NCBI RefSeq assembly: GCF_037042905.1
Contig: NC_087251.1
Coordinates: 22,632,001 to 22,696,000, forward strand
Direction: 5' to 3'
Source of the DNA: Lytechinus pictus
Taxonomy: Eukaryota
Length of the DNA stretch: 64,000 nucleotides
Under the pieces are notes generated by a model that saw only the letters and a list, made by a program, of their open reading frames with translations, did no database searches and was not told the DNA's origin. Numbering within the stretch: the first letter of the stretch is position 1; each line of letters begins with the position of its first letter. Both the position numbers and the translations under genes were made by a program. Positions 1 to 64,000 of the stretch are shown piece after piece.

Positions 1-105
1 TTTCATGAAAATGCTTCTAAGTTGAACAAAAATAAATGTATGGCATAGGACAAGTCAAATGGGTTTCACAATCCTTTATTTAGTGATTGAATTTGAGGTT
101 ACACT

Positions 106-647
106 TCGTAATTCCAAAGGTTCGTAATTCCGAAGGTTCTTTATTCCGAAGGTTTGTACTTCCGAAACACGTAAATTGCCTATACCTCGATGTTCGTTAA
201 TCCAAAAACGTAAAAGGGTTCGTTAATCCGAACATTTGTGGCGTTATTCCGAAGGTTCGATAATCCGAAAACGAAATAAGGTTTGATGTTCCGAAAGTTT
301 GTTAATCCGAAAACGAAATAAGGTTCGTTGTTCCGAAGGTTCGTTAATCCGAAAACGAAATAAGGTTCGTTGGTCCGAAAACGAAATAAGGTTCGTTAAT
401 CATTTCTTTTTTGGACTAACGAACCTTCGGAATTACGAACCTCATTTCGTTTTCGGATTAACGAACCTTCAGAATTACGAACCTCATTTCATTTTCGGAC
501 TAACGAACCTTCGGAATTACGAACCTTATTTCGTTTTCGGATTAACGAACCATCAGAATTACGAACCTTCGGAATTACGAACCTTCGGAAATACGAACCT
601 TCGGAATAACCGAACCTTCGGAATAACGAAGCTTCGGAATTACGAAT
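106..647. mobile_element. Foldback-like element: inverted arms built of short tandem repeats
   Basis: Left arm repeats TTCGTAATTCCGAAGG and TTCGTTAATCCGAAAACGAAATAAGG; right arm (from about 410) repeats their reverse complements CCTTCGGAATTACGAA and CCTTATTTCGTTTTCGGATTAACGAA. Confidence 0.8.
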
Positions 648-1729
648 GTATGCGGAATTTGAAACATTGACATTTTAATTTACATTAATAGTGCAAGCCT
701 CAATTTAAATGCGAGTGTCTCATAGTATGGTGGTACTGACGTTTTTTTCCCTTCAGTAATAAAAAATCTATCCACATTGTGCTCAACTCAACCCAAGTGA
801 GTTAAATGGATGCCTGCCAGGATTGATTCCATGAGAGCAACATACACTGTACAATGCATAATTGAGCACTTTTAGAAACGTACATAGACATAGACGACTT
901 GTACGAGATGACATCATTTTTTAGCCTGCCATATGCCTCAGGTCCTCACACATGTCCACTCTCAGAATCGAGAACCTCGCCACATCCATTTTGCGGTTCT
1001 CCTAAATCATAGTCGACGTGCACGTGAGTGACGTCATTTTAACTGCTCAAGCTCAGCATAAAGATCAACCTTTCCCTTTAAAACACAGTTTTCAGTGACT
1101 TTTCACAAAATTAATGTAAGTTGTACGATACATTATGTTTATCATATTTGAAATTGCTTTCTGATATCCAAAATATATATCAATATATATCCTAACTCGC
1201 GTAAAAAGGAATCAAAGCAAATGAAAGGGCAAGTGTGCACAAGTTGCACCTTCGCATCCCTCGACCGGGTCGCCAGGCGATGGTACGCCAGAACTTCTGG
1301 GTCGGGCAGCGTGTCATGACCCGCTGGTTACCGCGCTGTTTCACGTGGACGTACGTACACGTACAAGTCGAGTGAAATCTAAAGTAATCGCATCTGTAGT
1401 GAACAAGGGCAGACAACGACGTTGACTTGAACGATCAGACGACTGCTATCTGCTCCTAAAAGTCTCTATTGTTTGAGCTGAGACCAGGGTAATAATAATA
1501 TTAACACTTTTGCTTTGTATCCTCTGGAAATATGGCTATATAAATCTAATTAATATTATCATTGCCATCATTAAATCAAATTAAAAAACAGTAATGCTTT
1601 ATCAAAATGTAGGAAACACTTTGGCCAAAGATTTTGGAACTGCATCATAAATTTGTTTGGGAATCAGGGTGGTCCCTTTCCCCAACCCACCCACCCCTAA
1701 TAGATATTCAAAAAAAAAAAACTACTGAC

Positions 1730-1920
1730 CTGGTCTCCACTGGATTGCACTCTTAATGTACCTGGGGGCAGCACAACACCTTGGGGTGTGATGATACGTG
1801 ATTGTTGGGTATTGGACTGAGCACCTGGTTGGAGGATGATTGGTGGGTACCCAACCACACCACCTTGCTGCTGTTGGGTCTGGATTTGGTATGCTGGGAA
1901 TGTTTGGGTTGCACCACCAG
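1730..1920 (-). CDS. GTF2A1: TFIIA alpha/beta precursor, exon 6 (TGGATQTFPAYQIQTQQQQGG...VQSSGDQ); gene continues beyond window start
   Basis: tttacAG acceptor, GTCAGT donor; phase 1/0; Q/P/G-rich. The cleavage site and beta domain are not in the window. Confidence 0.82.
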
Positions 1921-3054
1921 CTGTAAACAAGATTTGAAATAAAAACATTTTCTTTTTAGAGATGGATGTAAAATGATGAAAATAAATAAAATGGTGCATA
2001 AAAAGGGTTGAGCTGTGCAATGGAACTTCAAGGCATTAATATTACTCAAATATACTCAAATATTAATTTTTATTAAAAGTAATTTGACACATTTAAACGC
2101 TACCTTAAGACACGTCTATTCAATGCTTCCTACTCTTAATTGTTCCGTAATTTATCATTGTGTTTGTACTTATCTCTTTCTTTCTTTCACTGCACCTTGG
2201 GCACTCTGCATACTGGATTTGGTGCACTACAAATCTCATTTATAATCATTATTATGATTAATTATGAAGTAAAATAAATGTTTTGACATAAATCTAACTT
2301 AATAATTGACATCAATTGTAAGATTGTTCATTGCACATCTTTATGGAGCCTGAAGGACGGCACTGAAGTGCTAAAATCTAAATGTTAATCCTTGTCATGG
2401 TTATTTCATTTTGAATGTTCTCTCTTTGAATTGATCAAACTTCAGAAATATGTTTCAATATTTACCTTGAAACAAAGATTTATTGGTGGACTTTTTATTC
2501 TTGGGAGCCACTGCTCAAAGACTTGAGTTTTTTTCCCCTTATACTTCTTTTGTATGGAAGCTTGCAAGGTAAGTATTGCTCTGTTTCAAATTCATAATTT
2601 TCATGCTCAAATATTTCAATCGCCTTTCCTATCAATTTGGCGAACCTAGGAAATCTTTACTAAAGTTGTGCATTACACATGATACAAATGACTTGAAAAT
2701 GAAATTCCAACCAAAGTGGATATCCCAACAGGGTGCCCTAAAAACCATTTCTAACATATTACAAAGCCTGACCTTGTGTGGACCAAAAATGTCATTTGCT
2801 TATAATTATTGATATTACTTTAAATCTCGAACGCCATACTTAAGCATATGGTTTGTGTTTGATGCTGATAATGAGGATTCAAGTTGGCTCTTCACACAAG
2901 TTGTTTAAAAAACTCTGCTTAGCTATATATAAACCTTGACAAACATTAAAAAACACCCCCTCCTCTGAGTGTGGTACAACATGGCAAAACAGGTACTCCA
3001 TTCTCTCAGTCATATACATGTATGTTAAAACCAATTGAAACATAATAGACTCAC

Positions 3055-3166
3055 TAGCTCCTTGTTGGATGGTATATGATGGTACATTCTGGATCTGTTG
3101 CTGTTGTGATTGTAGTTGAAGCATGTTCTGCTGAAGTGCTGCAGATGCTGCAACCGCTGATGAGCT
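3055..3166 (-). CDS. GTF2A1: TFIIA alpha/beta precursor, exon 5 (SSSAVAASAALQQNMLQLQSQQQQIQNVPSYTIQQGA)
   Basis: ttgacAG acceptor, GTGAG donor; phase 0/1; A/Q-rich linker typical of the non-conserved TFIIA middle region. Confidence 0.85.
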
Positions 3167-4034
3167 CTGTCAACAATAAGAAATCCATAAACAGAGGGGC
3201 ATTACACAAAATATATTTTGTCAATGAAATTAGCACAACCACCTCTAACTCCCAAAACAGTGACCATCAAAATATAAAGTTTATCACCATTGGCTTCAGT
3301 GGACAAAAACAAATCATGAGATAAGCACTTTTATTAAAGTTCAGCTTGTGGTATGTGGCTGTGAAAAAAATGTGATTGAATTTGATTTGATTTCTTTTTT
3401 TCTTCTGCATTCACATCATTCATATTTTATGATACATTTTTCGTTACATTACAAACATAGTATAATGATTGCTGTTTTTGGCATGAATCATAGCAAAAAA
3501 ATACTACCAAATTACTAAAAAATGTACGATTTGCAGAAGGATTGTTATCATAAGTAGATTGCTTGAGAAAAAAAGGCAACCCCAGATTAAAACTTGTTAA
3601 ATTGATTAATACATTTATAAAATTTCATTTGGAATACCATGATAAACTGCAGTAAAATGGAGGAATTGATTAAGACTGTTACATTGTAAATTTTCTAAAA
3701 CATGCAATCATATTTTTGTGGTTTTTTTTAATTGATAAAGGCCTCTTATAAAAGTATTCCATTCAAACGTCTCTCTCCATGCTATAAACTTTCCTAAAGC
3801 TAAATGCTAGATGTGTTAATGATTTTATTGGTCATTATGTACAATACATATATGAAAATAGGATTCTGGAAGAAATTGTGCAATTGCTGAGAAATTTGCA
3901 AAATAAGGATGGTATTCCATAAACATGCCAGTCACTTTCCAAGCAATAAAAATACACTGCCCCACATGTGCTCATATTTTTGCTCATTATGCTCCTGTTC
4001 ACCATAAATGCAACAATTCACAATGAAAGCCAGT

Positions 4035-4354
4035 GGCCCGTATTCTGAAGTCGGGTTTAATTTAAACTACCGGTATGCTCTGGTCTTAAGTTGTGGTTTA
4101 AATATGGAAAGCCAATTGTTACATAAATCTATAACAGTACAGGTTCAATTGTATCAGCTCATTTGACTCCCAAAACATTATGAACTGCCTGGGAAGGATA
4201 AGTATGACAGTTGTCTTCACCATTAAAGAATTGGTAAAGAGCACAGTAAACATGAGAAGCATTCACTCTAAACAAAATTTTGAAATTTTTGGCTTCCCAT
4301 AATTTTAGCAGTTAGACCATGGTCAAATTTAAACCCCACTTCAGAATACTGGCC
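4035..4354. mobile_element. MITE, PIF/Harbinger-like
   Basis: TIRs GGCCCGTATTCTGAAGTCGGGTTTAA and TTAAACCCCACTTCAGAATACTGGCC; 3-bp flanking duplication AGT. Confidence 0.8.
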
Positions 4355-4366
4355 AGTATGTCTTAC

Positions 4367-4431
4367 CAAGTTGTTAGATACAGATGACTGTGATGAAGGA
4401 GCCCCCTGAAGGACCATTTGCGGCTGAGTTC
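4367..4431 (-). CDS. GTF2A1: TFIIA alpha/beta precursor, exon 4 (RTQPQMVLQGAPSSQSSVSNNL)
   Basis: ttttcatcAG acceptor, GTAAGA donor; 65 nt, phase 1/0, exactly bridging the phases of exons 3 and 5; Q/S-rich linker composition. Confidence 0.8.
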
Positions 4432-4473
4432 CTGATGAAAAGATGAAAAAATAAAATGGGAAACATAATTAAT

Positions 4474-4552
4474 GGTCCGAATTCACAAAGGTGGTTTTTA
4501 AAACCATCGGTTGAACCCATGGTTTTAAAAACCACCTTTGTGAATTCAGGCC
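4474..4552. mobile_element. 79-bp hairpin MITE
   Basis: Near-perfect palindrome GGTCCGAATTCACAAAGGTGGTTTTTAAAACCAT...ATGGTTTTAAAAACCACCTTTGTGAATTCAGGCC with AAT duplicated on both sides. Confidence 0.8.
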
Positions 4553-4731
4553 AATAATAATGAACAGATTTCATTTCATTTATTTTATTTCGACACGGTA
4601 CATGTACATCAGCCAAAGGCTGTTCTTCAGAATGTCTGTGTACAGATGAATACTCAATGTGAATGGTTTATTATATAAAAAAGATAAAATAATTTATTCA
4701 AATAGTCATATATAAACTCAGTACAACTCAC

Positions 4732-4885
4732 TTTGTTGGTCGATATGTTGCCTGTCGGTTGAAGATTGGGCAATTTGATATTGTCTTGAAGCATCTTGTT
4801 GACCTTTGAACTTGCCGGCTACATGTTGAGGTTGTGGTTGGGTGAGATCTATGGCTTTTGATTGGATGAGCTTGCCCTCCCATAT
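4732..4885 (-). CDS. GTF2A1: TFIIA alpha/beta precursor, exon 3 (IWEGKLIQSKAIDLTQPQ...HIDQQ)
   Basis: Continues the conserved W-E-x-K-L-x-Q-S-K/R-A motif; AG at 4887-4886, GTGAG at 4731; phase 0/1. Confidence 0.95.
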
Positions 4886-7277
4886 CTGTTCAATCATTGC
4901 AAAGCAAAATAGACATCTCAAGATTAACCAAAATGAAACAGGAAAGTTGTTTTTTCATAATGAAACTTTATGATAATGATGATGATAATAATGATAATCA
5001 TGATAAAATAGTTTAATGATTAGAACAAATCTATTATAATATTGATACAATAATATTGTAAAATGATTACATCAACAAACAAAAGTATTTGTTAATTCAG
5101 GAAACCCTCATTAGCTTCAAGGTTTCCCCACTTTTGAACTATGCCCTTATGAGGTACTTTGCCACTAATTCCCAGGTACATGTACATGTATGTTACCTAT
5201 TTTACATCTTGTAAGCTGGAATGAGTTTTTCCCTGTATGACTTAGAAGATGTAAATAACATGTTCTGAATATTCTGGTCTGAAAAACAAATCTTTGGCTC
5301 CAGCAATTATTCAAGTTAAGGACAAATCATGCAGACTATGCTACTGTTTTATGCCAAATCCCCTAATTTTGTTTATTACTTATTTAAAAAAAATATTTAA
5401 AACTAATTTCATAAAAATCATAGATTATTCATCATTTAAATATTAAAATTGGAAGTAAAAAAAAGAAGAGACGAGTCGAAATTCGGGGGGGGGGGGGGTG
5501 TGAAAGTGAGACCCCTGAACCCATACCCACATCCATGGATTCTTTTGCCGTAAATAGGCACCCATCTCTAAGGATTTTCTGTGAAAAGACGACCCATGTT
5601 TGAATTTGAATTTTAATGTTAACACATTTCAGGTGCAATATAATATAATTCAATTCTAAACATTCTGAAAGTGTTTGGTGAGTTTCAAACCCGCACCAAC
5701 TGAAGCATATATTATACAGCACCAATTATCTGATTGCGCCATACCAGACAAATTGATCATTGGGACAAAAATTACGGTATGTAATGTACTATTCATTTTC
5801 TGTGGATATGAATATTTTTTAGGCATACTTGACTCGGCCCTGCATATTTCATCATTTGGGAGCAAACACAGTTCTAAATCTCAGACAAAATAACGTGGGA
5901 AATATAAAAATTAGTGACCCCATGTCTTCAGATTATTTTTGTGGAAATTGGAATCATGTCTAAAGATCTTTTTTATGAAAACGGGAGGTTAATGTCTAAG
6001 GATTTTTCTTGAAAAATTCACCCTTCCCAGCGGCACATCTCATATACCCAATAGGCCTGTTTTAGCCTATTTAAATTTCTTTTTTTGCTTTCGCCAAACT
6101 ACAATAAATATGGACTTATTCCAAGCTAATTGAGAGGAAGCATCAGGGAGCCCCACCCCCCCCCCCCCCCAAGCCCAAACCTGGCTGCAGACCAAGAACT
6201 TTCTAAAAGTTAAAAAAGGGGGGAAAATGAAGAGGGCAGTATCTCTATTCTGACTAGAGATTTGATGAAAGACATAAGAAATAACACCTGGCAATTTTTT
6301 TTTCATTGAGTTCTAAAAAAAAAAAAAAAATCCCTCAAAAAAAGAATGGTTGAAACAGGTCATTTATAAGTTTTCACCAGTCCAGCATGAATGACATCAA
6401 ATGGTAGTTTATTCAAAGAGACTCTATTTTAAACTTGTCTGTCTTACACATGCATAATTTCTAAAGTTTTTTTTAATTTTTTCAAAAATAAATATTCCAA
6501 TAGTGATTAATGATTGCATAGTGTGCTAAAAACTAGGTTTCAAATAATATCAAAAGATGTGCTTGAAAACAAAATAGCAATCCTCTGATTGTTTGCTTCA
6601 TATTTTATCCAACCTCAACGGTAATTCAAAGGGTCTGGAAAGAGAATAGACACGAAGACTACCAAGACATATGATCAATAAGCTTCTTTATGCATGAGTC
6701 AGGGCACCGGCGGATATTCATTGGTTCACTAAATACCACTTCATGAATATGTATAAAAACCTAAGGTCACTCAACCAAATACACGAATGTCATTGGCTGC
6801 AAGGCGATCTGTAGTCAAATGAGGCTCCAGTATAAATACATGGGCATATGCAAATCGAACCCTAACAAGAGGTCGCGGCGCTCCTGTAAAGATGGCAGTT
6901 CACGCCGAGACCGCTGCCGTGACACACCGCACAATTGGGCGCGAATGGTTCCTACAAATAAGGATTTATCGGAAAGTGGGAAAACAGAATGTGGAGTCGA
7001 AAAGAGAGGAAATTTTGTTCTTAGGGTAGGGGATCTTCTGAACAATCTATACATCGTGCTGGAGTTGGCAAAAACGAAAAAGAGGCATCCGAAAAAGCCC
7101 CTCTTGAGAGAACATCAGTCCTCTCAATCGACGTGTAATATGCATTGCCATTGCAAATATTTTCTGTGCGATTATCACAGTACCACTACCGGTACATGTA
7201 CAGAAGAACGAGAGCAGCTTTGTACATATTTTGCCACTGGCAGAATGTTCAAACAGGCGCAGGCAGCGTATTCTTAC

Positions 7278-7379
7278 CTGTTTCAGATCTTGCAAAACAT
7301 TTTCCTCCACTCCTTCGTCCAAGAATGCATCTCGAACGTTGTTAATCACATCATCGATTACACTTTTGTACAATTTGTG
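7278..7379 (-). CDS. GTF2A1: TFIIA alpha/beta precursor, exon 2 (HKLYKSVIDDVINNVRDAFLDEGVEENVLQDLKQ)
   Basis: Close match to the conserved TFIIA alpha helix region (KLYRSVIEDVINDVRDIFLDDGVDEQVL); ttttacAG acceptor and GTAAG donor; 102 nt, phase 0/0. Confidence 0.97.
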
Positions 7380-7743
7380 CTGTAAAATGCGAAAGAAGAG
7401 AATTTAGGGAAGGCTGAAAATATATATGATGAATAGATCTACATTATCAGGAAATTATTGAAAAAAAGACAAACCCCTGCAAACCATGATCATCGATTAC
7501 CAATTCATCCAATAATCTGTCGTTAATTTTGTTTATTATATTATTATCTGACGTCAAAATTTCGTCAAGAAGGATGCGTCCTCTGACTGAGTCTGACCTA
7601 TCTCCCTAAATATTTACTGAAATTTTTTATTTTAATCAAAATCAGACTCGGTTCATAGACAGTCATTTTCAAAAAAGACAATTTATTTAATTAAACACAT
7701 ATTTTTCCCCGTGAATTTTCTTATTAATCCCATAAAGGCTCAC

Positions 7744-7767
7744 CACAGTCTGAGAATTAGAAGCCAT
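7744..7767 (-). CDS. GTF2A1: TFIIA alpha/beta precursor, coding exon 1 (MASNSQTV)
   Basis: ATG at 7767 in AAAATGG context; 8 codons resembling the TFIIA-L N-terminus (vertebrate MANSANTNTV); GTGAG donor at 7743; phase 0 matches exon 2. Confidence 0.88.
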
Positions 7768-9764
7768 TTTCAAATTTCAAAAGAAAAGGTCCAGATCTGA
7801 TGAAATGAGAGTTGAAAAAAAGAGTACAGGTACGCTTCTCTCCTCACGTCTCGGCTCCACCGAAGCCACTGCAACTCTGTCGCTCGTGGCTTTTATACTC
7901 GTCAACAAGTTCTCTTTTTCACCTATAGGGGAGCGGCAAATTGAAGGAATTGTCATACCCCCTATTAAAACTCCTCGTTCAAAACTATTCAAGTTAATGA
8001 AAATATAATGTATCATTACATGTATAAAACAACAAAATTGGTTAATTGTAATTAGTTTTTATACATTTAGTAATAATATACAATCAAAAAGTCAATATTT
8101 TTTTTCATAATAGAGTTTTGTTTTCATAATTTGCTAATAGCCTTGTATGTAAAAATCGTCTGCTTCCGTTATCTAGTTTGTCGTCTGCTATATGACAATT
8201 GATGAAGAATACGAATTTGGAATAAATGCCTCAATGAATGACGAATATACCATTTTTAGCAGGTAGTTTTGATTTTTGAAAATATACAAATCATTCATCC
8301 GCAATGCAGTGAAATCCTTGGCAACACCTCGTTTCTAATTAATGTTCATGCAGGTGAATAAATAAATCTCTATCCCTTACAGGACAATGGTCTATCCTCA
8401 CAAAAAAAATGATTTGAAGAAGGATAAAATCAAACAAACAAGGTATTTGTACATCCTGGTCAGTATATAAATGAGGATTCTTGGAGATTTTTGTTTTTAT
8501 CTGACAGTAGCCATAGCAATATTGCTTCTCAGCCAATCAAAAATCAAGGTAAGTTGTCAGATCTGACAAGTTGTCGGATGAAAATGCTGATGAAACGCTC
8601 CCCTGATCGTGTAACCCGCTCACTATTTATTATTTTATGAAATATGAATGTTTTCATTTTCTCCTCATTATATTGTGAAACAAAGTTTGATTCCTCCCTG
8701 AAAATGTGGAATTAACGCTGATGTTCGATGTAGGGTTCCTTTATTGAAAAAATTTGCAAAATTTGAGATATCGTACAAAAAATACAATAGAAATAGTAAG
8801 TGAGTGAGACCATCGACTCTTTCACTTATGTGCATATGGTGAATTTAATTATTTCTGGAAAATAAACGAAGCCTTAAAATGTCATGGCTATCTTATTTCA
8901 CATCCGATTTCGATGAAGTTTCTACTTGTTTGATTTTTTTTATCTTCATTCAAATAAACTGTTGGGGGTGTACTTTCTTTTTAACATGAAAAAATGATTC
9001 CTCAAAACAGAAATTGAAACAAAGATTTTATTTACATTCAGTTAACCTTTACCGATTTGGTTGTTCAAAATCCACTTTTATTGCGCTTATCACATCGATG
9101 ATCGAGCCTTCTGATGCGCATATACAGATTAGTATAATGGTCAATATGGCTTGCCACTTTAATACAGTGTATATGCATATTCCCTAGCTAGGGGAGTATT
9201 CTATGATCAACGAGCAACTAGCCAATACATTGGCGTTCGCTTCCTTCCGGGAAACAAGGTGCATCTATGGTCACTTTACCACTACTGACCCGGTGGCAAT
9301 CGAACACAGAACCAAGGGCGCCGGAAGCGGGGGGGCAGGGGGGGGGCACTTGCCCCCCCCCCCAAATAAAATTTTTGGGGGGCAAAACGAGATTTTGCTC
9401 CCCCCCCCCCCCCATGTACCCCCCTAAAAGTAGAAAATGATAAATAATTTAAGGACAAAAGTAAACGATGAAGGCACTTTTCTGCCTAAAAATTGTAATT
9501 TCCATTGTCAAAAATGAATGACGGGGCTATTACATATCATAGTAAGCCTCGCGTCTTTTGACGATGTCCCTCTGCATGTGAAACATACCTTTGATAAACC
9601 CCTTTTCTATCTTATTACAGTGTGATAACGTTTAACCTTTTAATGAATACATTTCAGACTAAAACCGAATGGCAAATTGAAAGTGGTTCACCAATGCATG
9701 CTGGCTGTGTCGGCTAACAAACGCGCGGTCGCCCAAACGCTCAGACCGGACCCGATATCACTAA

Positions 9765-10174
9765 AGGCGACCGCACACCTTACGACTGGTCTGCGACCCG
9801 ATTTCAGAATAAAATGTTGTAGAATTTGATGCTAATATTGAGACTTGGAATGTCTTACTGTGTAATGTCATAAATCATCGTACGAATACCTATGATCAAA
9901 TCTGTGACTATATTATCATCTTAGAATAAAAGAGAATTTAATATCTAGTCGTAATGACGTCATAGCAGTCGTATGATTGGCTACGATTTGAAACTAATTT
10001 GGCCTTTACTTCAAAATAAAGGCTTGCAATCTTTCAAAATGGTTATAAGATTATTTTTTCAATTAATTTTAACCTCAAATAAAGTGATATGTTCCATTCA
10101 CATCTTCAGAAAATGAGCAAAATGCGATTTGTTCCAAAATCGGATCGCGAACAGTATAAGGTGTGCGGTGGCCT
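9765..10174. mobile_element. PIF/Harbinger-like MITE nested in the hAT element
   Basis: TIRs AGGCGACCGCACACCTTA and TAAGGTGTGCGGTGGCCT; TAA TSD on both sides. Confidence 0.85.
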
Positions 10175-11429
10175 TAACGCGCGTGAACGCTAGTTACTCG
10201 AGCAACATTATGGAATCTATGTCATAGCTGTTAAGCCCAGAAACCATAACATCTCGAGGTCGTCAATATCTCATATACTTGTTGCCTGTGGAAGTCATCC
10301 CTGAAATAGTAAGTAGATGATAAAGATATAGATTTAAATTATGAAAACTTATTTCAATTATTTCATTTTCAACTAAATATGAATTGAGTTAATACAATGA
10401 TAACAAGTCAGTGCCCTAAAGAAAATACCAAGGTCATTTCAACTCAATATAGACATGTTATCAGAAAATTACACACAGAATAATTATGTGTAGAGGATTA
10501 TAATTTGTGAAAATGGTGAATCCCACTCGAAAGCAACTTAGAGATAATGCTTATGCATGAAAAAATAAAATCATCTATGAAAGTGTCTACTTGATCTGAC
10601 TCATATTATCCGAGATATATGAATAAAAATGTAAATAAAGAATATAAAAGAAAAATAAGCGTTACAGTACTGCTCTACTATAAAAATCTTAAGATATTTT
10701 CATAGTCCCGTATTTTCCTCGATTCCTTTTCATTGGCATGATTGGCAGGCGTTTTGTCTGATACTATTTCAGCTCATATGATAATATAGCACTTTTGTAT
10801 TTTAGATTCCAAAACTCCTTCCCATTACCTGTTACTATATAATCAGATCGAGAGGCAGCTATGTTCTCTGGTTCATCCCAGCTTTTGTTATTCATGGACG
10901 TATGCAAAAATATAAAAAAATCCGGGGTGGGTGGGGCTGCAAGAACTAAATTTTCAAAGAAACTTAAGAGCGAGGGGGTTTGTGATGGGGGAGCTTTTGC
11001 ATTTTCTAGAATAAAATTGAAGGATTTCGTGCACACTTTTGGTGAATTTTCAATGAATTTTTGCCCTCTCGATCGGCGGCCCCCGGCTGCGTACGGTCAT
11101 GTTTGTCATCTTAAAGTCTTTAAAAGGCCTATATTACATTTGTTTGAAACAATTTCGTTTGCCAGGCTCGTCATTTGCTGGAACTGCGACCCTGATCATG
11201 AAGAAACGGGAGGAAACAGAAGGAGCAAAAAGAACTCCAAGACAATGCGAAAGGATCTCGATCACTCCTAACATACTTTTCAAAAGTACAAAAAAGAGGA
11301 AAAGGACACTACAAAGTCAACTCAAGCAAGTGGAGGTTTGCCAGAGTCCTCCACAATCCACGAAAACCCTGCCATATGCCAGAAGGGACAAGAAACCGAA
11401 GTTCTTTAAAGGAAAAACCCAAATCAGTC

Positions 11430-11660
11430 TACTTCAGCTAACTTCAAGAAAGACAATCACGGCAGGCGGTTTCGCCCTGAGCGGCATTTTGCCATATATG
11501 CCGACAAGGGTGCTTGCGAAAAAATCCTAGTGGTGGAAGAGAAGAAGAGGTTTTCAGCAAGAAGGGGTTTTCAAACTGGAAAAAGGCAATTTAGGCTTTC
11601 CAAAAGCATGAGCGAAGTGAAAGCCATCGCTTATGTTTCTGAAAGGATATTGCATGAAAA
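11430..11660 (+). pseudogene. hAT transposase N-terminal TTF-type zinc-finger remnant
   Basis: NFKKDNHGRRFRPE, then a frameshift/deletion, then AFCHICRQ...EVFSKKGFSNWKKAI*AFQKHERSESHRLC; the AFC-x2-C, GFxNWKKA and KHExSxxH pattern is typical of TTF zinc fingers. Confidence 0.8.
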
Positions 11661-12297
11661 TTTTTGGTATTTTGAGTCAATATAAGCGTATAATACGTAA
11701 TTTAATTGATCAGACATGAAAACCACATTCCGAAACGATTGTTTTGCGCGTAGATTTCATAGGTTCTCATAAATTATGAGTATAGTCTTTCGTAGTGAAT
11801 TCTATGTTTAATTCTCAAGAAATTTATTTTTGAATGCTCTTCGATACGCAACTTTTATACTCCATTTTTACACAAAGTCCTTACCATGGGGGGTCCCACA
11901 CACTCTCCCGCTCGATCGCTTCGGTATCTCACGCTATCAAAAATACTTGTGCCCCCTTCGGGATTTTGCCCCCCTAAAACTGAAAGTGTTCCGGCGCGCC
12001 TGCACAGAACCCACTGATTATGGCATGTTGTGATAGAACAACTAGGCGCACATTGTGAACAGACATTACAACACTTCGTTTCATAATCTTAGGCCCATGT
12101 CTTATATTTTGCTGCTGTGTCAAATTGTGTTTTACCTTATGTTTTATGTCATCTTCATGATAGATGCAAAATTGGAAGAGATAAGTTTTGAAAACCTACA
12201 TTAAACCTACATTTCTATACACTTTACTCATACCTAATGTAAATTCACTGTTTTTTAGATTGTAAATTGACCCTTTCAGCTCTGCTGTTAGCCTTTA

Positions 12298-12490
12298 GAG
12301 GCGCGATAGCTCAGTCGGTAGAGCGGGGGTTTCGGATTCCGGTGACCCGGGTTCGATTCCCAAATGGTGCGCTAGTGCCCTTTGGTAAGGCATTTATCCT
12401 CATTTCCAGGTCCCTCGGAGAGGACCTTAAGCCGTTGGTCCCCTGGTTGCTTGCTCACAGGCATTCGTGCTTTCTTAGCAGTCAGGTATA
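12298..12490 (+). mobile_element. tRNA-derived SINE
   Basis: Pol III A box TAGCTCAGTCGG and B box GGTTCGATTCCC followed by a non-tRNA body (...GGAGAGGACCTTAAGCCGTTGGTCCC...); no acceptor-stem closure. Confidence 0.8.
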
Positions 12491-12839
12491 AAACCTCGGT
12501 ATAAAGTATCCGATATGCGTCGGGCTAGTGGGCAAACTACTGACGGGCGAGGGCGCATCCCTCGCCCGTCAGTCTGCTTCGCGCGACCAGTAACTTGCCC
12601 ACTATAGCCCGGCGCATATATATCAGATAGGCTATACTCTGCTGTTGGCTAATATTTGTATGTTTATACCAATGAATAAATAATAATAATAATAGTAATA
12701 TTAAAAGTTGTTTATACCAGTTAATATATTTACAAAAATATAGTTTACCCTAATGAAAATAGGGTAGATTTAAAGAAAGTTATGAATCGCATGAAATCGA
12801 ATCAATTTTCTGACTAAGTATCGACTGGCAGTTCGAGGC

Positions 12840-13176
12840 ATTATAAACAAAAGCACGTGTCCGTACACGTGTCACTTTTACTTTAGCCCCACCCACTATT
12901 AAAACACGCCCATTTTGCCGCGCCCATTTTTGCGCGTCACATACGTCACATCGCGCGCCGTCATCGATCATGCACGCGCACGCGCACGGACTCGTACCGA
13001 CTCGACTGGGTCGAATCCATATCGAGTACGTATTTAACTGATTTATGGTCGAATCGAGTCTGGTCGTCTGAGCTGAGCCTGAGGATGAGATCGAGAGTCG
13101 AGAGTAGACCGAACGTACCGGTACTAGTATTGTTAGATTCCAACTTCTAAGTCGATTTTGGGAAATGTGACTGAGC
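12840..13176 (+). promoter_or_regulatory. CpG-rich putative Dmrt promoter / 5' UTR
   Basis: Local CpG enrichment in AT-rich DNA; two CACGTG E-boxes (about 12854 and 12866); E2F-like TTTTGCCGCGC and TTTTTGCGCG; directly upstream of predicted exon 1. Confidence 0.55.
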
Positions 13177-13219
13177 ATGATGCATAAATCTACTGCAAAC
13201 AAAATTTTGACTGGCATCT
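13177..13219 (+). CDS. Dmrt: DM-domain transcription factor, predicted coding exon 1 (MMHKSTANKILTGI)
   Basis: ATG downstream of a CpG-rich promoter-like block; strong GTAAGT donor at 13220; phase 1 matches the phase-1 acceptor of the DM exon, which has no in-frame ATG before the DM domain. Confidence 0.7.
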
Positions 13220-13956
13220 GTAAGTTAATCTAACTTAGGCCTTGCTTAGAACCTATGGCATGCCTATGGCTAGTCTACAATAAATTCAACGCCGTCGCTA
13301 GGGCCTAGTTAGATCTAACGACACGTTAGATTTAAAACAGTTGATAAGTAACGTTAGACTTAGTATCATCTAGTAGTAGTACTAGTACTAGGTCTAACTT
13401 AGGCCTAACGACCGTTTGGTGTATAAACAGTAACAGTAAGTTAAATTATACTCTAGATCTAACAGTTAGTTAGATCTAGCCCTATCTAGACCATGGTAGA
13501 CGGTCTAACTTCTAATGTTAGATACGGTAGACCGTAGAGTCTACTCTCTAAGTTCTAACGTTAATAGTAAAATACTCAGTTAGATCTAGGACCCAGAGAG
13601 CTCCCGCCCGCTCCCGCCCGCTGCGCGGGCGGGAGCTCTCTGGGTTAAGTTAGATCTAACTTAGCCTCAGCAAAGTTGCATAGAGTCTACGGTATGCTAA
13701 GTCCCTATAGCGATCGAAGCGAGCAAGAAAAAAATATCACCTTTTCATGATAGTCCAACTTTGAGATTGATTTTGACATGGTATCTATAGTATACTGACC
13801 ATACTATAGACTAGTGATAGTCATTATCTTACATACCGTAGGCCTATTCCTTTCTTTTCATTTCCTTTCCTGATATCTTTTCGTTTTTGTTCTCGGTTGT
13901 AATTTTTTAGAATCTTTTGGGGGCCAGTGCTAACGTTTTGCGGATCGGGTCCGGGG

Positions 13957-15718
13957 CAATGGCGGCACCAGGATTTTTATTAACCTAGGGCCTAGCTAGG
14001 GGGAGGCAAAATAACATTGGGGGGGGGGGGCGACACACAGATATTTTGCCGATTTCACAAAATCGAGCGAGAAGCGCGAGCCAATTAATTTTTTTCAATG
14101 TATAGACTATAGTCACGTATTGTATTTGTATTACCGGACACTATTATGATTCCGGACGCGCATATTACCGGTAGGCCCCCTATTGCGTTCTAAAACAAAT
14201 TCGTACCGTAAGACTTCCGCAATTCAATTTCTCAGAGCAATACATAGAACAAGATTGCAAAAAAAAGGCGAAAAATCCAACTTTAACCTAATTATCTCTA
14301 AAAATGACAGAAAATCCTTAAGTTATCATATAACATAGTTCTGTATTAACAATTGATATATTTTCTAACGGAAATATGGGCCTGATTTGCCGAATTTCAA
14401 TCTCGTCCACTCTTCGATCGAATGATGAGGTGTGGTGTATTGTGGGTGTGATCGTCGACGGCTAGTTGACCCCCGGCGCGGCCCCGTGCGCGAGGTTTAT
14501 CGTGAGTAGAGCCGTCGATCGGCAGCGCATCGATAGAACTTGAAGAGCGTCACGTTACGAACGCGAGCATATTATTATTGGAAAGTGCCATGGAATATGC
14601 AGCTAACAAGACAAAATAAAATAAGTTATCAAACACGAATTTATTACCAACATCTGCTCAGATTCGATATAAAAAAAGCAAATAATACTTAGAATTTACT
14701 CATGATATGATATAAGAAGAAAAAAATAACAAAAATTTGTTCTTACATCATTATAATCAAGGATATCTTTACCCGTCCGGCGCGCGTCCGGAATCATGAT
14801 GTAATTTGACGCGCACGAAAATGATTGTTTTTCGTGGAGGGGTATGCGGCAAGTACGATGCAAAGAAAATGGTTGGTAAATATAAAATAATTTTATCATA
14901 TTCATAATTTTTATAATATTTGGAATAGCAAGTGTGAATTTTTCTTGATTGTATTTCCTCTAGTTGTCACGTTTAAAGCACTGAAATAAAGGTGTCCGGC
15001 AATAGGATACACTGCCATACTAGTACTACCGTACCGGTACTATGTAGACCCTACTGACTTGAATTTGAAAAGGTAGGCTACCTGTTAGACTAGTTGTTTG
15101 CATATGATTGGGTCATGAAGATGATATCTCAGTTCTCACCAAATGAATAATAATGTGAGCGCGAAGCGCGAGCTGAAATTCTTTGATATCCTGAGTCTGA
15201 GATGAGTAACTGGACGTTTTAAGCACTTTTTGTTATGAACTGGATGGCTATCTGATTAAACAATTAATGCGAGCTGAAAATTTTTATTTATGAAAATTAT
15301 GTAGATAGGGGGGTCCTACGCAGGATATGTATCTCGCTAAAACGAATAATGGAAATTCTAATCGCAAGAAGCATATTGACTTGAACATTGCCATTGGATT
15401 TTGAAGCCCCATGTGAACAGATAATTTACCTATAGACTCAGTCAACAGTTATTGCGAGCGCGAGAGAAATTTTGAATTGTATGTACCGTAATGACCTGAA
15501 AGATTTATGTTAGTGACAAAAAATGTTGGGAGCTAAAACGGTGAATGAATGAGAAAATTTGCAAAATTTAAAGAACGATAAAGCTGTTTTGAAGCACTTT
15601 GCAGCTTTATTAGGATGCTGCATTAACTATACATTTTTCCAAATTTCGGGGGGGGGGGGGAGCAAGTCCCTGGGGGAAAATGCCCCCCCCCCCCCTGTGC
15701 CTCTTGGTGCCGCCACTG
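13957..15718. mobile_element. Non-autonomous hAT-like element in Dmrt intron 1
   Basis: TIRs CAATGGCGGCACCA and TGGTGCCGCCACTG; 8-bp TSD GTCCGGGG/GTCTGGGG; subterminal G/C runs. Confidence 0.8.
14118..15015. mobile_element. TIR element nested in the 13957-15718 element
   Basis: Imperfect TIRs GTATTGTATTTGTATTACCGGACAC and GTGTCCGGCAATAGGATACACTGC. Confidence 0.6.
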
Positions 15719-17459
15719 GTCTGGGGCGGAGCCCCCGGAACGTCGTGATATTTTAAACATTGCAGATGGCCACTTTTTTAAATCAAATCGCGGGTACATG
15801 CATACACAACAGTAACATAATAACTTAAATGCAGTTGCAGATAATAAACGGAATATTTTGAGTCAGCACAACATAGCAAATGTGGAAAAAAATTGCCAGC
15901 GAGCAAAGCGAGCCAGAAAAATATGGCCTTTTAAAGTGATTTCGAAATTAAATTCTAATTTTGTGATAGTAGCTTTGGAAATTAAGCCAAAGTAAATATT
16001 AAGAGGCTTTTTACGGTAAATCTAGCCAGCGTAAAGCTTTACTGTTATAGGTTAGGACATATTATGGGGAGATATAAATATATAACTAGCCCTTGGCTAA
16101 CCCTTTGCTTTTTTTTGTCCTGATTGCGACCATTATTGCATAAAATTTAGCAAGCTTACAATATAGACGCCATCCACCTTTCTCCCCGTTCTTTATATTT
16201 TTCAATCCCGGCAGCCCGATCGTGTTTTAAGTTCTTTTTCTTGTCCCTTTTCTTCATATTCTGATTTTCCAATTTAGCTTTTGGCTTTTCCTTCATTTCC
16301 CGTTTCTTTTTTACTCTTCCTAACATTTCCCGCCATTCTTGCCCGTGCCATTGATTCATATCTTTTAATCGTATATCCCTCTCTTGCTAATTATGCTAAT
16401 GTATTAGTATTTCAGGATATTTTGTACTTCCTCACATGTTCTTCTTTTCTTTTCCCTTTCTTTTCATTCTCTGTCTCCTTTTTCTCTTTCCCCGGTTTTT
16501 TTTATTTTCCCGTTTAAATCCGCCAAGGGGGGGGGGGGCAGCTTGCCCCCCCCCCCTGTTACGCCACTGCTAGAATCAAGTCTAACTTATATTTTAGACT
16601 TAGTCTAACGTTAGATCCTAGACCCCTTGGCCAAGATCTAGATCTAGTCTTGCTTTCCCTAACGTTGATCTAACGTGCGTTAGGCCTAAAAAGTTAGAGC
16701 TGTTCGTTAACGCCAAACGGTTTAACACGTTAGGCTCTAGATCTAGGACTACGTCGGTGTTATTGTTTAACCCAGGGTTGAAGTTGGTCATTCGATTAGT
16801 GTGTGGAATTCAGAGCGGAACAATAGACCAGTTCGTAGTTACTTCATGGACAATTTTGGTCAAATTACCTTTCATTATGATAGGCAGATTTCAAAGCAAG
16901 ATATTACGTAAGCTTGCCTCACATAGCAGGATGAAGAAATTGAATAGACCAGGTGACTAGAATAGCACACCAATTAACACTTTATAAAGGTATTTGTTGC
17001 ATTCCTACTTTGAATGCATATCATAGCATGTTGCACAATATACCAGTCGTTCATGGACCGGACGCGTTGTTGTTTTTTGTGGATGTAAATGAAAACCACA
17101 ATTCAAAAGAATATATGAATAATCAAGACATCAAAGTTGGTGCTAATCTCATTAGATTTTAAACCACCATGTCTCTTTAGTACAAATGACCTTCCTCTGA
17201 TCATGCGTAGAATCTTTTGATCATGCGTAGAAAGGAACTACGAACTGGCTTATTGCACTGAAGCAAATGTCATGGAACCTAAATTAGATCTAAAAGTTAG
17301 ATCTAGAGTCTACATATTATACTATTTTCGTAGATATAGGCTAAAGCTAACTTTTTCTACTACATCAAATTCTATTAACTAGATCTAGATCTAGAGTCTA
17401 GATAGATCTAGATCTAATACAGGCAATTGCGGTCATCTTTATTAGTGCAAATCGATAGC

Positions 17460-17640
17460 CGGGAGCCTATTGGTCTATAAATAATTCCCAGGTAAGTCTT
17501 TATCTCCCTTTTTGAAAACTGGTATAACTCTAGCGACTTTTTATTTATCTGGAAAATGCCTGAAGTAAATGAAAAATTGAATATTTGAGAAAGAGGTTCG
17601 AAAATATGATCCCTATTATCATATATCAACAGTCGAACTG
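17460..17640 (-). mobile_element. LINE (CR1/L2/Jockey group) reverse-transcriptase remnant
   Basis: Across frameshifts reads IFEPLSQIFNFSFTSGIF / PDK*KVARVIPVFKKGDKDLPGNY / RPI, the conserved N-terminal RT motif of non-LTR elements. Confidence 0.85.
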
Positions 17641-18889
17641 ATAAATCAGCATAGACTCCTTACTACTTGTTTTAGATTGATCAAGATTGTATTTTCTTTA
17701 ATTTCTGAACTTGTTATTGGCAGGAAGAAAAATGCTTGACTAATGTAATGTATGGATCCATAACATTTGACTCTTCAAGATGCTATCTGGTTTATATAAA
17801 TTAGCCCAAATATGATACATCCTGAATGAAAATTTTCAGCTATGATAATTCAGTCTTGTGTAAGGACAAATTAGGCATTCATTTGTAATTAAGTCCTGAG
17901 TGAATATATAAGCTGCAACTATATTCCCCCTCTTGTAATATTTCAACATCGTAATTCAAGATAGTGGCATTGAAAAACTGATTTATATATTTAACATTCC
18001 AAACTTCTGATAATGCGATTATATAAAAAGAATGATTCAAACACATCTTCATATAAATCGTTCAGTATTTCAAAATTACGATTCGAAGATCTCACATAAA
18101 GTTACGTGTGGAATAGGTAGATCTAGATCTAACGACACGTTAGATGGTAACTGAAACTAAAATAAAAAGGCTTCAGTTTCTCTAGACTACATGTAGATCA
18201 TGGGTGTCGATCTGCTTGCGCTTTGCATTATTACGTAACACCCCCCCCCCCCCCCGATGAAAAGAACTTTATGCGGATCGACACCATTGATGTAGATCTA
18301 GGCCTAGATCTAGACCTACAACTAGTTGTTCCGCCAGAGTCTGCAAATAAAAAGGGAGAAGGTAAGAAGAAAAAAAAGGAGACAGGAAAGAAGGTGATCA
18401 AGGAACTTTAGAAAAAAAGGAAAGACAAAGGAAAGATGAAAATTAGGGGAAATCCCTTTCCTGTCTTGTTTCTTTTCCTTTCACCTCGCTCTTTTTTTAT
18501 TGATTTGAACTCTGGTCTAAAGTATTCCTTTCACTATGGAAAGCCAACTGTGACAGGTGTCTCCAATATGTTTCAGATGATTTGACACTCAAATCATTCA
18601 TAATTGACTCGAAATAATTACTGAGATAAATCTTCATCATTAAAATATGAGGAAAGAGCCAAGCACGCATGAACTAAACCTGGATGTTGGTAGGGTGGCT
18701 GAGTCAAAAGTGGGGATCGGGAGAAGGAGCTGAACATGCATACAATCACAATTTGATTGTTATTTCATGTTTTTGTTCGTGGTTTCGGGGGGGGGGGGGG
18801 TACCATCTAGCAGGCACTTGGCATATTTATAGAATGGATAATGGTAATGTTATGCAAGGCACATTGGCATGTTTTGAAGAGTTTATTTT

Positions 18890-19297
18890 CAGTCGGTCTT
18901 ATGCCAATTCGTCAATTACCAACTCGTCTACTATCATTTGGCATCAGTTCGTCCACTATCCACATGGTCTAACTGCCATTTCGTCCAATCACCATCTCGT
19001 CTAATAACCAGTTGTCCAATAGCCATTTAGTCCATATACCGTTTGATCTAACTGGACAAAGTGTTAATCGGGTGAAATGACTGAAAATTAAATTAAATGG
19101 ATATTATACCAACTGGTTATCAGACCAAACGGTCATAGACGAACTGGCGATTACTTAATGAAGTGATGAATGGACCAATTGGCGATCGGACCGAATGGTT
19201 GTGGGTTGAAATGTTGATTGATGGAATGGCATTATGTTAAATGAAGGTAGACCATGTGATGTGTGGACTAGTCGGCGAATTGGCAATTTACCGATTG
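18890..19297. mobile_element. Inverted-repeat element with short internal repeats
   Basis: Left arm CAGTCGG..TGCCAATTCGTC with CCAA/GTCCA repeats; right arm GGACCA/GACGAA repeats ending GGCGAATTGGCAATTTACCGATTG. Confidence 0.6.
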
Positions 19298-19472
19298 GAA
19301 GACCAGCTAATAAAGTTGAAGTTGCTACCAAGGGTGACTAAATGTTAAGATTAATACATGTATCTTTTTTTTGTATTTATATGTAGATTAATACATGTAT
19401 CTGTTAAACGGACATAAGAGTGATAGGACCATCTACAATTTTCTCACTTTTACTTTCTGCTTTCCCTCTTAG

Positions 19473-19865
19473 ATGGCGCAGATGTGAATGGTCGGGAAGA
19501 TGAGTCACAAAGATGTCTCCCCCTTAAGAAAAGGCATCCAACCTGCGCTCGATGCCGAAACCACGGACTCATCGTGGACCTCAAAGGCCACAAGCATTTA
19601 TGCGAATACCGTGACTGCCTCTGCACTCGATGTAACCTAGTGATTCAACGGCGGGTAGTGATGGCGAAGCAGGTAGCCCTAAGTCGAGAGCAGTTGAAGC
19701 AACAGAGACAAGACCACAGTTTATCTCAACAGCTACAGGTCAGTCAAGGTTCCTCACAGGGTATACCATCGTCTCCAACAGTTATTGATCTCATTTCTGA
19801 AAGTACAAGGTCAGAGGAGAGGGCGAATTCTGTCGTTCAACTTTCACCGGATTCGACAAATATCG
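19473..19865 (+). CDS. Dmrt: DM-domain transcription factor, exon 2 (complete DM DNA-binding domain)
   Basis: [13 protein letters not shown]4[38 protein letters not shown] is the doublesex/mab-3 intertwined CCHC/HCCC zinc motif plus recognition helix; polypyrimidine tract and AG at 19471-19472; GTATGT donor at 19866. Confidence 0.95.
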
Positions 19866-20252
19866 GTATGTATCTTGCGAGGAATGAAACATTATTCATG
19901 ATTCTTATTTTAACATTTACATTGAACTAAATCAGAATATACATCAGGCCTTTTCATCTCAACTAAAATAAATGTAAGCTTTGTGTATTAAGACATTTTC
20001 CTATTGATTCTCATAATCCATGTCAGCTCATCGCGCCCGACGGTGGAGTCCAAATACTCCCTAAATTTTTGCCATAAAAAATTGTTCGCACGCAATTTTT
20101 TTTGCTCTAAGTTGTGATTCTTTGGTTTAAAAAAACATTCAGAATAATTGGAATTTAATAAACTTCAAATATATGCAAACTTTTACTAAGATCGAGCAAA
20201 AAAGCATTACCATTTTTTCGATTGAAACTCGCTTTTTTAATTTCTTCGACAG

Positions 20253-22327
20253 AATACAATAGTCCATATTCTTCTTGGGACTCGCCTCCGATGAATTTGT
20301 CACAGCCGACACAAATGACGTTGACTCCTCAGAAAGCATCAAGCCAAGCTTCGCGGTCATCTCCCACATCTTTCCAAGCAGTTCAGGAAAGCGAAACATA
20401 TAGACCACGAATGGTCTTCTTGACAAGCCCTTCGAATAGATCGTTAATACCACACCCCGTGGTACCTTACCCAGCTAGTGCCCCGAGAATTGTCTATAAC
20501 AGCGACAATATCCCCGGAGCTTCGGCCTTTATCAACTATGCGTCGTCTCAAGGCAATTTTGACCACGCGCTAGAGTACTCTCCTACGTCATATCACACGC
20601 CTCAATTAAATGAAATGTATCGACCCCAGCCTTTAGTCGGTGCCAACCAAATGGCAAGACCATTCGTACCAAGTCCCACCATACCGATGGCATCTGACGA
20701 ATCTATCAACCAACATATTGGATATATTCCCAGTCAAACGGCAACCTATTCCGCCAACCTTTCGTCAGCTCATGGTGTTACAGGACAAACGTCAGAGTAT
20801 CCCGCCAACCATTTGTTAGCTCATGGTGTTACAGGAAAAACGGCAGCCTCATCCGCCAACCATTTGTTAGCTCAGGGTGTTACAGGACAAACGTCAGAGT
20901 ATTCCGCCAACCATTTGTTAGCTCATGGTAATACAGGACAAACGGCAGCCTATTCCGCCAACCATTTGTTAGCTCATGGTGTTACGGGACAAGCGTCAGA
21001 GTATTCCGCCGACCATTTGTTAGCTCATGGTGTTACAGGACAAACGACAGCCTATTCCGCCAACCATTTGTTAGCTCATAGTGCTACAGGACAAGCGTCA
21101 GGGTATTCTGCCAACCATTTGTTAGCTCACGGTGTTGCAGGACAAGCGTCAGAGTATTCCGCCAACAATTCGTCAGCTCACGGTGTTGCAAGAGAAATAT
21201 CAGAGTTACATCCAAGATCAACATTCCATTCATCACTGGTGGATGAGACGTACCGGTGCCAAGTATCGATAACTTCAAATTATCCAACTGGACCAGTTTT
21301 CCATTGTCCCATGGTGCCACATCAACCATTTGACGCAGTCTCTGCATATCGCGATAGTTACATGTTGGCAAACTCACAGGTGGCTTCTAGCTCCGCCATG
21401 CATATTGATTCAATGTCGGAGACCCAACCGCCTTCAGAGGAAGCAACAGACCTGTCTAATATCCCGTACTGTCAAGTTAAAGAGCATGCGGACCTGCTGC
21501 ATCAGATACCGCTGTCAAGTTCGTTAAGGGTTTCATCATTCGTAAACCAATCAGCACAAAACTTCATGCCGGCCCAAGAATATTACAGCAATCCAGATAG
21601 ATATACTTCATGCTCTTTGCCAGCAGATTCGGCAACAGCAGCGTATTTATTTCAAACAGGAGATAAAGCTATGTTATCTTCTGAAAATGACATCTCATTC
21701 CAGGGTGTCGACCTTACTAGACGGCCCCAAATCGATACAACACCACTGCAACCAGAAAAAATCCATCTGAATCACGCTGACGGCTTTTCTTCTAGGTCAG
21801 TACCATTAACTACGACACAGCAAGAAATCGCAGTTAATATTTCAAAAGAACCAACCTACAAATCTCGTCGACCTTTTCCTCTTAGGATCACCATCCCGTC
21901 CCTGAATCTATCAGATAGATTCACCGACAGTCCGTCTCCAAGTCCCATGGACCCATCGCCAACTTTCACACCATCAAACTTAAGCATTCTCACTAACACC
22001 TCTCTGCCGACAAGTGATATTCCATCTCCTGGATTCTTTACTGCGTCTCTCCCTTCCTTCAACTACCCATCTCCTACATTGCCCACTCAGAGCTCTCCCG
22101 TCTTTAGTTACCCATCTCCTTACACCAATCCCTCTAAGCATGCAGGATTGCCGTCTTTCCAAAGTCTGACGGACTCGATTTTACCTGTGACGCAAAGCAG
22201 CCGGTTGCCTTCAAATTTCGCGGAGCAGGTTCGGATCCCGCCGAAATATGACGAAGACTTTGACAACGACCATGATCACGAGAGTGACGAAATTGACGTT
22301 TGTTCTTTGAACCCTTATGCCCGGTGA
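20253..22327 (+). CDS. Dmrt: DM-domain transcription factor, terminal exon 3 (about 690 aa, S/P/T-rich, internal 17-aa repeats)
   Basis: tttcttcgacAG acceptor in phase 1 joins exon 2 in frame to a 2.07-kb open frame ending TGA at 22327; AATAAA at about 22638. Confidence 0.88.
20747..21205 (+). repeat. Coding minisatellite, 9 x 51 bp (YSANHLLAHGVTGQTSE)
   Basis: Nine consecutive units starting tattccgccaacc, no frameshifting indels, inside Dmrt exon 3. Confidence 0.95.
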
Positions 22328-24224
22328 AAAGGTATAATTTTTAAAGGCTTTTATATCCATTTGTCTGCTTGTCAACCAATGAATTTGTCGAATTTGTAAG
22401 ATATTTGTATCTTCACATAACTGAGAAAGAGTAAGCTGAAACTGTACATAGAATAAGAAGCAGATTCTTCGCGCTTGAAGACTTATATTATGCTTTTGCT
22501 TGCCAACCAATGAATTTGACGAATTTTATTTACATAACTGACACATGTATAAATAATGTAAAAGGGATATAAAAGAATCATTTGAATTTGTCATGCTAAA
22601 ATCAGCATTTTATCGCCGGCATGTAAAATCAACCTTAAATAAAAAAAAAAATGTTTTTTGTATTTTGAAAGTCGAAAATGGGCTTATGGCCAAATTCAAA
22701 TCCGTGATACAAAAATCTACAATTTAAAGTTCAAAATTAAACTCTAATGTTGTTTTCAAAATACATCTTTTTGTCAGGATTGTAAGAAGTGCTTTCGAAT
22801 TTGGTGAAGTTTTTACCATACCACAAATAATTACAACAGTTTCCGTGCCAAATATTGTATGTAAATTATTACAAAAAAACTTGTATGTAATAATTTAATG
22901 AGTTTATTCCGGGGTTGTCATTTTTTTCGAGCAATCTGCTTATAATGACAATCCTTCTCCTGCAAACTGTAAATGTTAAATTTTCTTTGTTGGTATAATA
23001 GATCATATTTGTTTAGAATGACTTTTTTATTTTGTATTTTTTTTCTTTATGATTCATACCAAAATCAATTACCGATATATTATGTTTGTTACGAAATGAA
23101 AGTTATATTGTATACGAATGTTATATACATGAATGCAGAAGAAAAAAAAAATCAAATCAAATAATAATCGGTAACCTTTGTGGTCTTTTCGACCCCTGTA
23201 ACTGAAGGCCTACCCAGCTCCCGTTGATCTTATCATAACCCAGTGTTTTTAATAATATTCTTCAATATTTACCACCTCGATATTTCGTGTATAAATTAAT
23301 TTTCTTTAAGGCATATTGACCGTATCTATTAGTCAATACAATAATTAGAATTGTCTGTGTGATATCTTAAATACAGTAAAAAACAAATTAAGCATTCCCA
23401 ATAATGTTCCTTTCTATTTTTAATTCAGCATTTGCTATTGAGTTGAAAAGTTGAATCATAGTGTTCATATCCTTTATAAGTCCAAGCTGTCGATTCGGGA
23501 TATAACAGCAAAAACATTACTGACAGAATTCTTACGTGAAAATTCTTAAGAGAAACGGGAATATTCAATTCACAAGTTCTTTATTCGTCCATAGCTACAC
23601 TGAAATTCGGCGTGGTCACCCATATGATATTCATATAATAAAACATGCTTATACAAAACACAATTTTTACAAAGGCGCTGCTCAGTTATTTACACTTTTA
23701 GAATTGACTGCGTTGATATAAAACTATATAAATGTTGAAAGGAATGCGATATTTAAATTTGAATTAATAATAAATTCAATCCTATGACGATTAATAATCC
23801 CAAAATTGTTGCATTGATAAATATAAAAACAATTTTATTAATAAGGAGGAAATTTGACGTAAAATGCCAATGATATTTATTCGTTGCACTGTTTGCAATT
23901 TACACTATTATTTTAAAGAAATCGGAAGAAAAAAAAGTGGGGGAGAACATGTATTGTGATGGCAATTTATAAATTCAAATCATAATTATAATTGTAATAT
24001 AATCCATGTACATATTGCTGATGCATTAATAAATACGGAAACAAATCAGTGAAAACAAAGTGGATAAAGGTGAGTATTCCAATGATGCACTATAATGATA
24101 AGAGGAAGATGGGGGATATGTTATGTAATGCCAAATCGAACCATTTTCTTTCTTCTTAAAAAATAAAGATAGGAGGGTTGTGTGATAGCGGGTGTAAAAC
24201 AGGACCACGCCCAATTGACGTTCA

Positions 24225-24720
24225 ATTTTTTTTTATTTTTTTTTTTATTGGGCACTCAAAAGTGATTCACAAATTACAAATAAATGATTATACAAGTTAA
24301 ATGACAAAAACAAACTTTAGACAATGCCACGTAATCATATCATGTTTCGCAGCAATAAGATATTCAGATTTATGCTTCACCTTAATGAAGGAAAGAAGGA
24401 AATGAAAGTTAGGCTTTTCTTTACTAAACTTACATCGATAAATATAAAAACAAGTACAGAGAAGGAAGAAATTTCTACACAAATAATTGTGATGGTCTTT
24501 GCTATATCCAAACATTCTTTGGAAAAAATATTGATAATTACACTCTGCCCTGTTTAAGTTTCGAGCTCTCAAGTACTTTTCTAAACATTTCCAGAGAGGG
24601 GTAACGATTGCACACTCAACCATGAAAGTGTTGACATTTGATCTCAAACGTTTCCGATTTGGTTTTGAGACCGAATAGAAAACGGGACGTATGAGTCCGA
24701 ATATCGACTTGTCTGACACT
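24225..24720 (-). mobile_element. L1/Tx1-type LINE 3' end remnant
   Basis: FMVECAIVTPLWK...FYIYRCKFSKEKPNF...EYLIAAKH...H resembles the Tx1/L1 ORF2 C-terminus; A-rich tail (T-run on + strand) at about 24225-24250. Confidence 0.72.
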
Positions 24721-26689
24721 TTATTCGATTAATTTAAATAGTTTTTCTCGATGATAAAACTGAAATTACATACATTTAAGCAGGAAATTATCATTTAAAA
24801 GTACAACATTGATGTTTGAATATATGAAAAGACGTGCTTCTCGGATTTTTTAAATAATTATTTTCAATAACCATGATGCCTCCATTAAGGTGCAAAGTCA
24901 GACTATTTCAATAGTCGGTGCAATATGAAATTAAGGCGGTATTATTTTTTTCTTTATTTAATAATACTTTCACGGCTGAATCCCCCTTTTCGAAATTCTT
25001 TTCCCCTACTCCTGGAAGGCACTATTGTAGTATATACCATGGCAATCTATTGTAAATAATGTGATTCTTGATGATTTATGATAAAAACGTTAATATAAAA
25101 AAATTATATTGTAATGAAAAGTAAAATACAGAAATTGCATATAATGAGACAAACACCTTATTAGAATAATATAAACAACTTTCCACTACAAAAGATATGT
25201 TGAAGAAAAAAATATTTGTTCCATATTGATTTCTTATTATATACTTTGCCGTAATCATGTAAATAATCTTGATCATTTTCCCAATTATACTGTTTACTGA
25301 ACTTCTTTTCTTACAGGAATCATTTCAACAAGTTTTTTTAATGCTTTCCATGATTGCACTTGATAATGCTTTGATTGATTGTACATAATTATGACATGTT
25401 AAAATGAAAATAGGAGGGGATTCAGGACGAAATGATATATCGATTATTGTTCTGTTAAACACATGACAATGAGTCAATAAGTTCAATGTTGCTTACAAAA
25501 CATTTTGTGTCATTTTCTTTCTTTCTTTCTGCTCGTGATATCACAATACGTATTCTCTAAATTGGTTTGTTTTATGAAAATGTGTATTTTCAAGGTCTTC
25601 GTCAAGAAGAATAATTTTGATCTTGACTTATGTTTTTATCACTCTATTATCTTTTATAATTCGTTTTGTGGAGATTTTGGCAGGTTTTTCCCCGATGAAC
25701 GTCCTGTGTTCCCAATATAATTAATTTATTATGTGCTTTATACAGTAGCGGATTCGGGATTTTTAAAATAGAGGGGGTGCACATAACAATATTGAAAATG
25801 GAGGGGTGCAGATTCTTGGATTTATCTATGTTAACAAGTATGTTCAATTGGCAATTGGCTTGGATCCGAAATTACTAGAATTTTAAAGTCGTTGGTACCA
25901 AATTAGGTATGAAAATATATCGGGGCAAATCGATATTCAACTTATTAATCTGTTGATTTATCATGGTAAGGGTTCACAATAATTTAGTTGTTTAAGTTTA
26001 GTGGTTGTTAGAACAGTTTTTGTTTCTTTTTTTTATCCATGTTTTGATCTTCGACTCTGTTCAATATTACATTGTGTGTTGTCTGAATTTATTTTATGAT
26101 GGAATGTGAACATTTTGAAGATAAGGTGAATCTTAACTTTCTCGATATGTCTCCTGCTTTCATTTTCCGCATCTCCGTAATGTTGTCTTTCTTCAAATAT
26201 CCTTTCTGTATGTAAGTCATCGTTTCGTTATTTTAGATGATATTTCAACATCAACAAAATTAAAGAATGTCATTATGGGATGGGGGGTCAAAGGTGACTT
26301 AAATGAAACTGCACGGCCCTTCGTTCCTTTATCTCTGTGTCAATCAAGTTACATTACTCGTGATATTTCAGATTATGATTGTATAATGCATTCAGTGAAG
26401 AAATTTGAAAATGAAGTTCATGATTTTGAAATTTCATATCGCTTCTTTATCACTTTGTTGTTGTTTATATGATGAAATGGGAAGACGCAGATGTTTTCAA
26501 AATAAATGGTAATTGTGCTTGACAAATAATTTCATCTTGATGTTTCACTTTGGATACTAATTGTGTGCTGCCATCTCTTGACTATGAATAGAGAAGGATA
26601 TTTTATCCCTCACCGTACCGTAGTCTGTGTACTGTGGGCACTTCAATCAGCGATTGGGTCTTAAAAATAAAAAAATCATCAATGTTTTT

Positions 26690-26935
26690 ATGGCCTAGCT
26701 GCAGAATATCTCACTGATCTATCGACGCTCTTCAAGCTCTCTCTCAGACCACTTTGTTCTTCAACAACCTTGCAGCTGACCCTAGGACCCCGAAAATAAA
26801 TACCAGTTATGGTGAACGAATCTATTCTGTTTTTGCCCCAAATCCAATGGATAAATTACCAACATACATTCACAATGCCAACCCCCCCCCCGATCAATTT
26901 AAAACCCTCTTAAAGGCCCATCTTTTTTTAAATAT
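26690..26935 (+). mobile_element. L2/CR1-group LINE 3' remnant
   Basis: TSYGERIYSVFAP..DKLPTYIHNA...FKTLLKAHLF matches the YGxRxFSxxAPxLWNxLP...FKxxLKTHLF ORF2 C-terminus. Confidence 0.75.
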
Positions 26936-27154
26936 CTAGATATTTCCACTGTTTTTCAGTTGTGGGTTGGTCTGTACAGAGGTGCAAATCTTTGTTCACT
27001 TTTGTTTCTGTTTCTTTCTAATCTGAGATTTGGTAATTTACTTTTGTTAATTAAAAGACAGAAAATTAAGCGCTTAAAACATCTGTATTAAGGGCCTTAC
27101 CATTTTCATAATAATCATTATTGTTATTAAGAAGATACAGGTGCTTTGGCAAAG

Positions 27155-27699
27155 TGGGTAAAGTTACAGGTCTAGTCCATCCCAGAAATTGTTGATTTGA
27201 ATCCATCAAAATCGGTAGTAAAAGAAAAGTTATGACATTTTTAAGTTTCACTATTTTCCACAAAACAGTTATATGCACAACTAAGTGATATGCAAATGAG
27301 TCGATGATGTCCCTCATTCTTTCGTTTTTATTTTTGAATTATACAAATTTCATTATTTACAAATTTGACAGTAAGGACCAATTTGACTTAACCATAAACT
27401 GTTAAAATAATGGTAATTCTACATGTTCAGGGAGGAATGAAATTTTGTTTCACTTGACAATAAGGAGAAAATTAGAATGTTTTATATTTCATAAAATAAA
27501 ATACAAAAAAATAGTGAGTGGGTGACGTCATCAGTCTGCTCATTTGCATAACGACCAGGATGTGCATATAATTGTTGGGTGAAATAAAGCAAAATTCTAA
27601 AATGTCATGACTATCCGATTTTGATGAAATTTTCAGTGTTTTGCTTGTTGGATTTTTCTCTTTTTATCAATTTTTTTTTGTGGTGGACTTGTCCTTTAA
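27155..27699. mobile_element. TTAA-flanked MITE family copy (Kolobok/piggyBac-like)
   Basis: Same family as 35867-36447; ends GGTGGACTTGTCCTTTAA; a partial copy lies at about 8600-8985. Confidence 0.7.
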
Positions 27700-30600
27700 G
27701 AACACAATTCCATTCTGCAGTGAATTTTGCATAGGAAACCAGTTTTGCGACTATTGAAAACTGATGGTTTTGCATTTATTGTATGCTTACTCATGCATGA
27801 CTAGATCGACCAATCTTGTTTTTGGACAAGTTAGTTGATAGTAGGAAAATTCCTGCCAAATCAATCTAAAAAATAACTCATCCAAAAATTTAAAAGAGGT
27901 AGTTGGTTTGTTTTAGGTGTTAACATGGAAAATACATAAAATCATTGTCACCCCCATCTCCCAAATAAAATAAATGAAAAATAAGTTTGAACTGGTATCA
28001 TAAGACACTCCAAAATTCCTTCATTTTTTTTAAAGAGGGGGGGGGGGGGTAGAAGTGCTCAAAATCATTGATACATTTGCCATTATTAATTTACATATCT
28101 GCTATAATATAATACAATAATCTACCTACCCATAACTCCAATGATTCTTTCTTTGGCAATGTTATTAATATTTTGAGCACTTCTATTTGCAAAGCTCTTA
28201 ATTTCATTCTAAACTGTTTAATGATAAATTATGTTTACCACTGAAAAGGGAAAATGAATGAGGGTTTATAATTAGATACATTTTGATTTAATAGCAATAT
28301 AATTTAATCACATAACTGTGTAGGATATCTGGAATAGATTTATATATGGAAATGATGAGTTCCCCAGCACCAAAAATAGTATACATATTTCAAAGCAATT
28401 ATATATTCCACATCATTTCACTAACTACTTCTAACTTGTACTAAAAAGTGCAAAATAGAAATTATTTCAATGAATACAATAAAATAGACACAGATATGAA
28501 ATTTGGGAACTCTCTGAGTGCACGCGATCTAGAAGTACTGAGTGGAAAATGATCCTCACTCTTTATTTCTAAGGCAAATATTGCTTTATAAACAATATTA
28601 CAAAAATAATTCTGAGCGAAGCTTCATTCATCTCTAAAGAGGCATGAAAATACCTTTAATTCTCATTTTCAATTCATCTGTAGAAAAGTCACGATATATA
28701 TTTACTCTAAAGCTGCTGAAATAATGTACTAATGAGTCAATAATACTGTACATATATTATACTAGAATATCAATTATCAATCTTTGCACTCGCCACTTAA
28801 TGATGTACTAAGTTTAGAGCTGCATAAAGTACCATTATGATTGTGAATTCAATGAAATCAAGAAATTACCATCATCATGCAATTGCTGTTTAAGACATTT
28901 TTTTGTAGCAAAACTATTATTTGTCTGATATACATTTCTTGAAGTTAGTTTCTCTCTTGATAAATGTTTCACACAGATATACTATAGCTCTCTTAGGAAA
29001 TGAAAATAAGTCTGAGTAAGGCATCTAGCATTAATTCACTATAAAATACTAGTATAGCATTTTGGCCACTTGAATTAACATTATTTTGTAAGATATTGAG
29101 TCAAAAATGCATACTTTTTAAACTCACTCCTCCACCTCTTTTCATAAAAGGTTTCAAAGGCACAAACAGCACAAGAAAGCCTTCATTAACCATTGTCATA
29201 CAATTGTAATATGATCACGATGCATCATCTCAATATTCATCATGCATTGTCGGCTGATAAAAAGTAATATGCAAACAATACATAGTTCTAAATTTCCAAT
29301 ACCTATTTTATGTCCGAAACTGTTGGCTAAACTGAACAAAAGGCACTTTCAACCAATTGGCAAACAATAAAATACATTTTTCCTTGATCCTTCACAGCTA
29401 AACAAATAATGCTTTAATAACGCCGTATCAAGAACAAGAAATAACATACTGGAGATACACTATATATATTTTGTATACAAATAGACAGCAAAATCCATTA
29501 GAATGACATCATCTTGACATTCAATCATCCACTCTGGAAATTAAAGGTCTATTCATTAACACATATCGATGTCCCTTTTTTTTATTTCAAATATCTGGCA
29601 CTATATTTAATTGGTATTTGTAATAGCAATATTCATTACTGCTTTTATTGATAGTCTTGCATGTTCTGTTGTACTGCTCGATGTGTAATACAACAGATTA
29701 GAAACAATATCATTCATAGATAAACCAAATAAACTTCATTCTGTATAGAATGACCTTTGACCTCTACCTCTGACCTTTCACCAGTGTTTCACTACAGGAT
29801 GCAAAGGGATTTGTATGAGATGCACAGTGTTTAATACAAATTATATCCATCACAATCCTCATTCATTATATCTACAATGAAAAATGGTATATTCAAATTT
29901 AAAAGAAATAAGAAACATGTAACAGCACCATATACAAGAATATTCAGAAGCCGAAAGGCATACTAAAAATAAAAGACCATGTCACTTTATAATTGTGCTA
30001 TGATATGCAAGCAATATGATTTAGGTAGTAATTTTTACATTGAAGTAGTATTTAGCGCTTCGTATCCTCTGGAAAAAGCGCTATATAAATCCAATTATTA
30101 TTATTATATTATTTATTATATGAACTCATCTAGTCCAATCCTACTTAAAAAATTTCTACATATACATGTATCTTTGCCATTAAAGTTTAATTTTTGCAAG
30201 AATAATGTAATGTATGACAGTTTCAGACACAAGCATGCCGCTACCATTAATGCAATCAAGCAAAAATCCCTTGAAATGGAATGAAAGGCAATAACTTTAA
30301 TATACTTTCTTTCAAATGATAAATTCAATTAATTTGACTTTCTTTTTTCTTCACCCTCACATAGCCCCTTCCCCCATGAATTTCCCCACCCCCTCCTTTC
30401 CCTTTGTCTCCTTCATCTCTTACCATCATCATAATTAGAGTTGTACTGTGTATAATGGCATTAACACCAATCGCTTCTACAAAATACTCGAGCAACCAGC
30501 TGCTTTTAAAAAAGAGAACAATTTCAATCAACCATTATCAAATATATCTTGACCATATAAAGATATATTACAAACCACAGTGCATTTCATGCAAACTATG

Positions 30601-31317
30601 AAACAAACTAACAAACAAATACATGTAAACGGCTATAACCACAATCATTAAAACAAACAAAGCATTAAAATTATACAATTGTAAACCTTCAAATATAGAT
30701 TATTATTAGTACTTAAGATGTATAATTCGATGAGTCAGTAATTCAGCATAAATATCTTCATTATTAAAGATCAGGCTATACAAGGCAATGTCAGTAATAA
30801 GGATATCTGTACAGATAAAGAAATTAAATGTTAATCTACATGTATGTACAATTCATGTAAAACAAAATAATTATAACAGTTTCATAATTATATGTTCCAA
30901 TTTCAATGTGTGTACAGTGTATGAGTATTTGGAAAGGTCACGTATACACATTTGAAAAAGATCAATAGGCCTAATGTAATACTTTTAAGTCCAGTAAGTC
31001 ACATTCTACATGTATCTGGCCTTGCTTTATTGAGAAATTAATAAGATGCAATTTGCATATCACAATCCCAGTGATTGCCAAGAAGATATTTCATATCCTG
31101 TAGCTATGTAAATCCAATCTTTATATCATTTCATTTCTTCTTTTTTTCTTCAATCATTTGCAGAAGAGTGAATTTAGTTTTCCTCATATAGAGAACCATT
31201 CAAATTAATCTTAGAATCCTTTCAAAAATGAGTAGACAGCTCAGAATGAACTTGTGCCCTGTGTCATTACAAATTATTATCAATATTCAGGGTTTCATTT
31301 CATTAAGCTACTCATAA

Positions 31318-31478
31318 TGCCATGGTCACATTTGTTCTACGGCGGCCGTACGGCGAGTCGAAAACAGCCGTTTTAACATTTTTTGTCCAACTACATATAG
31401 GTGGTTTGAATCAAAATTGATAAAACGGCTGTTTTCGACTCGCCGTACGGCCGCCGTAGAACAAATGTGACCACGGTA
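31318..31478. mobile_element. Palindromic PIF/Harbinger-like MITE
   Basis: About 55-bp TIRs (GGTCACATTTGTTCTACGGCGGCCGTACGGCGAGTCGAAAACAGCCGTTTT); TAA on both sides; second copy at 34781-34943. Confidence 0.88.
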
Positions 31479-31942
31479 TAAGTAACCTGTGTATACAATT
31501 TTATGCATGACTTGTGACCATTTTCCTATGCTAATTTTCCATTTTCCTGTGCTAATGCCGAGCGCTGGAAAGGCTGCTTGAGCCACAGCCGGGGTAATAA
31601 TATCCAAGTCCTTTGGAAGCGCATAGAGACGTTATTCATAATGTGTGATGCGCTATACAAGAACTGATTATTATATTATTAATTTAGATACCCCCAATTT
31701 TTTCCTGTTTGAAATAATGGGAGTGAATTTTCTCTAGTTCTAATCAAATTTGGACAAATAGGAAACTGCATTATTGGAATGCTCGTTAATGAAGAGAATT
31801 TTTAATCTGAAAAGATCAGATTTCAAGATAAATGATTGAGAATTTGATCTAAATAGCATAACATTGGCCACCAGTCATGCACAACTAACAGCTTTTATGA
31901 AATACAACCTTGATTTACAAATTTTAATAGGCAGTTACAAGG

Positions 31943-32117
31943 TGGGTGTTTCATAAAGCTGCTTGCAACTTAAGAGCAACTTTAAGAATGACTGGTGATC
32001 CTTTCTATTTCCTGGTAAATGGTATTTTCATTGGCGATGGTTTAGCGTGTAAGAAAGGTTCACCAGTCATTCTTAAAGTCGCTCTTACCTTACGAACAGC
32101 TTTATGAAACGACCCCT
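31943..32117. mobile_element. Short MITE
   Basis: TIRs GGGTGTTTCATAAAGCTG and CAGCTTTATGAAACGACCC; related-ended elements at about 33943-34080 and 40452-40576. Confidence 0.7.
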
Positions 32118-32932
32118 GGATTCTTTAACATATTGCAATGGAATGATCAACTGGAATTCTTTCCTTCTAAAAAAATATAAATATGTCATTGAGCATGCTA
32201 GAACCTGAATCCATGGGTGGTATTCTTGAAATTAAATCTGGGTTTAACTTGTACATGTAACTATACAAGAATTTGAGTCTACACATTTATGGAATGCTGG
32301 ATTTCACATTCATGTCAAAGAAAATGTACCAAATAATTCATTAGATTCACTGGATGCTCGTACAATTCTTCACATTTGATTCACGACACCATTAATTTTT
32401 TTTCAACAGCTTTTTGCCACAGAATTAAAATAATATATACTAGGCGAATGATTTTGCAATTAACACTCCATAAAAGGGTGAAGTAAATCAACCATCAACG
32501 CTATGAGACTACCACCCAATGTAGTTACTTCCAATATGCATTCTGGTTAATCTAAAAACCTGCATGACTTCATGGCAAATTACTAGGGAGTGGAGAAGAG
32601 GTCATGGAATGTTGGCAACAGTGTTGTCCTCAGAGCTGCAAGAAATCCACCACCAGGCACAGTTCTGCAGAATATCATGGGAAGTGTTTCATGATACGAC
32701 TTGTTTGATGTTTTATCTAGCAAAGTCTTTTATATCTGATAATTTCTGTAGTCATAGCTAGACCCATGTGCTTCTCAGCCAGAAGATATGTGAAACCCTC
32801 TCCTGATGTACTTTTCTTCAGCCGAAACCTCATACTTCTCGGTGACCATGCAGAATATCTTCCTGTCACTCTGAGAGCACTTACCAAGGAAGAGACACCA
32901 GTCCTGGACAGGTTGTAAAAAGACTACAGACC

Positions 32933-33213
32933 TCACTGCTGCAAACATCGGCCCGGCGCATCATCATCATCGACAGGAGAATGCCTGATGTAGTTGTCTG
33001 TGATCTGCACCTGATACTCATACCTTGCCATGTAGCGTATCCTCTTCTCTGGAGATTTCTCACTGGAGACGGCCAAGGATCGTACAGTGGTCTTGGAGGC
33101 CGTGGTGTGAGGGGTGTGGTACTCCACCTCTACGTTGCGGGAGAAGCTCTTGCTGACCTCTTTAATAGAACTCAGGTTCAGGTGGCACTTGAATATGTGG
33201 GTAGATGGATGAC
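32933..33213 (-). CDS. STON2: Stonin, terminal coding exon 5 (GHPSTHIFKCHL...ASKTTVRSLAV...YEYQVQI...CLQQ*)
   Basis: End of the mu-homology domain; tttttctgtaatAG acceptor in phase 1; TGA at 32935-32933. Confidence 0.93.
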
Positions 33214-34780
33214 CTATTACAGAAAAAGGGATACAGAGATAGGTGTATTATTCAATTTAAAGAGTGATATTGAGAATAATTCATGCATTCAATAACCTGA
33301 TCAAAAAACCTGAGAGACATAAAACATTTGCCATGAGCACTCATCTGTAGTGCCAGAAATTTCATTGTCATTATCACAAGTCATTAAAGTACTAAATCAA
33401 TGGGAAGTTCTATCTGTGTGTAGTTTCAATACGAGAGATTGCAAAAGATTAATAGCAAATCACTGCCTACTTGAATTAAATTCAACTTGCCCCATATATC
33501 ACAAGTGGAATACAAAACATAATATAGCAGAATTAAATCACAAAGAAGTAATTCCAATAGCATCATATTATGGTCTTTCGGAGTGTCTACATGTCCTTTT
33601 TGCCGAATGAATCTGAACAGGATAGACTTACTTTCAGTATCTTCTAAAAATAAATCATCCCTTATAACTTCATGTGTTAAAGTTTCAATATCAGTGAACT
33701 AACACTTATCAGACTACAAATATATAGTTTACATTGCTATTATTATCCAAGGAGGCTTCAACTAAACCATTACAGTAATTAGTTTGATTAACTCTCTTCT
33801 AAGATCTTCTTGATCACTGTTCATTACATGATTTATCAAACTTGGAGAGTCTTAGTGATCTTGATGCTCATGTGATTAGATAGCCATCGCCAAGGACTGA
33901 GTGAAAGCTAATCAAATTCATGACTCTCACATCAGTATCACGGGAGCATTTCATGAAACAAACAATCAGTTATTTTCACACTGAATACTGTTATAAGCTA
34001 CTAGAATCCTTGCATCTGATTGGCTGAAAGGAAACTCATCAGTGGAAATCACTGCCTAAACTCTTCATGAAATGCTCTCACATTTTTACTGGGAAACATA
34101 ATAAGCCATCAGGGAATCCATCCTCCACACCCATCAAATGCTGGAAATCTTCTAGATTTCCTGTATCCCAGAGGTATATTGCTTAAATAGTTTCTTCTGC
34201 TTCTGTTTAAATCTCCAATGAGCCTATGCAGCCTAGTACGAATATGTAACAACAGATTACGAGATTGCAGAGATGTTGATTACCGTTATAGAGAGCATAC
34301 ATGTACATGTACCATGATCTAACCTCTAAACTGATGAGTGCAATGTATCATGTATCATCAACATGAAAAATACATTACACATAGGGTTGCAAAGGGCTGG
34401 AAATTTTCCGGAAATTTTGGAAAATTTCCATGGAAAGTTTAGGGAATTTTCATTTTTTCCCAAAAAGTTATAAATTCTATTTTTAAATACAAAATTATAA
34501 ATTGATATCCTCAAATATTATACTTTCCATTTGTATTTAAACTATTCTTCATTCTTTAAATTGCCCAGGGTATAAAATATTCATCAAACTGTACATAAAT
34601 ACATTATAGTATATACATACATGTATCCATTAACATGATGGAGCATTATGTACATGTACAAAATGAAGCTTTTCAAGTCAACATAAAAAAATAAAACTTT
34701 GCATTACACTATTTTTCATTTTTCTTAAAATGTCAAAGGTTTTTTATGTGAGAACCTGCCATTGTATAATAACATGTTAA

Positions 34781-34943
34781 TACCTTGGTCACATTTGCTC
34801 TACGGCGGCCGTACGGCGAGTCAAAAACAGCCGTTTTATTAATTTTAATTTAAACCACCTATATGGAGCTGGTACAAATAAATGTTAAAACGGCTGTTTT
34901 CAACTCGCCGTACAGCCGCCGTAGAGCAAATGTGACCAAGGTA
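34781..34943. mobile_element. Palindromic PIF/Harbinger-like MITE, second copy
   Basis: Same TIRs as 31318-31478; TAA TSD. Confidence 0.88.
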
Positions 34944-34967
34944 TAAGAGAACATTGCCCCCTACATA

Positions 34968-35311
34968 TAGTCTGCATGCACAGACCCTTATTGAAACTTT
35001 GATCCACAAGTGGGTCTTCACACAAGACTAGAACGAATACAACTTTTTGTTGAACAAAAAGTTCTGTACACAAGTCATTGGCAGAAATCTTAGGCTGCAT
35101 ATTCAGACCACTTTCCTTGAGTGAAGGGTTTGCACTTGTCTGCTGTGCAAAGGCAAAGCCTTCACTTGAGTTAAGGGTCTGAATGTGCAGCCTACTCATG
35201 CCTTGTGTATTAAAGGCCCTCTCGCTCAGGAAACAGCAAGATTTTACTAGTCTTTGCGTAGAGACCCACTTGTTGATCAAAGTTTCAATCAGGGTCTGTG
35301 CCTGCAGACTA
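34968..35311. mobile_element. MITE with about 40-bp TIRs
   Basis: TAGTCTGCATGCACAGACCCTTATTGAAACTTTGATC and GATCAAAGTTTCAATCAGGGTCTGTGCCTGCAGACTA. Confidence 0.78.
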
Positions 35312-35866
35312 GGTTTGCACAGCAGACTAATCCCACCAGCAGCTATGGCACTGGCTTGAGTCTTTAAATGGGAAAAAATCAGATCCAGGAACAAACAATG
35401 TTAATTTGCTATTTATTTCTGAGATGCCCCCCTCCACTCCCCCCTCCGAAAAAATGGGGGCAAGAAATAACGATATAATGGCTGACTTTGAAAACAATCA
35501 AGATGAATAATTTTTCACAAAGGGAGAAAAAAAATGCACTAAGTTTGTTGACCTCAAATAACCTTTGACCTTGATTGAGATTGAGAAACTTATTAATTTC
35601 ATCTTTTGTGATATTAAATGACAATCTCATATCAGTTTCATTTAATTAGATCTAATGTTTTTAAAATAATGAACAAAATATTTATTTCTAAGAGGGTTAA
35701 TTGAACTGAAATAAACTTTAAGCTTGAACCAGCAATCTGTATTTATACTCATCAAATTAACGCCACAAACAGCACCAACTTCTCACTTCTGCTATGCAGA
35801 AATAAATGAGAAATAAAGAAATGATAGTAAAATGATAATGCTAATTACAACAATAATTATTATTAA

Positions 35867-36447
35867 AGGACAAGTCCACCCAAACAAAAAATTGATTTGA
35901 ATAAAAAGAGAAAAATCCAACAAGCAGAACACTGAAAATTTCATCAAAATCGGATGTATAATAAGAAAGTTATGACATTTAAAAGTTTTGCTTAATCTCA
36001 CAAAACAGTTATATGCACATCCTGCATGGGTATGCAAATGAGGAGACTGATGACATCATCCACTCACTATTTCTTTTGTATTTTATTACATCAAATAGGG
36101 AATATTCTATTTTCCCCTCATTGTCAAGTAAAACAATAATTGATTCCTCCCTGAACATGTGGTATGACCATTGTTTAATACTATAGGATTCAGTCAAGTT
36201 GGCCCTTATTGTCAAATCTATAAAAAATGAAATATTGTATAATTCAAAGTACAAATAGTGAGTGAGGGACATCATCGACTGTCTCATTTGAGTTGTGCAT
36301 ATCACTGTTTTGTAAAAAATAAGCAAAACTTTTAAATGTCATAAATTTCTTATTTTACATCCGATTTTGATGAAATTTTCAGCATTATGCTCGTTTGATT
36401 TTTCTCTATTGATTCAAATCAACATTTTTCTGGGGTGGACTTGACCT
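35867..36447. mobile_element. TTAA-flanked MITE (Kolobok/piggyBac-like)
   Basis: TTAA|AGGACAAGTCCACCCCA ... TGGGGTGGACTTGACCT|TTAA. Confidence 0.85.
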
Positions 36448-36517
36448 TTAATGATTCTCATCATCTGCAAAAAGATCTGAATATCCAATAGGCATCATTC
36501 CATGAACAATGTATACA

Positions 36518-37367
36518 CAACAACAAGGCAAAAGCGATTTTGTGTCTCGCCCACTTATGAAAATAACCAGAAATATCGTGATTTGCAAGGGCACGCAACA
36601 GAATTGTATCGAAACTTTATTGTGAAATGACTGGGATGGAATAACACTTGTCATAAGAGTCTTGCACGTAAGCTTTAACGTTGACCTGAAAATGACCTTT
36701 GACATTACCATTTGACCTCTGAATGCAGCATAACATGCAGGTCCCCCCAGTCCATCTACCATCCAAGTTTGGTTGAAAAGTGACTTATGGTTGTGGAGTT
36801 AGGTGTCATAAGAGAGTCTTGCATGTAAACTTTAATGTTGACCTGAAAATGACCTTTGACCTTACCATGTGACCTCTGACTGCAGCATAACATGCAGGTC
36901 CCCCAAGTCCATCTACCATCCAAGTTTGGTTGAAAAGTGACTTATGGTTGCAGAGTTAGGTATCATAAGAGTCTTGCATGTAAACTTTGACGTTGACCTG
37001 AAAATGACCTTTGACCTTACCATGTGACCTCTGACTGCAGCATAACATGCAGGTCCCCCAAGTCCATCTACCATCCAAGTTTGGTTTAAAAGTGACTTAC
37101 GGTTGCGGAGTAAGGTGTCATAAGAGAGTCTTGCATGTAAACATTAACGTTGACCTGAAAATGACCTTTGACCTTACCATGTGACCTCCGACTGCAGCAT
37201 AACATGCAGGTCCCCCAAGTCCATCTACCATCCAAGTTTGGTTGAAAAGTGACTTACGGTTGTGGAGTTATGTGTCATAAGGTTTGTGACGGACGGACAA
37301 CGGATGGACGACGGACGACATTTGGATCCCTAAGTCTCGCCTTCACCTCTGGTGGGCGAGACAAAAA
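36518..37367 (+). mobile_element. Helentron/DINE-1-like non-autonomous element with 4 x ~156-bp central tandem repeats
   Basis: Subterminal TGTCTCGCCC near the left end, inverted GGGCGAGACA at the right end forming a hairpin with GTCTCGCC; GGAC microsatellite; units start at 36650, 36805, 36962 and 37117. Confidence 0.78.
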
Positions 37368-40300
37368 AAGTAAGTCCCCCTAAATTGAACGGAATTATTT
37401 TGAGATATGATATTTCGTAGGTGGTTTTCTACACTCATTAAGCAACTCCTGGGGAAAAATGATATTGATCAGTTGAGTCATGCATGAGTAATTAAAGATT
37501 GAATTAAAAATGACAATTTTTTAAAGTCCAAGATTCGTTTTTCAGATTGTGCAAATACAAAGTTGGGCAAAAGGTGTTATGCTGTTTTACTATCCATCAT
37601 TTAGCCACTCCACACACAATTTTGATATCGTATGTTCATGGTTGAGTGAGCCCAATGTATTGCAGGGGCTGCCGAAGCGGGGGGGGGGGGGCTTCAGCCC
37701 CCCACTTTTTCCCAAAAGCATGTACAAAAATGTAAAAAATTACCATACGATTATGATTTTTGCATGGTCAGCCCCCCCACTTTGAAAACCGTTCCGCGGC
37801 CCCTGTATCGTGACGTATCATCATAGGGGGTTTATGGTAGTATCATCTACAACTTGTTAGATCATGTTAAAATTTGAAAATATTGGTGGCTCCCCTGATT
37901 ATAGGCCCCTCCCCCATTTCAAAATTCTGGATCCACCACTGATTTGTCCATAAATTAAACTGATCATGAGAAATTGTTAGGAAAAGAATACATTTATGCA
38001 TATAAAGAGTATTCATTCCTAAGTTTTCGAACGTGCTCGCTCAACCATGGAAATGTTCAAAGTTGAGAAATTGTGTGGTGATAGAAATGATGGATGATAA
38101 AAACAACAGCAATTAAAGTCACATTTGAAACCGAATTTGCCCCCAATATTCATTTTATTACCCTTTAAAATGAGTCTGTGACATTGAAAATACCTATTTT
38201 CCCACTTTGATGCGTGCTCACTCATCCATAAATAAACAAATCAATTTTATTTTTGCACAGAATTCTGCCCATAGGTTGATAAACATTACTGCCAAATGAC
38301 ATTGCTAAAGACAGCCTTGAAAAAAAGTTCCACCTTATTGAATAAGGGGTTATTTATTCTTAAACATATGCACCCATAATGTACACAAGTCTATGAGAGA
38401 GGAAGTCAACATTTTAACAAACATGAAATGAGGGTTTGTTTCATGGACGGTTTTTGTTACTTCTGCCAACAGTTATTTCATGAAACTTTGCACATGGCTT
38501 CAGAGTAACACTATCCAAAAGGTGCGCACACCAAAATAACCATTCGATACGGCACAGAGTGGGGCCAAGGCCTTGAACTTTCTTCTCATTTGCATAATTT
38601 TCTAATATTATGTGCTCACTAATGCATTAAACATCGGGATTTTCATAAAAATCAAATCAAATGAACTATGCAAGGAGGTTTGTGACAGATATCCATAGTT
38701 ATAAATTGCAGTTTTTCCAGTAACGTAAAAAAGAGCTAATCACATTCCGCATGTTCATTCAAGCGTGAATGTTTATTTAAACGCCGTTGAATCATTGAGG
38801 CATGTTAATTGGTCATGAACATAACAAAAAAGTTGAGAAAAGATCATTTTCAGAACTACCAAAATGAAACAATACTTGCCTATGATATTTAAAAATCGGT
38901 ATATTTCGTTTTCAATAAATGTTCATTGAACCGTGAAACGATGAATATTGTTGAAGATACTCTTCCCAAAAATAACTGTCATCATATTCTATCATTTTTA
39001 TTGATAGAAATGTGTAAAAAATCCAATTATAGCAAATTTGGACTTGTGTTTATTCAACCGTAAAATTTAGCCAAAAAAGTTGTATCATCTTTTAGAAAGT
39101 ACCTTTTACAAGCCTTCTGACTATTTTTCATGATGAGAATGTGGAATTAGTTCCAATAAAATGGAATCAAAGTCATATTTGGCTTGTGACTTTTGAAAAG
39201 TGACATTTTTGCCTTCTGACGGTGCTCACTGAAGCATGACATAAAATACGTCCATAACATTTACTCAGAGGGTAGCTTATAAAATTACCTACACGCTCAT
39301 GTAAAAATATATTAAAAACTCGCATTGGTTCGGAAATTATTGATGTTTGTTTAAGGGGGGACTTACTTTTTGTTGTTGTGTATATATCCCTTGTGTAAAG
39401 CATTTGCAGTGTACATGTACTGCCATTGCACGTACCATTCAGCCACTAATACAGTAATCAACTTTTACATGAAATTCATTGAAATTTTGCCTTGTCTGAC
39501 TATCTTAGCATAATATTTGGCTTAAAACTTGCCGACAAAGCACAATCAAGCATCATCTGCCAGGGTAATCCTTTCAATTCCTGTATATAAATATCAGAAA
39601 ATTGCTACTTTTTGAAAATTTCCAACATTACTTGAAAATTGCTGAAAATTCCCAAAATTCCCAATAAATTCCTATGGAAAGTTTCCACAGCGAAAATTCC
39701 TGGGAATTTTGCAACCCTAATTACACACCTTTATTCCCCCTTGGAGTTTTTGTACACCACGGCGACATTTAGCTTGGCTTAATAATGTATGTAGGCCAGG
39801 TTCATATTCCATAACCACATCTCTGAATATATCATCTACTTAACTCCAAGGGAATCATACCACTGTGTTTAATGATACATTAGATGATGATAAAATACAG
39901 TAGTGTTCAGATTTGAGAATCATGTAAGTTTCTTTTTTGTTATTGAAGTTAGGATGTGCATGTGTCTCTAGGAAGAAAAGTTCACACTAACATCTAATTC
40001 ACCTGACAAGATACTGAATTTATCTTTTTTTCTCACCTGAAGTTTCTCAAGCAGAATAATAATAGAGTCCTGACATAATATGTACACCATTTCTTAAAAC
40101 ATACTTATCCTACATTCTAATTACATTTTAATAAATGATCTTTTTTTAAATATAAGCTTGCAGGCATTTTTCAAACATATGGCACCATATTGGATCAATA
40201 GATTACCCCCAACAGTTCTTTCAGCATTTTTATATTCCTGTTAATCTGCAAGAACATGGAATTGTAATGCAGAATACAACATTCCCTATCATGTCTCTGT

Positions 40301-40603
40301 TTCCCTTACAACCTATTAAGAAAGAAGAGAAACTACAATCATTCTGTAATTGCTCAATTAAATAGTTTAGCTTCTCCTTATTCTTTTTTTTTTCTTTAAT
40401 ATTTTCATTACCGGTATATGTTTTTGTTCATTCTTCTAAACATGTTCACACCAGGGGAGTGTTTCATGAAATGTTTTGTGGGTAAGTTTTCCCTGACTTA
40501 TTTGCTCTCTGCCAATCAGATGCAGGGATCTGTCTGTGAAAATCACTGACAGACTTCTTTGCGAATCATCCCCCTGGTAAAGGACTCAGTGTATATTATT
40601 TAC

Positions 40604-40711
40604 CTGAGGATTTCTCTGGCAGTCTGTCTATCCTCCACATCACCGCTCTGTAGGCATGTTCATACTTTGCTGTTCCTACAGAGATCTCCAGTAGCTTTGG
40701 ATGAAGACAAC
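40604..40711 (-). CDS. STON2: Stonin, exon 4 (GCLHPKLLEISVGTAKYEHAYRAVMWRIDRLPEKSS)
   Basis: GTAKYEHA-x4-WRI-x-RLP is a stonin mu-homology motif; absent from the ORF track; ttccAG acceptor, GTAAAT donor; 108 nt, phase 1/1. Confidence 0.95.
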
Positions 40712-43700
40712 CTGGAATGACAAAGAGTATGAACACAAATTATTATGACAGGTTGTGACACTAAGTAGGATTCATGCCAATATCATCCCTGCTCCACACA
40801 GTATTATTCACACATACTTGTAATATTATAATAGTTTGTCACCAGTCTTGATGAATTTGCTTTTGGTTTCTCATCACATTTTTAAAGACTGTAAAATAAA
40901 AGGTGGTCATGAATAAAAACATGAGAGATTACAAAGAGTTAGGATGTGCTAAAAGTACCTGTTTTCTTCACATTGAAAATATGTACTTAAGATCACAGAG
41001 AAAGTGATGCATCTTGTACTTTAAAAAAAGATGAGATTTCCAGGGGAACTAGAAGGTTGGATCCAATGAATAGGAATTAAGACCTGTTTTTACTTTTCAA
41101 GTTATAGCTCCTGTTTTACTGTTTTTTTTTACCATTTACCACCCTTCCTCTTCAAGTTCAATACATCTCTGAAATCATCAATTCAAACAAGCTCTGCTGG
41201 ATAGACAAGAATTGAAATCAGAATTGCATTTTTTTTTTCAAACAAAAGGAAGTTTTTAATGAAATTGATAGCTTCATCCTGTTGTGAAATATGATTCTGA
41301 TACTTCCTATCCATAAATTACATACTAATGAAAAGGATGATGAGTTTTGATAGTGTGTCTCTCTGACTGGGTAGATACTTCATATTGAGATGGATCAGAG
41401 GGATATACCAGTCGAGGGATGAGACTAAGGCATCATACTCTGCAGGTATTACACTAGCAAATCCAGTGGAAATGTCAAAGTTGACACCATTACACAAAGA
41501 ATCATACATGTGGATAGCAGTGAAAAATTTTCAACAATTTGTTTAGAAAATGTACAAGTATAATGTAAGGATCAATACATTAATAGTACATTTCACCAGA
41601 CACAACTGATTGGTACCTCTGAAGGTACTATAGAAAGGACTACCTGAGTACACAAGGAGCCTGAAAATGGACACATGTACATGTATAAAGTACGATTGGT
41701 GGAGTAATGAGACAAAAACTGTTAAGAGGCCGAGTTTTAAATATTTTTTTATATCAATAATGTATTTTATATCATTTTTAATCAAATAATCATAGATTTT
41801 TCATGCACAGTTATCATGTTGAAAAATACTGATTTAACCCCCCCCCTCCCCAAAAAAAAGGTGAAGTTTCTAGATTTTAGCTATTAACAAAGTGATCTTA
41901 TTATCTTGGGCTATGCCTACATGTATATGGACTCAAGAATTTACCATTCCTTGTGAATTTTGTATCATTTCTATATACGAGATGGAGTAGGGTAGACAAC
42001 ACAATATGCATCTCCTCCTTCATTTCAATACTTTTTTTTTCTTCATCTCTGCAGACCCATTCTAAGGGCTAAATTATCCCGATTCATGCCAAGAGTTAAA
42101 TAATAATTCATAACCAGAAATGGAGCTAATAAAACTCTCAGAATTATACATCAATAATACAGTTTGCTATGCTTTACATTCAGGCTTCGTCGCACAATGA
42201 TCAATATATATCACCCTTGTAACTTCAAGAAGAGTTTATAAACATAAACATTGTACCTGCTATTTATAATATCATTCATTAAAGTTGTTGCAGTTGACAT
42301 CTCACTCTCTGCATGAGGATCAGTGGGAGGTTTGCAAACTTACAGTGTAGTGCCTACTGCAAAATTTCATATCATTCTGCATCATGTTTGTAACTTAGCA
42401 CACTAGTGACAATCATTTGTCTAAAAAGATTAATATTGATCACAGTATGACTGCTGTACATTCATGCAATATCACGTTCTCTTTTCTTTCTTTCCCTTTG
42501 TCACTCCATTGTTTGACTTATATAGCCTTCAATAGGAGCTGTTCTGCTCCATTAATCTCCAATTTAGAAACAAAGTCAAAAGAATGTCAATCAAATGCCC
42601 CAAGCACATGAACATGCTGATAAAGTGGCCCAACTTCATCAAAAGCTTGTATATTTTTAATAAAATGTCATGCCATCTACAGAACATGTATGGAGATAGT
42701 TCAATCTTCAAACAATAAAAGATAAACAGGGAATAATTTTTCTTTACAAATTTGAATAGCATTTTTGGTCATAAGAGAAAAGCTCGCAACTAAGTAATGT
42801 ACAGTCCTATGTAAAAATATGAAATACAAAAGACTTTATGCCTAGCAGCCTTTCAAAAATGTAAAGCAAATTGCGATGCGATACCAGGAAAATTATTCCC
42901 TCATAATTATGGATCAGGGCGATATCAGTTCTCAATATCCCAGACAATTTTTTTGTTTTCATTTTTAGGGGCTATTTTTCCCAACCTATTGGCCAAATCG
43001 GGAACATTAGGAAAGTATAACATCGCAGTGAATGGGGATTTTCTAGCTTGTCCAGGGCTTTTTTTTTATTTTCCAAGGCTCTCATTAGTATTTCCGGGCG
43101 AATTCGCCCGAGCCCCCATGCAATTTTTTCCCAGCAATATCAACATACAGTGTATTTCCTCCAGTCCTTAGAACATGGTTACATAGTATTTCATACATTT
43201 TCTAGCATCTTTCAATCACATCCAGTTCACATGAACTTAAACATCCCACAGAAATTACTACAATATATGTTCTTTTCTTTTGTTTTTACAGGACAGAAGA
43301 CTTCAGCTATGATTATGCTCTCAAAACAGTGGAAAGATAACTTATTACCTTTTATATGAATCTGTGTTTAGCACTTTATATCATATTTCATTGTATCCCA
43401 TCTTCAGTGTATGTAATTTAAAGATATAGAATAACAAAATATGAAAAGTTGCAGGCAGACTAGATTTACATGCTTGTGAAGATTAAATACATGTAACATC
43501 ATTCAAATGATATACAGTGTATTCCAAGCCGTGTACATGTACACAGAAGGGACCATTAGATCACTGCTTTATATTATGTTAATGTTAACCTGTGAAACAG
43601 CTTCTGTGATTCATTCTCCTTCGCTTCATAGGAGATCTATTACATGAATATTTTGTAAAACCTCACGCAAGACAGAAGCATGTTATGCTGTATACACTAC

Positions 43701-44929
43701 AGATCCACAACAATTGAGCCTTTCAATAAAAATGACTGAGAGAAATTTAGTAGAATTTAAGGAATATGATGGAAGTTAATACCAAAACGTTTCTCCAACA
43801 AAGTGAGATTCATCACGTAATGCACTCATAAAATTTCTACTTAAACTTTCTATTTCAATTTTTTTTCTTTTTACATACCCCCCCCAAAAAAAAAGATACA
43901 TACTTAATATCCAAACAAACCCAAGATAAGTGTACTGCATATCAAATGGATAATCTCAAAATATGATAAGATTACCTTTCATATCAATACATGTAGGCAT
44001 AATAGCTGTGCACACAATTTAAAAATGCTGATTAAAGAGAAATGAAAAGTAATATTTTTTCCCATGATGATCACATTTTATTCAAGATGGTGATGAGAGA
44101 TACGTAACTTCTGGTCAAGTTCCAAAAATACTTTTCATCCACTTTCCATTTGATAATTAACGATAAAAGAATATTTATTGTATCTATATGTTTCTTATTT
44201 TATAAAGAAATGAGAAAGAAAAATTCACCAATTTGTCTTACTCCTAGCTCACTTGGCCCTTGCCCTGCCAACTCTGGGAGTTGTGAAAATAAGTCATTTT
44301 AAATGTAATTTCTTTTTGGCCTTTTAATCATTCTAATACATGTACATGAATTGTATTAGTATAACACACATTTACCATGCCCTGTCTTCACTTTTATCAT
44401 AATTGCAAAAATGCAATTTTTGAAAATCTCTACTAAATTTAAAGATGTTGAATCAGATATCAATGTCTATCAGGAAGGCAGCTGAAAAAAAATATTATGG
44501 AGTAGTCTTAACATAAAAAATGTATCATGTAGATTTTTGTTCATTGCTCAACACTTTTTACATCATACATGTATGTACTTGATTTATAATCATCATGTAA
44601 TCTACCAATTCAATACACCACATGAGAATCTAGATCTACATGAATGTAACCTTATATTCCTTATCTTTCAATAAACCTCATCCCCATGTGACTTCATGGT
44701 TGAAAATCATGAACAGATGTTACCATCATTAAATTAGTGATATGAAGAAAATGATGGCCACCACATCCAAGGGAGTCCTGGGTAGAAACTGCCACCTCAA
44801 AATATGGAAACGGAGCGAAATAAAATTAATAAAGATGAATATTGGGCAAGAAAGGAAGGAACAATTAAAGAATTTATTTCGAATAAAAAAGGCAGACGGA
44901 CTGAGGGAAAGAGGAAGAAAGACATAGCA

Positions 44930-45145
44930 TTGAATTTTTGAAAATTGAAAGGAGAAAAAGAAGAACAAGAACAAGAAGTAGAAATGAAAGAACACGTGAA
45001 AGAAGAAGAAGTGCAACAAAAAGAAGTAGAAGAGGCATTAAAAGAAAACGTAAAATATAAAAACAAGAACAAGAAAAGGAGAACATAAATGAGAAAAAAA
45101 AAGAAGAGGGGGAAGGTAAAGGTGATGATGATGGTAACGAAGACA
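44930..45145 (+). repeat. GA-rich low-complexity tract
   Basis: Degenerate (AAG)n and (AAGAAC)n. Confidence 0.7.
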
Positions 45146-47151
45146 AACAACTTTTTTTGAAAGATAAAATGAATGAAAAAAAATCTAATCTAATGTACCG
45201 TAATCTGACGCTGCACAGTGGCTATCGGGCCCAAAATCAAATGAAAAATAATAATTTTTGAGTATTTCTGTTTCACATTTATATTTCAAACAATAAATAA
45301 AATAAATATGGATTTATGGAAGAGGAATCTGGATATTTACAAGTTAAAAGCATAAGAAGAGATGCAGTACCCATGTTTATCTACAACCATGTATCAATAG
45401 AATCAATTCAGGTCTACATGTAATCAAGACCATAAATTTGTAAAATTGTAAAGATTTACAGTTCATCCAATTGACAACGAACTTTCACCCATTGCTTGAT
45501 TCCTTCCATCACATTTACCTCATTATACGAACTATCCCATAATCAACTATACTAAAAACAAGGCAGTATCCCTCTAACCCTGTTCACATAGACTAAAACA
45601 AGATTTCAATAAAAACATTATTTTTGAAAGTCCATATTTGCACTTATTACACTACTTGTCTTAAAACCATCATTAAAATCCTTGACACATGTATCTCTAT
45701 TAATAATGACATTAAAAAAACTGATGCTATTCTGGGTACATGAAGGCAGATGTGCAATAATTGAATTTCTACAAGACTACATGTATATAAGATTGAACAC
45801 TTTGGTACATTTTGTAATCAAATATTAAAGTACATCCCAAAAAAAGAAGAAAACTGATGAATTTTCCGTCCTGCCAAGGAGTTGACACCTGAGAAGGTGA
45901 CTAAGAAGCCAGTAGCCAAGAAACCAAAGACTTTGAACCCCAATAAATGCAGCCATGGTCAATCTGATAATTTTGTTGGAAAATGGGCTGTTTTCGACTT
46001 ACACAAGATAACAGGAAAAGGTACTACAATCTAGTTCCTTGGTAACAAATCAATCAATTTCCCTTATCTTTCAAATTCATTTACAATCAAGTGAACATTG
46101 TAATTGCTTGAACTGAAAAATATGAAATACTGTAGTAACATCCAAAGTAGAAACTATGCATCAGTTGATGAAAAGAATTGTATATCATCTTGTTTTTTTT
46201 ATTATTGTCAATATTTTGATAATATAAAAGGGATACATGTAAAAAGACGCAACCCAAAAGTCAATTCGCAATATCCACATTATCTGCATCAAAATGAAAT
46301 ATAATTTGTGAATGGGGGTAAGAGGGTTTATACTGATGTTAGATCTCTAAAATATATACACTGTAGAGCTTTTAAAAATGACAGTAAAATTTGAAGGAAA
46401 ATAATGTAGCTGGAAAAACATTAATCATATCAGCTGGACATGTCAACAGACTGTAATTTAATATCCGAAGTTGAATTATGGCACTTTATTACGCATTATT
46501 TCCTGAAAATTAAACTTACAAAACACAGTGTACACTACAATGTTTCAGTATAGCAGAAAGCAAGGCTGAAAAAAAAGAATGTCGAACAATGAATAAAATC
46601 GAAGTACATGTACATTGTACATAATCTCACACTTTCAACATTAGAATATCTGTCATAATAAAATGATGTGTGCACTTCATGAAATCTAATACATGTACAT
46701 GTATATAAAAGAAGATAGCTGATAAAAGGTGTGAGGAGCAGATGAAATATAATTGTGGCAAGACCGATGTCCATGGAACAAACTAATGACACGTTTCCTT
46801 GGATACGAACAAAAAAAAGGGAAATGAATCTGTGATTCCATTCAATGTCATTTTGACAATTGGGAATGCCCTTGGGATTTGTCTTTTTAATGAAAATTCA
46901 ATTTCATATTATACTGCATAAAGTATGGAGTACTTAGACTAAGAATGAAAAACTTAAAAAGCCTGGAAAATGCTTGCAAATTATTATTCCACAGGCACAG
47001 CATTTCTTTTCACCATTAATGGATAAAGATTACATGTACCTGGGAATATAGGTTGGTCAATGCTTTGATTTGGATGTTCTACATGTAATTAAACATGTTG
47101 TAATTGACTCAATGGTACATGAATACTGTGGCTCATTGCTTTATAAAGCAT

Positions 47152-47421
47152 TGGAGCGTTGTGGCCCAGTGGATTAGTCTCCGGACATTGAAACAGAGGG
47201 TCGTGGGTTCGAATCCCAGCCATGGCGTAATTTCATTCGGCAAGAAATGTATCCACATTGTGCTGCACTCGACCCGAGTGAGGTGAATGGGTACCCAGTA
47301 GGATTTATTCCTTGAACGCTTTAGCGCCTATTAATATGGCGGCTTAGCTATAGCCGGGGTAAGCTACAGCCGGTGCACATAGTAACTGCGCTATATAAAT
47401 GGACATATTATTATTATTATT
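47152..47421 (+). mobile_element. tRNA-derived SINE, near full length
   Basis: A box TGGCCCAGTGG, B box GGTTCGAATCCC, body TATCCACATTGTGCTGCACTCGACCC..., GCGCTATATAAAT and (TAT)n tail; related fragments at about 740-840, 1475-1560, 30053-30120 and 31550-31680. Confidence 0.85.
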
Positions 47422-47793
47422 AAAGTACAGTATCTATGGCTCTCAATTGAAGTAAATTGTATAAACACAGTGTAAACAGAGACCAAAGATACTCAAGGAA
47501 GTTGAAATTAATCCAACAACCATTAAAACAAGAGAAACTTCCTGTTTTTGAGAATCATGTTTTCCCCTGGTCAGAATATCTTAGTGGCTATCAAGATTTT
47601 ACATGTAAATGATAGATTCCATAATTTGCACAGAATTGGCAGAGGTTCCACCAGTGACACCTGATAGAAAGTACTTGGTGGAATATTATTAAAGGAATGG
47701 AATACTGAAAGGAATGACTAGATTATAAACCTACTTTGAACCTTGAATATTCAAATAAAGATGGTTTAAGAAACCATTGATAAACATATTTAC

Positions 47794-47952
47794 CTCTCTT
47801 AATAATATCTGCCCTCTTGATGACTGCATGGATTGAGGATTGTCCAACCCTCTTTGGTTTCCTGAAATACGAGATCCAATGCTCTGGGATGGGAATGTGG
47901 ACAAGGATGTTTTCACACAGGAAATGGTTGGGGTTTCTCTTTCCAGAGCAGG
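47794..47952 (-). CDS. STON2: Stonin, exon 3 (ACSGKRNPNHFLCENILVHIPIPEHWISYFRK...IKR)
   Basis: Matches the stonin CENVxIRxPVPxEWVKxFR segment; cccAG acceptor, GTAAA donor; 159 nt, phase 1/1. Confidence 0.9.
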
Positions 47953-48189
47953 CTGGGTTACATTTATATTGCAAAAGATGAAAAGATAAAGAGTATTTTA
48001 GGATAATTCTGATCAATGAATTGATTTTGAACATCTATTTTTGAAACCTTACTGAAAGAATAACTAGCACATCAATGATGTGGAGCTCATCCGGCATCTC
48101 GCAACAAAATTTAACACAATTTTAATTTCAGCCCAGTTAACACTGTAGTGAATTATATTGGTGACATTAATTGAGGATATAGAATTGAA

Positions 48190-49490
48190 ATTGATGAAGA
48201 AATGACATAGAAGCATTTTTTGTGATCTATGAATAAATTTCATATAAATTAAGCATAAATAATTTTCTAGTCAAAATTTCTAAACTCTGTGTAGAACCTT
48301 GGTGAACCTCATGTAGCTCTGAGATGGAACAAAAATAATAGAAATCAATCAACAAATAAATAAGTATTTTTTGTGAGTTTTGAAAATATATGAATAAATT
48401 AGCATATTTAATGAGTTTCAAAATTCTGTGTTGAAATTTTGTATCACCACCTCGAGCTATCATATAAAGCAAACAAAATTTAAATTAATCAACATATGAA
48501 AAAGAAAAAACATTTTTTGTGATTTATGAATAAATTTTGCATAAATTAGCATGAATAATTTCGTAGACAAAATTTTGTGTACAAGTTTGGTGAACCTCAT
48601 GCAGCTCTACCAGATGGAAGAAAAAAAATCGAAATCGGTCAACAAATAAAGAGGCATTTTCTGTGATTTATGAATAAATTTCGCATAAATTGGCAGAAAT
48701 AATTTTCTACTGAAGATTTCAAAATTCTGTGTTGAAGTTTGGTGAACCCCATGAAGTTCTACCAGATGGAAGAAAAAAATCAAAATTGGTCAACAATTAT
48801 TAAAAGAAGAAGCATTTTATGTGAATTTTGAAAAATGCTCATAAATTAGCATATTTAATGAGTTTCAAAATTCTGTGTAGAAGTTTTGAATCCCCCACCT
48901 AATGCTATCATATAAAGCAAACAGAATTGAAATCAGACTTTAAATGACGAAGAAGCATTTTGAAATTCAGTCAACAAATAAAGAGGCCTTTTCTGTGATT
49001 TATAAATTTCGCATAAATTAGCATATATAATTTTCGAATCCAAATTTAAAAATTCTGTGTAGAAGGTTGGTGAACCTCATGAAGCTCTACCAGATGGAAG
49101 AAAAAAAAAATCAAAATCGGTCAACAAATAAAGAAGAAGCATTTTATGTGAATTTAAAAAAATATGCATAAATTACTTTTGCATAAAATTGTTCTAGTCA
49201 AAATTTCAAAATTCTGTGTTGAAGTTTGGTGGACCTAATGAAGCTCTACCAGATGGAAGCAAAAAATCCAAAATCGGTCAACTATAAAGAAGAAGCATTT
49301 TTTGTGAATTTTGAAAAATGCTCATAAATTAGCATATTTAATGAGTTTCAAAATTCTGTGTAGAAGTTTTGAATCCCCCACAGAGTGCTATCATATAAAG
49401 CAAACAGAATTGAAATCGGACTTGAAATGGTGAAGAAGAAGCATTTTCAAATTGTGGACGGACGACGGACGCCACGCCACGGCATAAGTT
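48190..49490 (+). repeat. Complex tandem array (about 9 units of 110-160 bp, two subtypes), probably the core of a Helentron-like element
   Basis: Recurrent AGAAGCATTTT...CATAAATTAGCAT...AAAATTCTGTGT.GAAGTTT blocks; ends in GGACGGACGACGGACGCC like the 36.5-kb element. Confidence 0.75.
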
Positions 49491-49871
49491 TGAAAAGACC
49501 CCAATGATTGTAGCTAATTGCAAAGAAAGCAAGTTAAGATTTAAGAACCTCAGATATCTGCTTCAGGGCTTCTGAAGACAACAGCATTTGGATCACTGAT
49601 AGAGCTCCCTGTCTAAAAATAAACGAATTTAATACTGTATACGTATTATCAATTTACTTGTAATAACGGGGGAATACCGGTAGCCATGAAAGATACAGTA
49701 TGTCCAATTGCAATGCGAATAAAAAGTATCAAATCTCATTTGCCCACACCAAAGAAAGTCTTACTGAGACTTGTACATAAAGCCCACTGATTAATCACTA
49801 ACTAATATACAAAATCATTATCTAATTTTAGTATGTACTAATCTATAGGTTGTTCAGTAAAATGACAGTAC

Positions 49872-52205
49872 CTGGTACCAGCAGATCCACTCTAAGTTCC
49901 ATATGTGTGCCTTCACCAGAAAAAGCAGCCTTGACCTGTAGGGGGAGGTCCTCATCTTCTGAAGGCTGTATATGAAATTGCATGAGTCTAAAGCGACAGG
50001 CATTCAATGGCTGAAACTCAATCATGCGGGAGTCCACAAACACATTCTTATTTGCACACTTGTGTAGTTCTACATCATTCATCTTGATCCAATCCGAGGT
50101 TTTATTTGGGATGATGTGTTGTCTGGCAACAACATCCATGCCTTTGATCTGGACATCATTAAGACCTATTGCACAGTCAGGGCTTCCGGAGAGAAAGGAC
50201 AAGATATTGAGGCTAACAGATATGGATTGCCGCAAAGTATCTCCATTGTCATTCACAAAGCAACGGCATTCATCAGAAACAACAACTTTTATCATGTCCT
50301 GTTGGTAGTGAGCGCCTCTATCCTGGTAAAGGGTCAATTTCATCAAGGCATCATTGATAGTAAACACAAAGCTCTGGAACACCTTAAAATCAAGAGAACC
50401 AAGCTTCATAAGTTCTTCAAGGTGGGATTCTTTTTCGTACATGGATTTGGCACTCACTCTCCGTTTTTCTTTGTAGGAGATGTACAAAAGTTTAATTGTG
50501 TGTATTTTACCCTTGTAATCAAACTGCTGAAGATTTGGATGGCTTATCTCATAGTTGCTCTGCAAGGGCAGTTCACGGAATGGTTCCTTTCTAGTCCTGT
50601 CATAATATAACTGAAGGATGTTTCCTTCAGCTAGTTTTACATGGATAGGCTGCCAGGAACGTGAGCCTGCAATGCGTTTTTTATCGGGAACTCTGAGTTT
50701 TAGAGGCCATCCTATTGACAGATCCTCTTGCTCACGAGGGTACTGATCCTGGAATAGCTTGTCACTATAAGGAGATGATAAATTTGACTTTATGCTTGTC
50801 TGGGTGTTGAAAGCGAGTTTACCACTGTCAGGCATATCACTCCCCTCTGTAATTGATGTTGTTGTAGGCGAAACAATGGCTGCAAGTGTCTGCTTGCCTA
50901 GAGAAATGTTCTGATGTGTTGAAGAATAGCCACTCTGAGGAGATGTTGGAAAGAACTGTTGCTGCTGCTGCCACTGATTAGGCTTCATACCAATTGGACT
51001 TACTGGCTGAGATGCATATGAAGCGGGAGAGAGGATGGCTGTAGTTAGTTTATCATCATGTTGCACAGCACTGGACTGCATCAATGGTTGTACTGCCATG
51101 ACTTGCCTCACAGGTTGTGCAGCTGATACATTTTGTTGGGCAGCTGCCGCACTTTGTTGTGCAGCTGCAGCAGCAGCAAAAATAGCTTGTCCCTGTACTT
51201 GCTGCTGTGGTGTAAATGATGCAGACACATTAGATCTGTTGGGAACATTAGAAGCTACTGCTATATCTGCAAATGGATTACCTGGACTGCTTGGCACTTT
51301 CTGATTATTTGCTGAAGCACCATCTGTATCATCAAAGGTTGTCCATGTGGAAGGTGCATTTGATTTAACAGGTGTGGTTACCAACTCTGACCCGCTCAAG
51401 TTGAGGAAGGGGTTGTATGGTGAGACAGTCCTCCGAACCTGTTCCTCCATAACTTTTTGTTTCTCTAACTGCTTCAGAGTCAACATATCTGCTTTAAAAG
51501 GGTTTCCAGGAGAAGCTGTTTCATACTTTGAATCAGAAGCAGAAGCTACTTCAGATAACATGGATACTTCTAAATCATGCGCATGGTCAGTCATGTGAAC
51601 AGGGGTTGAAGTGGCTGTAACTGTCCTTGAGGAATTTATGTGAATGCCAAAACTTATATCTTCCTGTTTTAGTTTCTTTACTTGAATATGACTAGGAGTA
51701 GCATGTTCCTTTTTGGTAGTCTCAAGAGGTCTGCTGTCCCTCATTGCACTAACATGTAGTTCCTCTACAGGACATTCTTGAGTGATAGAGTTCTCACAAG
51801 ATGATAAAACAGGTGATGGTCTAGAGGATGTTGAAGATATTGTCACATCATTGTCATAATTGAACTGCACCCACTGGGCAGGAGCAGGACTGGACACTCT
51901 AGAGGTGTCCAGACTACCATTTTCTTCACTAATCCCCTTTACTGGGACCACACTCTTCAATGGGGTTGAACTCACAACTTTCCTAGAGTCTCCAAACCTG
52001 ACCCATTGTTCTGGGTGAGGGGTAACATTTCCTGGCTTTGGTGATGACGACAATGATTCTAAAGGCATGTACTCTCTTGAGCTCGAGATGTTATCATGGG
52101 ATCCTGAAAAGCTACCTCTTGAAGATATCACTGATGATGCTACAGCTGAATGATGATCATCAGATGCTTGGGATGTGACATCAGCACCACTCTGAACTGA
52201 CCCAC
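49872..52205 (-). CDS. STON2: Stonin, exon 2 (WxxF/NPF region, stonin homology domain, start of mu-homology domain)
   Basis: GWPLKLRVPDKKRIAGSRSWQPIHVKL is the stonin homology domain; LSFLSGSPDCAIGLND and FQPLNACRFRLMQF are mu-homology motifs; 2334 nt, phase 1/1. Confidence 0.96.
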
Positions 52206-55030
52206 CTGCATACAAAAGGAGATAGATAAACAAGCATTGATCATATAAGGGTAAAGGGTAAAACAGACTACATGCATTCTTCAATTTGATTTCCAAATAT
52301 AAATCAAGTTTCTTTTTAAAAAATTCAAAAACAACCATTTTTGGAGAAACAGAGAACTAAGCATTTCCCCCTAATAAATTGTGATTGAAAATGCAGTAGT
52401 TTTTCCATGTACATTATATTGCTAAATCTTGAGATTATAGAAAACCCATCTCCATCAGCCTATTAAAGTGAAGGTATTCTGCATAGGCATGGAATATGAC
52501 CTTAACCTGCACACTTTCTTGGGCTCCCATGTCTGAATAATGTATGTGGTGCCATAAATTACCCTAAGCTAAAACTGAAGTATCACCACTTGAAACCTGC
52601 AAATTAGCTGGATAATTTTGAAATAGACTATTAGTTGTCAAATTATTTGTTACTCGCACTATTTCTGATCTAGCAAGTTATTCTGATTAGAATAATATAA
52701 AGATCATTTGCAATGGAGGTGCAATCAGCAGCATATTTCATTGCAAATTATACTATACATTGACTTGAGACTGAAAGCTTGATATTAAAGGTAATAGACA
52801 GTAGTTGCAGCAAACAATTGTTTCATGAGAAAGTCTTTTAAATAAAGGTTAATTGTCCAAATATTATCATATATCTAGATCTGGTACATTGGTGTAAATT
52901 TATCTTTGTAAAATCATGAAATCTTAGCTCAAAATCTATAACTCTGATGATCACTAACACAGAAAAGCATATATGTGGGACAGTGTATTAACATTGCTTC
53001 GAAAAATATGAGATATTTGATGAAATTCTGTGCTAATTTCAAGAGCTATTTGACACAAACATAAAAACTTTGGTGGTAATTTCATTGGATTCTCTCATTT
53101 TGAGATCATTACCACTACTGGTATTTATCTTTAAGATCATCTCTCTAATAGCATCAGATGTCCATTGCAAATAATCTTCAATTCATTTTGACCAAAGTAA
53201 CTTGCTGGATCAGAAATATTGGGGATATCAGGAATAGATTGAAAACTCTGGTAGATGGGCCTCGTAACATCCTTCACAAAATATTTGTCTGCTTGCTTTT
53301 GAGCAAGTTAAAGATCTATCGTCCACTGATGTGCCTTGCTCGACACTAGGTGAAACAGCTGTGTAAATGTCATGACTTCTCCACCCAAAAAGCTTTCAAG
53401 TGAACATGAAAGAACAGTACAACAGCCATTCAGACGGATTTAAACAAAAATGTATTGTACTCTACATATAGACTAGATTGTATTATACAACTCATACAAA
53501 GATTCCTGTAATTTGATTGGTTGAGAGCCATTCAATATTTGATCCACTTTGTGCTGCATGAAAATTTTATTTTCCATTTTTCAGTTTGTACGACTGATCA
53601 TGTTTGTGTACGTACATTTTGTATGTACATGCGTGGGTGTTTGCACACATTGAAGTACATGTAAGCGCATCAACAAGGCTGTCTGAGCGCACTCAGATTC
53701 ATGAATCAAAGTGCATCACAAAAGTACAAAAACATTTAACTGCTTTCATACACGGAAAATAATCATGTTTTCATCGGACAAAGGCAAATATATTTTAATT
53801 CCATCTTCTTTTTTTTTTTTCTTTCTAGTTTGTCAAATAACAGTCGTTGTATAAACCAAATGATGCATGTCTTCATTCGTTCATTATGCAACCTATCCAC
53901 TCTCGTTGAGGCTGTGTTCAACCCATTGCACTCAGCCTAACAGCAGTGGATTGAACAGAGCCTCAACTCGAGTGACGATAGATCGCATCATGAACTCATG
54001 TGCTTGCATCATTTGTATATTGTACAGTGTACACTATGTACACCAGGAAACAAAGTTTAATTTTTTGTTAAATGTGCACCCATACAGGCATGATCACTAA
54101 TTCCACAAGCTGCAAACCAACCCAATAATTTTTGTGCTAATAACTTACAGTAGACCTACATTTCCTTAGACAAACGATCCCCTTTTTCCATATTTTCATT
54201 AGCATTTCAAAAAGTGGAAAGATTCTATCGAGTGTAATTAGTTTGCAAATCAAAAATAAGGCAAGTGATTATCTGTTCTCTTGCAAATGCGATCCAAATG
54301 AATAAACTTCTCGAACATTTTATTTTGTTAGCTTTATAAGAAAAAACAGGCTTTGTAATCATATCTTTAATTTTGTAGTAAATGCAAAAAATGAGTTTCT
54401 TGGACATTTTGCTGAAAAGGGCATTTCTAGCAACAACCTTGTATTGAAAATTGTATGCCTACAATTGTGAGACTACACATTTCATCAGAAATTTTCTCAG
54501 AAAAGTTTGATACAAATAAAGTTGGGTATCATCTTAACATAGTATAGAGTGAAATAATTGTTTTTTTTTATTCCCACACTTGGGTGATTGCTGAATTTTT
54601 GGGGCTACATGCAAATCTTTTATTCAAAGGGCCACTTTTGTTGCAGCAAGCAATTATGCTATATAGGCCTACAATCAAATCTTATTATTCTGCCGTATTT
54701 TCTAATTTTTTTTAATATGGTTTGTGGCAGATCTTGGGGCGACTTAACAAAGAAGGTGGTCTCCCCAAAGCATTCTATTTTTGGAATATCAGGGGCAATT
54801 TTGGCTGTCATGAGAACAAACTTGCCTATCAGTGTTGCCTATCACCCTCATGTATTTCCTATGATAAATGCCATGAAAGTCACAGACGAAATGATCACTG
54901 TTTTCCATGTAGGCCTACATCTAACAGATCAAGCTTGGTTTGACCTCATTAATAATCTTTAATAAAAGTTTTCCTGTTTTGAGAAACTAAGCAAAACTTA
55001 AAAATTTCATAACTTTTGGTATTTCACACT

Positions 55031-55433
55031 TTAAAGAGAAATTCCAGTAGTTGCAGTAAACACTGATTTCATGAGAAAGTCTGTAAAACCAGGCTTAATT
55101 GTCAGTATATCATCGAGGATCTAGATCTGGTACAGTTACATAAACTGAACTTTGTGAAATCTTGAAATCTACGCTGAAAAATGTTCAGACTGAACTTCCC
55201 CAACACAGATAAGCGCACGTGGGACAGTGTATAATTATTGCTTTGAGCGTCGGGCCCGACGCTCTACCCGAATCCTGTGCTTATTTGCTGATTTCTCAGC
55301 AATTACACAATTTCTTCCAGAATCCTTTGGCACATGCGTTTTATTTATACAAACAGACACTTTGGTAGTCATTTCATTGGATTCTGTACGAACTCATTTT
55401 GATATCGTTACCAAAACTAGCATTTACCTTTAA
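55031..55433. mobile_element. TTAA-flanked MITE family 2
   Basis: TTAAAGAG...CAGTAGTTGCAG...CATTTACCTTTAA; diverged copy at about 52785-53134 and an inverted fragment at about 3780-4020. Confidence 0.72.
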
Positions 55434-57534
55434 TGAACCTTGATGAACTTTTCACAGTAATATGCCTGTTTGTCTGTCTATACTCTAAAGTTCATTCATA
55501 TCAGCTAGTTTGGTAGGGGTTTACCCTTGCACAAAGAAATGAAATTAGTTGTTACATTGATATGTTTTAAACAAATCATACCCCTCCCCTCCTCCATTTT
55601 GTTTTGATGCACCTTGGGTGTACGTACATATAAATTTTCATCAATACTGGTAAACCTGGTTGTACACTATCAAATAATCAGCTTATTAATAGGTGAGAGC
55701 TCTTCTCTAAAAGAAGTTTCCACTCCAATGAGCTGATTTTTCATTCATGTTACAACAAATTTAACATTTAAAACTCAGAACTAAATCAATTTAGCGTACA
55801 AACATGTACATATTCCTAATTACAATTAGAGGAGGCGGGGAAAGCTCAGTTGACAGCGCAATTGTCTTGTATTCCATCAACAAACGTTCTACACACTAGC
55901 ACCCCAGAGAAGACCGTTGCTCCTCTGGTTGCCTTAAAAATACAAGCATTCCTGCTTGTACCACCACCACTTACCAAAACATGTAATGCCTACTCCTCAT
56001 ACTAAAATCAATAGACAACCCAACAATGAGTGACACACCCCTTTCCAGCAGCTTTACATCCCACAGGGTTTATCAGACCAAACATTGAAACACAAACACA
56101 ACCCTCTCAAGAAAACACTATCACAGCAGGCTATGTCAAAAATAGGGGTTCCCATCCAGCCACTTAGTATCCTACCACTACACTTGTCATCACTATACAT
56201 CCAGCAGTTGTGCATGAACTCTGAGGTCAAAATTATTATCCCACCAGGGAGCAAACTTTCTGACCTCAGTCTATAAAATTGTTGATAGTCTGTACAGCAT
56301 ACTGGAAACAGCAAATGTGTAGCACTCAGTAAAATATGACTTTTAAATGAACATGTCACACCAAAGGCAGAACAAAATTAGACTCAAGAAACATAAAGAC
56401 AGAGCTACATGTACACTTGTCACTTACCATTTGTACATTAATAGTTTTCTAGACGAGCTCATCATGTTCCCACTTCGAATTTTAACACTTCTCTATTTCA
56501 CAATATTTTGCCCAGCACTATTTCTCCCACCCAAAGTTATATGACGTATTTCAATGTTCACAGTCACAGTCAAGGTAAACAAAACGTGAAAATACATCTA
56601 GATAAGCAAACATTGTCTTTGCAGTTAGGAAAATTTTAATGTAAACAAAAATAGTTTTTATGAACAAATATTACACAGTTTCCCTCACCACATACACGTC
56701 CGTAAATTGTGATCCAACCCATATCCGGTACCCACAGATTTTGTGTTTCATTTTTTCATTAATTGTCCTTCAGTCTGAGTAATTTTAAATTAGAAGTAGA
56801 AAGTAAATATTTTGAAATTACATTAATAAGTGGCCAATTACCATCAGTAAACAACATGAATACAAGACAAATATATAATTCTGAAGAATTGATTACAATT
56901 TTGGCACATCAATTTCTATGATCTGATTGAAAACAAATTGCACAAATGGTCAGTTATGGGTTTCTGATCCAGGATTAGGAATTTGACATGGACAGAACAG
57001 AAGTAGAGGTCAATTAAGGAACATGCAAAACCATAAGTTGTCTCTTAATCTTCATCCCCTCTTCTTCAGCTACATGCACTTTTATTCCTTCTCTTACCCC
57101 TTCTCCTTTTCCTTTCCACTGTCTCCTCACAATTTCAAAACTCCCTTTAAGGGGTACATGTACTCAACCTGAGAATATGTTTCTTTAAATAATCAAACAC
57201 ACAAATAGAAGAAAATTCCATCTGAATCAGATTAAAATTATGAAAGCTATCAAGTTTTGTGTCTTGATGCATCTTTATCTTGTGCATATTTTCATAAATA
57301 ACACAGGTTTCTTGAAACCAATATTTGTAATCATTATGTTTCATATACACTGTACAATTTTTAAAGCACAGTGAGCAAAGCTGTGCAATATTTTATATCT
57401 GTTTCATGTACTCTTCTAAATGGAAAAAATGGCTGTTTCCTTGCCATTTTTTTCAAAAGGGCTACAAAAGAACTTTAATAGTGGCCAATGACCTAAATAT
57501 AGAAGGATCACCTGCCTTTTGAAGCATTGAAAAA

Positions 57535-58005
57535 GTACCCCCACACAAACGTCTACTGTACCCCTTTCACCTGAGGACCCGTTTTAGGTGAACTTACTAA
57601 GTGCCCTTTTTCGTATTATAGTGCCAATTTTTACAAAGAAAACAACCCCTCTCGAACATGCTGTGTGCCCTTTTCACCTGTGATAATGACCTGTTTTATG
57701 TGTTAGCAAGTGCCATTTCTCATAGGAGTGCCAATTTTTACCCCAAAATCCCCCCTTATGAATGTGTTCTGTGCCCCTTTCACCTGAGAAGGACCCAGTG
57801 CCTCCTTGCCTTCTTGTAAGTGCCCTTTCTCGAATCTGTGCCCCTTTTTTTTTCTGTGTGAGCAAGTGCTCCTTGCCTTCTTATAGGTGCTCTTTCTCAA
57901 ATCAGTGCCCCTTTTTACAGAAGAAAAGTGCCCCTCATGAATGTTTTCTGTGCCCTTTCACCTGAGAACGGCCCGTTTTAAATGTTAACGAGTGCCCCTT
58001 TGAAA
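57535..58005 (+). repeat. Degenerate GTGCCC(C)TTT repeat tract
   Basis: Numerous GTGCCC/GTGCCA motifs followed by T-runs, with recurring TTCACCTGAG. Confidence 0.65.
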
Positions 58006-59593
58006 CAAGAAAACAATATTCTCATTTTTATATATTACTGTAGTTGTGGAGGAAAAAAACAAAGTAGTAATAATAATCCTATGTGCCTTAAGTTTATGGA
58101 GTCATTTGAGTGGGGTAGATAAGCAGTGGCGTACAGATGGGGGGACATTTTCTGAATAATATGTCAAAATCTATCACAAAATTTGATTTTCGTTATAAAT
58201 AGGTCAAAATTTGTGCTCGCTTGTAACTTCTTACATGTACATGTATACATTTTATGATACAACAAATCTAGCCCCCTCAAAATTTTTGGCTCATTACGCC
58301 ACTGTGCCCCACACCCCCTATTTCAACTTCTCTCCACCGCCCCTGTGTTTACACAACCCTAAGTTTGGATTCTCCTTGAAAAGTTTCCGCATTGAAACAT
58401 GCAAGTAATAAAAATGTATTTCATGTCTGGTGTATATTCTTTAAACTATTTAATAATACACTCAAATATTGAAGCAAACAAATTCTTTTTAAAATCTAAA
58501 CTGATCTTAGATTTATCAAATCTGAATACAGGCTACATGTACATGTAGGACTATAAACTTTACGTGTACATGTATGCATCGTGTTGTTCCATCTTGGGAC
58601 AGTGATTTTCTGTTTAAACGCTGTCCTTTTCTGTTTCTGCTAATAACCTGTAATTCCATTCCAAACTTGGTCTAAACTCTAAAATGGAAATTCTGTTTTG
58701 TCATGAATAGAAAATGTACAACAGCAAAAACATGAATTCCCATTTTGCAAAGGTAATTCAATGAATTTGTACATGAAAAGTAAACAACAAATTCCATTTC
58801 GATTTACCAGTTTACAAACAGAAAATCACTGTCCCTATTCACCATTTGATTTGTACATGTACTCTTATCATTATTAACTCGTGAAGTGCATTTTGTACGA
58901 AGGAGGAATAACTTGTATGAATCCTCCATGTTTGTACTTGTATAAACATGGATTCATACCAAGTGGTCCTACAAAATACAAGTCTAAGCTATTGTTAGTA
59001 CCTTGTCTATTATGCCCATCAAATGGAGCATTTACTACATGTAAAGGTAGCCTATTCACATCATGTATTTTGTACTGAATGCACCCCAGGTATAATCCTG
59101 ACTTGGGCCAAAGTTCACATCTTTGTGAAATGCAAACAAAATATCTCCACATGCAGGTAAAGATACAAGACATTCACATTCCACATTAGTCTGTGACTGA
59201 TGTTTTAATTGTCAATCTTAAAGCATGCCACTCCCAGTTCCAAGTACATGTAAAAATGTACAACTACAGTTAGTTGATGTGAAATTTCATAATGAAAATT
59301 CAGGCAAAAAGAAGTAACTTCAAATCCCCTCTAAAGAAAATAAAAAAGTGGTGAAAATCAGTTTTGAATTAAAATAAAAGAGGTTTTAAATGGAAAATGC
59401 ATTGCAATATTGTCAATGATCATTTACAGGTGAGGTAGCATAGCAAAGTTCTGAATGAGAAGATTCATAATGTATTCCAACAGATGTGATTACACCAATT
59501 CAAACATTTGAATATTTCATTCTAAACCTGTTGTCACACACAATGCTGTACATGTAGTTTGGCATTTAATTGTTTGATAACATGAGTAGAGGC

Positions 59594-60067
59594 CAGGGTA
59601 GGGCTCAATTACTTTCTTCAATTACAATTAAAATTCCAATTACGTAATTCAAGAAATGTTAAATTACAATTCTTTTCAATTTTCATTATTTTCAATTTTA
59701 CCAATTACTTTTGTCGATTACATTTCAATTACTTTAAGTCATAAATCAGAATATATCAGATCAATTTATAATTTGTATGTAGCACTTCTTTATGGCAATT
59801 CTCCTCTTTCCTCTCTATCATGGGAAAGGATTAATTTCATGCAAGAGATAGCTATTAGGGAGAAGAGAAATAAGCAATCCAGAGTAAATTGAATAATGAA
59901 TTAATGAAGTAATGTAATTGAATGTAATTAAAAGTAATTAATAGTAATTTAAGTCAAATACAATTTTTAAATTACAATTACAATTACTTTCTCTTTAAAT
60001 ATTTCAATTACATGTACAAATATGTACATGTAATTAATCAATTATTTTGTAATTGAGCCCAACCCTG
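59594..60067. mobile_element. Non-autonomous hAT-like element with AATTAC subterminal repeats
   Basis: TIRs CAGGGTAGGGCTCAATTAC and GTAATTGAGCCCAACCCTG; 8-bp TSD GTAGAGGC/GTAAAGGC. Confidence 0.85.
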
Positions 60068-62252
60068 GTAAAGGCTAAACTAAGATTACATTTCAGAAAT
60101 ATACTCTGAGTCTAGATACTTGAGAAAATGATGGTTACAAAAGTGAATACACCTTCAGTACTGGTATGTTATACCTCCACTGAAATTTGATCAAATCAGG
60201 AGTAAACAGGACCTGGGAGTAGATCCATCATCTTTCATTAAATCTGCATACATATTCTAGATAGGAAGTAGGCCTATGGGTGCTCTGTGCTTTAAAAGTT
60301 GAATGGGAGAGGTAATTGGTGTTGATGATGTCTTCTATCAGTAACACGCATCAAGCACACCACTTCTGAATATATGGAAGAGGACAGAGGAGGTATGCAA
60401 CTCTGAACACTACAATAATGTACGTCCATCCAAGATGTCATCAAAGAGAGGTGAGATATTAAAAAAATTCAGGATACAAAATATTAATAATAAATGCTAA
60501 CATTTATAGGGTGCTTTATACGGTTGTTTCAAAGCGCACAGGTGGGCTGACTAAAGTAAACAATTAATTCTTTAAAAAAAAAAAAAAAACCTACATGTAT
60601 GCTGGTGTTGAGAAAAGGTGAGTTTTTAGTGAGGATTTGAAAATTTCAACAGAGGGAGCATTTTGAATGAGTTGACTCCTCACAAGAATGGTAACATATT
60701 ATACTGAAAATTAATGCTTGAAATATATGACCATGTAACAAGTCCTATTTTTATGATCATATTTCAATGTAAATATATCACAGGGTGTACTCACTTTTGT
60801 TGCTACCATTTTCTCATATATATAGACTTTGATAAATAATAATAATGGATCATAAACATTGCAAATTATGATTTTACTCTATGAGTCTATGTTAAAGAGG
60901 GAGAACCAATTAACTGTGGACTGTTATTGACTGGAAATGACTATAAACAAAGTCTTAAAATATACCTACATGTAATTTGCACAAACTAGTAATACAGAGG
61001 ATAATTTAGGCTTTATTATTACCTATACAAGGCATATTAGCAGATAAATAAACATCATATTTTGCTCGCTACTTTCAATCTGAGACCAAGGAGGTAAAAA
61101 TTTGCCATGTTGCCCTCCCCGGGCTTTGCCCATAGGTATCCTGTACAAAAACAGAGGGCAATATTGGCCATATTTCTGCTAGTGCACTTGCGCAGTAGGA
61201 GCCGATTTTGATTGCTAATTCAGTATTTGAGAAATCTAGCTGGAACCAGTTTATGAACCAACGCATTGTAAATAATGCGTGGTGCGACCAGTGCATCTCT
61301 ACGCAGTGCATACACAAAACCAAGCGCAAGATTTCCATGCGTTAAGTGTACAGGGGTGTATGTGCGTGCCATGCATGATGCACAACTACTAGGTTACAAT
61401 TAATACGTCATAATACTTAGCAAGGGTTACTTTACATCGTGAATAACCTGAAATCATGAGTGACAAGCAAACAGGCATATAAATTGTTCCAAATAATAGC
61501 TTGTATTACACATTGGACAGCCTTTCATAGTAGTAATACTACTAATAATAATATTTACTGGCTCTTCTTTAGGGAAACATCAAATATGTTGCCCTTAGAA
61601 GAACCATATTGCCCTCGTCTATTAAAAGACTTGTGTCTCTTGATTATAAATAATTCAAGTTTCAAATTTGATTTGTTAAATAATAATTTTTATTGATCTT
61701 CAAAACGGCATTTTGTAACATCGCTGATCGAAGCTATGTCATGATGAAGCGGTTCAAGGGTCAAGCCTACTTGCCGTGTTTACAAATGGATCAAGGGATC
61801 TACACGAGATCGGTCTGGTAAGAAACTTTCATTTTTCATATTTAGATCTATACTAAAAATAATTTTAACCCCTTCATACGCAATTGAATAGGCGTATGAA
61901 GGTTCAATAAGAGAAACAAAACCGATTTCACCCTCTAATTATGGATTTCCTAGGGAAATCCATCCTTGTTGACAAGCCTTGCTTATGCATATATGGCAAC
62001 CATTTCAAGGCTATGTGATGAAAAAGTATATGTAAAAAACTTTAAAAATGAAATATCATCACGGAGTCAGCTATGTGCGGCCCGCGTCTACACCCTTTTC
62101 AACGCTTTGTCTGTTTTTTTTTTTTGTCACGCATGCGCATGTGCACAGCCACAGCAATATATTTGACTGCTCCAACCCCCCCCCCCCCCCAGGATATTAC
62201 CCAGAATTTGTCTAATTTTACTTTCAAAGTGAACATAGATTCTACAACGTAC

Positions 62253-62508
62253 CTGTATGTTGAGTTATCACAGGCCGCTGGGTCTCCTCCGGGCGATGAC
62301 CCGTAGTCGTGGGAGTACCTCGGCGCGGTGATTCTTCAAACTTCACCCAACTTCTGCTGGAACCTGCGCCCACCTCTCCAGGACCAGGCTCAACAACCAT
62401 AACGCCAGAGTCTTCTCTTGATTTACCTGCCAAGGGTAGGACTGGTCCTTTCCCAACAACATCCCTATCTTCGTCATCTCCATCGTCAAATGACACCCAG
62501 TCAGACAT
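62253..62508 (-). CDS. STON2: Stonin, coding exon 1 (MSDWVSFDD...SWVKFEE...)
   Basis: AAAATG start; two WVxF-acidic AP-2 appendage-binding motifs characteristic of stonin N-termini; GTACG donor at 62252; phase 1. Probably a single invertebrate co-ortholog of STON1/STON2. Confidence 0.88.
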
Positions 62509-62700
62509 TTTATCTCAGCATTTCGAGTGATTCTTTGGCAGATTTACGTAAATTCTTCTCCAGACTCCACCGCAAATACTCGCAAACGTCTCTCTCGCGC
62601 GCGCTCAGCGATAGAAGTAGGTAAGTTACACACACGTGTACGGTACGGTACGGTGGTGTCGCCTATCCTATGCGCCCATCACGGGGCGGGGCCAGTACCA
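62509..62700 (-). promoter_or_regulatory. Putative stonin promoter / 5' UTR
   Basis: CpG-rich stretch with GCGCGCGC and a GC box GGGGCGGGGC (about 62682) upstream of the ATG. Confidence 0.5.
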
Positions 62701-64000
62701 CCAATACCACCATCCCACTACCCCCACCACCTCAATCATCACCAATCACTATCACCCACCATCACCAACACTCACCATCAAAATAAATATGAATAAATAA
62801 ACGATTTTAGTATTATTTTGAATTCGCTTTCCTCACACTGCTGGGTCATCACTCATCAAGCCCCAGTTGTCGGTTTCATTATGATTATCACAAAATTGAG
62901 ATTAAAATTTACAGTTTTATTGTCCCCACCAGGGGAAAAGGGTAGGCCTACACAGCTAGGGGCTCTGGGCGATTTTGCCCCCGAAATACTCAAAAGACTG
63001 GAAAGTAAAAAAGGGAGCCCTGGAAAATTCCCTTTCATTGCAAGGTTAAAGCTTCCAATGTTGAAGATTTAGGCAGAAGTAGCCCCTGAAAATAAATAAT
63101 TTTTTTAATAATTTGCTAGCTGGTCCCCACCTTAAAAAATGATACCTTACCTTTTCTCGGGGGATCGTTAAAATTTGGATAGGGCCTATCATAGTTTTAT
63201 GTATTGCTAATTATATACCACCCCCCCCCCCTCAAAAAAAGGGGGACGGGGGTGGTGATAGCAACAGAAAGATGCATGCTGGAAGGGTGAGAAACCAGTC
63301 CGATCGGGCTCCCCCTGCATTTCTGTGAATTATTTATTATATAGGCCTATTTCTTACTGGGATTGACGGGTGTCTCATAGGGAGAAGCAGTGATATTGAG
63401 GTTCAATGGTAATTTAGACAGTCCTAGTAGAGCACCAGTGTATTTGGGGAGGGGGACAACTGAGATCGACCAACCCGTACTTTCTTATTTTCACGATGAA
63501 AATATTAGGAGTAGGCCTTTTCGATCCACAGCTATTTGACCCAGAAATCTTTTTTGATACTCTTATTTCTATCTTTATTTTTCTTCTACCCCCTAACTAT
63601 TTGAAAACTTGCGGATTTCGCCCCACCCAAAGTCGCGCAGTCCACTCCGCTCATATCTAATGATTTAATCCACCTTTCTGGCTCCGTCTCATCGCCCCCG
63701 CATGATTCGATTGGTGAGATGTGTATCCTATTAATGAGTCACTAAATGCAGTCATTAGCAGGTTCCTTTTCTGGTCAGTATATTAAAAATTTCAGCTCGC
63801 GCTTGCATTAATTCCTTCGTTAGATACACATCGTTTTCATGATTACAAAAACTGCTCGGAATGTTTAATTTTCATGTCTTATTACATGAAATATGAATGT
63901 TCAACAGTGCTCGTGATTGAGTTTTACTACTTTAGATTAAAAATTCCTCGCTTGCTCCACTCTCTCACAGAAAAAATATTAATGAGTCACTAAATGCAGT

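What the first reader, a model, noticed from the sequence alone, without database searches (positions are those of the whole stretch)
7278..62508. Stonin-GTF2A1 tandem pair preserved in an invertebrate, with a Dmrt gene between them
Seen: stonin (62508-32933) is upstream of GTF2A1 (7767 and leftward) on the same strand, and the Dmrt gene (13177-22327) sits between them on the opposite strand. Established: vertebrates have the same same-strand pairs STON2-GTF2A1 and STON1-GTF2A1L. Inference: the linkage predates vertebrates, and the Dmrt gene is a later lineage-specific insertion, head-to-head with TFIIA (ATGs about 5.4 kb apart) and tail-to-tail with stonin.
Basis: partly seen in the sequence, partly recalled or inferred. 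Interest (0 to 1): 0.75.

Follow-up and report, generated by a model that had tools for sequence, protein, structure and literature searches.

The report
Ancient stonin–TFIIA gene pair, split
Two unrelated genes that sit side by side in humans also do so in this sea urchin and in amphioxus, so the pairing is older than vertebrates, and in sea urchins a testis-associated gene has come to lie between them.

Summary
The three genes are real and lie as described: stonin (−, five exons), a long Dmrt (+) and TFIIA-αβ/GTF2A1 (−). The window matches Lytechinus pictus records. A RefSeq amphioxus model joins a whole stonin to a whole TFIIA-αβ, so amphioxus has the same order and strand. Record numbers and contig lengths place both genes together in Lytechinus, Strongylocentrotus and Diadema. 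Vertebrates carry the pair twice. The Dmrt is the known echinoid 'Dsx-like'/'Dmrt1' gene. It is also between the two in S. purpuratus (by accession order) and seems away from stonin in a starfish, a crinoid and a sea cucumber, so an echinoid-lineage insertion is likely but not shown. TFIIA could not be placed in those outgroups. No protostome adjacency was seen (0 of 3 molluscs). The Dmrt start at 13177 is unverified, and 'head-to-head' does not mean a shared promoter: TFIIA is spliced in four runs where Dmrt has almost no reads. This is ordinary conserved microsynteny. The unexpected extra is the amphioxus fusion model, a possible invertebrate counterpart of human STON1-GTF2A1L read-through.

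The parts
62253..62508 (-). stonin coding exon 1 (ATG at 62508)
   Evidence: 87% identical to L. variegatus stonin residues 1-84; GT donor. The L. pictus RefSeq model P0001 lacks it and starts in the intron.
49872..52205 (-). stonin exon 2 (disordered N-part with WxxF-like motifs, stonin-homology part, start of mu-homology domain)
   Evidence: PF00928 E 1.6e-23; 100% identical over the searched part to L. pictus stonin-2-like
47794..47952 (-). stonin exon 3
   Evidence: tblastn and AG/GT ends
40604..40711 (-). stonin exon 4
   Evidence: tblastn 100% and AG/GT ends
32933..33213 (-). stonin last coding exon; runs without an intron through the place (33010) where vertebrate stonin-TFIIA fusions leave stonin
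   Evidence: PF00928; shark fusion junction mapped here; donor check
   Evidence: in phase with the DM exon, GTAAGT donor; CpG o/e 1.94 in 12701-13000; no RNA support
18834..18843 (+). rival Dmrt first coding exon
   Evidence: in phase; matches the first residues of L. variegatus XP_041467722 as printed in the supplement of PMC10175285; no RNA support
19473..19865 (+). Dmrt DM-domain exon
   Evidence: PF00751 E 2.3e-20; aligns to the DMRT1 and Doublesex DM structures with the Cys/His pattern intact
20253..22327 (+). Dmrt last exon: 690 aa, S/P/Q-rich, no DMA domain, with a 51-nt (17-aa) repeat in 9 copies at 20747-21206
   Evidence: no Pfam family; TRF; near-identical by eye to Lv XP_041467722
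7744..7767 (-). TFIIA-αβ (GTF2A1) exon 1, ATG at 7767
   Evidence: RNA joint 7379-7744 in 4 of 4 runs; matches P0028
7278..7379 (-). TFIIA-αβ exon 2 (phase-0 acceptor, the exon that vertebrate fusions splice into)
   Evidence: PF03153 E 8.4e-13
1724..4894 (-). further TFIIA-αβ exons (about 4894-4733, 4429-4367, 3170-3053, 1918-1724); the C-terminal 110 aa lie left of the window
   Evidence: tblastn with P0028; ORF at 3169-2882

Best explanation
[quoted passage not shown] The pair was inherited by amphioxus and echinoids, and doubled in vertebrates into STON1-GTF2A1L and STON2-GTF2A1. It persists mainly by descent, because deuterostome genomes rearrange slowly here. It does not need to be strictly adjacent. 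In the sea urchin lineage a diverged Dmrt copy moved into the gap on the opposite strand, at least before Lytechinus and Strongylocentrotus split (inferred from record order). It has its own promoter, probably the CpG-rich stretch near 12.7-13.2 kb (inferred), and is off in samples where TFIIA is on (shown for four runs). The tail-to-head layout and a phase-0 TFIIA exon 2 make read-through splicing easy. This explains fused models in vertebrates and amphioxus that use different junctions.
For: Gene order in the window is shown directly. Amphioxus model P0329 (XP_078674693, 2157 aa): residues 1-1805 are 99.8% identical to B. belcheri stonin and residues 1817-2157 are a whole TFIIA-αβ (PF00928 and PF03153). 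Its TFIIA part falls among invertebrate TFIIAs, outside the vertebrate fused set. L. variegatus stonin and TFIIA are XP_041468920 and ...921 on one 45.6-Mb contig; D. antillarum ...485827 and ...485828 on one 3.09-Mb contig; D. setosum both on one 52.4-Mb contig. On a 426,703-bp S. purpuratus contig the order is stonin ...839683, then TFIIA ...839701/707, and the long Dmrt is ...839690 (Table 1 of PMC10175285). On the main scaffold stonin is ...854340 and Dmrt ...854341. Vertebrates: 11 of 199 stonin-set proteins carried TFIIA, all in the vertebrate clade, from both the STON1 and STON2 sides. STON1 and STON2 are listed as ohnologs (supplement of PMC7530604). An insertion also separates STON1 and GTF2A1L in anole (passage, PMC12360902). 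Dmrt accessions lie at least 8650 (A. planci), 3457 (Anneissia) and 8063 (Apostichopus) numbers from stonin.
Against: All outgroup placements rest on protein records, not DNA. No starfish, sea cucumber, crinoid or hemichordate TFIIA was among the 120 listed of 459 hits, so the pair is untested there. Accession distance is a blunt ruler: true neighbours differ by 708 in L. pictus and 873 in S. purpuratus. In A. rubens a Dmrt lies 529 numbers from stonin, within that range. The Dmrt position in Diadema and amphioxus is unknown; a fused model does not exclude an opposite-strand gene in its intron. The amphioxus evidence is 1 model of 5 in its cluster, from a hybrid assembly. Molluscs: 0 of 3 pairs shown adjacent.
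Confidence: 0.75

Rival explanations
1. The Dmrt was already between stonin and TFIIA in early echinoderms or deuterostomes and was lost or moved in other lineages. The starfish-specific Dmrt class would be its orthologue.
For: A. rubens Dmrt XP_033629679 is 529 accession numbers from stonin XP_033629150. The paper's 'Dsx-like' class also holds sea cucumber and crinoid genes (PMC10175285).
Against: Dmrt accessions are thousands of numbers from stonin in A. planci, Anneissia and Apostichopus, whose stonin scaffolds are about 1.1 Mb. The paper puts starfish genes in a separate class and notes low support for the Dsx-like class.
Confidence: 0.12
2. The pair is held together by selection on a stonin-TFIIA read-through transcript that predates vertebrates; sea urchins either lost it or still make it across the Dmrt gene.
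For: Fused models exist in sharks, rays, a sturgeon and amphioxus (12 of 220 stonin-set proteins). The window keeps a phase-0 CAG|GT at the vertebrate junction (33010) and a phase-0 TFIIA exon 2.
Against: The junctions differ: amphioxus joins at stonin's end and keeps TFIIA's own Met, while vertebrates leave stonin earlier and enter exon 2. The urchin site has no intron and a weak donor (4 of 7 consensus letters, as low as the weakest true donors). None of the named echinoderm or hemichordate stonin models carries TFIIA. The pair tolerates insertions in urchin and anole.
Confidence: 0.1
3. The adjacency is convergent: two genes of the same ancestral chromosome ended up together separately in echinoids and chordates.
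For: Pinctada has both on one 67.9-Mb chromosome without shown adjacency. Intermediate ambulacrarians are untested.
Against: Same order and strand in echinoids, amphioxus and both vertebrate paralogue pairs. With over a thousand genes per urchin chromosome (recalled), the chance of this layout is about 1 in 1000 (rough inference).
Confidence: 0.04

Closest known systems
Vertebrate STON1-GTF2A1L and STON2-GTF2A1 pairs; human STON1-GTF2A1L (SALF) read-through
   Same: Stonin upstream of TFIIA-αβ on the same strand; TFIIA exon 2 begins in phase 0 at the residue where shark fusion models join.
   Different: One copy of each gene; an opposite-strand Dmrt lies between; no intron at the vertebrate exit point in stonin; no read-through seen. 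The human SALF details are recalled.
Conserved ancestral microsyntenic pairs (CAMPs; Irimia et al. 2012, PMC3514665)
   Same: Two unrelated genes kept as neighbours across phyla.
   Different: CAMPs need four or more major taxa; three are shown here. Whether this pair is in their Table S2 could not be read.
Echinoid 'Dsx-like' Dmrt class (Sp XP_030854341, Lv XP_041467722), called Dmrt1 in sea urchin gonad studies
   Same: DM domain and long tail match the printed sequences by eye; no DMA domain.
   Different: More copies of the 17-aa repeat than the printed S. purpuratus sequence shows; first exon unsettled. Its place between stonin and TFIIA was not found in print in my searches.

Membership tests
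Stonin | C-terminal mu-homology domain preceded by a stonin-homology region | tested here: met
   PF00928; best hits are all stonins; groups with echinoderm stonins
TFIIA-αβ (GTF2A1) | Conserved N-terminal helical region (PF03153) | tested here: met
   E 8.4e-13; spliced RNA joint
TFIIA-αβ (GTF2A1) | Conserved C-terminal β region | not testable with these tools
   Lies left of base 1 and no genome is held; present in the matching record P0028
Dmrt | DM zinc-binding domain with intact Cys/His pattern and recognition helix | tested here: met
   PF00751; alignment to 4YJ0 and 1LPV
Echinoid Dsx-like Dmrt class | 700-800 aa, single DM domain, no DMA, sequence match to Sp and Lv members | tested here: met
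   825-836 aa model; no DMA; compared by eye with the printed first 400 residues, not by alignment
Vertebrate DMRT1 orthologue | Falls in the DMRT1 clade | not tested
   No tree built here. PMC10175285 and PMC6737965 report no invertebrate DMRT1
Conserved ancestral microsyntenic pair (CAMP) | [quoted passage not shown] | tested here: inconclusive
   Vertebrates, cephalochordates and echinoids support it; 0 of 3 molluscs; hemichordates and cnidarians untested
Bidirectional (head-to-head) promoter pair | Starts within about 1 kb and shared expression (definition recalled) | tested here: not met
   ATGs 5410 or 11067 bases apart; TFIIA joints present while Dmrt exons have near-zero depth in the same four runs. 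Transcription starts were not mapped
SALF-type stonin-TFIIA read-through | Splice from stonin coding sequence into TFIIA | tested here: inconclusive
   Window: in-phase but weak donor, no joint listed, stonin end outside the laid stretch. Amphioxus: one predicted model only

The most novel reading that the evidence does not exclude
Stonin-TFIIA read-through is an old chordate trait, real in amphioxus and not a vertebrate quirk. The sea urchin testis 'Dmrt1' is an echinoid invention that landed inside this ancient pair, cut off read-through, and may have taken up germ-line regulatory elements of the TFIIA locus. That would parallel the germ-cell role of vertebrate GTF2A1L (recalled).
Probability: 0.15. 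Interest if true: 0.65.

Novelty: new member of a known kind. Interest (0 to 1): 0.38.

Why it matters
It dates the human STON-GTF2A1 neighbourhood, the source of a much-cited read-through fusion, to the deuterostome ancestor, and points to a possible fusion transcript in amphioxus. It also gives a synteny anchor for the echinoid 'Dmrt1' gene, whose orthology the short DM domain cannot settle. The stonin-TFIIA interval can now be used to date its arrival and to test whether sea cucumber, crinoid and starfish 'Dsx-like' genes are true orthologues. As a case of conserved gene order alone it is ordinary.

Tried and rejected
No whole genome is held, so nothing left of the window could be read. The run finder listed no RNA holder for the Dmrt stretch. 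The metagenome scan with a seven-stonin alignment gave 2 loci of 61 pattern matches; L001 is a vertebrate-type STON2, and neither locus held TFIIA or DM sequence. The TFIIA searches listed no named starfish, sea cucumber, crinoid, hemichordate or amphioxus protein (3 hits; 120 listed of 459). Of 10 clusters looked up, 6 had no names, so cnidarian and most mollusc pairs could not be matched. Pinctada accession order was rejected as a ruler: locus tags step by about 13 per accession, which suggests non-positional numbering. Literature searches for the pair found nothing on invertebrates: none of the 20 papers listed held STON1-GTF2A1L; 1 paper, vertebrates only; 0 each. The Irimia supplement was not readable. 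The supplements of PMC4729200 and PMC6292497 and data file 2 of PMC8809688 had no name hits. An attempt to anchor the PMC8809688 orthogroups on recalled chicken id ranges gave six rows that could not be identified. The ESM Atlas added nothing. Earlier findings of this scan: 5 look-ups, none relevant. A shared bidirectional promoter was considered and rejected on distance and expression.
Full report
1. Observation. The window is animal DNA of about 35% G+C. The stonin exon-2 protein is 100% identical over the searched part to a Lytechinus pictus record and 88% to S. purpuratus, so this is a sea urchin locus. Stonin has five coding exons from 62508 to 32933 on the − strand. They give 1045 aa with no internal stop, and 996 residues are identical to L. 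variegatus stonin. TFIIA-αβ starts at 7767 on the − strand. Its first intron is confirmed by RNA joints at 7379-7744 (8, 6 and 8 reads in three raw-read runs, and one contig in a fourth run). About 218 of its 329 residues map in the window. The Dmrt gene lies on the + strand, with a DM exon at 19473-19865 and a last exon at 20253-22327. Stonin's stop is 25.2 kb from the TFIIA ATG and 10.6 kb from the Dmrt stop.

2. Other sea urchins. L. variegatus stonin and TFIIA are consecutive (XP_041468920...921) on one contig. D. antillarum has a consecutive pair on a 3.09-Mb contig, and D. setosum has both on one chromosome, 19 numbers apart. S. purpuratus has both on a 45.2-Mb scaffold and again on a 426,703-bp contig. 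There the long Dmrt accession (...839690; Table 1 of PMC10175285) falls between stonin (...839683) and TFIIA (...839701/707). On the main scaffold Dmrt follows stonin directly (...854340...854341). The ruler is blunt: true neighbours can differ by 700-900 numbers (L. pictus 708, S. purpuratus 873). Consecutive numbers also do not exclude a gene between, so the Dmrt position in Diadema is unknown.

3. Amphioxus. One of five members of the amphioxus stonin cluster, XP_078674693 (B. floridae x B. belcheri, 2157 aa), runs from stonin into a complete TFIIA-αβ. Residues 1-1805 are 99.8% identical to B. belcheri stonin, residues 1817-2157 match TFIIA, and both Pfam families pass their cut-offs. In a 25-row tree its TFIIA part lies among invertebrate TFIIAs. 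Whether or not the fusion is a real transcript, such a model needs stonin upstream of TFIIA on the same strand within intron distance.

4. Vertebrates. TFIIA sequence was found in 11 of 199 stonin-set proteins before the amphioxus records were fetched, all in the vertebrate clade of the tree. They include shark and ray STON1-type models and a sturgeon STON2-type model. The count was 12 of 220 afterwards. STON1 and STON2 share an ohnolog id in the supplement of PMC7530604. PMC12360902 describes the GTF2A1L-STON1 block across tetrapods and a large insertion between the two genes in anole (passages). Shark fusions leave stonin at a site that maps to window 33010 and enter at the first residue of TFIIA exon 2. 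The urchin has no intron at that site and only a weak in-phase donor. The amphioxus model joins at stonin's very end and keeps TFIIA's own start. The junctions are therefore not the same.

5. Beyond deuterostomes and gaps. Three molluscs had both genes named. Elysia chlorotica and Plakobranchus ocellatus have them on different scaffolds; both stonin models are partial, and the Plakobranchus one is named AP-1 mu but groups with Elysia stonin. Pinctada imbricata has both on one 67.9-Mb chromosome, with adjacency not shown. In Drosophila they are on different chromosomes (recalled). Stonin records were found for two Asterias species, Acanthaster, Apostichopus, Holothuria, Anneissia and Saccoglossus, but no TFIIA record of these was among the 120 listed of 459 hits. 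The pair is untested there.

6. The Dmrt gene. By eye it is the orthologue of Lv XP_041467722 and Sp XP_030854341 (first 400 residues printed). These are the long echinoid members, which PMC10175285 describes as the sea urchin genes of its weakly supported 'Dsx-like' class. A review reports the echinoid gene called Dmrt1 as testis-specific in Mesocentrotus nudus and places it in this class (passages, PMC13666137); that it is this very gene is my inference. The nearest Dmrt accessions to stonin are 8650 numbers away in A. planci, 3457 in Anneissia and 8063 in Apostichopus, on stonin scaffolds of about 1.1 Mb. This suggests the gene is not beside stonin there. In A. rubens one is 529 away, which is ambiguous. 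In the four runs laid, bins 19816-22471 had zero depth in the three raw-read runs (about a quarter of each read, tissue unknown) and at most 1.01 in the contig run, while TFIIA was spliced. This argues against a shared promoter and fits, but does not show, gonad-restricted expression.

7. Mechanism. Shown: the layout in this window, TFIIA splicing, and the domain content of the amphioxus model. Inferred: a deuterostome-ancestral pair (about 0.9), an echinoid-lineage arrival of the Dmrt (about 0.75), and retention mainly by descent, since insertions are tolerated in urchin and anole. Read-through looks like a repeated by-product of the tail-to-head layout. Selection on an old fusion transcript remains a minor rival.

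8. Comparison and novelty. It works like a conserved ancestral microsyntenic pair. PMC3514665 reports 595 such pairs of unrelated genes (passages); its table could not be read and may already list this pair. Membership under its four-taxon rule is inconclusive, with three taxa shown. My searches found no paper on this pair in invertebrates or on the Dmrt's neighbours, but the library lacks most subscription papers. What I saw of each paper: PMC10175285 parts 1-3 of 4 and six supplement rows; PMC6737965 passages and part 2; PMC13666137, PMC12360902 and PMC3514665 passages; PMC7530604, PMC8809688, PMC4729200 and PMC6292497 supplement searches only (plus the first part of one data file of PMC8809688); PMC7269912 the list of its supplements only.

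9. Verdict. Real and correctly read; a new member of a known kind; interest 0.38. The parts worth follow-up are the amphioxus fusion model and the synteny anchor for the echinoid 'Dmrt1'.

Noticed in passing
window 20747-21206: 51-nt tandem repeat, 9 copies, inside the Dmrt last exon, coding a 17-aa unit. The printed S. purpuratus orthologue shows about one unit and L. variegatus several, so it probably expanded in Lytechinus.
   Followed up: partly
window 62253-62508: The L. pictus RefSeq stonin models (P0001, P0032) lack this first exon and start in the intron; L. variegatus and S. purpuratus models have it, so the L. pictus models look mis-started.
   Followed up: yes
window 12301-12490: ARAGORN calls tRNA-Arg(TCG) at 12301-12372, but Rfam does not. 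Many diverged reads pile up here with loose ends at 12298, so it is probably the head of a tRNA-derived SINE.
   Followed up: partly
window 32884: Consensus-like splice donor 49 bases after the stonin stop codon on the − strand; it could be a 3' UTR intron or an exit for a non-coding read-through.
   Followed up: no
window 105-646: Array of 16- and 42-nt units in a TFIIA intron, a satellite- or MITE-like repeat.
   Followed up: no
window 36649-37281 and 48511-49453: Tandem arrays of about 157-nt and 152-159-nt units in stonin introns.
   Followed up: no
proteins P0017, P0019, P0020, P0022, P0023, P0026: Six named shark and ray 'stonin-1' reference models are stonin-TFIIA fusions with one shared junction, which suggests the read-through is widespread in cartilaginous fish.
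   Followed up: partly
L001 9263-16436: A metagenome contig holds a vertebrate-type STON2 with an intron at the site where vertebrate fusions leave stonin; it lacks two introns that the urchin gene has in the mu-homology domain.
   Followed up: partly

Follow-up and report, generated by a model that had tools for sequence, protein, structure and literature searches.

A CAG/GT in stonin of the sea urchin Lytechinus pictus, at the position of the vertebrate stonin-TFIIA fusion junction, is very probably an unoccupied proto-splice site

Human stonin 1 (735 amino acids) and SALF (1182 amino acids) have residues 1-711 in common, according to PMC2174325. As in the human SALF locus (STON1-GTF2A1L, NM_172311), a stonin gene precedes a TFIIA alpha/beta gene of like orientation in Lytechinus pictus, within the 64,000 nucleotides of contig NC_087251.1 analysed here (the window). 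An earlier note on this DNA pointed to a CAG/GT in the last stonin exon (slashes denote actual or hypothetical junctions) and considered an analogous fusion possible. Is this site a latent splice donor or ordinary coding sequence? We conclude that it is very probably the unoccupied proto-splice site of required stonin codons. The site is probably not used as a donor in the urchin, and a stonin-TFIIA fusion is very improbable there.

The following elements of the stonin gene were identified:
62253..62508, minus strand: probable first coding exon (MSDWVSFDD...), resembling the N-terminus of L. variegatus P0013
49872..52205, minus strand: large coding exon 2, in which the mu-homology domain (PF00928) starts
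47794..47952, minus strand: coding exon 3
40604..40711, minus strand: penultimate exon with a constitutive phase-1 donor
32933..33213, minus strand: last coding exon with a phase-1 acceptor, encoding the end of the mu-homology domain and a 25-residue tail that ends in CLQQ and the stop codon
33005..33013, minus strand: CAG/GTGCAG, Gln-Val-Gln codons of stonin, the unoccupied position homologous to the phase-0 intron of vertebrates and to the SALF junction
28329..32932, minus strand: 3' UTR, traced by contig pieces over about 4.6 kb

Since both a mu-homology domain and stonin homologues were found, the gene is assigned to the stonin/stoned B family (PF00928), and its tail and CxxQ end are as in vertebrate stonins. 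The PF00928 match (E 4e-07, under the curated cut-off) ends at VQI, three residues beyond the site; a search of the PDB gave only weak matches to AP-1 mu1 (E 0.15-0.48). The L. pictus stonin-2-like protein XP_063958293.1 matches at 100% over the searched region. This RefSeq model begins at 52338, within intron-like sequence (intron 1 of our five-exon model), and may be truncated at its N-terminus; exon 62508-62253 (minus strand) supplies the MSxWVSFD start that is conserved in other urchins. Candidate poly(A) signals near the end of the UTR are AATAAA at 28567 and ATTAAA at 28308 and 28292.

Read directly on the minus strand, the last stonin exon contains TAT GAG TAT CAG/GTG CAG ATC. The cut falls after 33011, the G of CAG, and in phase 0, as the earlier note had described; in the five-exon model, which has no internal stop, this is codon 1020/1021. 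The elements on the far side of the hypothetical splice, and the gene in between, are:
7744..7897, minus strand: TATA-like box (TATAAAA at 7897) and exon 1 of GTF2A1 (coding 7767-7744, MASNSQTV) with a phase-0 donor
7278..7381, minus strand: GTF2A1 exon 2 and its phase-0 acceptor (AG at 7381-7380), encoding the TFIIA N-terminal helix
13177..22327, plus strand: Dmrt, three-exon model of 836 amino acids (13177-13219, tentative; 19473-19865, DM domain; 20253-22327)

The GTF2A1 gene matches L. pictus TFIIA subunit 1, and its exon 2 begins at 7379 with HKLYKSVIDD; the phase-0 acceptor that had been claimed for it agrees with exon 1, which ends in phase 0 too. When 33011 is joined to 7379, GTF2A1 exons 2-6 stay open with no stop in 208 codons, and the proposed in-frame joining is borne out as a potential. 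The donor and acceptor are 25,631 nt apart, and 37 AATAAA and 28 ATTAAA lie between the stonin stop and the acceptor. A DM-domain gene is indeed present on the plus strand inside this gap, antisense as predicted. Two further donors were tried as in-frame routes to GTF2A1 exon 2 and rejected: the constitutive donor 40604 is out of frame and meets a stop after 8 codons, and donor 33024 (AAG/GTATGA, phase 2) meets one after 6.

Stonin fusions are found in three of 154 TFIIA proteins (the best 150 of 1966 matches and four others), all three being gene predictions from jawed vertebrates: XP_043911260.1 (Protopterus, a lungfish), XP_078086779.1 (Mustelus, a shark) and CAG09467.1 (Tetraodon, a pufferfish). 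Their junctions, YHCQ/PKLY, YHYQ/PRLY and YHCQ/AKFY, align residue for residue with urchin YEYQ/. These three predictions, together with human stonin 1 and SALF, place the homologous SALF junction exactly at this site; the earlier note had located it only approximately. The tail beyond the junction has 24 residues in human stonin 1 as against 25 in the urchin; like SALF, an urchin fusion would join at this residue in phase 0 and drop the 24-25 residue tail together with TFIIA exon 1. Should the three predictions prove real, SALF would go back as far as the jawed vertebrates do. They are the SALF-type stonin-1/TFIIA proteins P0169, P0191 and P0196 (lungfish, shark, pufferfish); P0115 is a 468-residue cluster representative with, by eye, a TFIIA gamma-like N-terminal stretch followed by TFIIA alpha/beta. 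No fused invertebrate protein was found among the 154 TFIIA proteins, which come from prediction databases; a weak search for longer forms of TFIIA gave five matches from nine candidates, none of them fused. No report of an invertebrate SALF was found in a partial library.

What distinguishes vertebrates from the urchin is an intron. A profile of the last stonin exon retrieved 38 short ORFs among 67 candidates, 35 of them resembling vertebrate STON1 or STON2. Thirty of these 35 break into unconserved sequence directly after Q/V or K/V; in two of the thirty (P0226 and P0253) the VEVEKK tail is re-entered after 28 and 38 residues, the inserted stretch ending in pyrimidine-rich-looking LYFQ. Several of the diverging ORFs lie on contigs of 16-35 kb. 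The remaining five continue into the tail and presumably represent spliced RNA or gene models. These reading frames bear the mark of a phase-0 intron that STON1 and STON2, the two vertebrate paralogues, both carry at the site. The urchin DNA has no intron there, and the exon is continuous. P0034, from a sea star, and P0248, an urchin-like ORF, likewise continue through the site; the contig of P0034 has 13 kb, equal in length to another with a large exon left unspliced, and that of P0248 has 21 kb. Intronlessness is shown directly by the window DNA only; the five continuous vertebrate ORFs show that ORFs can be spliced RNA. An intron-like N-terminus was discarded as proof of a genomic ORF, some vertebrate ORFs having one and yet being spliced downstream, and the size of the contig was used as a sign of genomic origin instead.

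A proto-splice site has the consensus MAG/G, and the urchin CAG/GT stands at the exact place of the STON1- and STON2-type vertebrate intron. Urchin stonin lacks this last intron of vertebrate stonins, and the difference reflects either a vertebrate gain or an echinoderm loss. Because the vertebrate donor at the junction is an ordinary constitutive one, SALF requires only the choice of a farther acceptor. In the urchin, unlike in vertebrates, there is neither a constitutive donor at the junction nor a separate, skippable exon for the tail; the exon is continuous, and a fusion would therefore depend on a cryptic donor within the terminal exon. Also unlike SALF, the two urchin genes are kept apart by a 4.6-kb UTR and an entire Dmrt gene in antisense orientation. 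Thus the possibility of an analogous fusion, as proposed, stands as to position, phases and the Dmrt gene in between, but there is no intron donor, and no support for use of the site was found. At the SALF junction, then, vertebrates have an intron and echinoderms leave the position unoccupied.

The codons themselves offer the simplest account of the CAG/GT. Of 52 stonins fetched, many of them isoforms or from close species, 35 bear the tail, and all 35 have Val at the site and a CxxQ end. The preceding residue is Gln in 28 (urchins and cartilaginous fishes), Phe in 6 (sea stars) and Glu in 1 (Saccoglossus, a hemichordate). As the residue before Val varies while Val stays, the GT is retained even at sites that have lost the AG; the sea star site (TTY/GT) cannot be AG/GT because Phe precedes Val, and +5 is fixed as A because the next codon is Gln or Glu. 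At the protein level, the proposed check of the GT context in relatives therefore has a divided outcome: the GT is kept as Val in 35 of 35, but the AG is lost in sea stars. For other species this context is deduced from protein, since a metagenome scan for relatives' DNA at the site gave 471 pattern matches and no confirmed one. Val is probably part of the last mu-homology strand, as suggested by the Pfam match that ends at VQI. The caveat that the GT may simply reflect a Val codon has become the best explanation, with Val invariant at the end of the mu-homology domain. Phase-0 NAG followed by Val occurs at 7 of the 80 Val codons of the stonin coding sequence, three of the 7 being in the last exon; the AG/GT Val site at 33011 is not beyond chance expectation.

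As a donor, the site lacks both +3A and +5G, a double lack shared by none of 12 modelled donors. Its duplex energy with the end sequence of U1 is -7.3 (real donors, -5.7 to -11.0), and its donor-matrix score is 2.7 (real donors, left out one at a time, -1.6 to 6.5); both donor scores are crude, the matrix comprising only the 12 modelled local donors. With this small matrix, 33011 ranks third among the 15 GT of the last exon, and its score is equalled or exceeded by 48 of the 1297 GT that lie from 33210 down to 7400. The description of a weak donor (GTGCAG) is accurate for the poor positions +3 to +6, but CAG/GT is good and the site is mid-range on both scores. It is a plausible weak donor and not an outstanding one.

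The tail that a fusion would drop also deserves attention. Urchin stonin ends in CLQQ (32936-32947, minus strand); a CxxQ end is found from urchins to sharks and is lost in SALF-type fusions. Human STON1 (CITQ) is reported to be farnesylated in one study (PMC7902609), and another describes labelling of STON2 (CGVQ) with an isoprenoid probe (10.1101/2024.03.03.583211). By its sequence, urchin CLQQ appears to be a prenylation-type motif matching those of the prenylated mammalian STON1 and STON2. Prenylation of the mammalian proteins would be a reason to keep the tail. SALF-type predictions go back to sharks, and the fusion swaps the prenylation-type tail of stonin for TFIIA.

RNA observations cover 13310-33299, to which 4 of 21 listed runs were aligned; the acceptor at 7379 is outside this stretch. 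Three were total-RNA runs, of which about 6% each was used. Their depth in the last-exon bin was 0.83, 1.4 and 2.75, all in minus-strand RNA orientation, corresponding to about 0.6-2 expected junction-informative reads per run at a listing threshold of 3. Among the rows listed, which are filled with repeats, no joint or loose end was found at 33011, and the control acceptor 33213 was absent there too; beyond these rows there were 109 further joints and 1530 further loose ends. Raw reads at this depth neither support nor exclude a rare splice from 33011. The fourth data set (X4) contains a contig of 4081 nt (contig 8; RNA origin guessed) that enters at 33215 and runs unbroken through 33011 to 32090; its 2951 letters located elsewhere fit the 2857 nt of the upstream stonin coding exons plus a leader. 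Further X4 pieces, at depth 7-13, reach 28329, and the bins 25983-26649, 24649-25315 and 21314-22647 are empty. This pattern agrees with normally processed stonin RNA whose 3' end lies near 28.3 kb, although assembled contigs drop rare isoforms.

We therefore favour the empty proto-splice site. On this reading the CAG/GT is Gln followed by the conserved Val, ordinary coding sequence at the end of the mu-homology domain and the empty counterpart of the phase-0 intron of both vertebrate stonins. Urchin stonin mRNA would be read straight through, keeping the tail with its CxxQ end, and would be polyadenylated near 28.3 kb; GTF2A1 would be made from its own TATA promoter. SALF would depend on the vertebrate intron and would not occur at a meaningful level in the urchin. 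The urchin site behaves as does the exon-exon junction in vertebrate stonin mRNA after splicing.

Leaky read-through between neighbours on the same strand is common. It is conceivable, if highly improbable, that occasional read-through is spliced from 33011 or from the stronger donor 40604 to downstream acceptors as functionless noise. Past the presumed 3' end of stonin, at 23982-25315, a few reads of minus-strand type (depth 0.06-0.45, about 1-2 pairs per run) would agree with this, as would the general commonness of such read-through. These reads could be leaky read-through or repeats, though; no joint was found among the rows listed, and the early stop on splicing from 40604 to GTF2A1 exon 2 also speaks against it.

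The least probable alternative is a regulated SALF-like transcript, in some tissue such as gonad or neurons, reading past the stonin poly(A) sites and Dmrt and spliced from 33011 to GTF2A1 exon 2; its product would be a stonin-TFIIA protein without the prenylation-type tail. The open frame, the position at the vertebrate junction, the mid-range donor scores and the kept gene order favour it, as do the shark, lungfish and pufferfish predictions, which may point to an early origin of the fusion among vertebrates. Against it, the urchin site has no intron, each of the four constitutive donors of stonin is in phase 1, and the AG/GT context is lost in sea stars. No fused member occurs among 32 listed echinoderm and hemichordate stonin cluster members or 14 echinoderm GTF2A1 members, and from 19313 to 22647 either strand has a raw depth of 0-0.03 (at low power). 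A tissue-restricted fusion from a cryptic last-exon donor, with a 25.6-kb intron holding an antisense Dsx-like Dmrt, is very unlikely. If it were true, SALF would predate vertebrates and the vertebrate intron, which could account for the lasting adjacency of stonin and GTF2A1 throughout the deuterostomes, and Dmrt transcription in gonads could be disturbed by read-through. If junction reads existed, SALF would count as a conjoined gene of deuterostomes in general, a sex-related regulator nested within it, and the urchin would offer a tractable model of the fusion.

The neighbourhood of the site has features of its own. The long Dmrt gene between stonin and GTF2A1 is divergent from GTF2A1, about 5 kb apart, and is probably of the Dsx-like class. 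Its last exon has nine copies of a 51-nt (17-residue) coding repeat at 20747-21206 (plus strand), which may explain length differences among urchin Dmrt orthologues. RefSeq numbers of stonin and GTF2A1 are consecutive in L. variegatus (XP_041468920/921) and Diadema antillarum (XP_071485827/828), and sea stars have the two genes on contigs of equal size. Two S. purpuratus Dmrt proteins of 708 amino acids, XP_030854341.1 and XP_030839690.1, are given in PMC10175285. By accession order, the former adjoins stonin XP_030854340.1, and the latter falls between stonin XP_030839683.1 and GTF2A1 XP_030839701.1. This indirectly suggests that the order stonin-Dmrt-GTF2A1 is common to urchins; a partial library yielded no literature on it. 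STON1 beside GTF2A1L is described as a conserved vertebrate block in PMC12360902. High-copy repeats at 31350-31680, 31960-32116, 27226-27680 and 16790-17262, three of the four within the stonin 3' UTR or immediately past its end, take up most RNA reads on both strands. ARAGORN predicts a tRNA-Arg(TCG) at 12301-12372 (plus strand), the downstream flank of which gives the impression of a tRNA-derived SINE.
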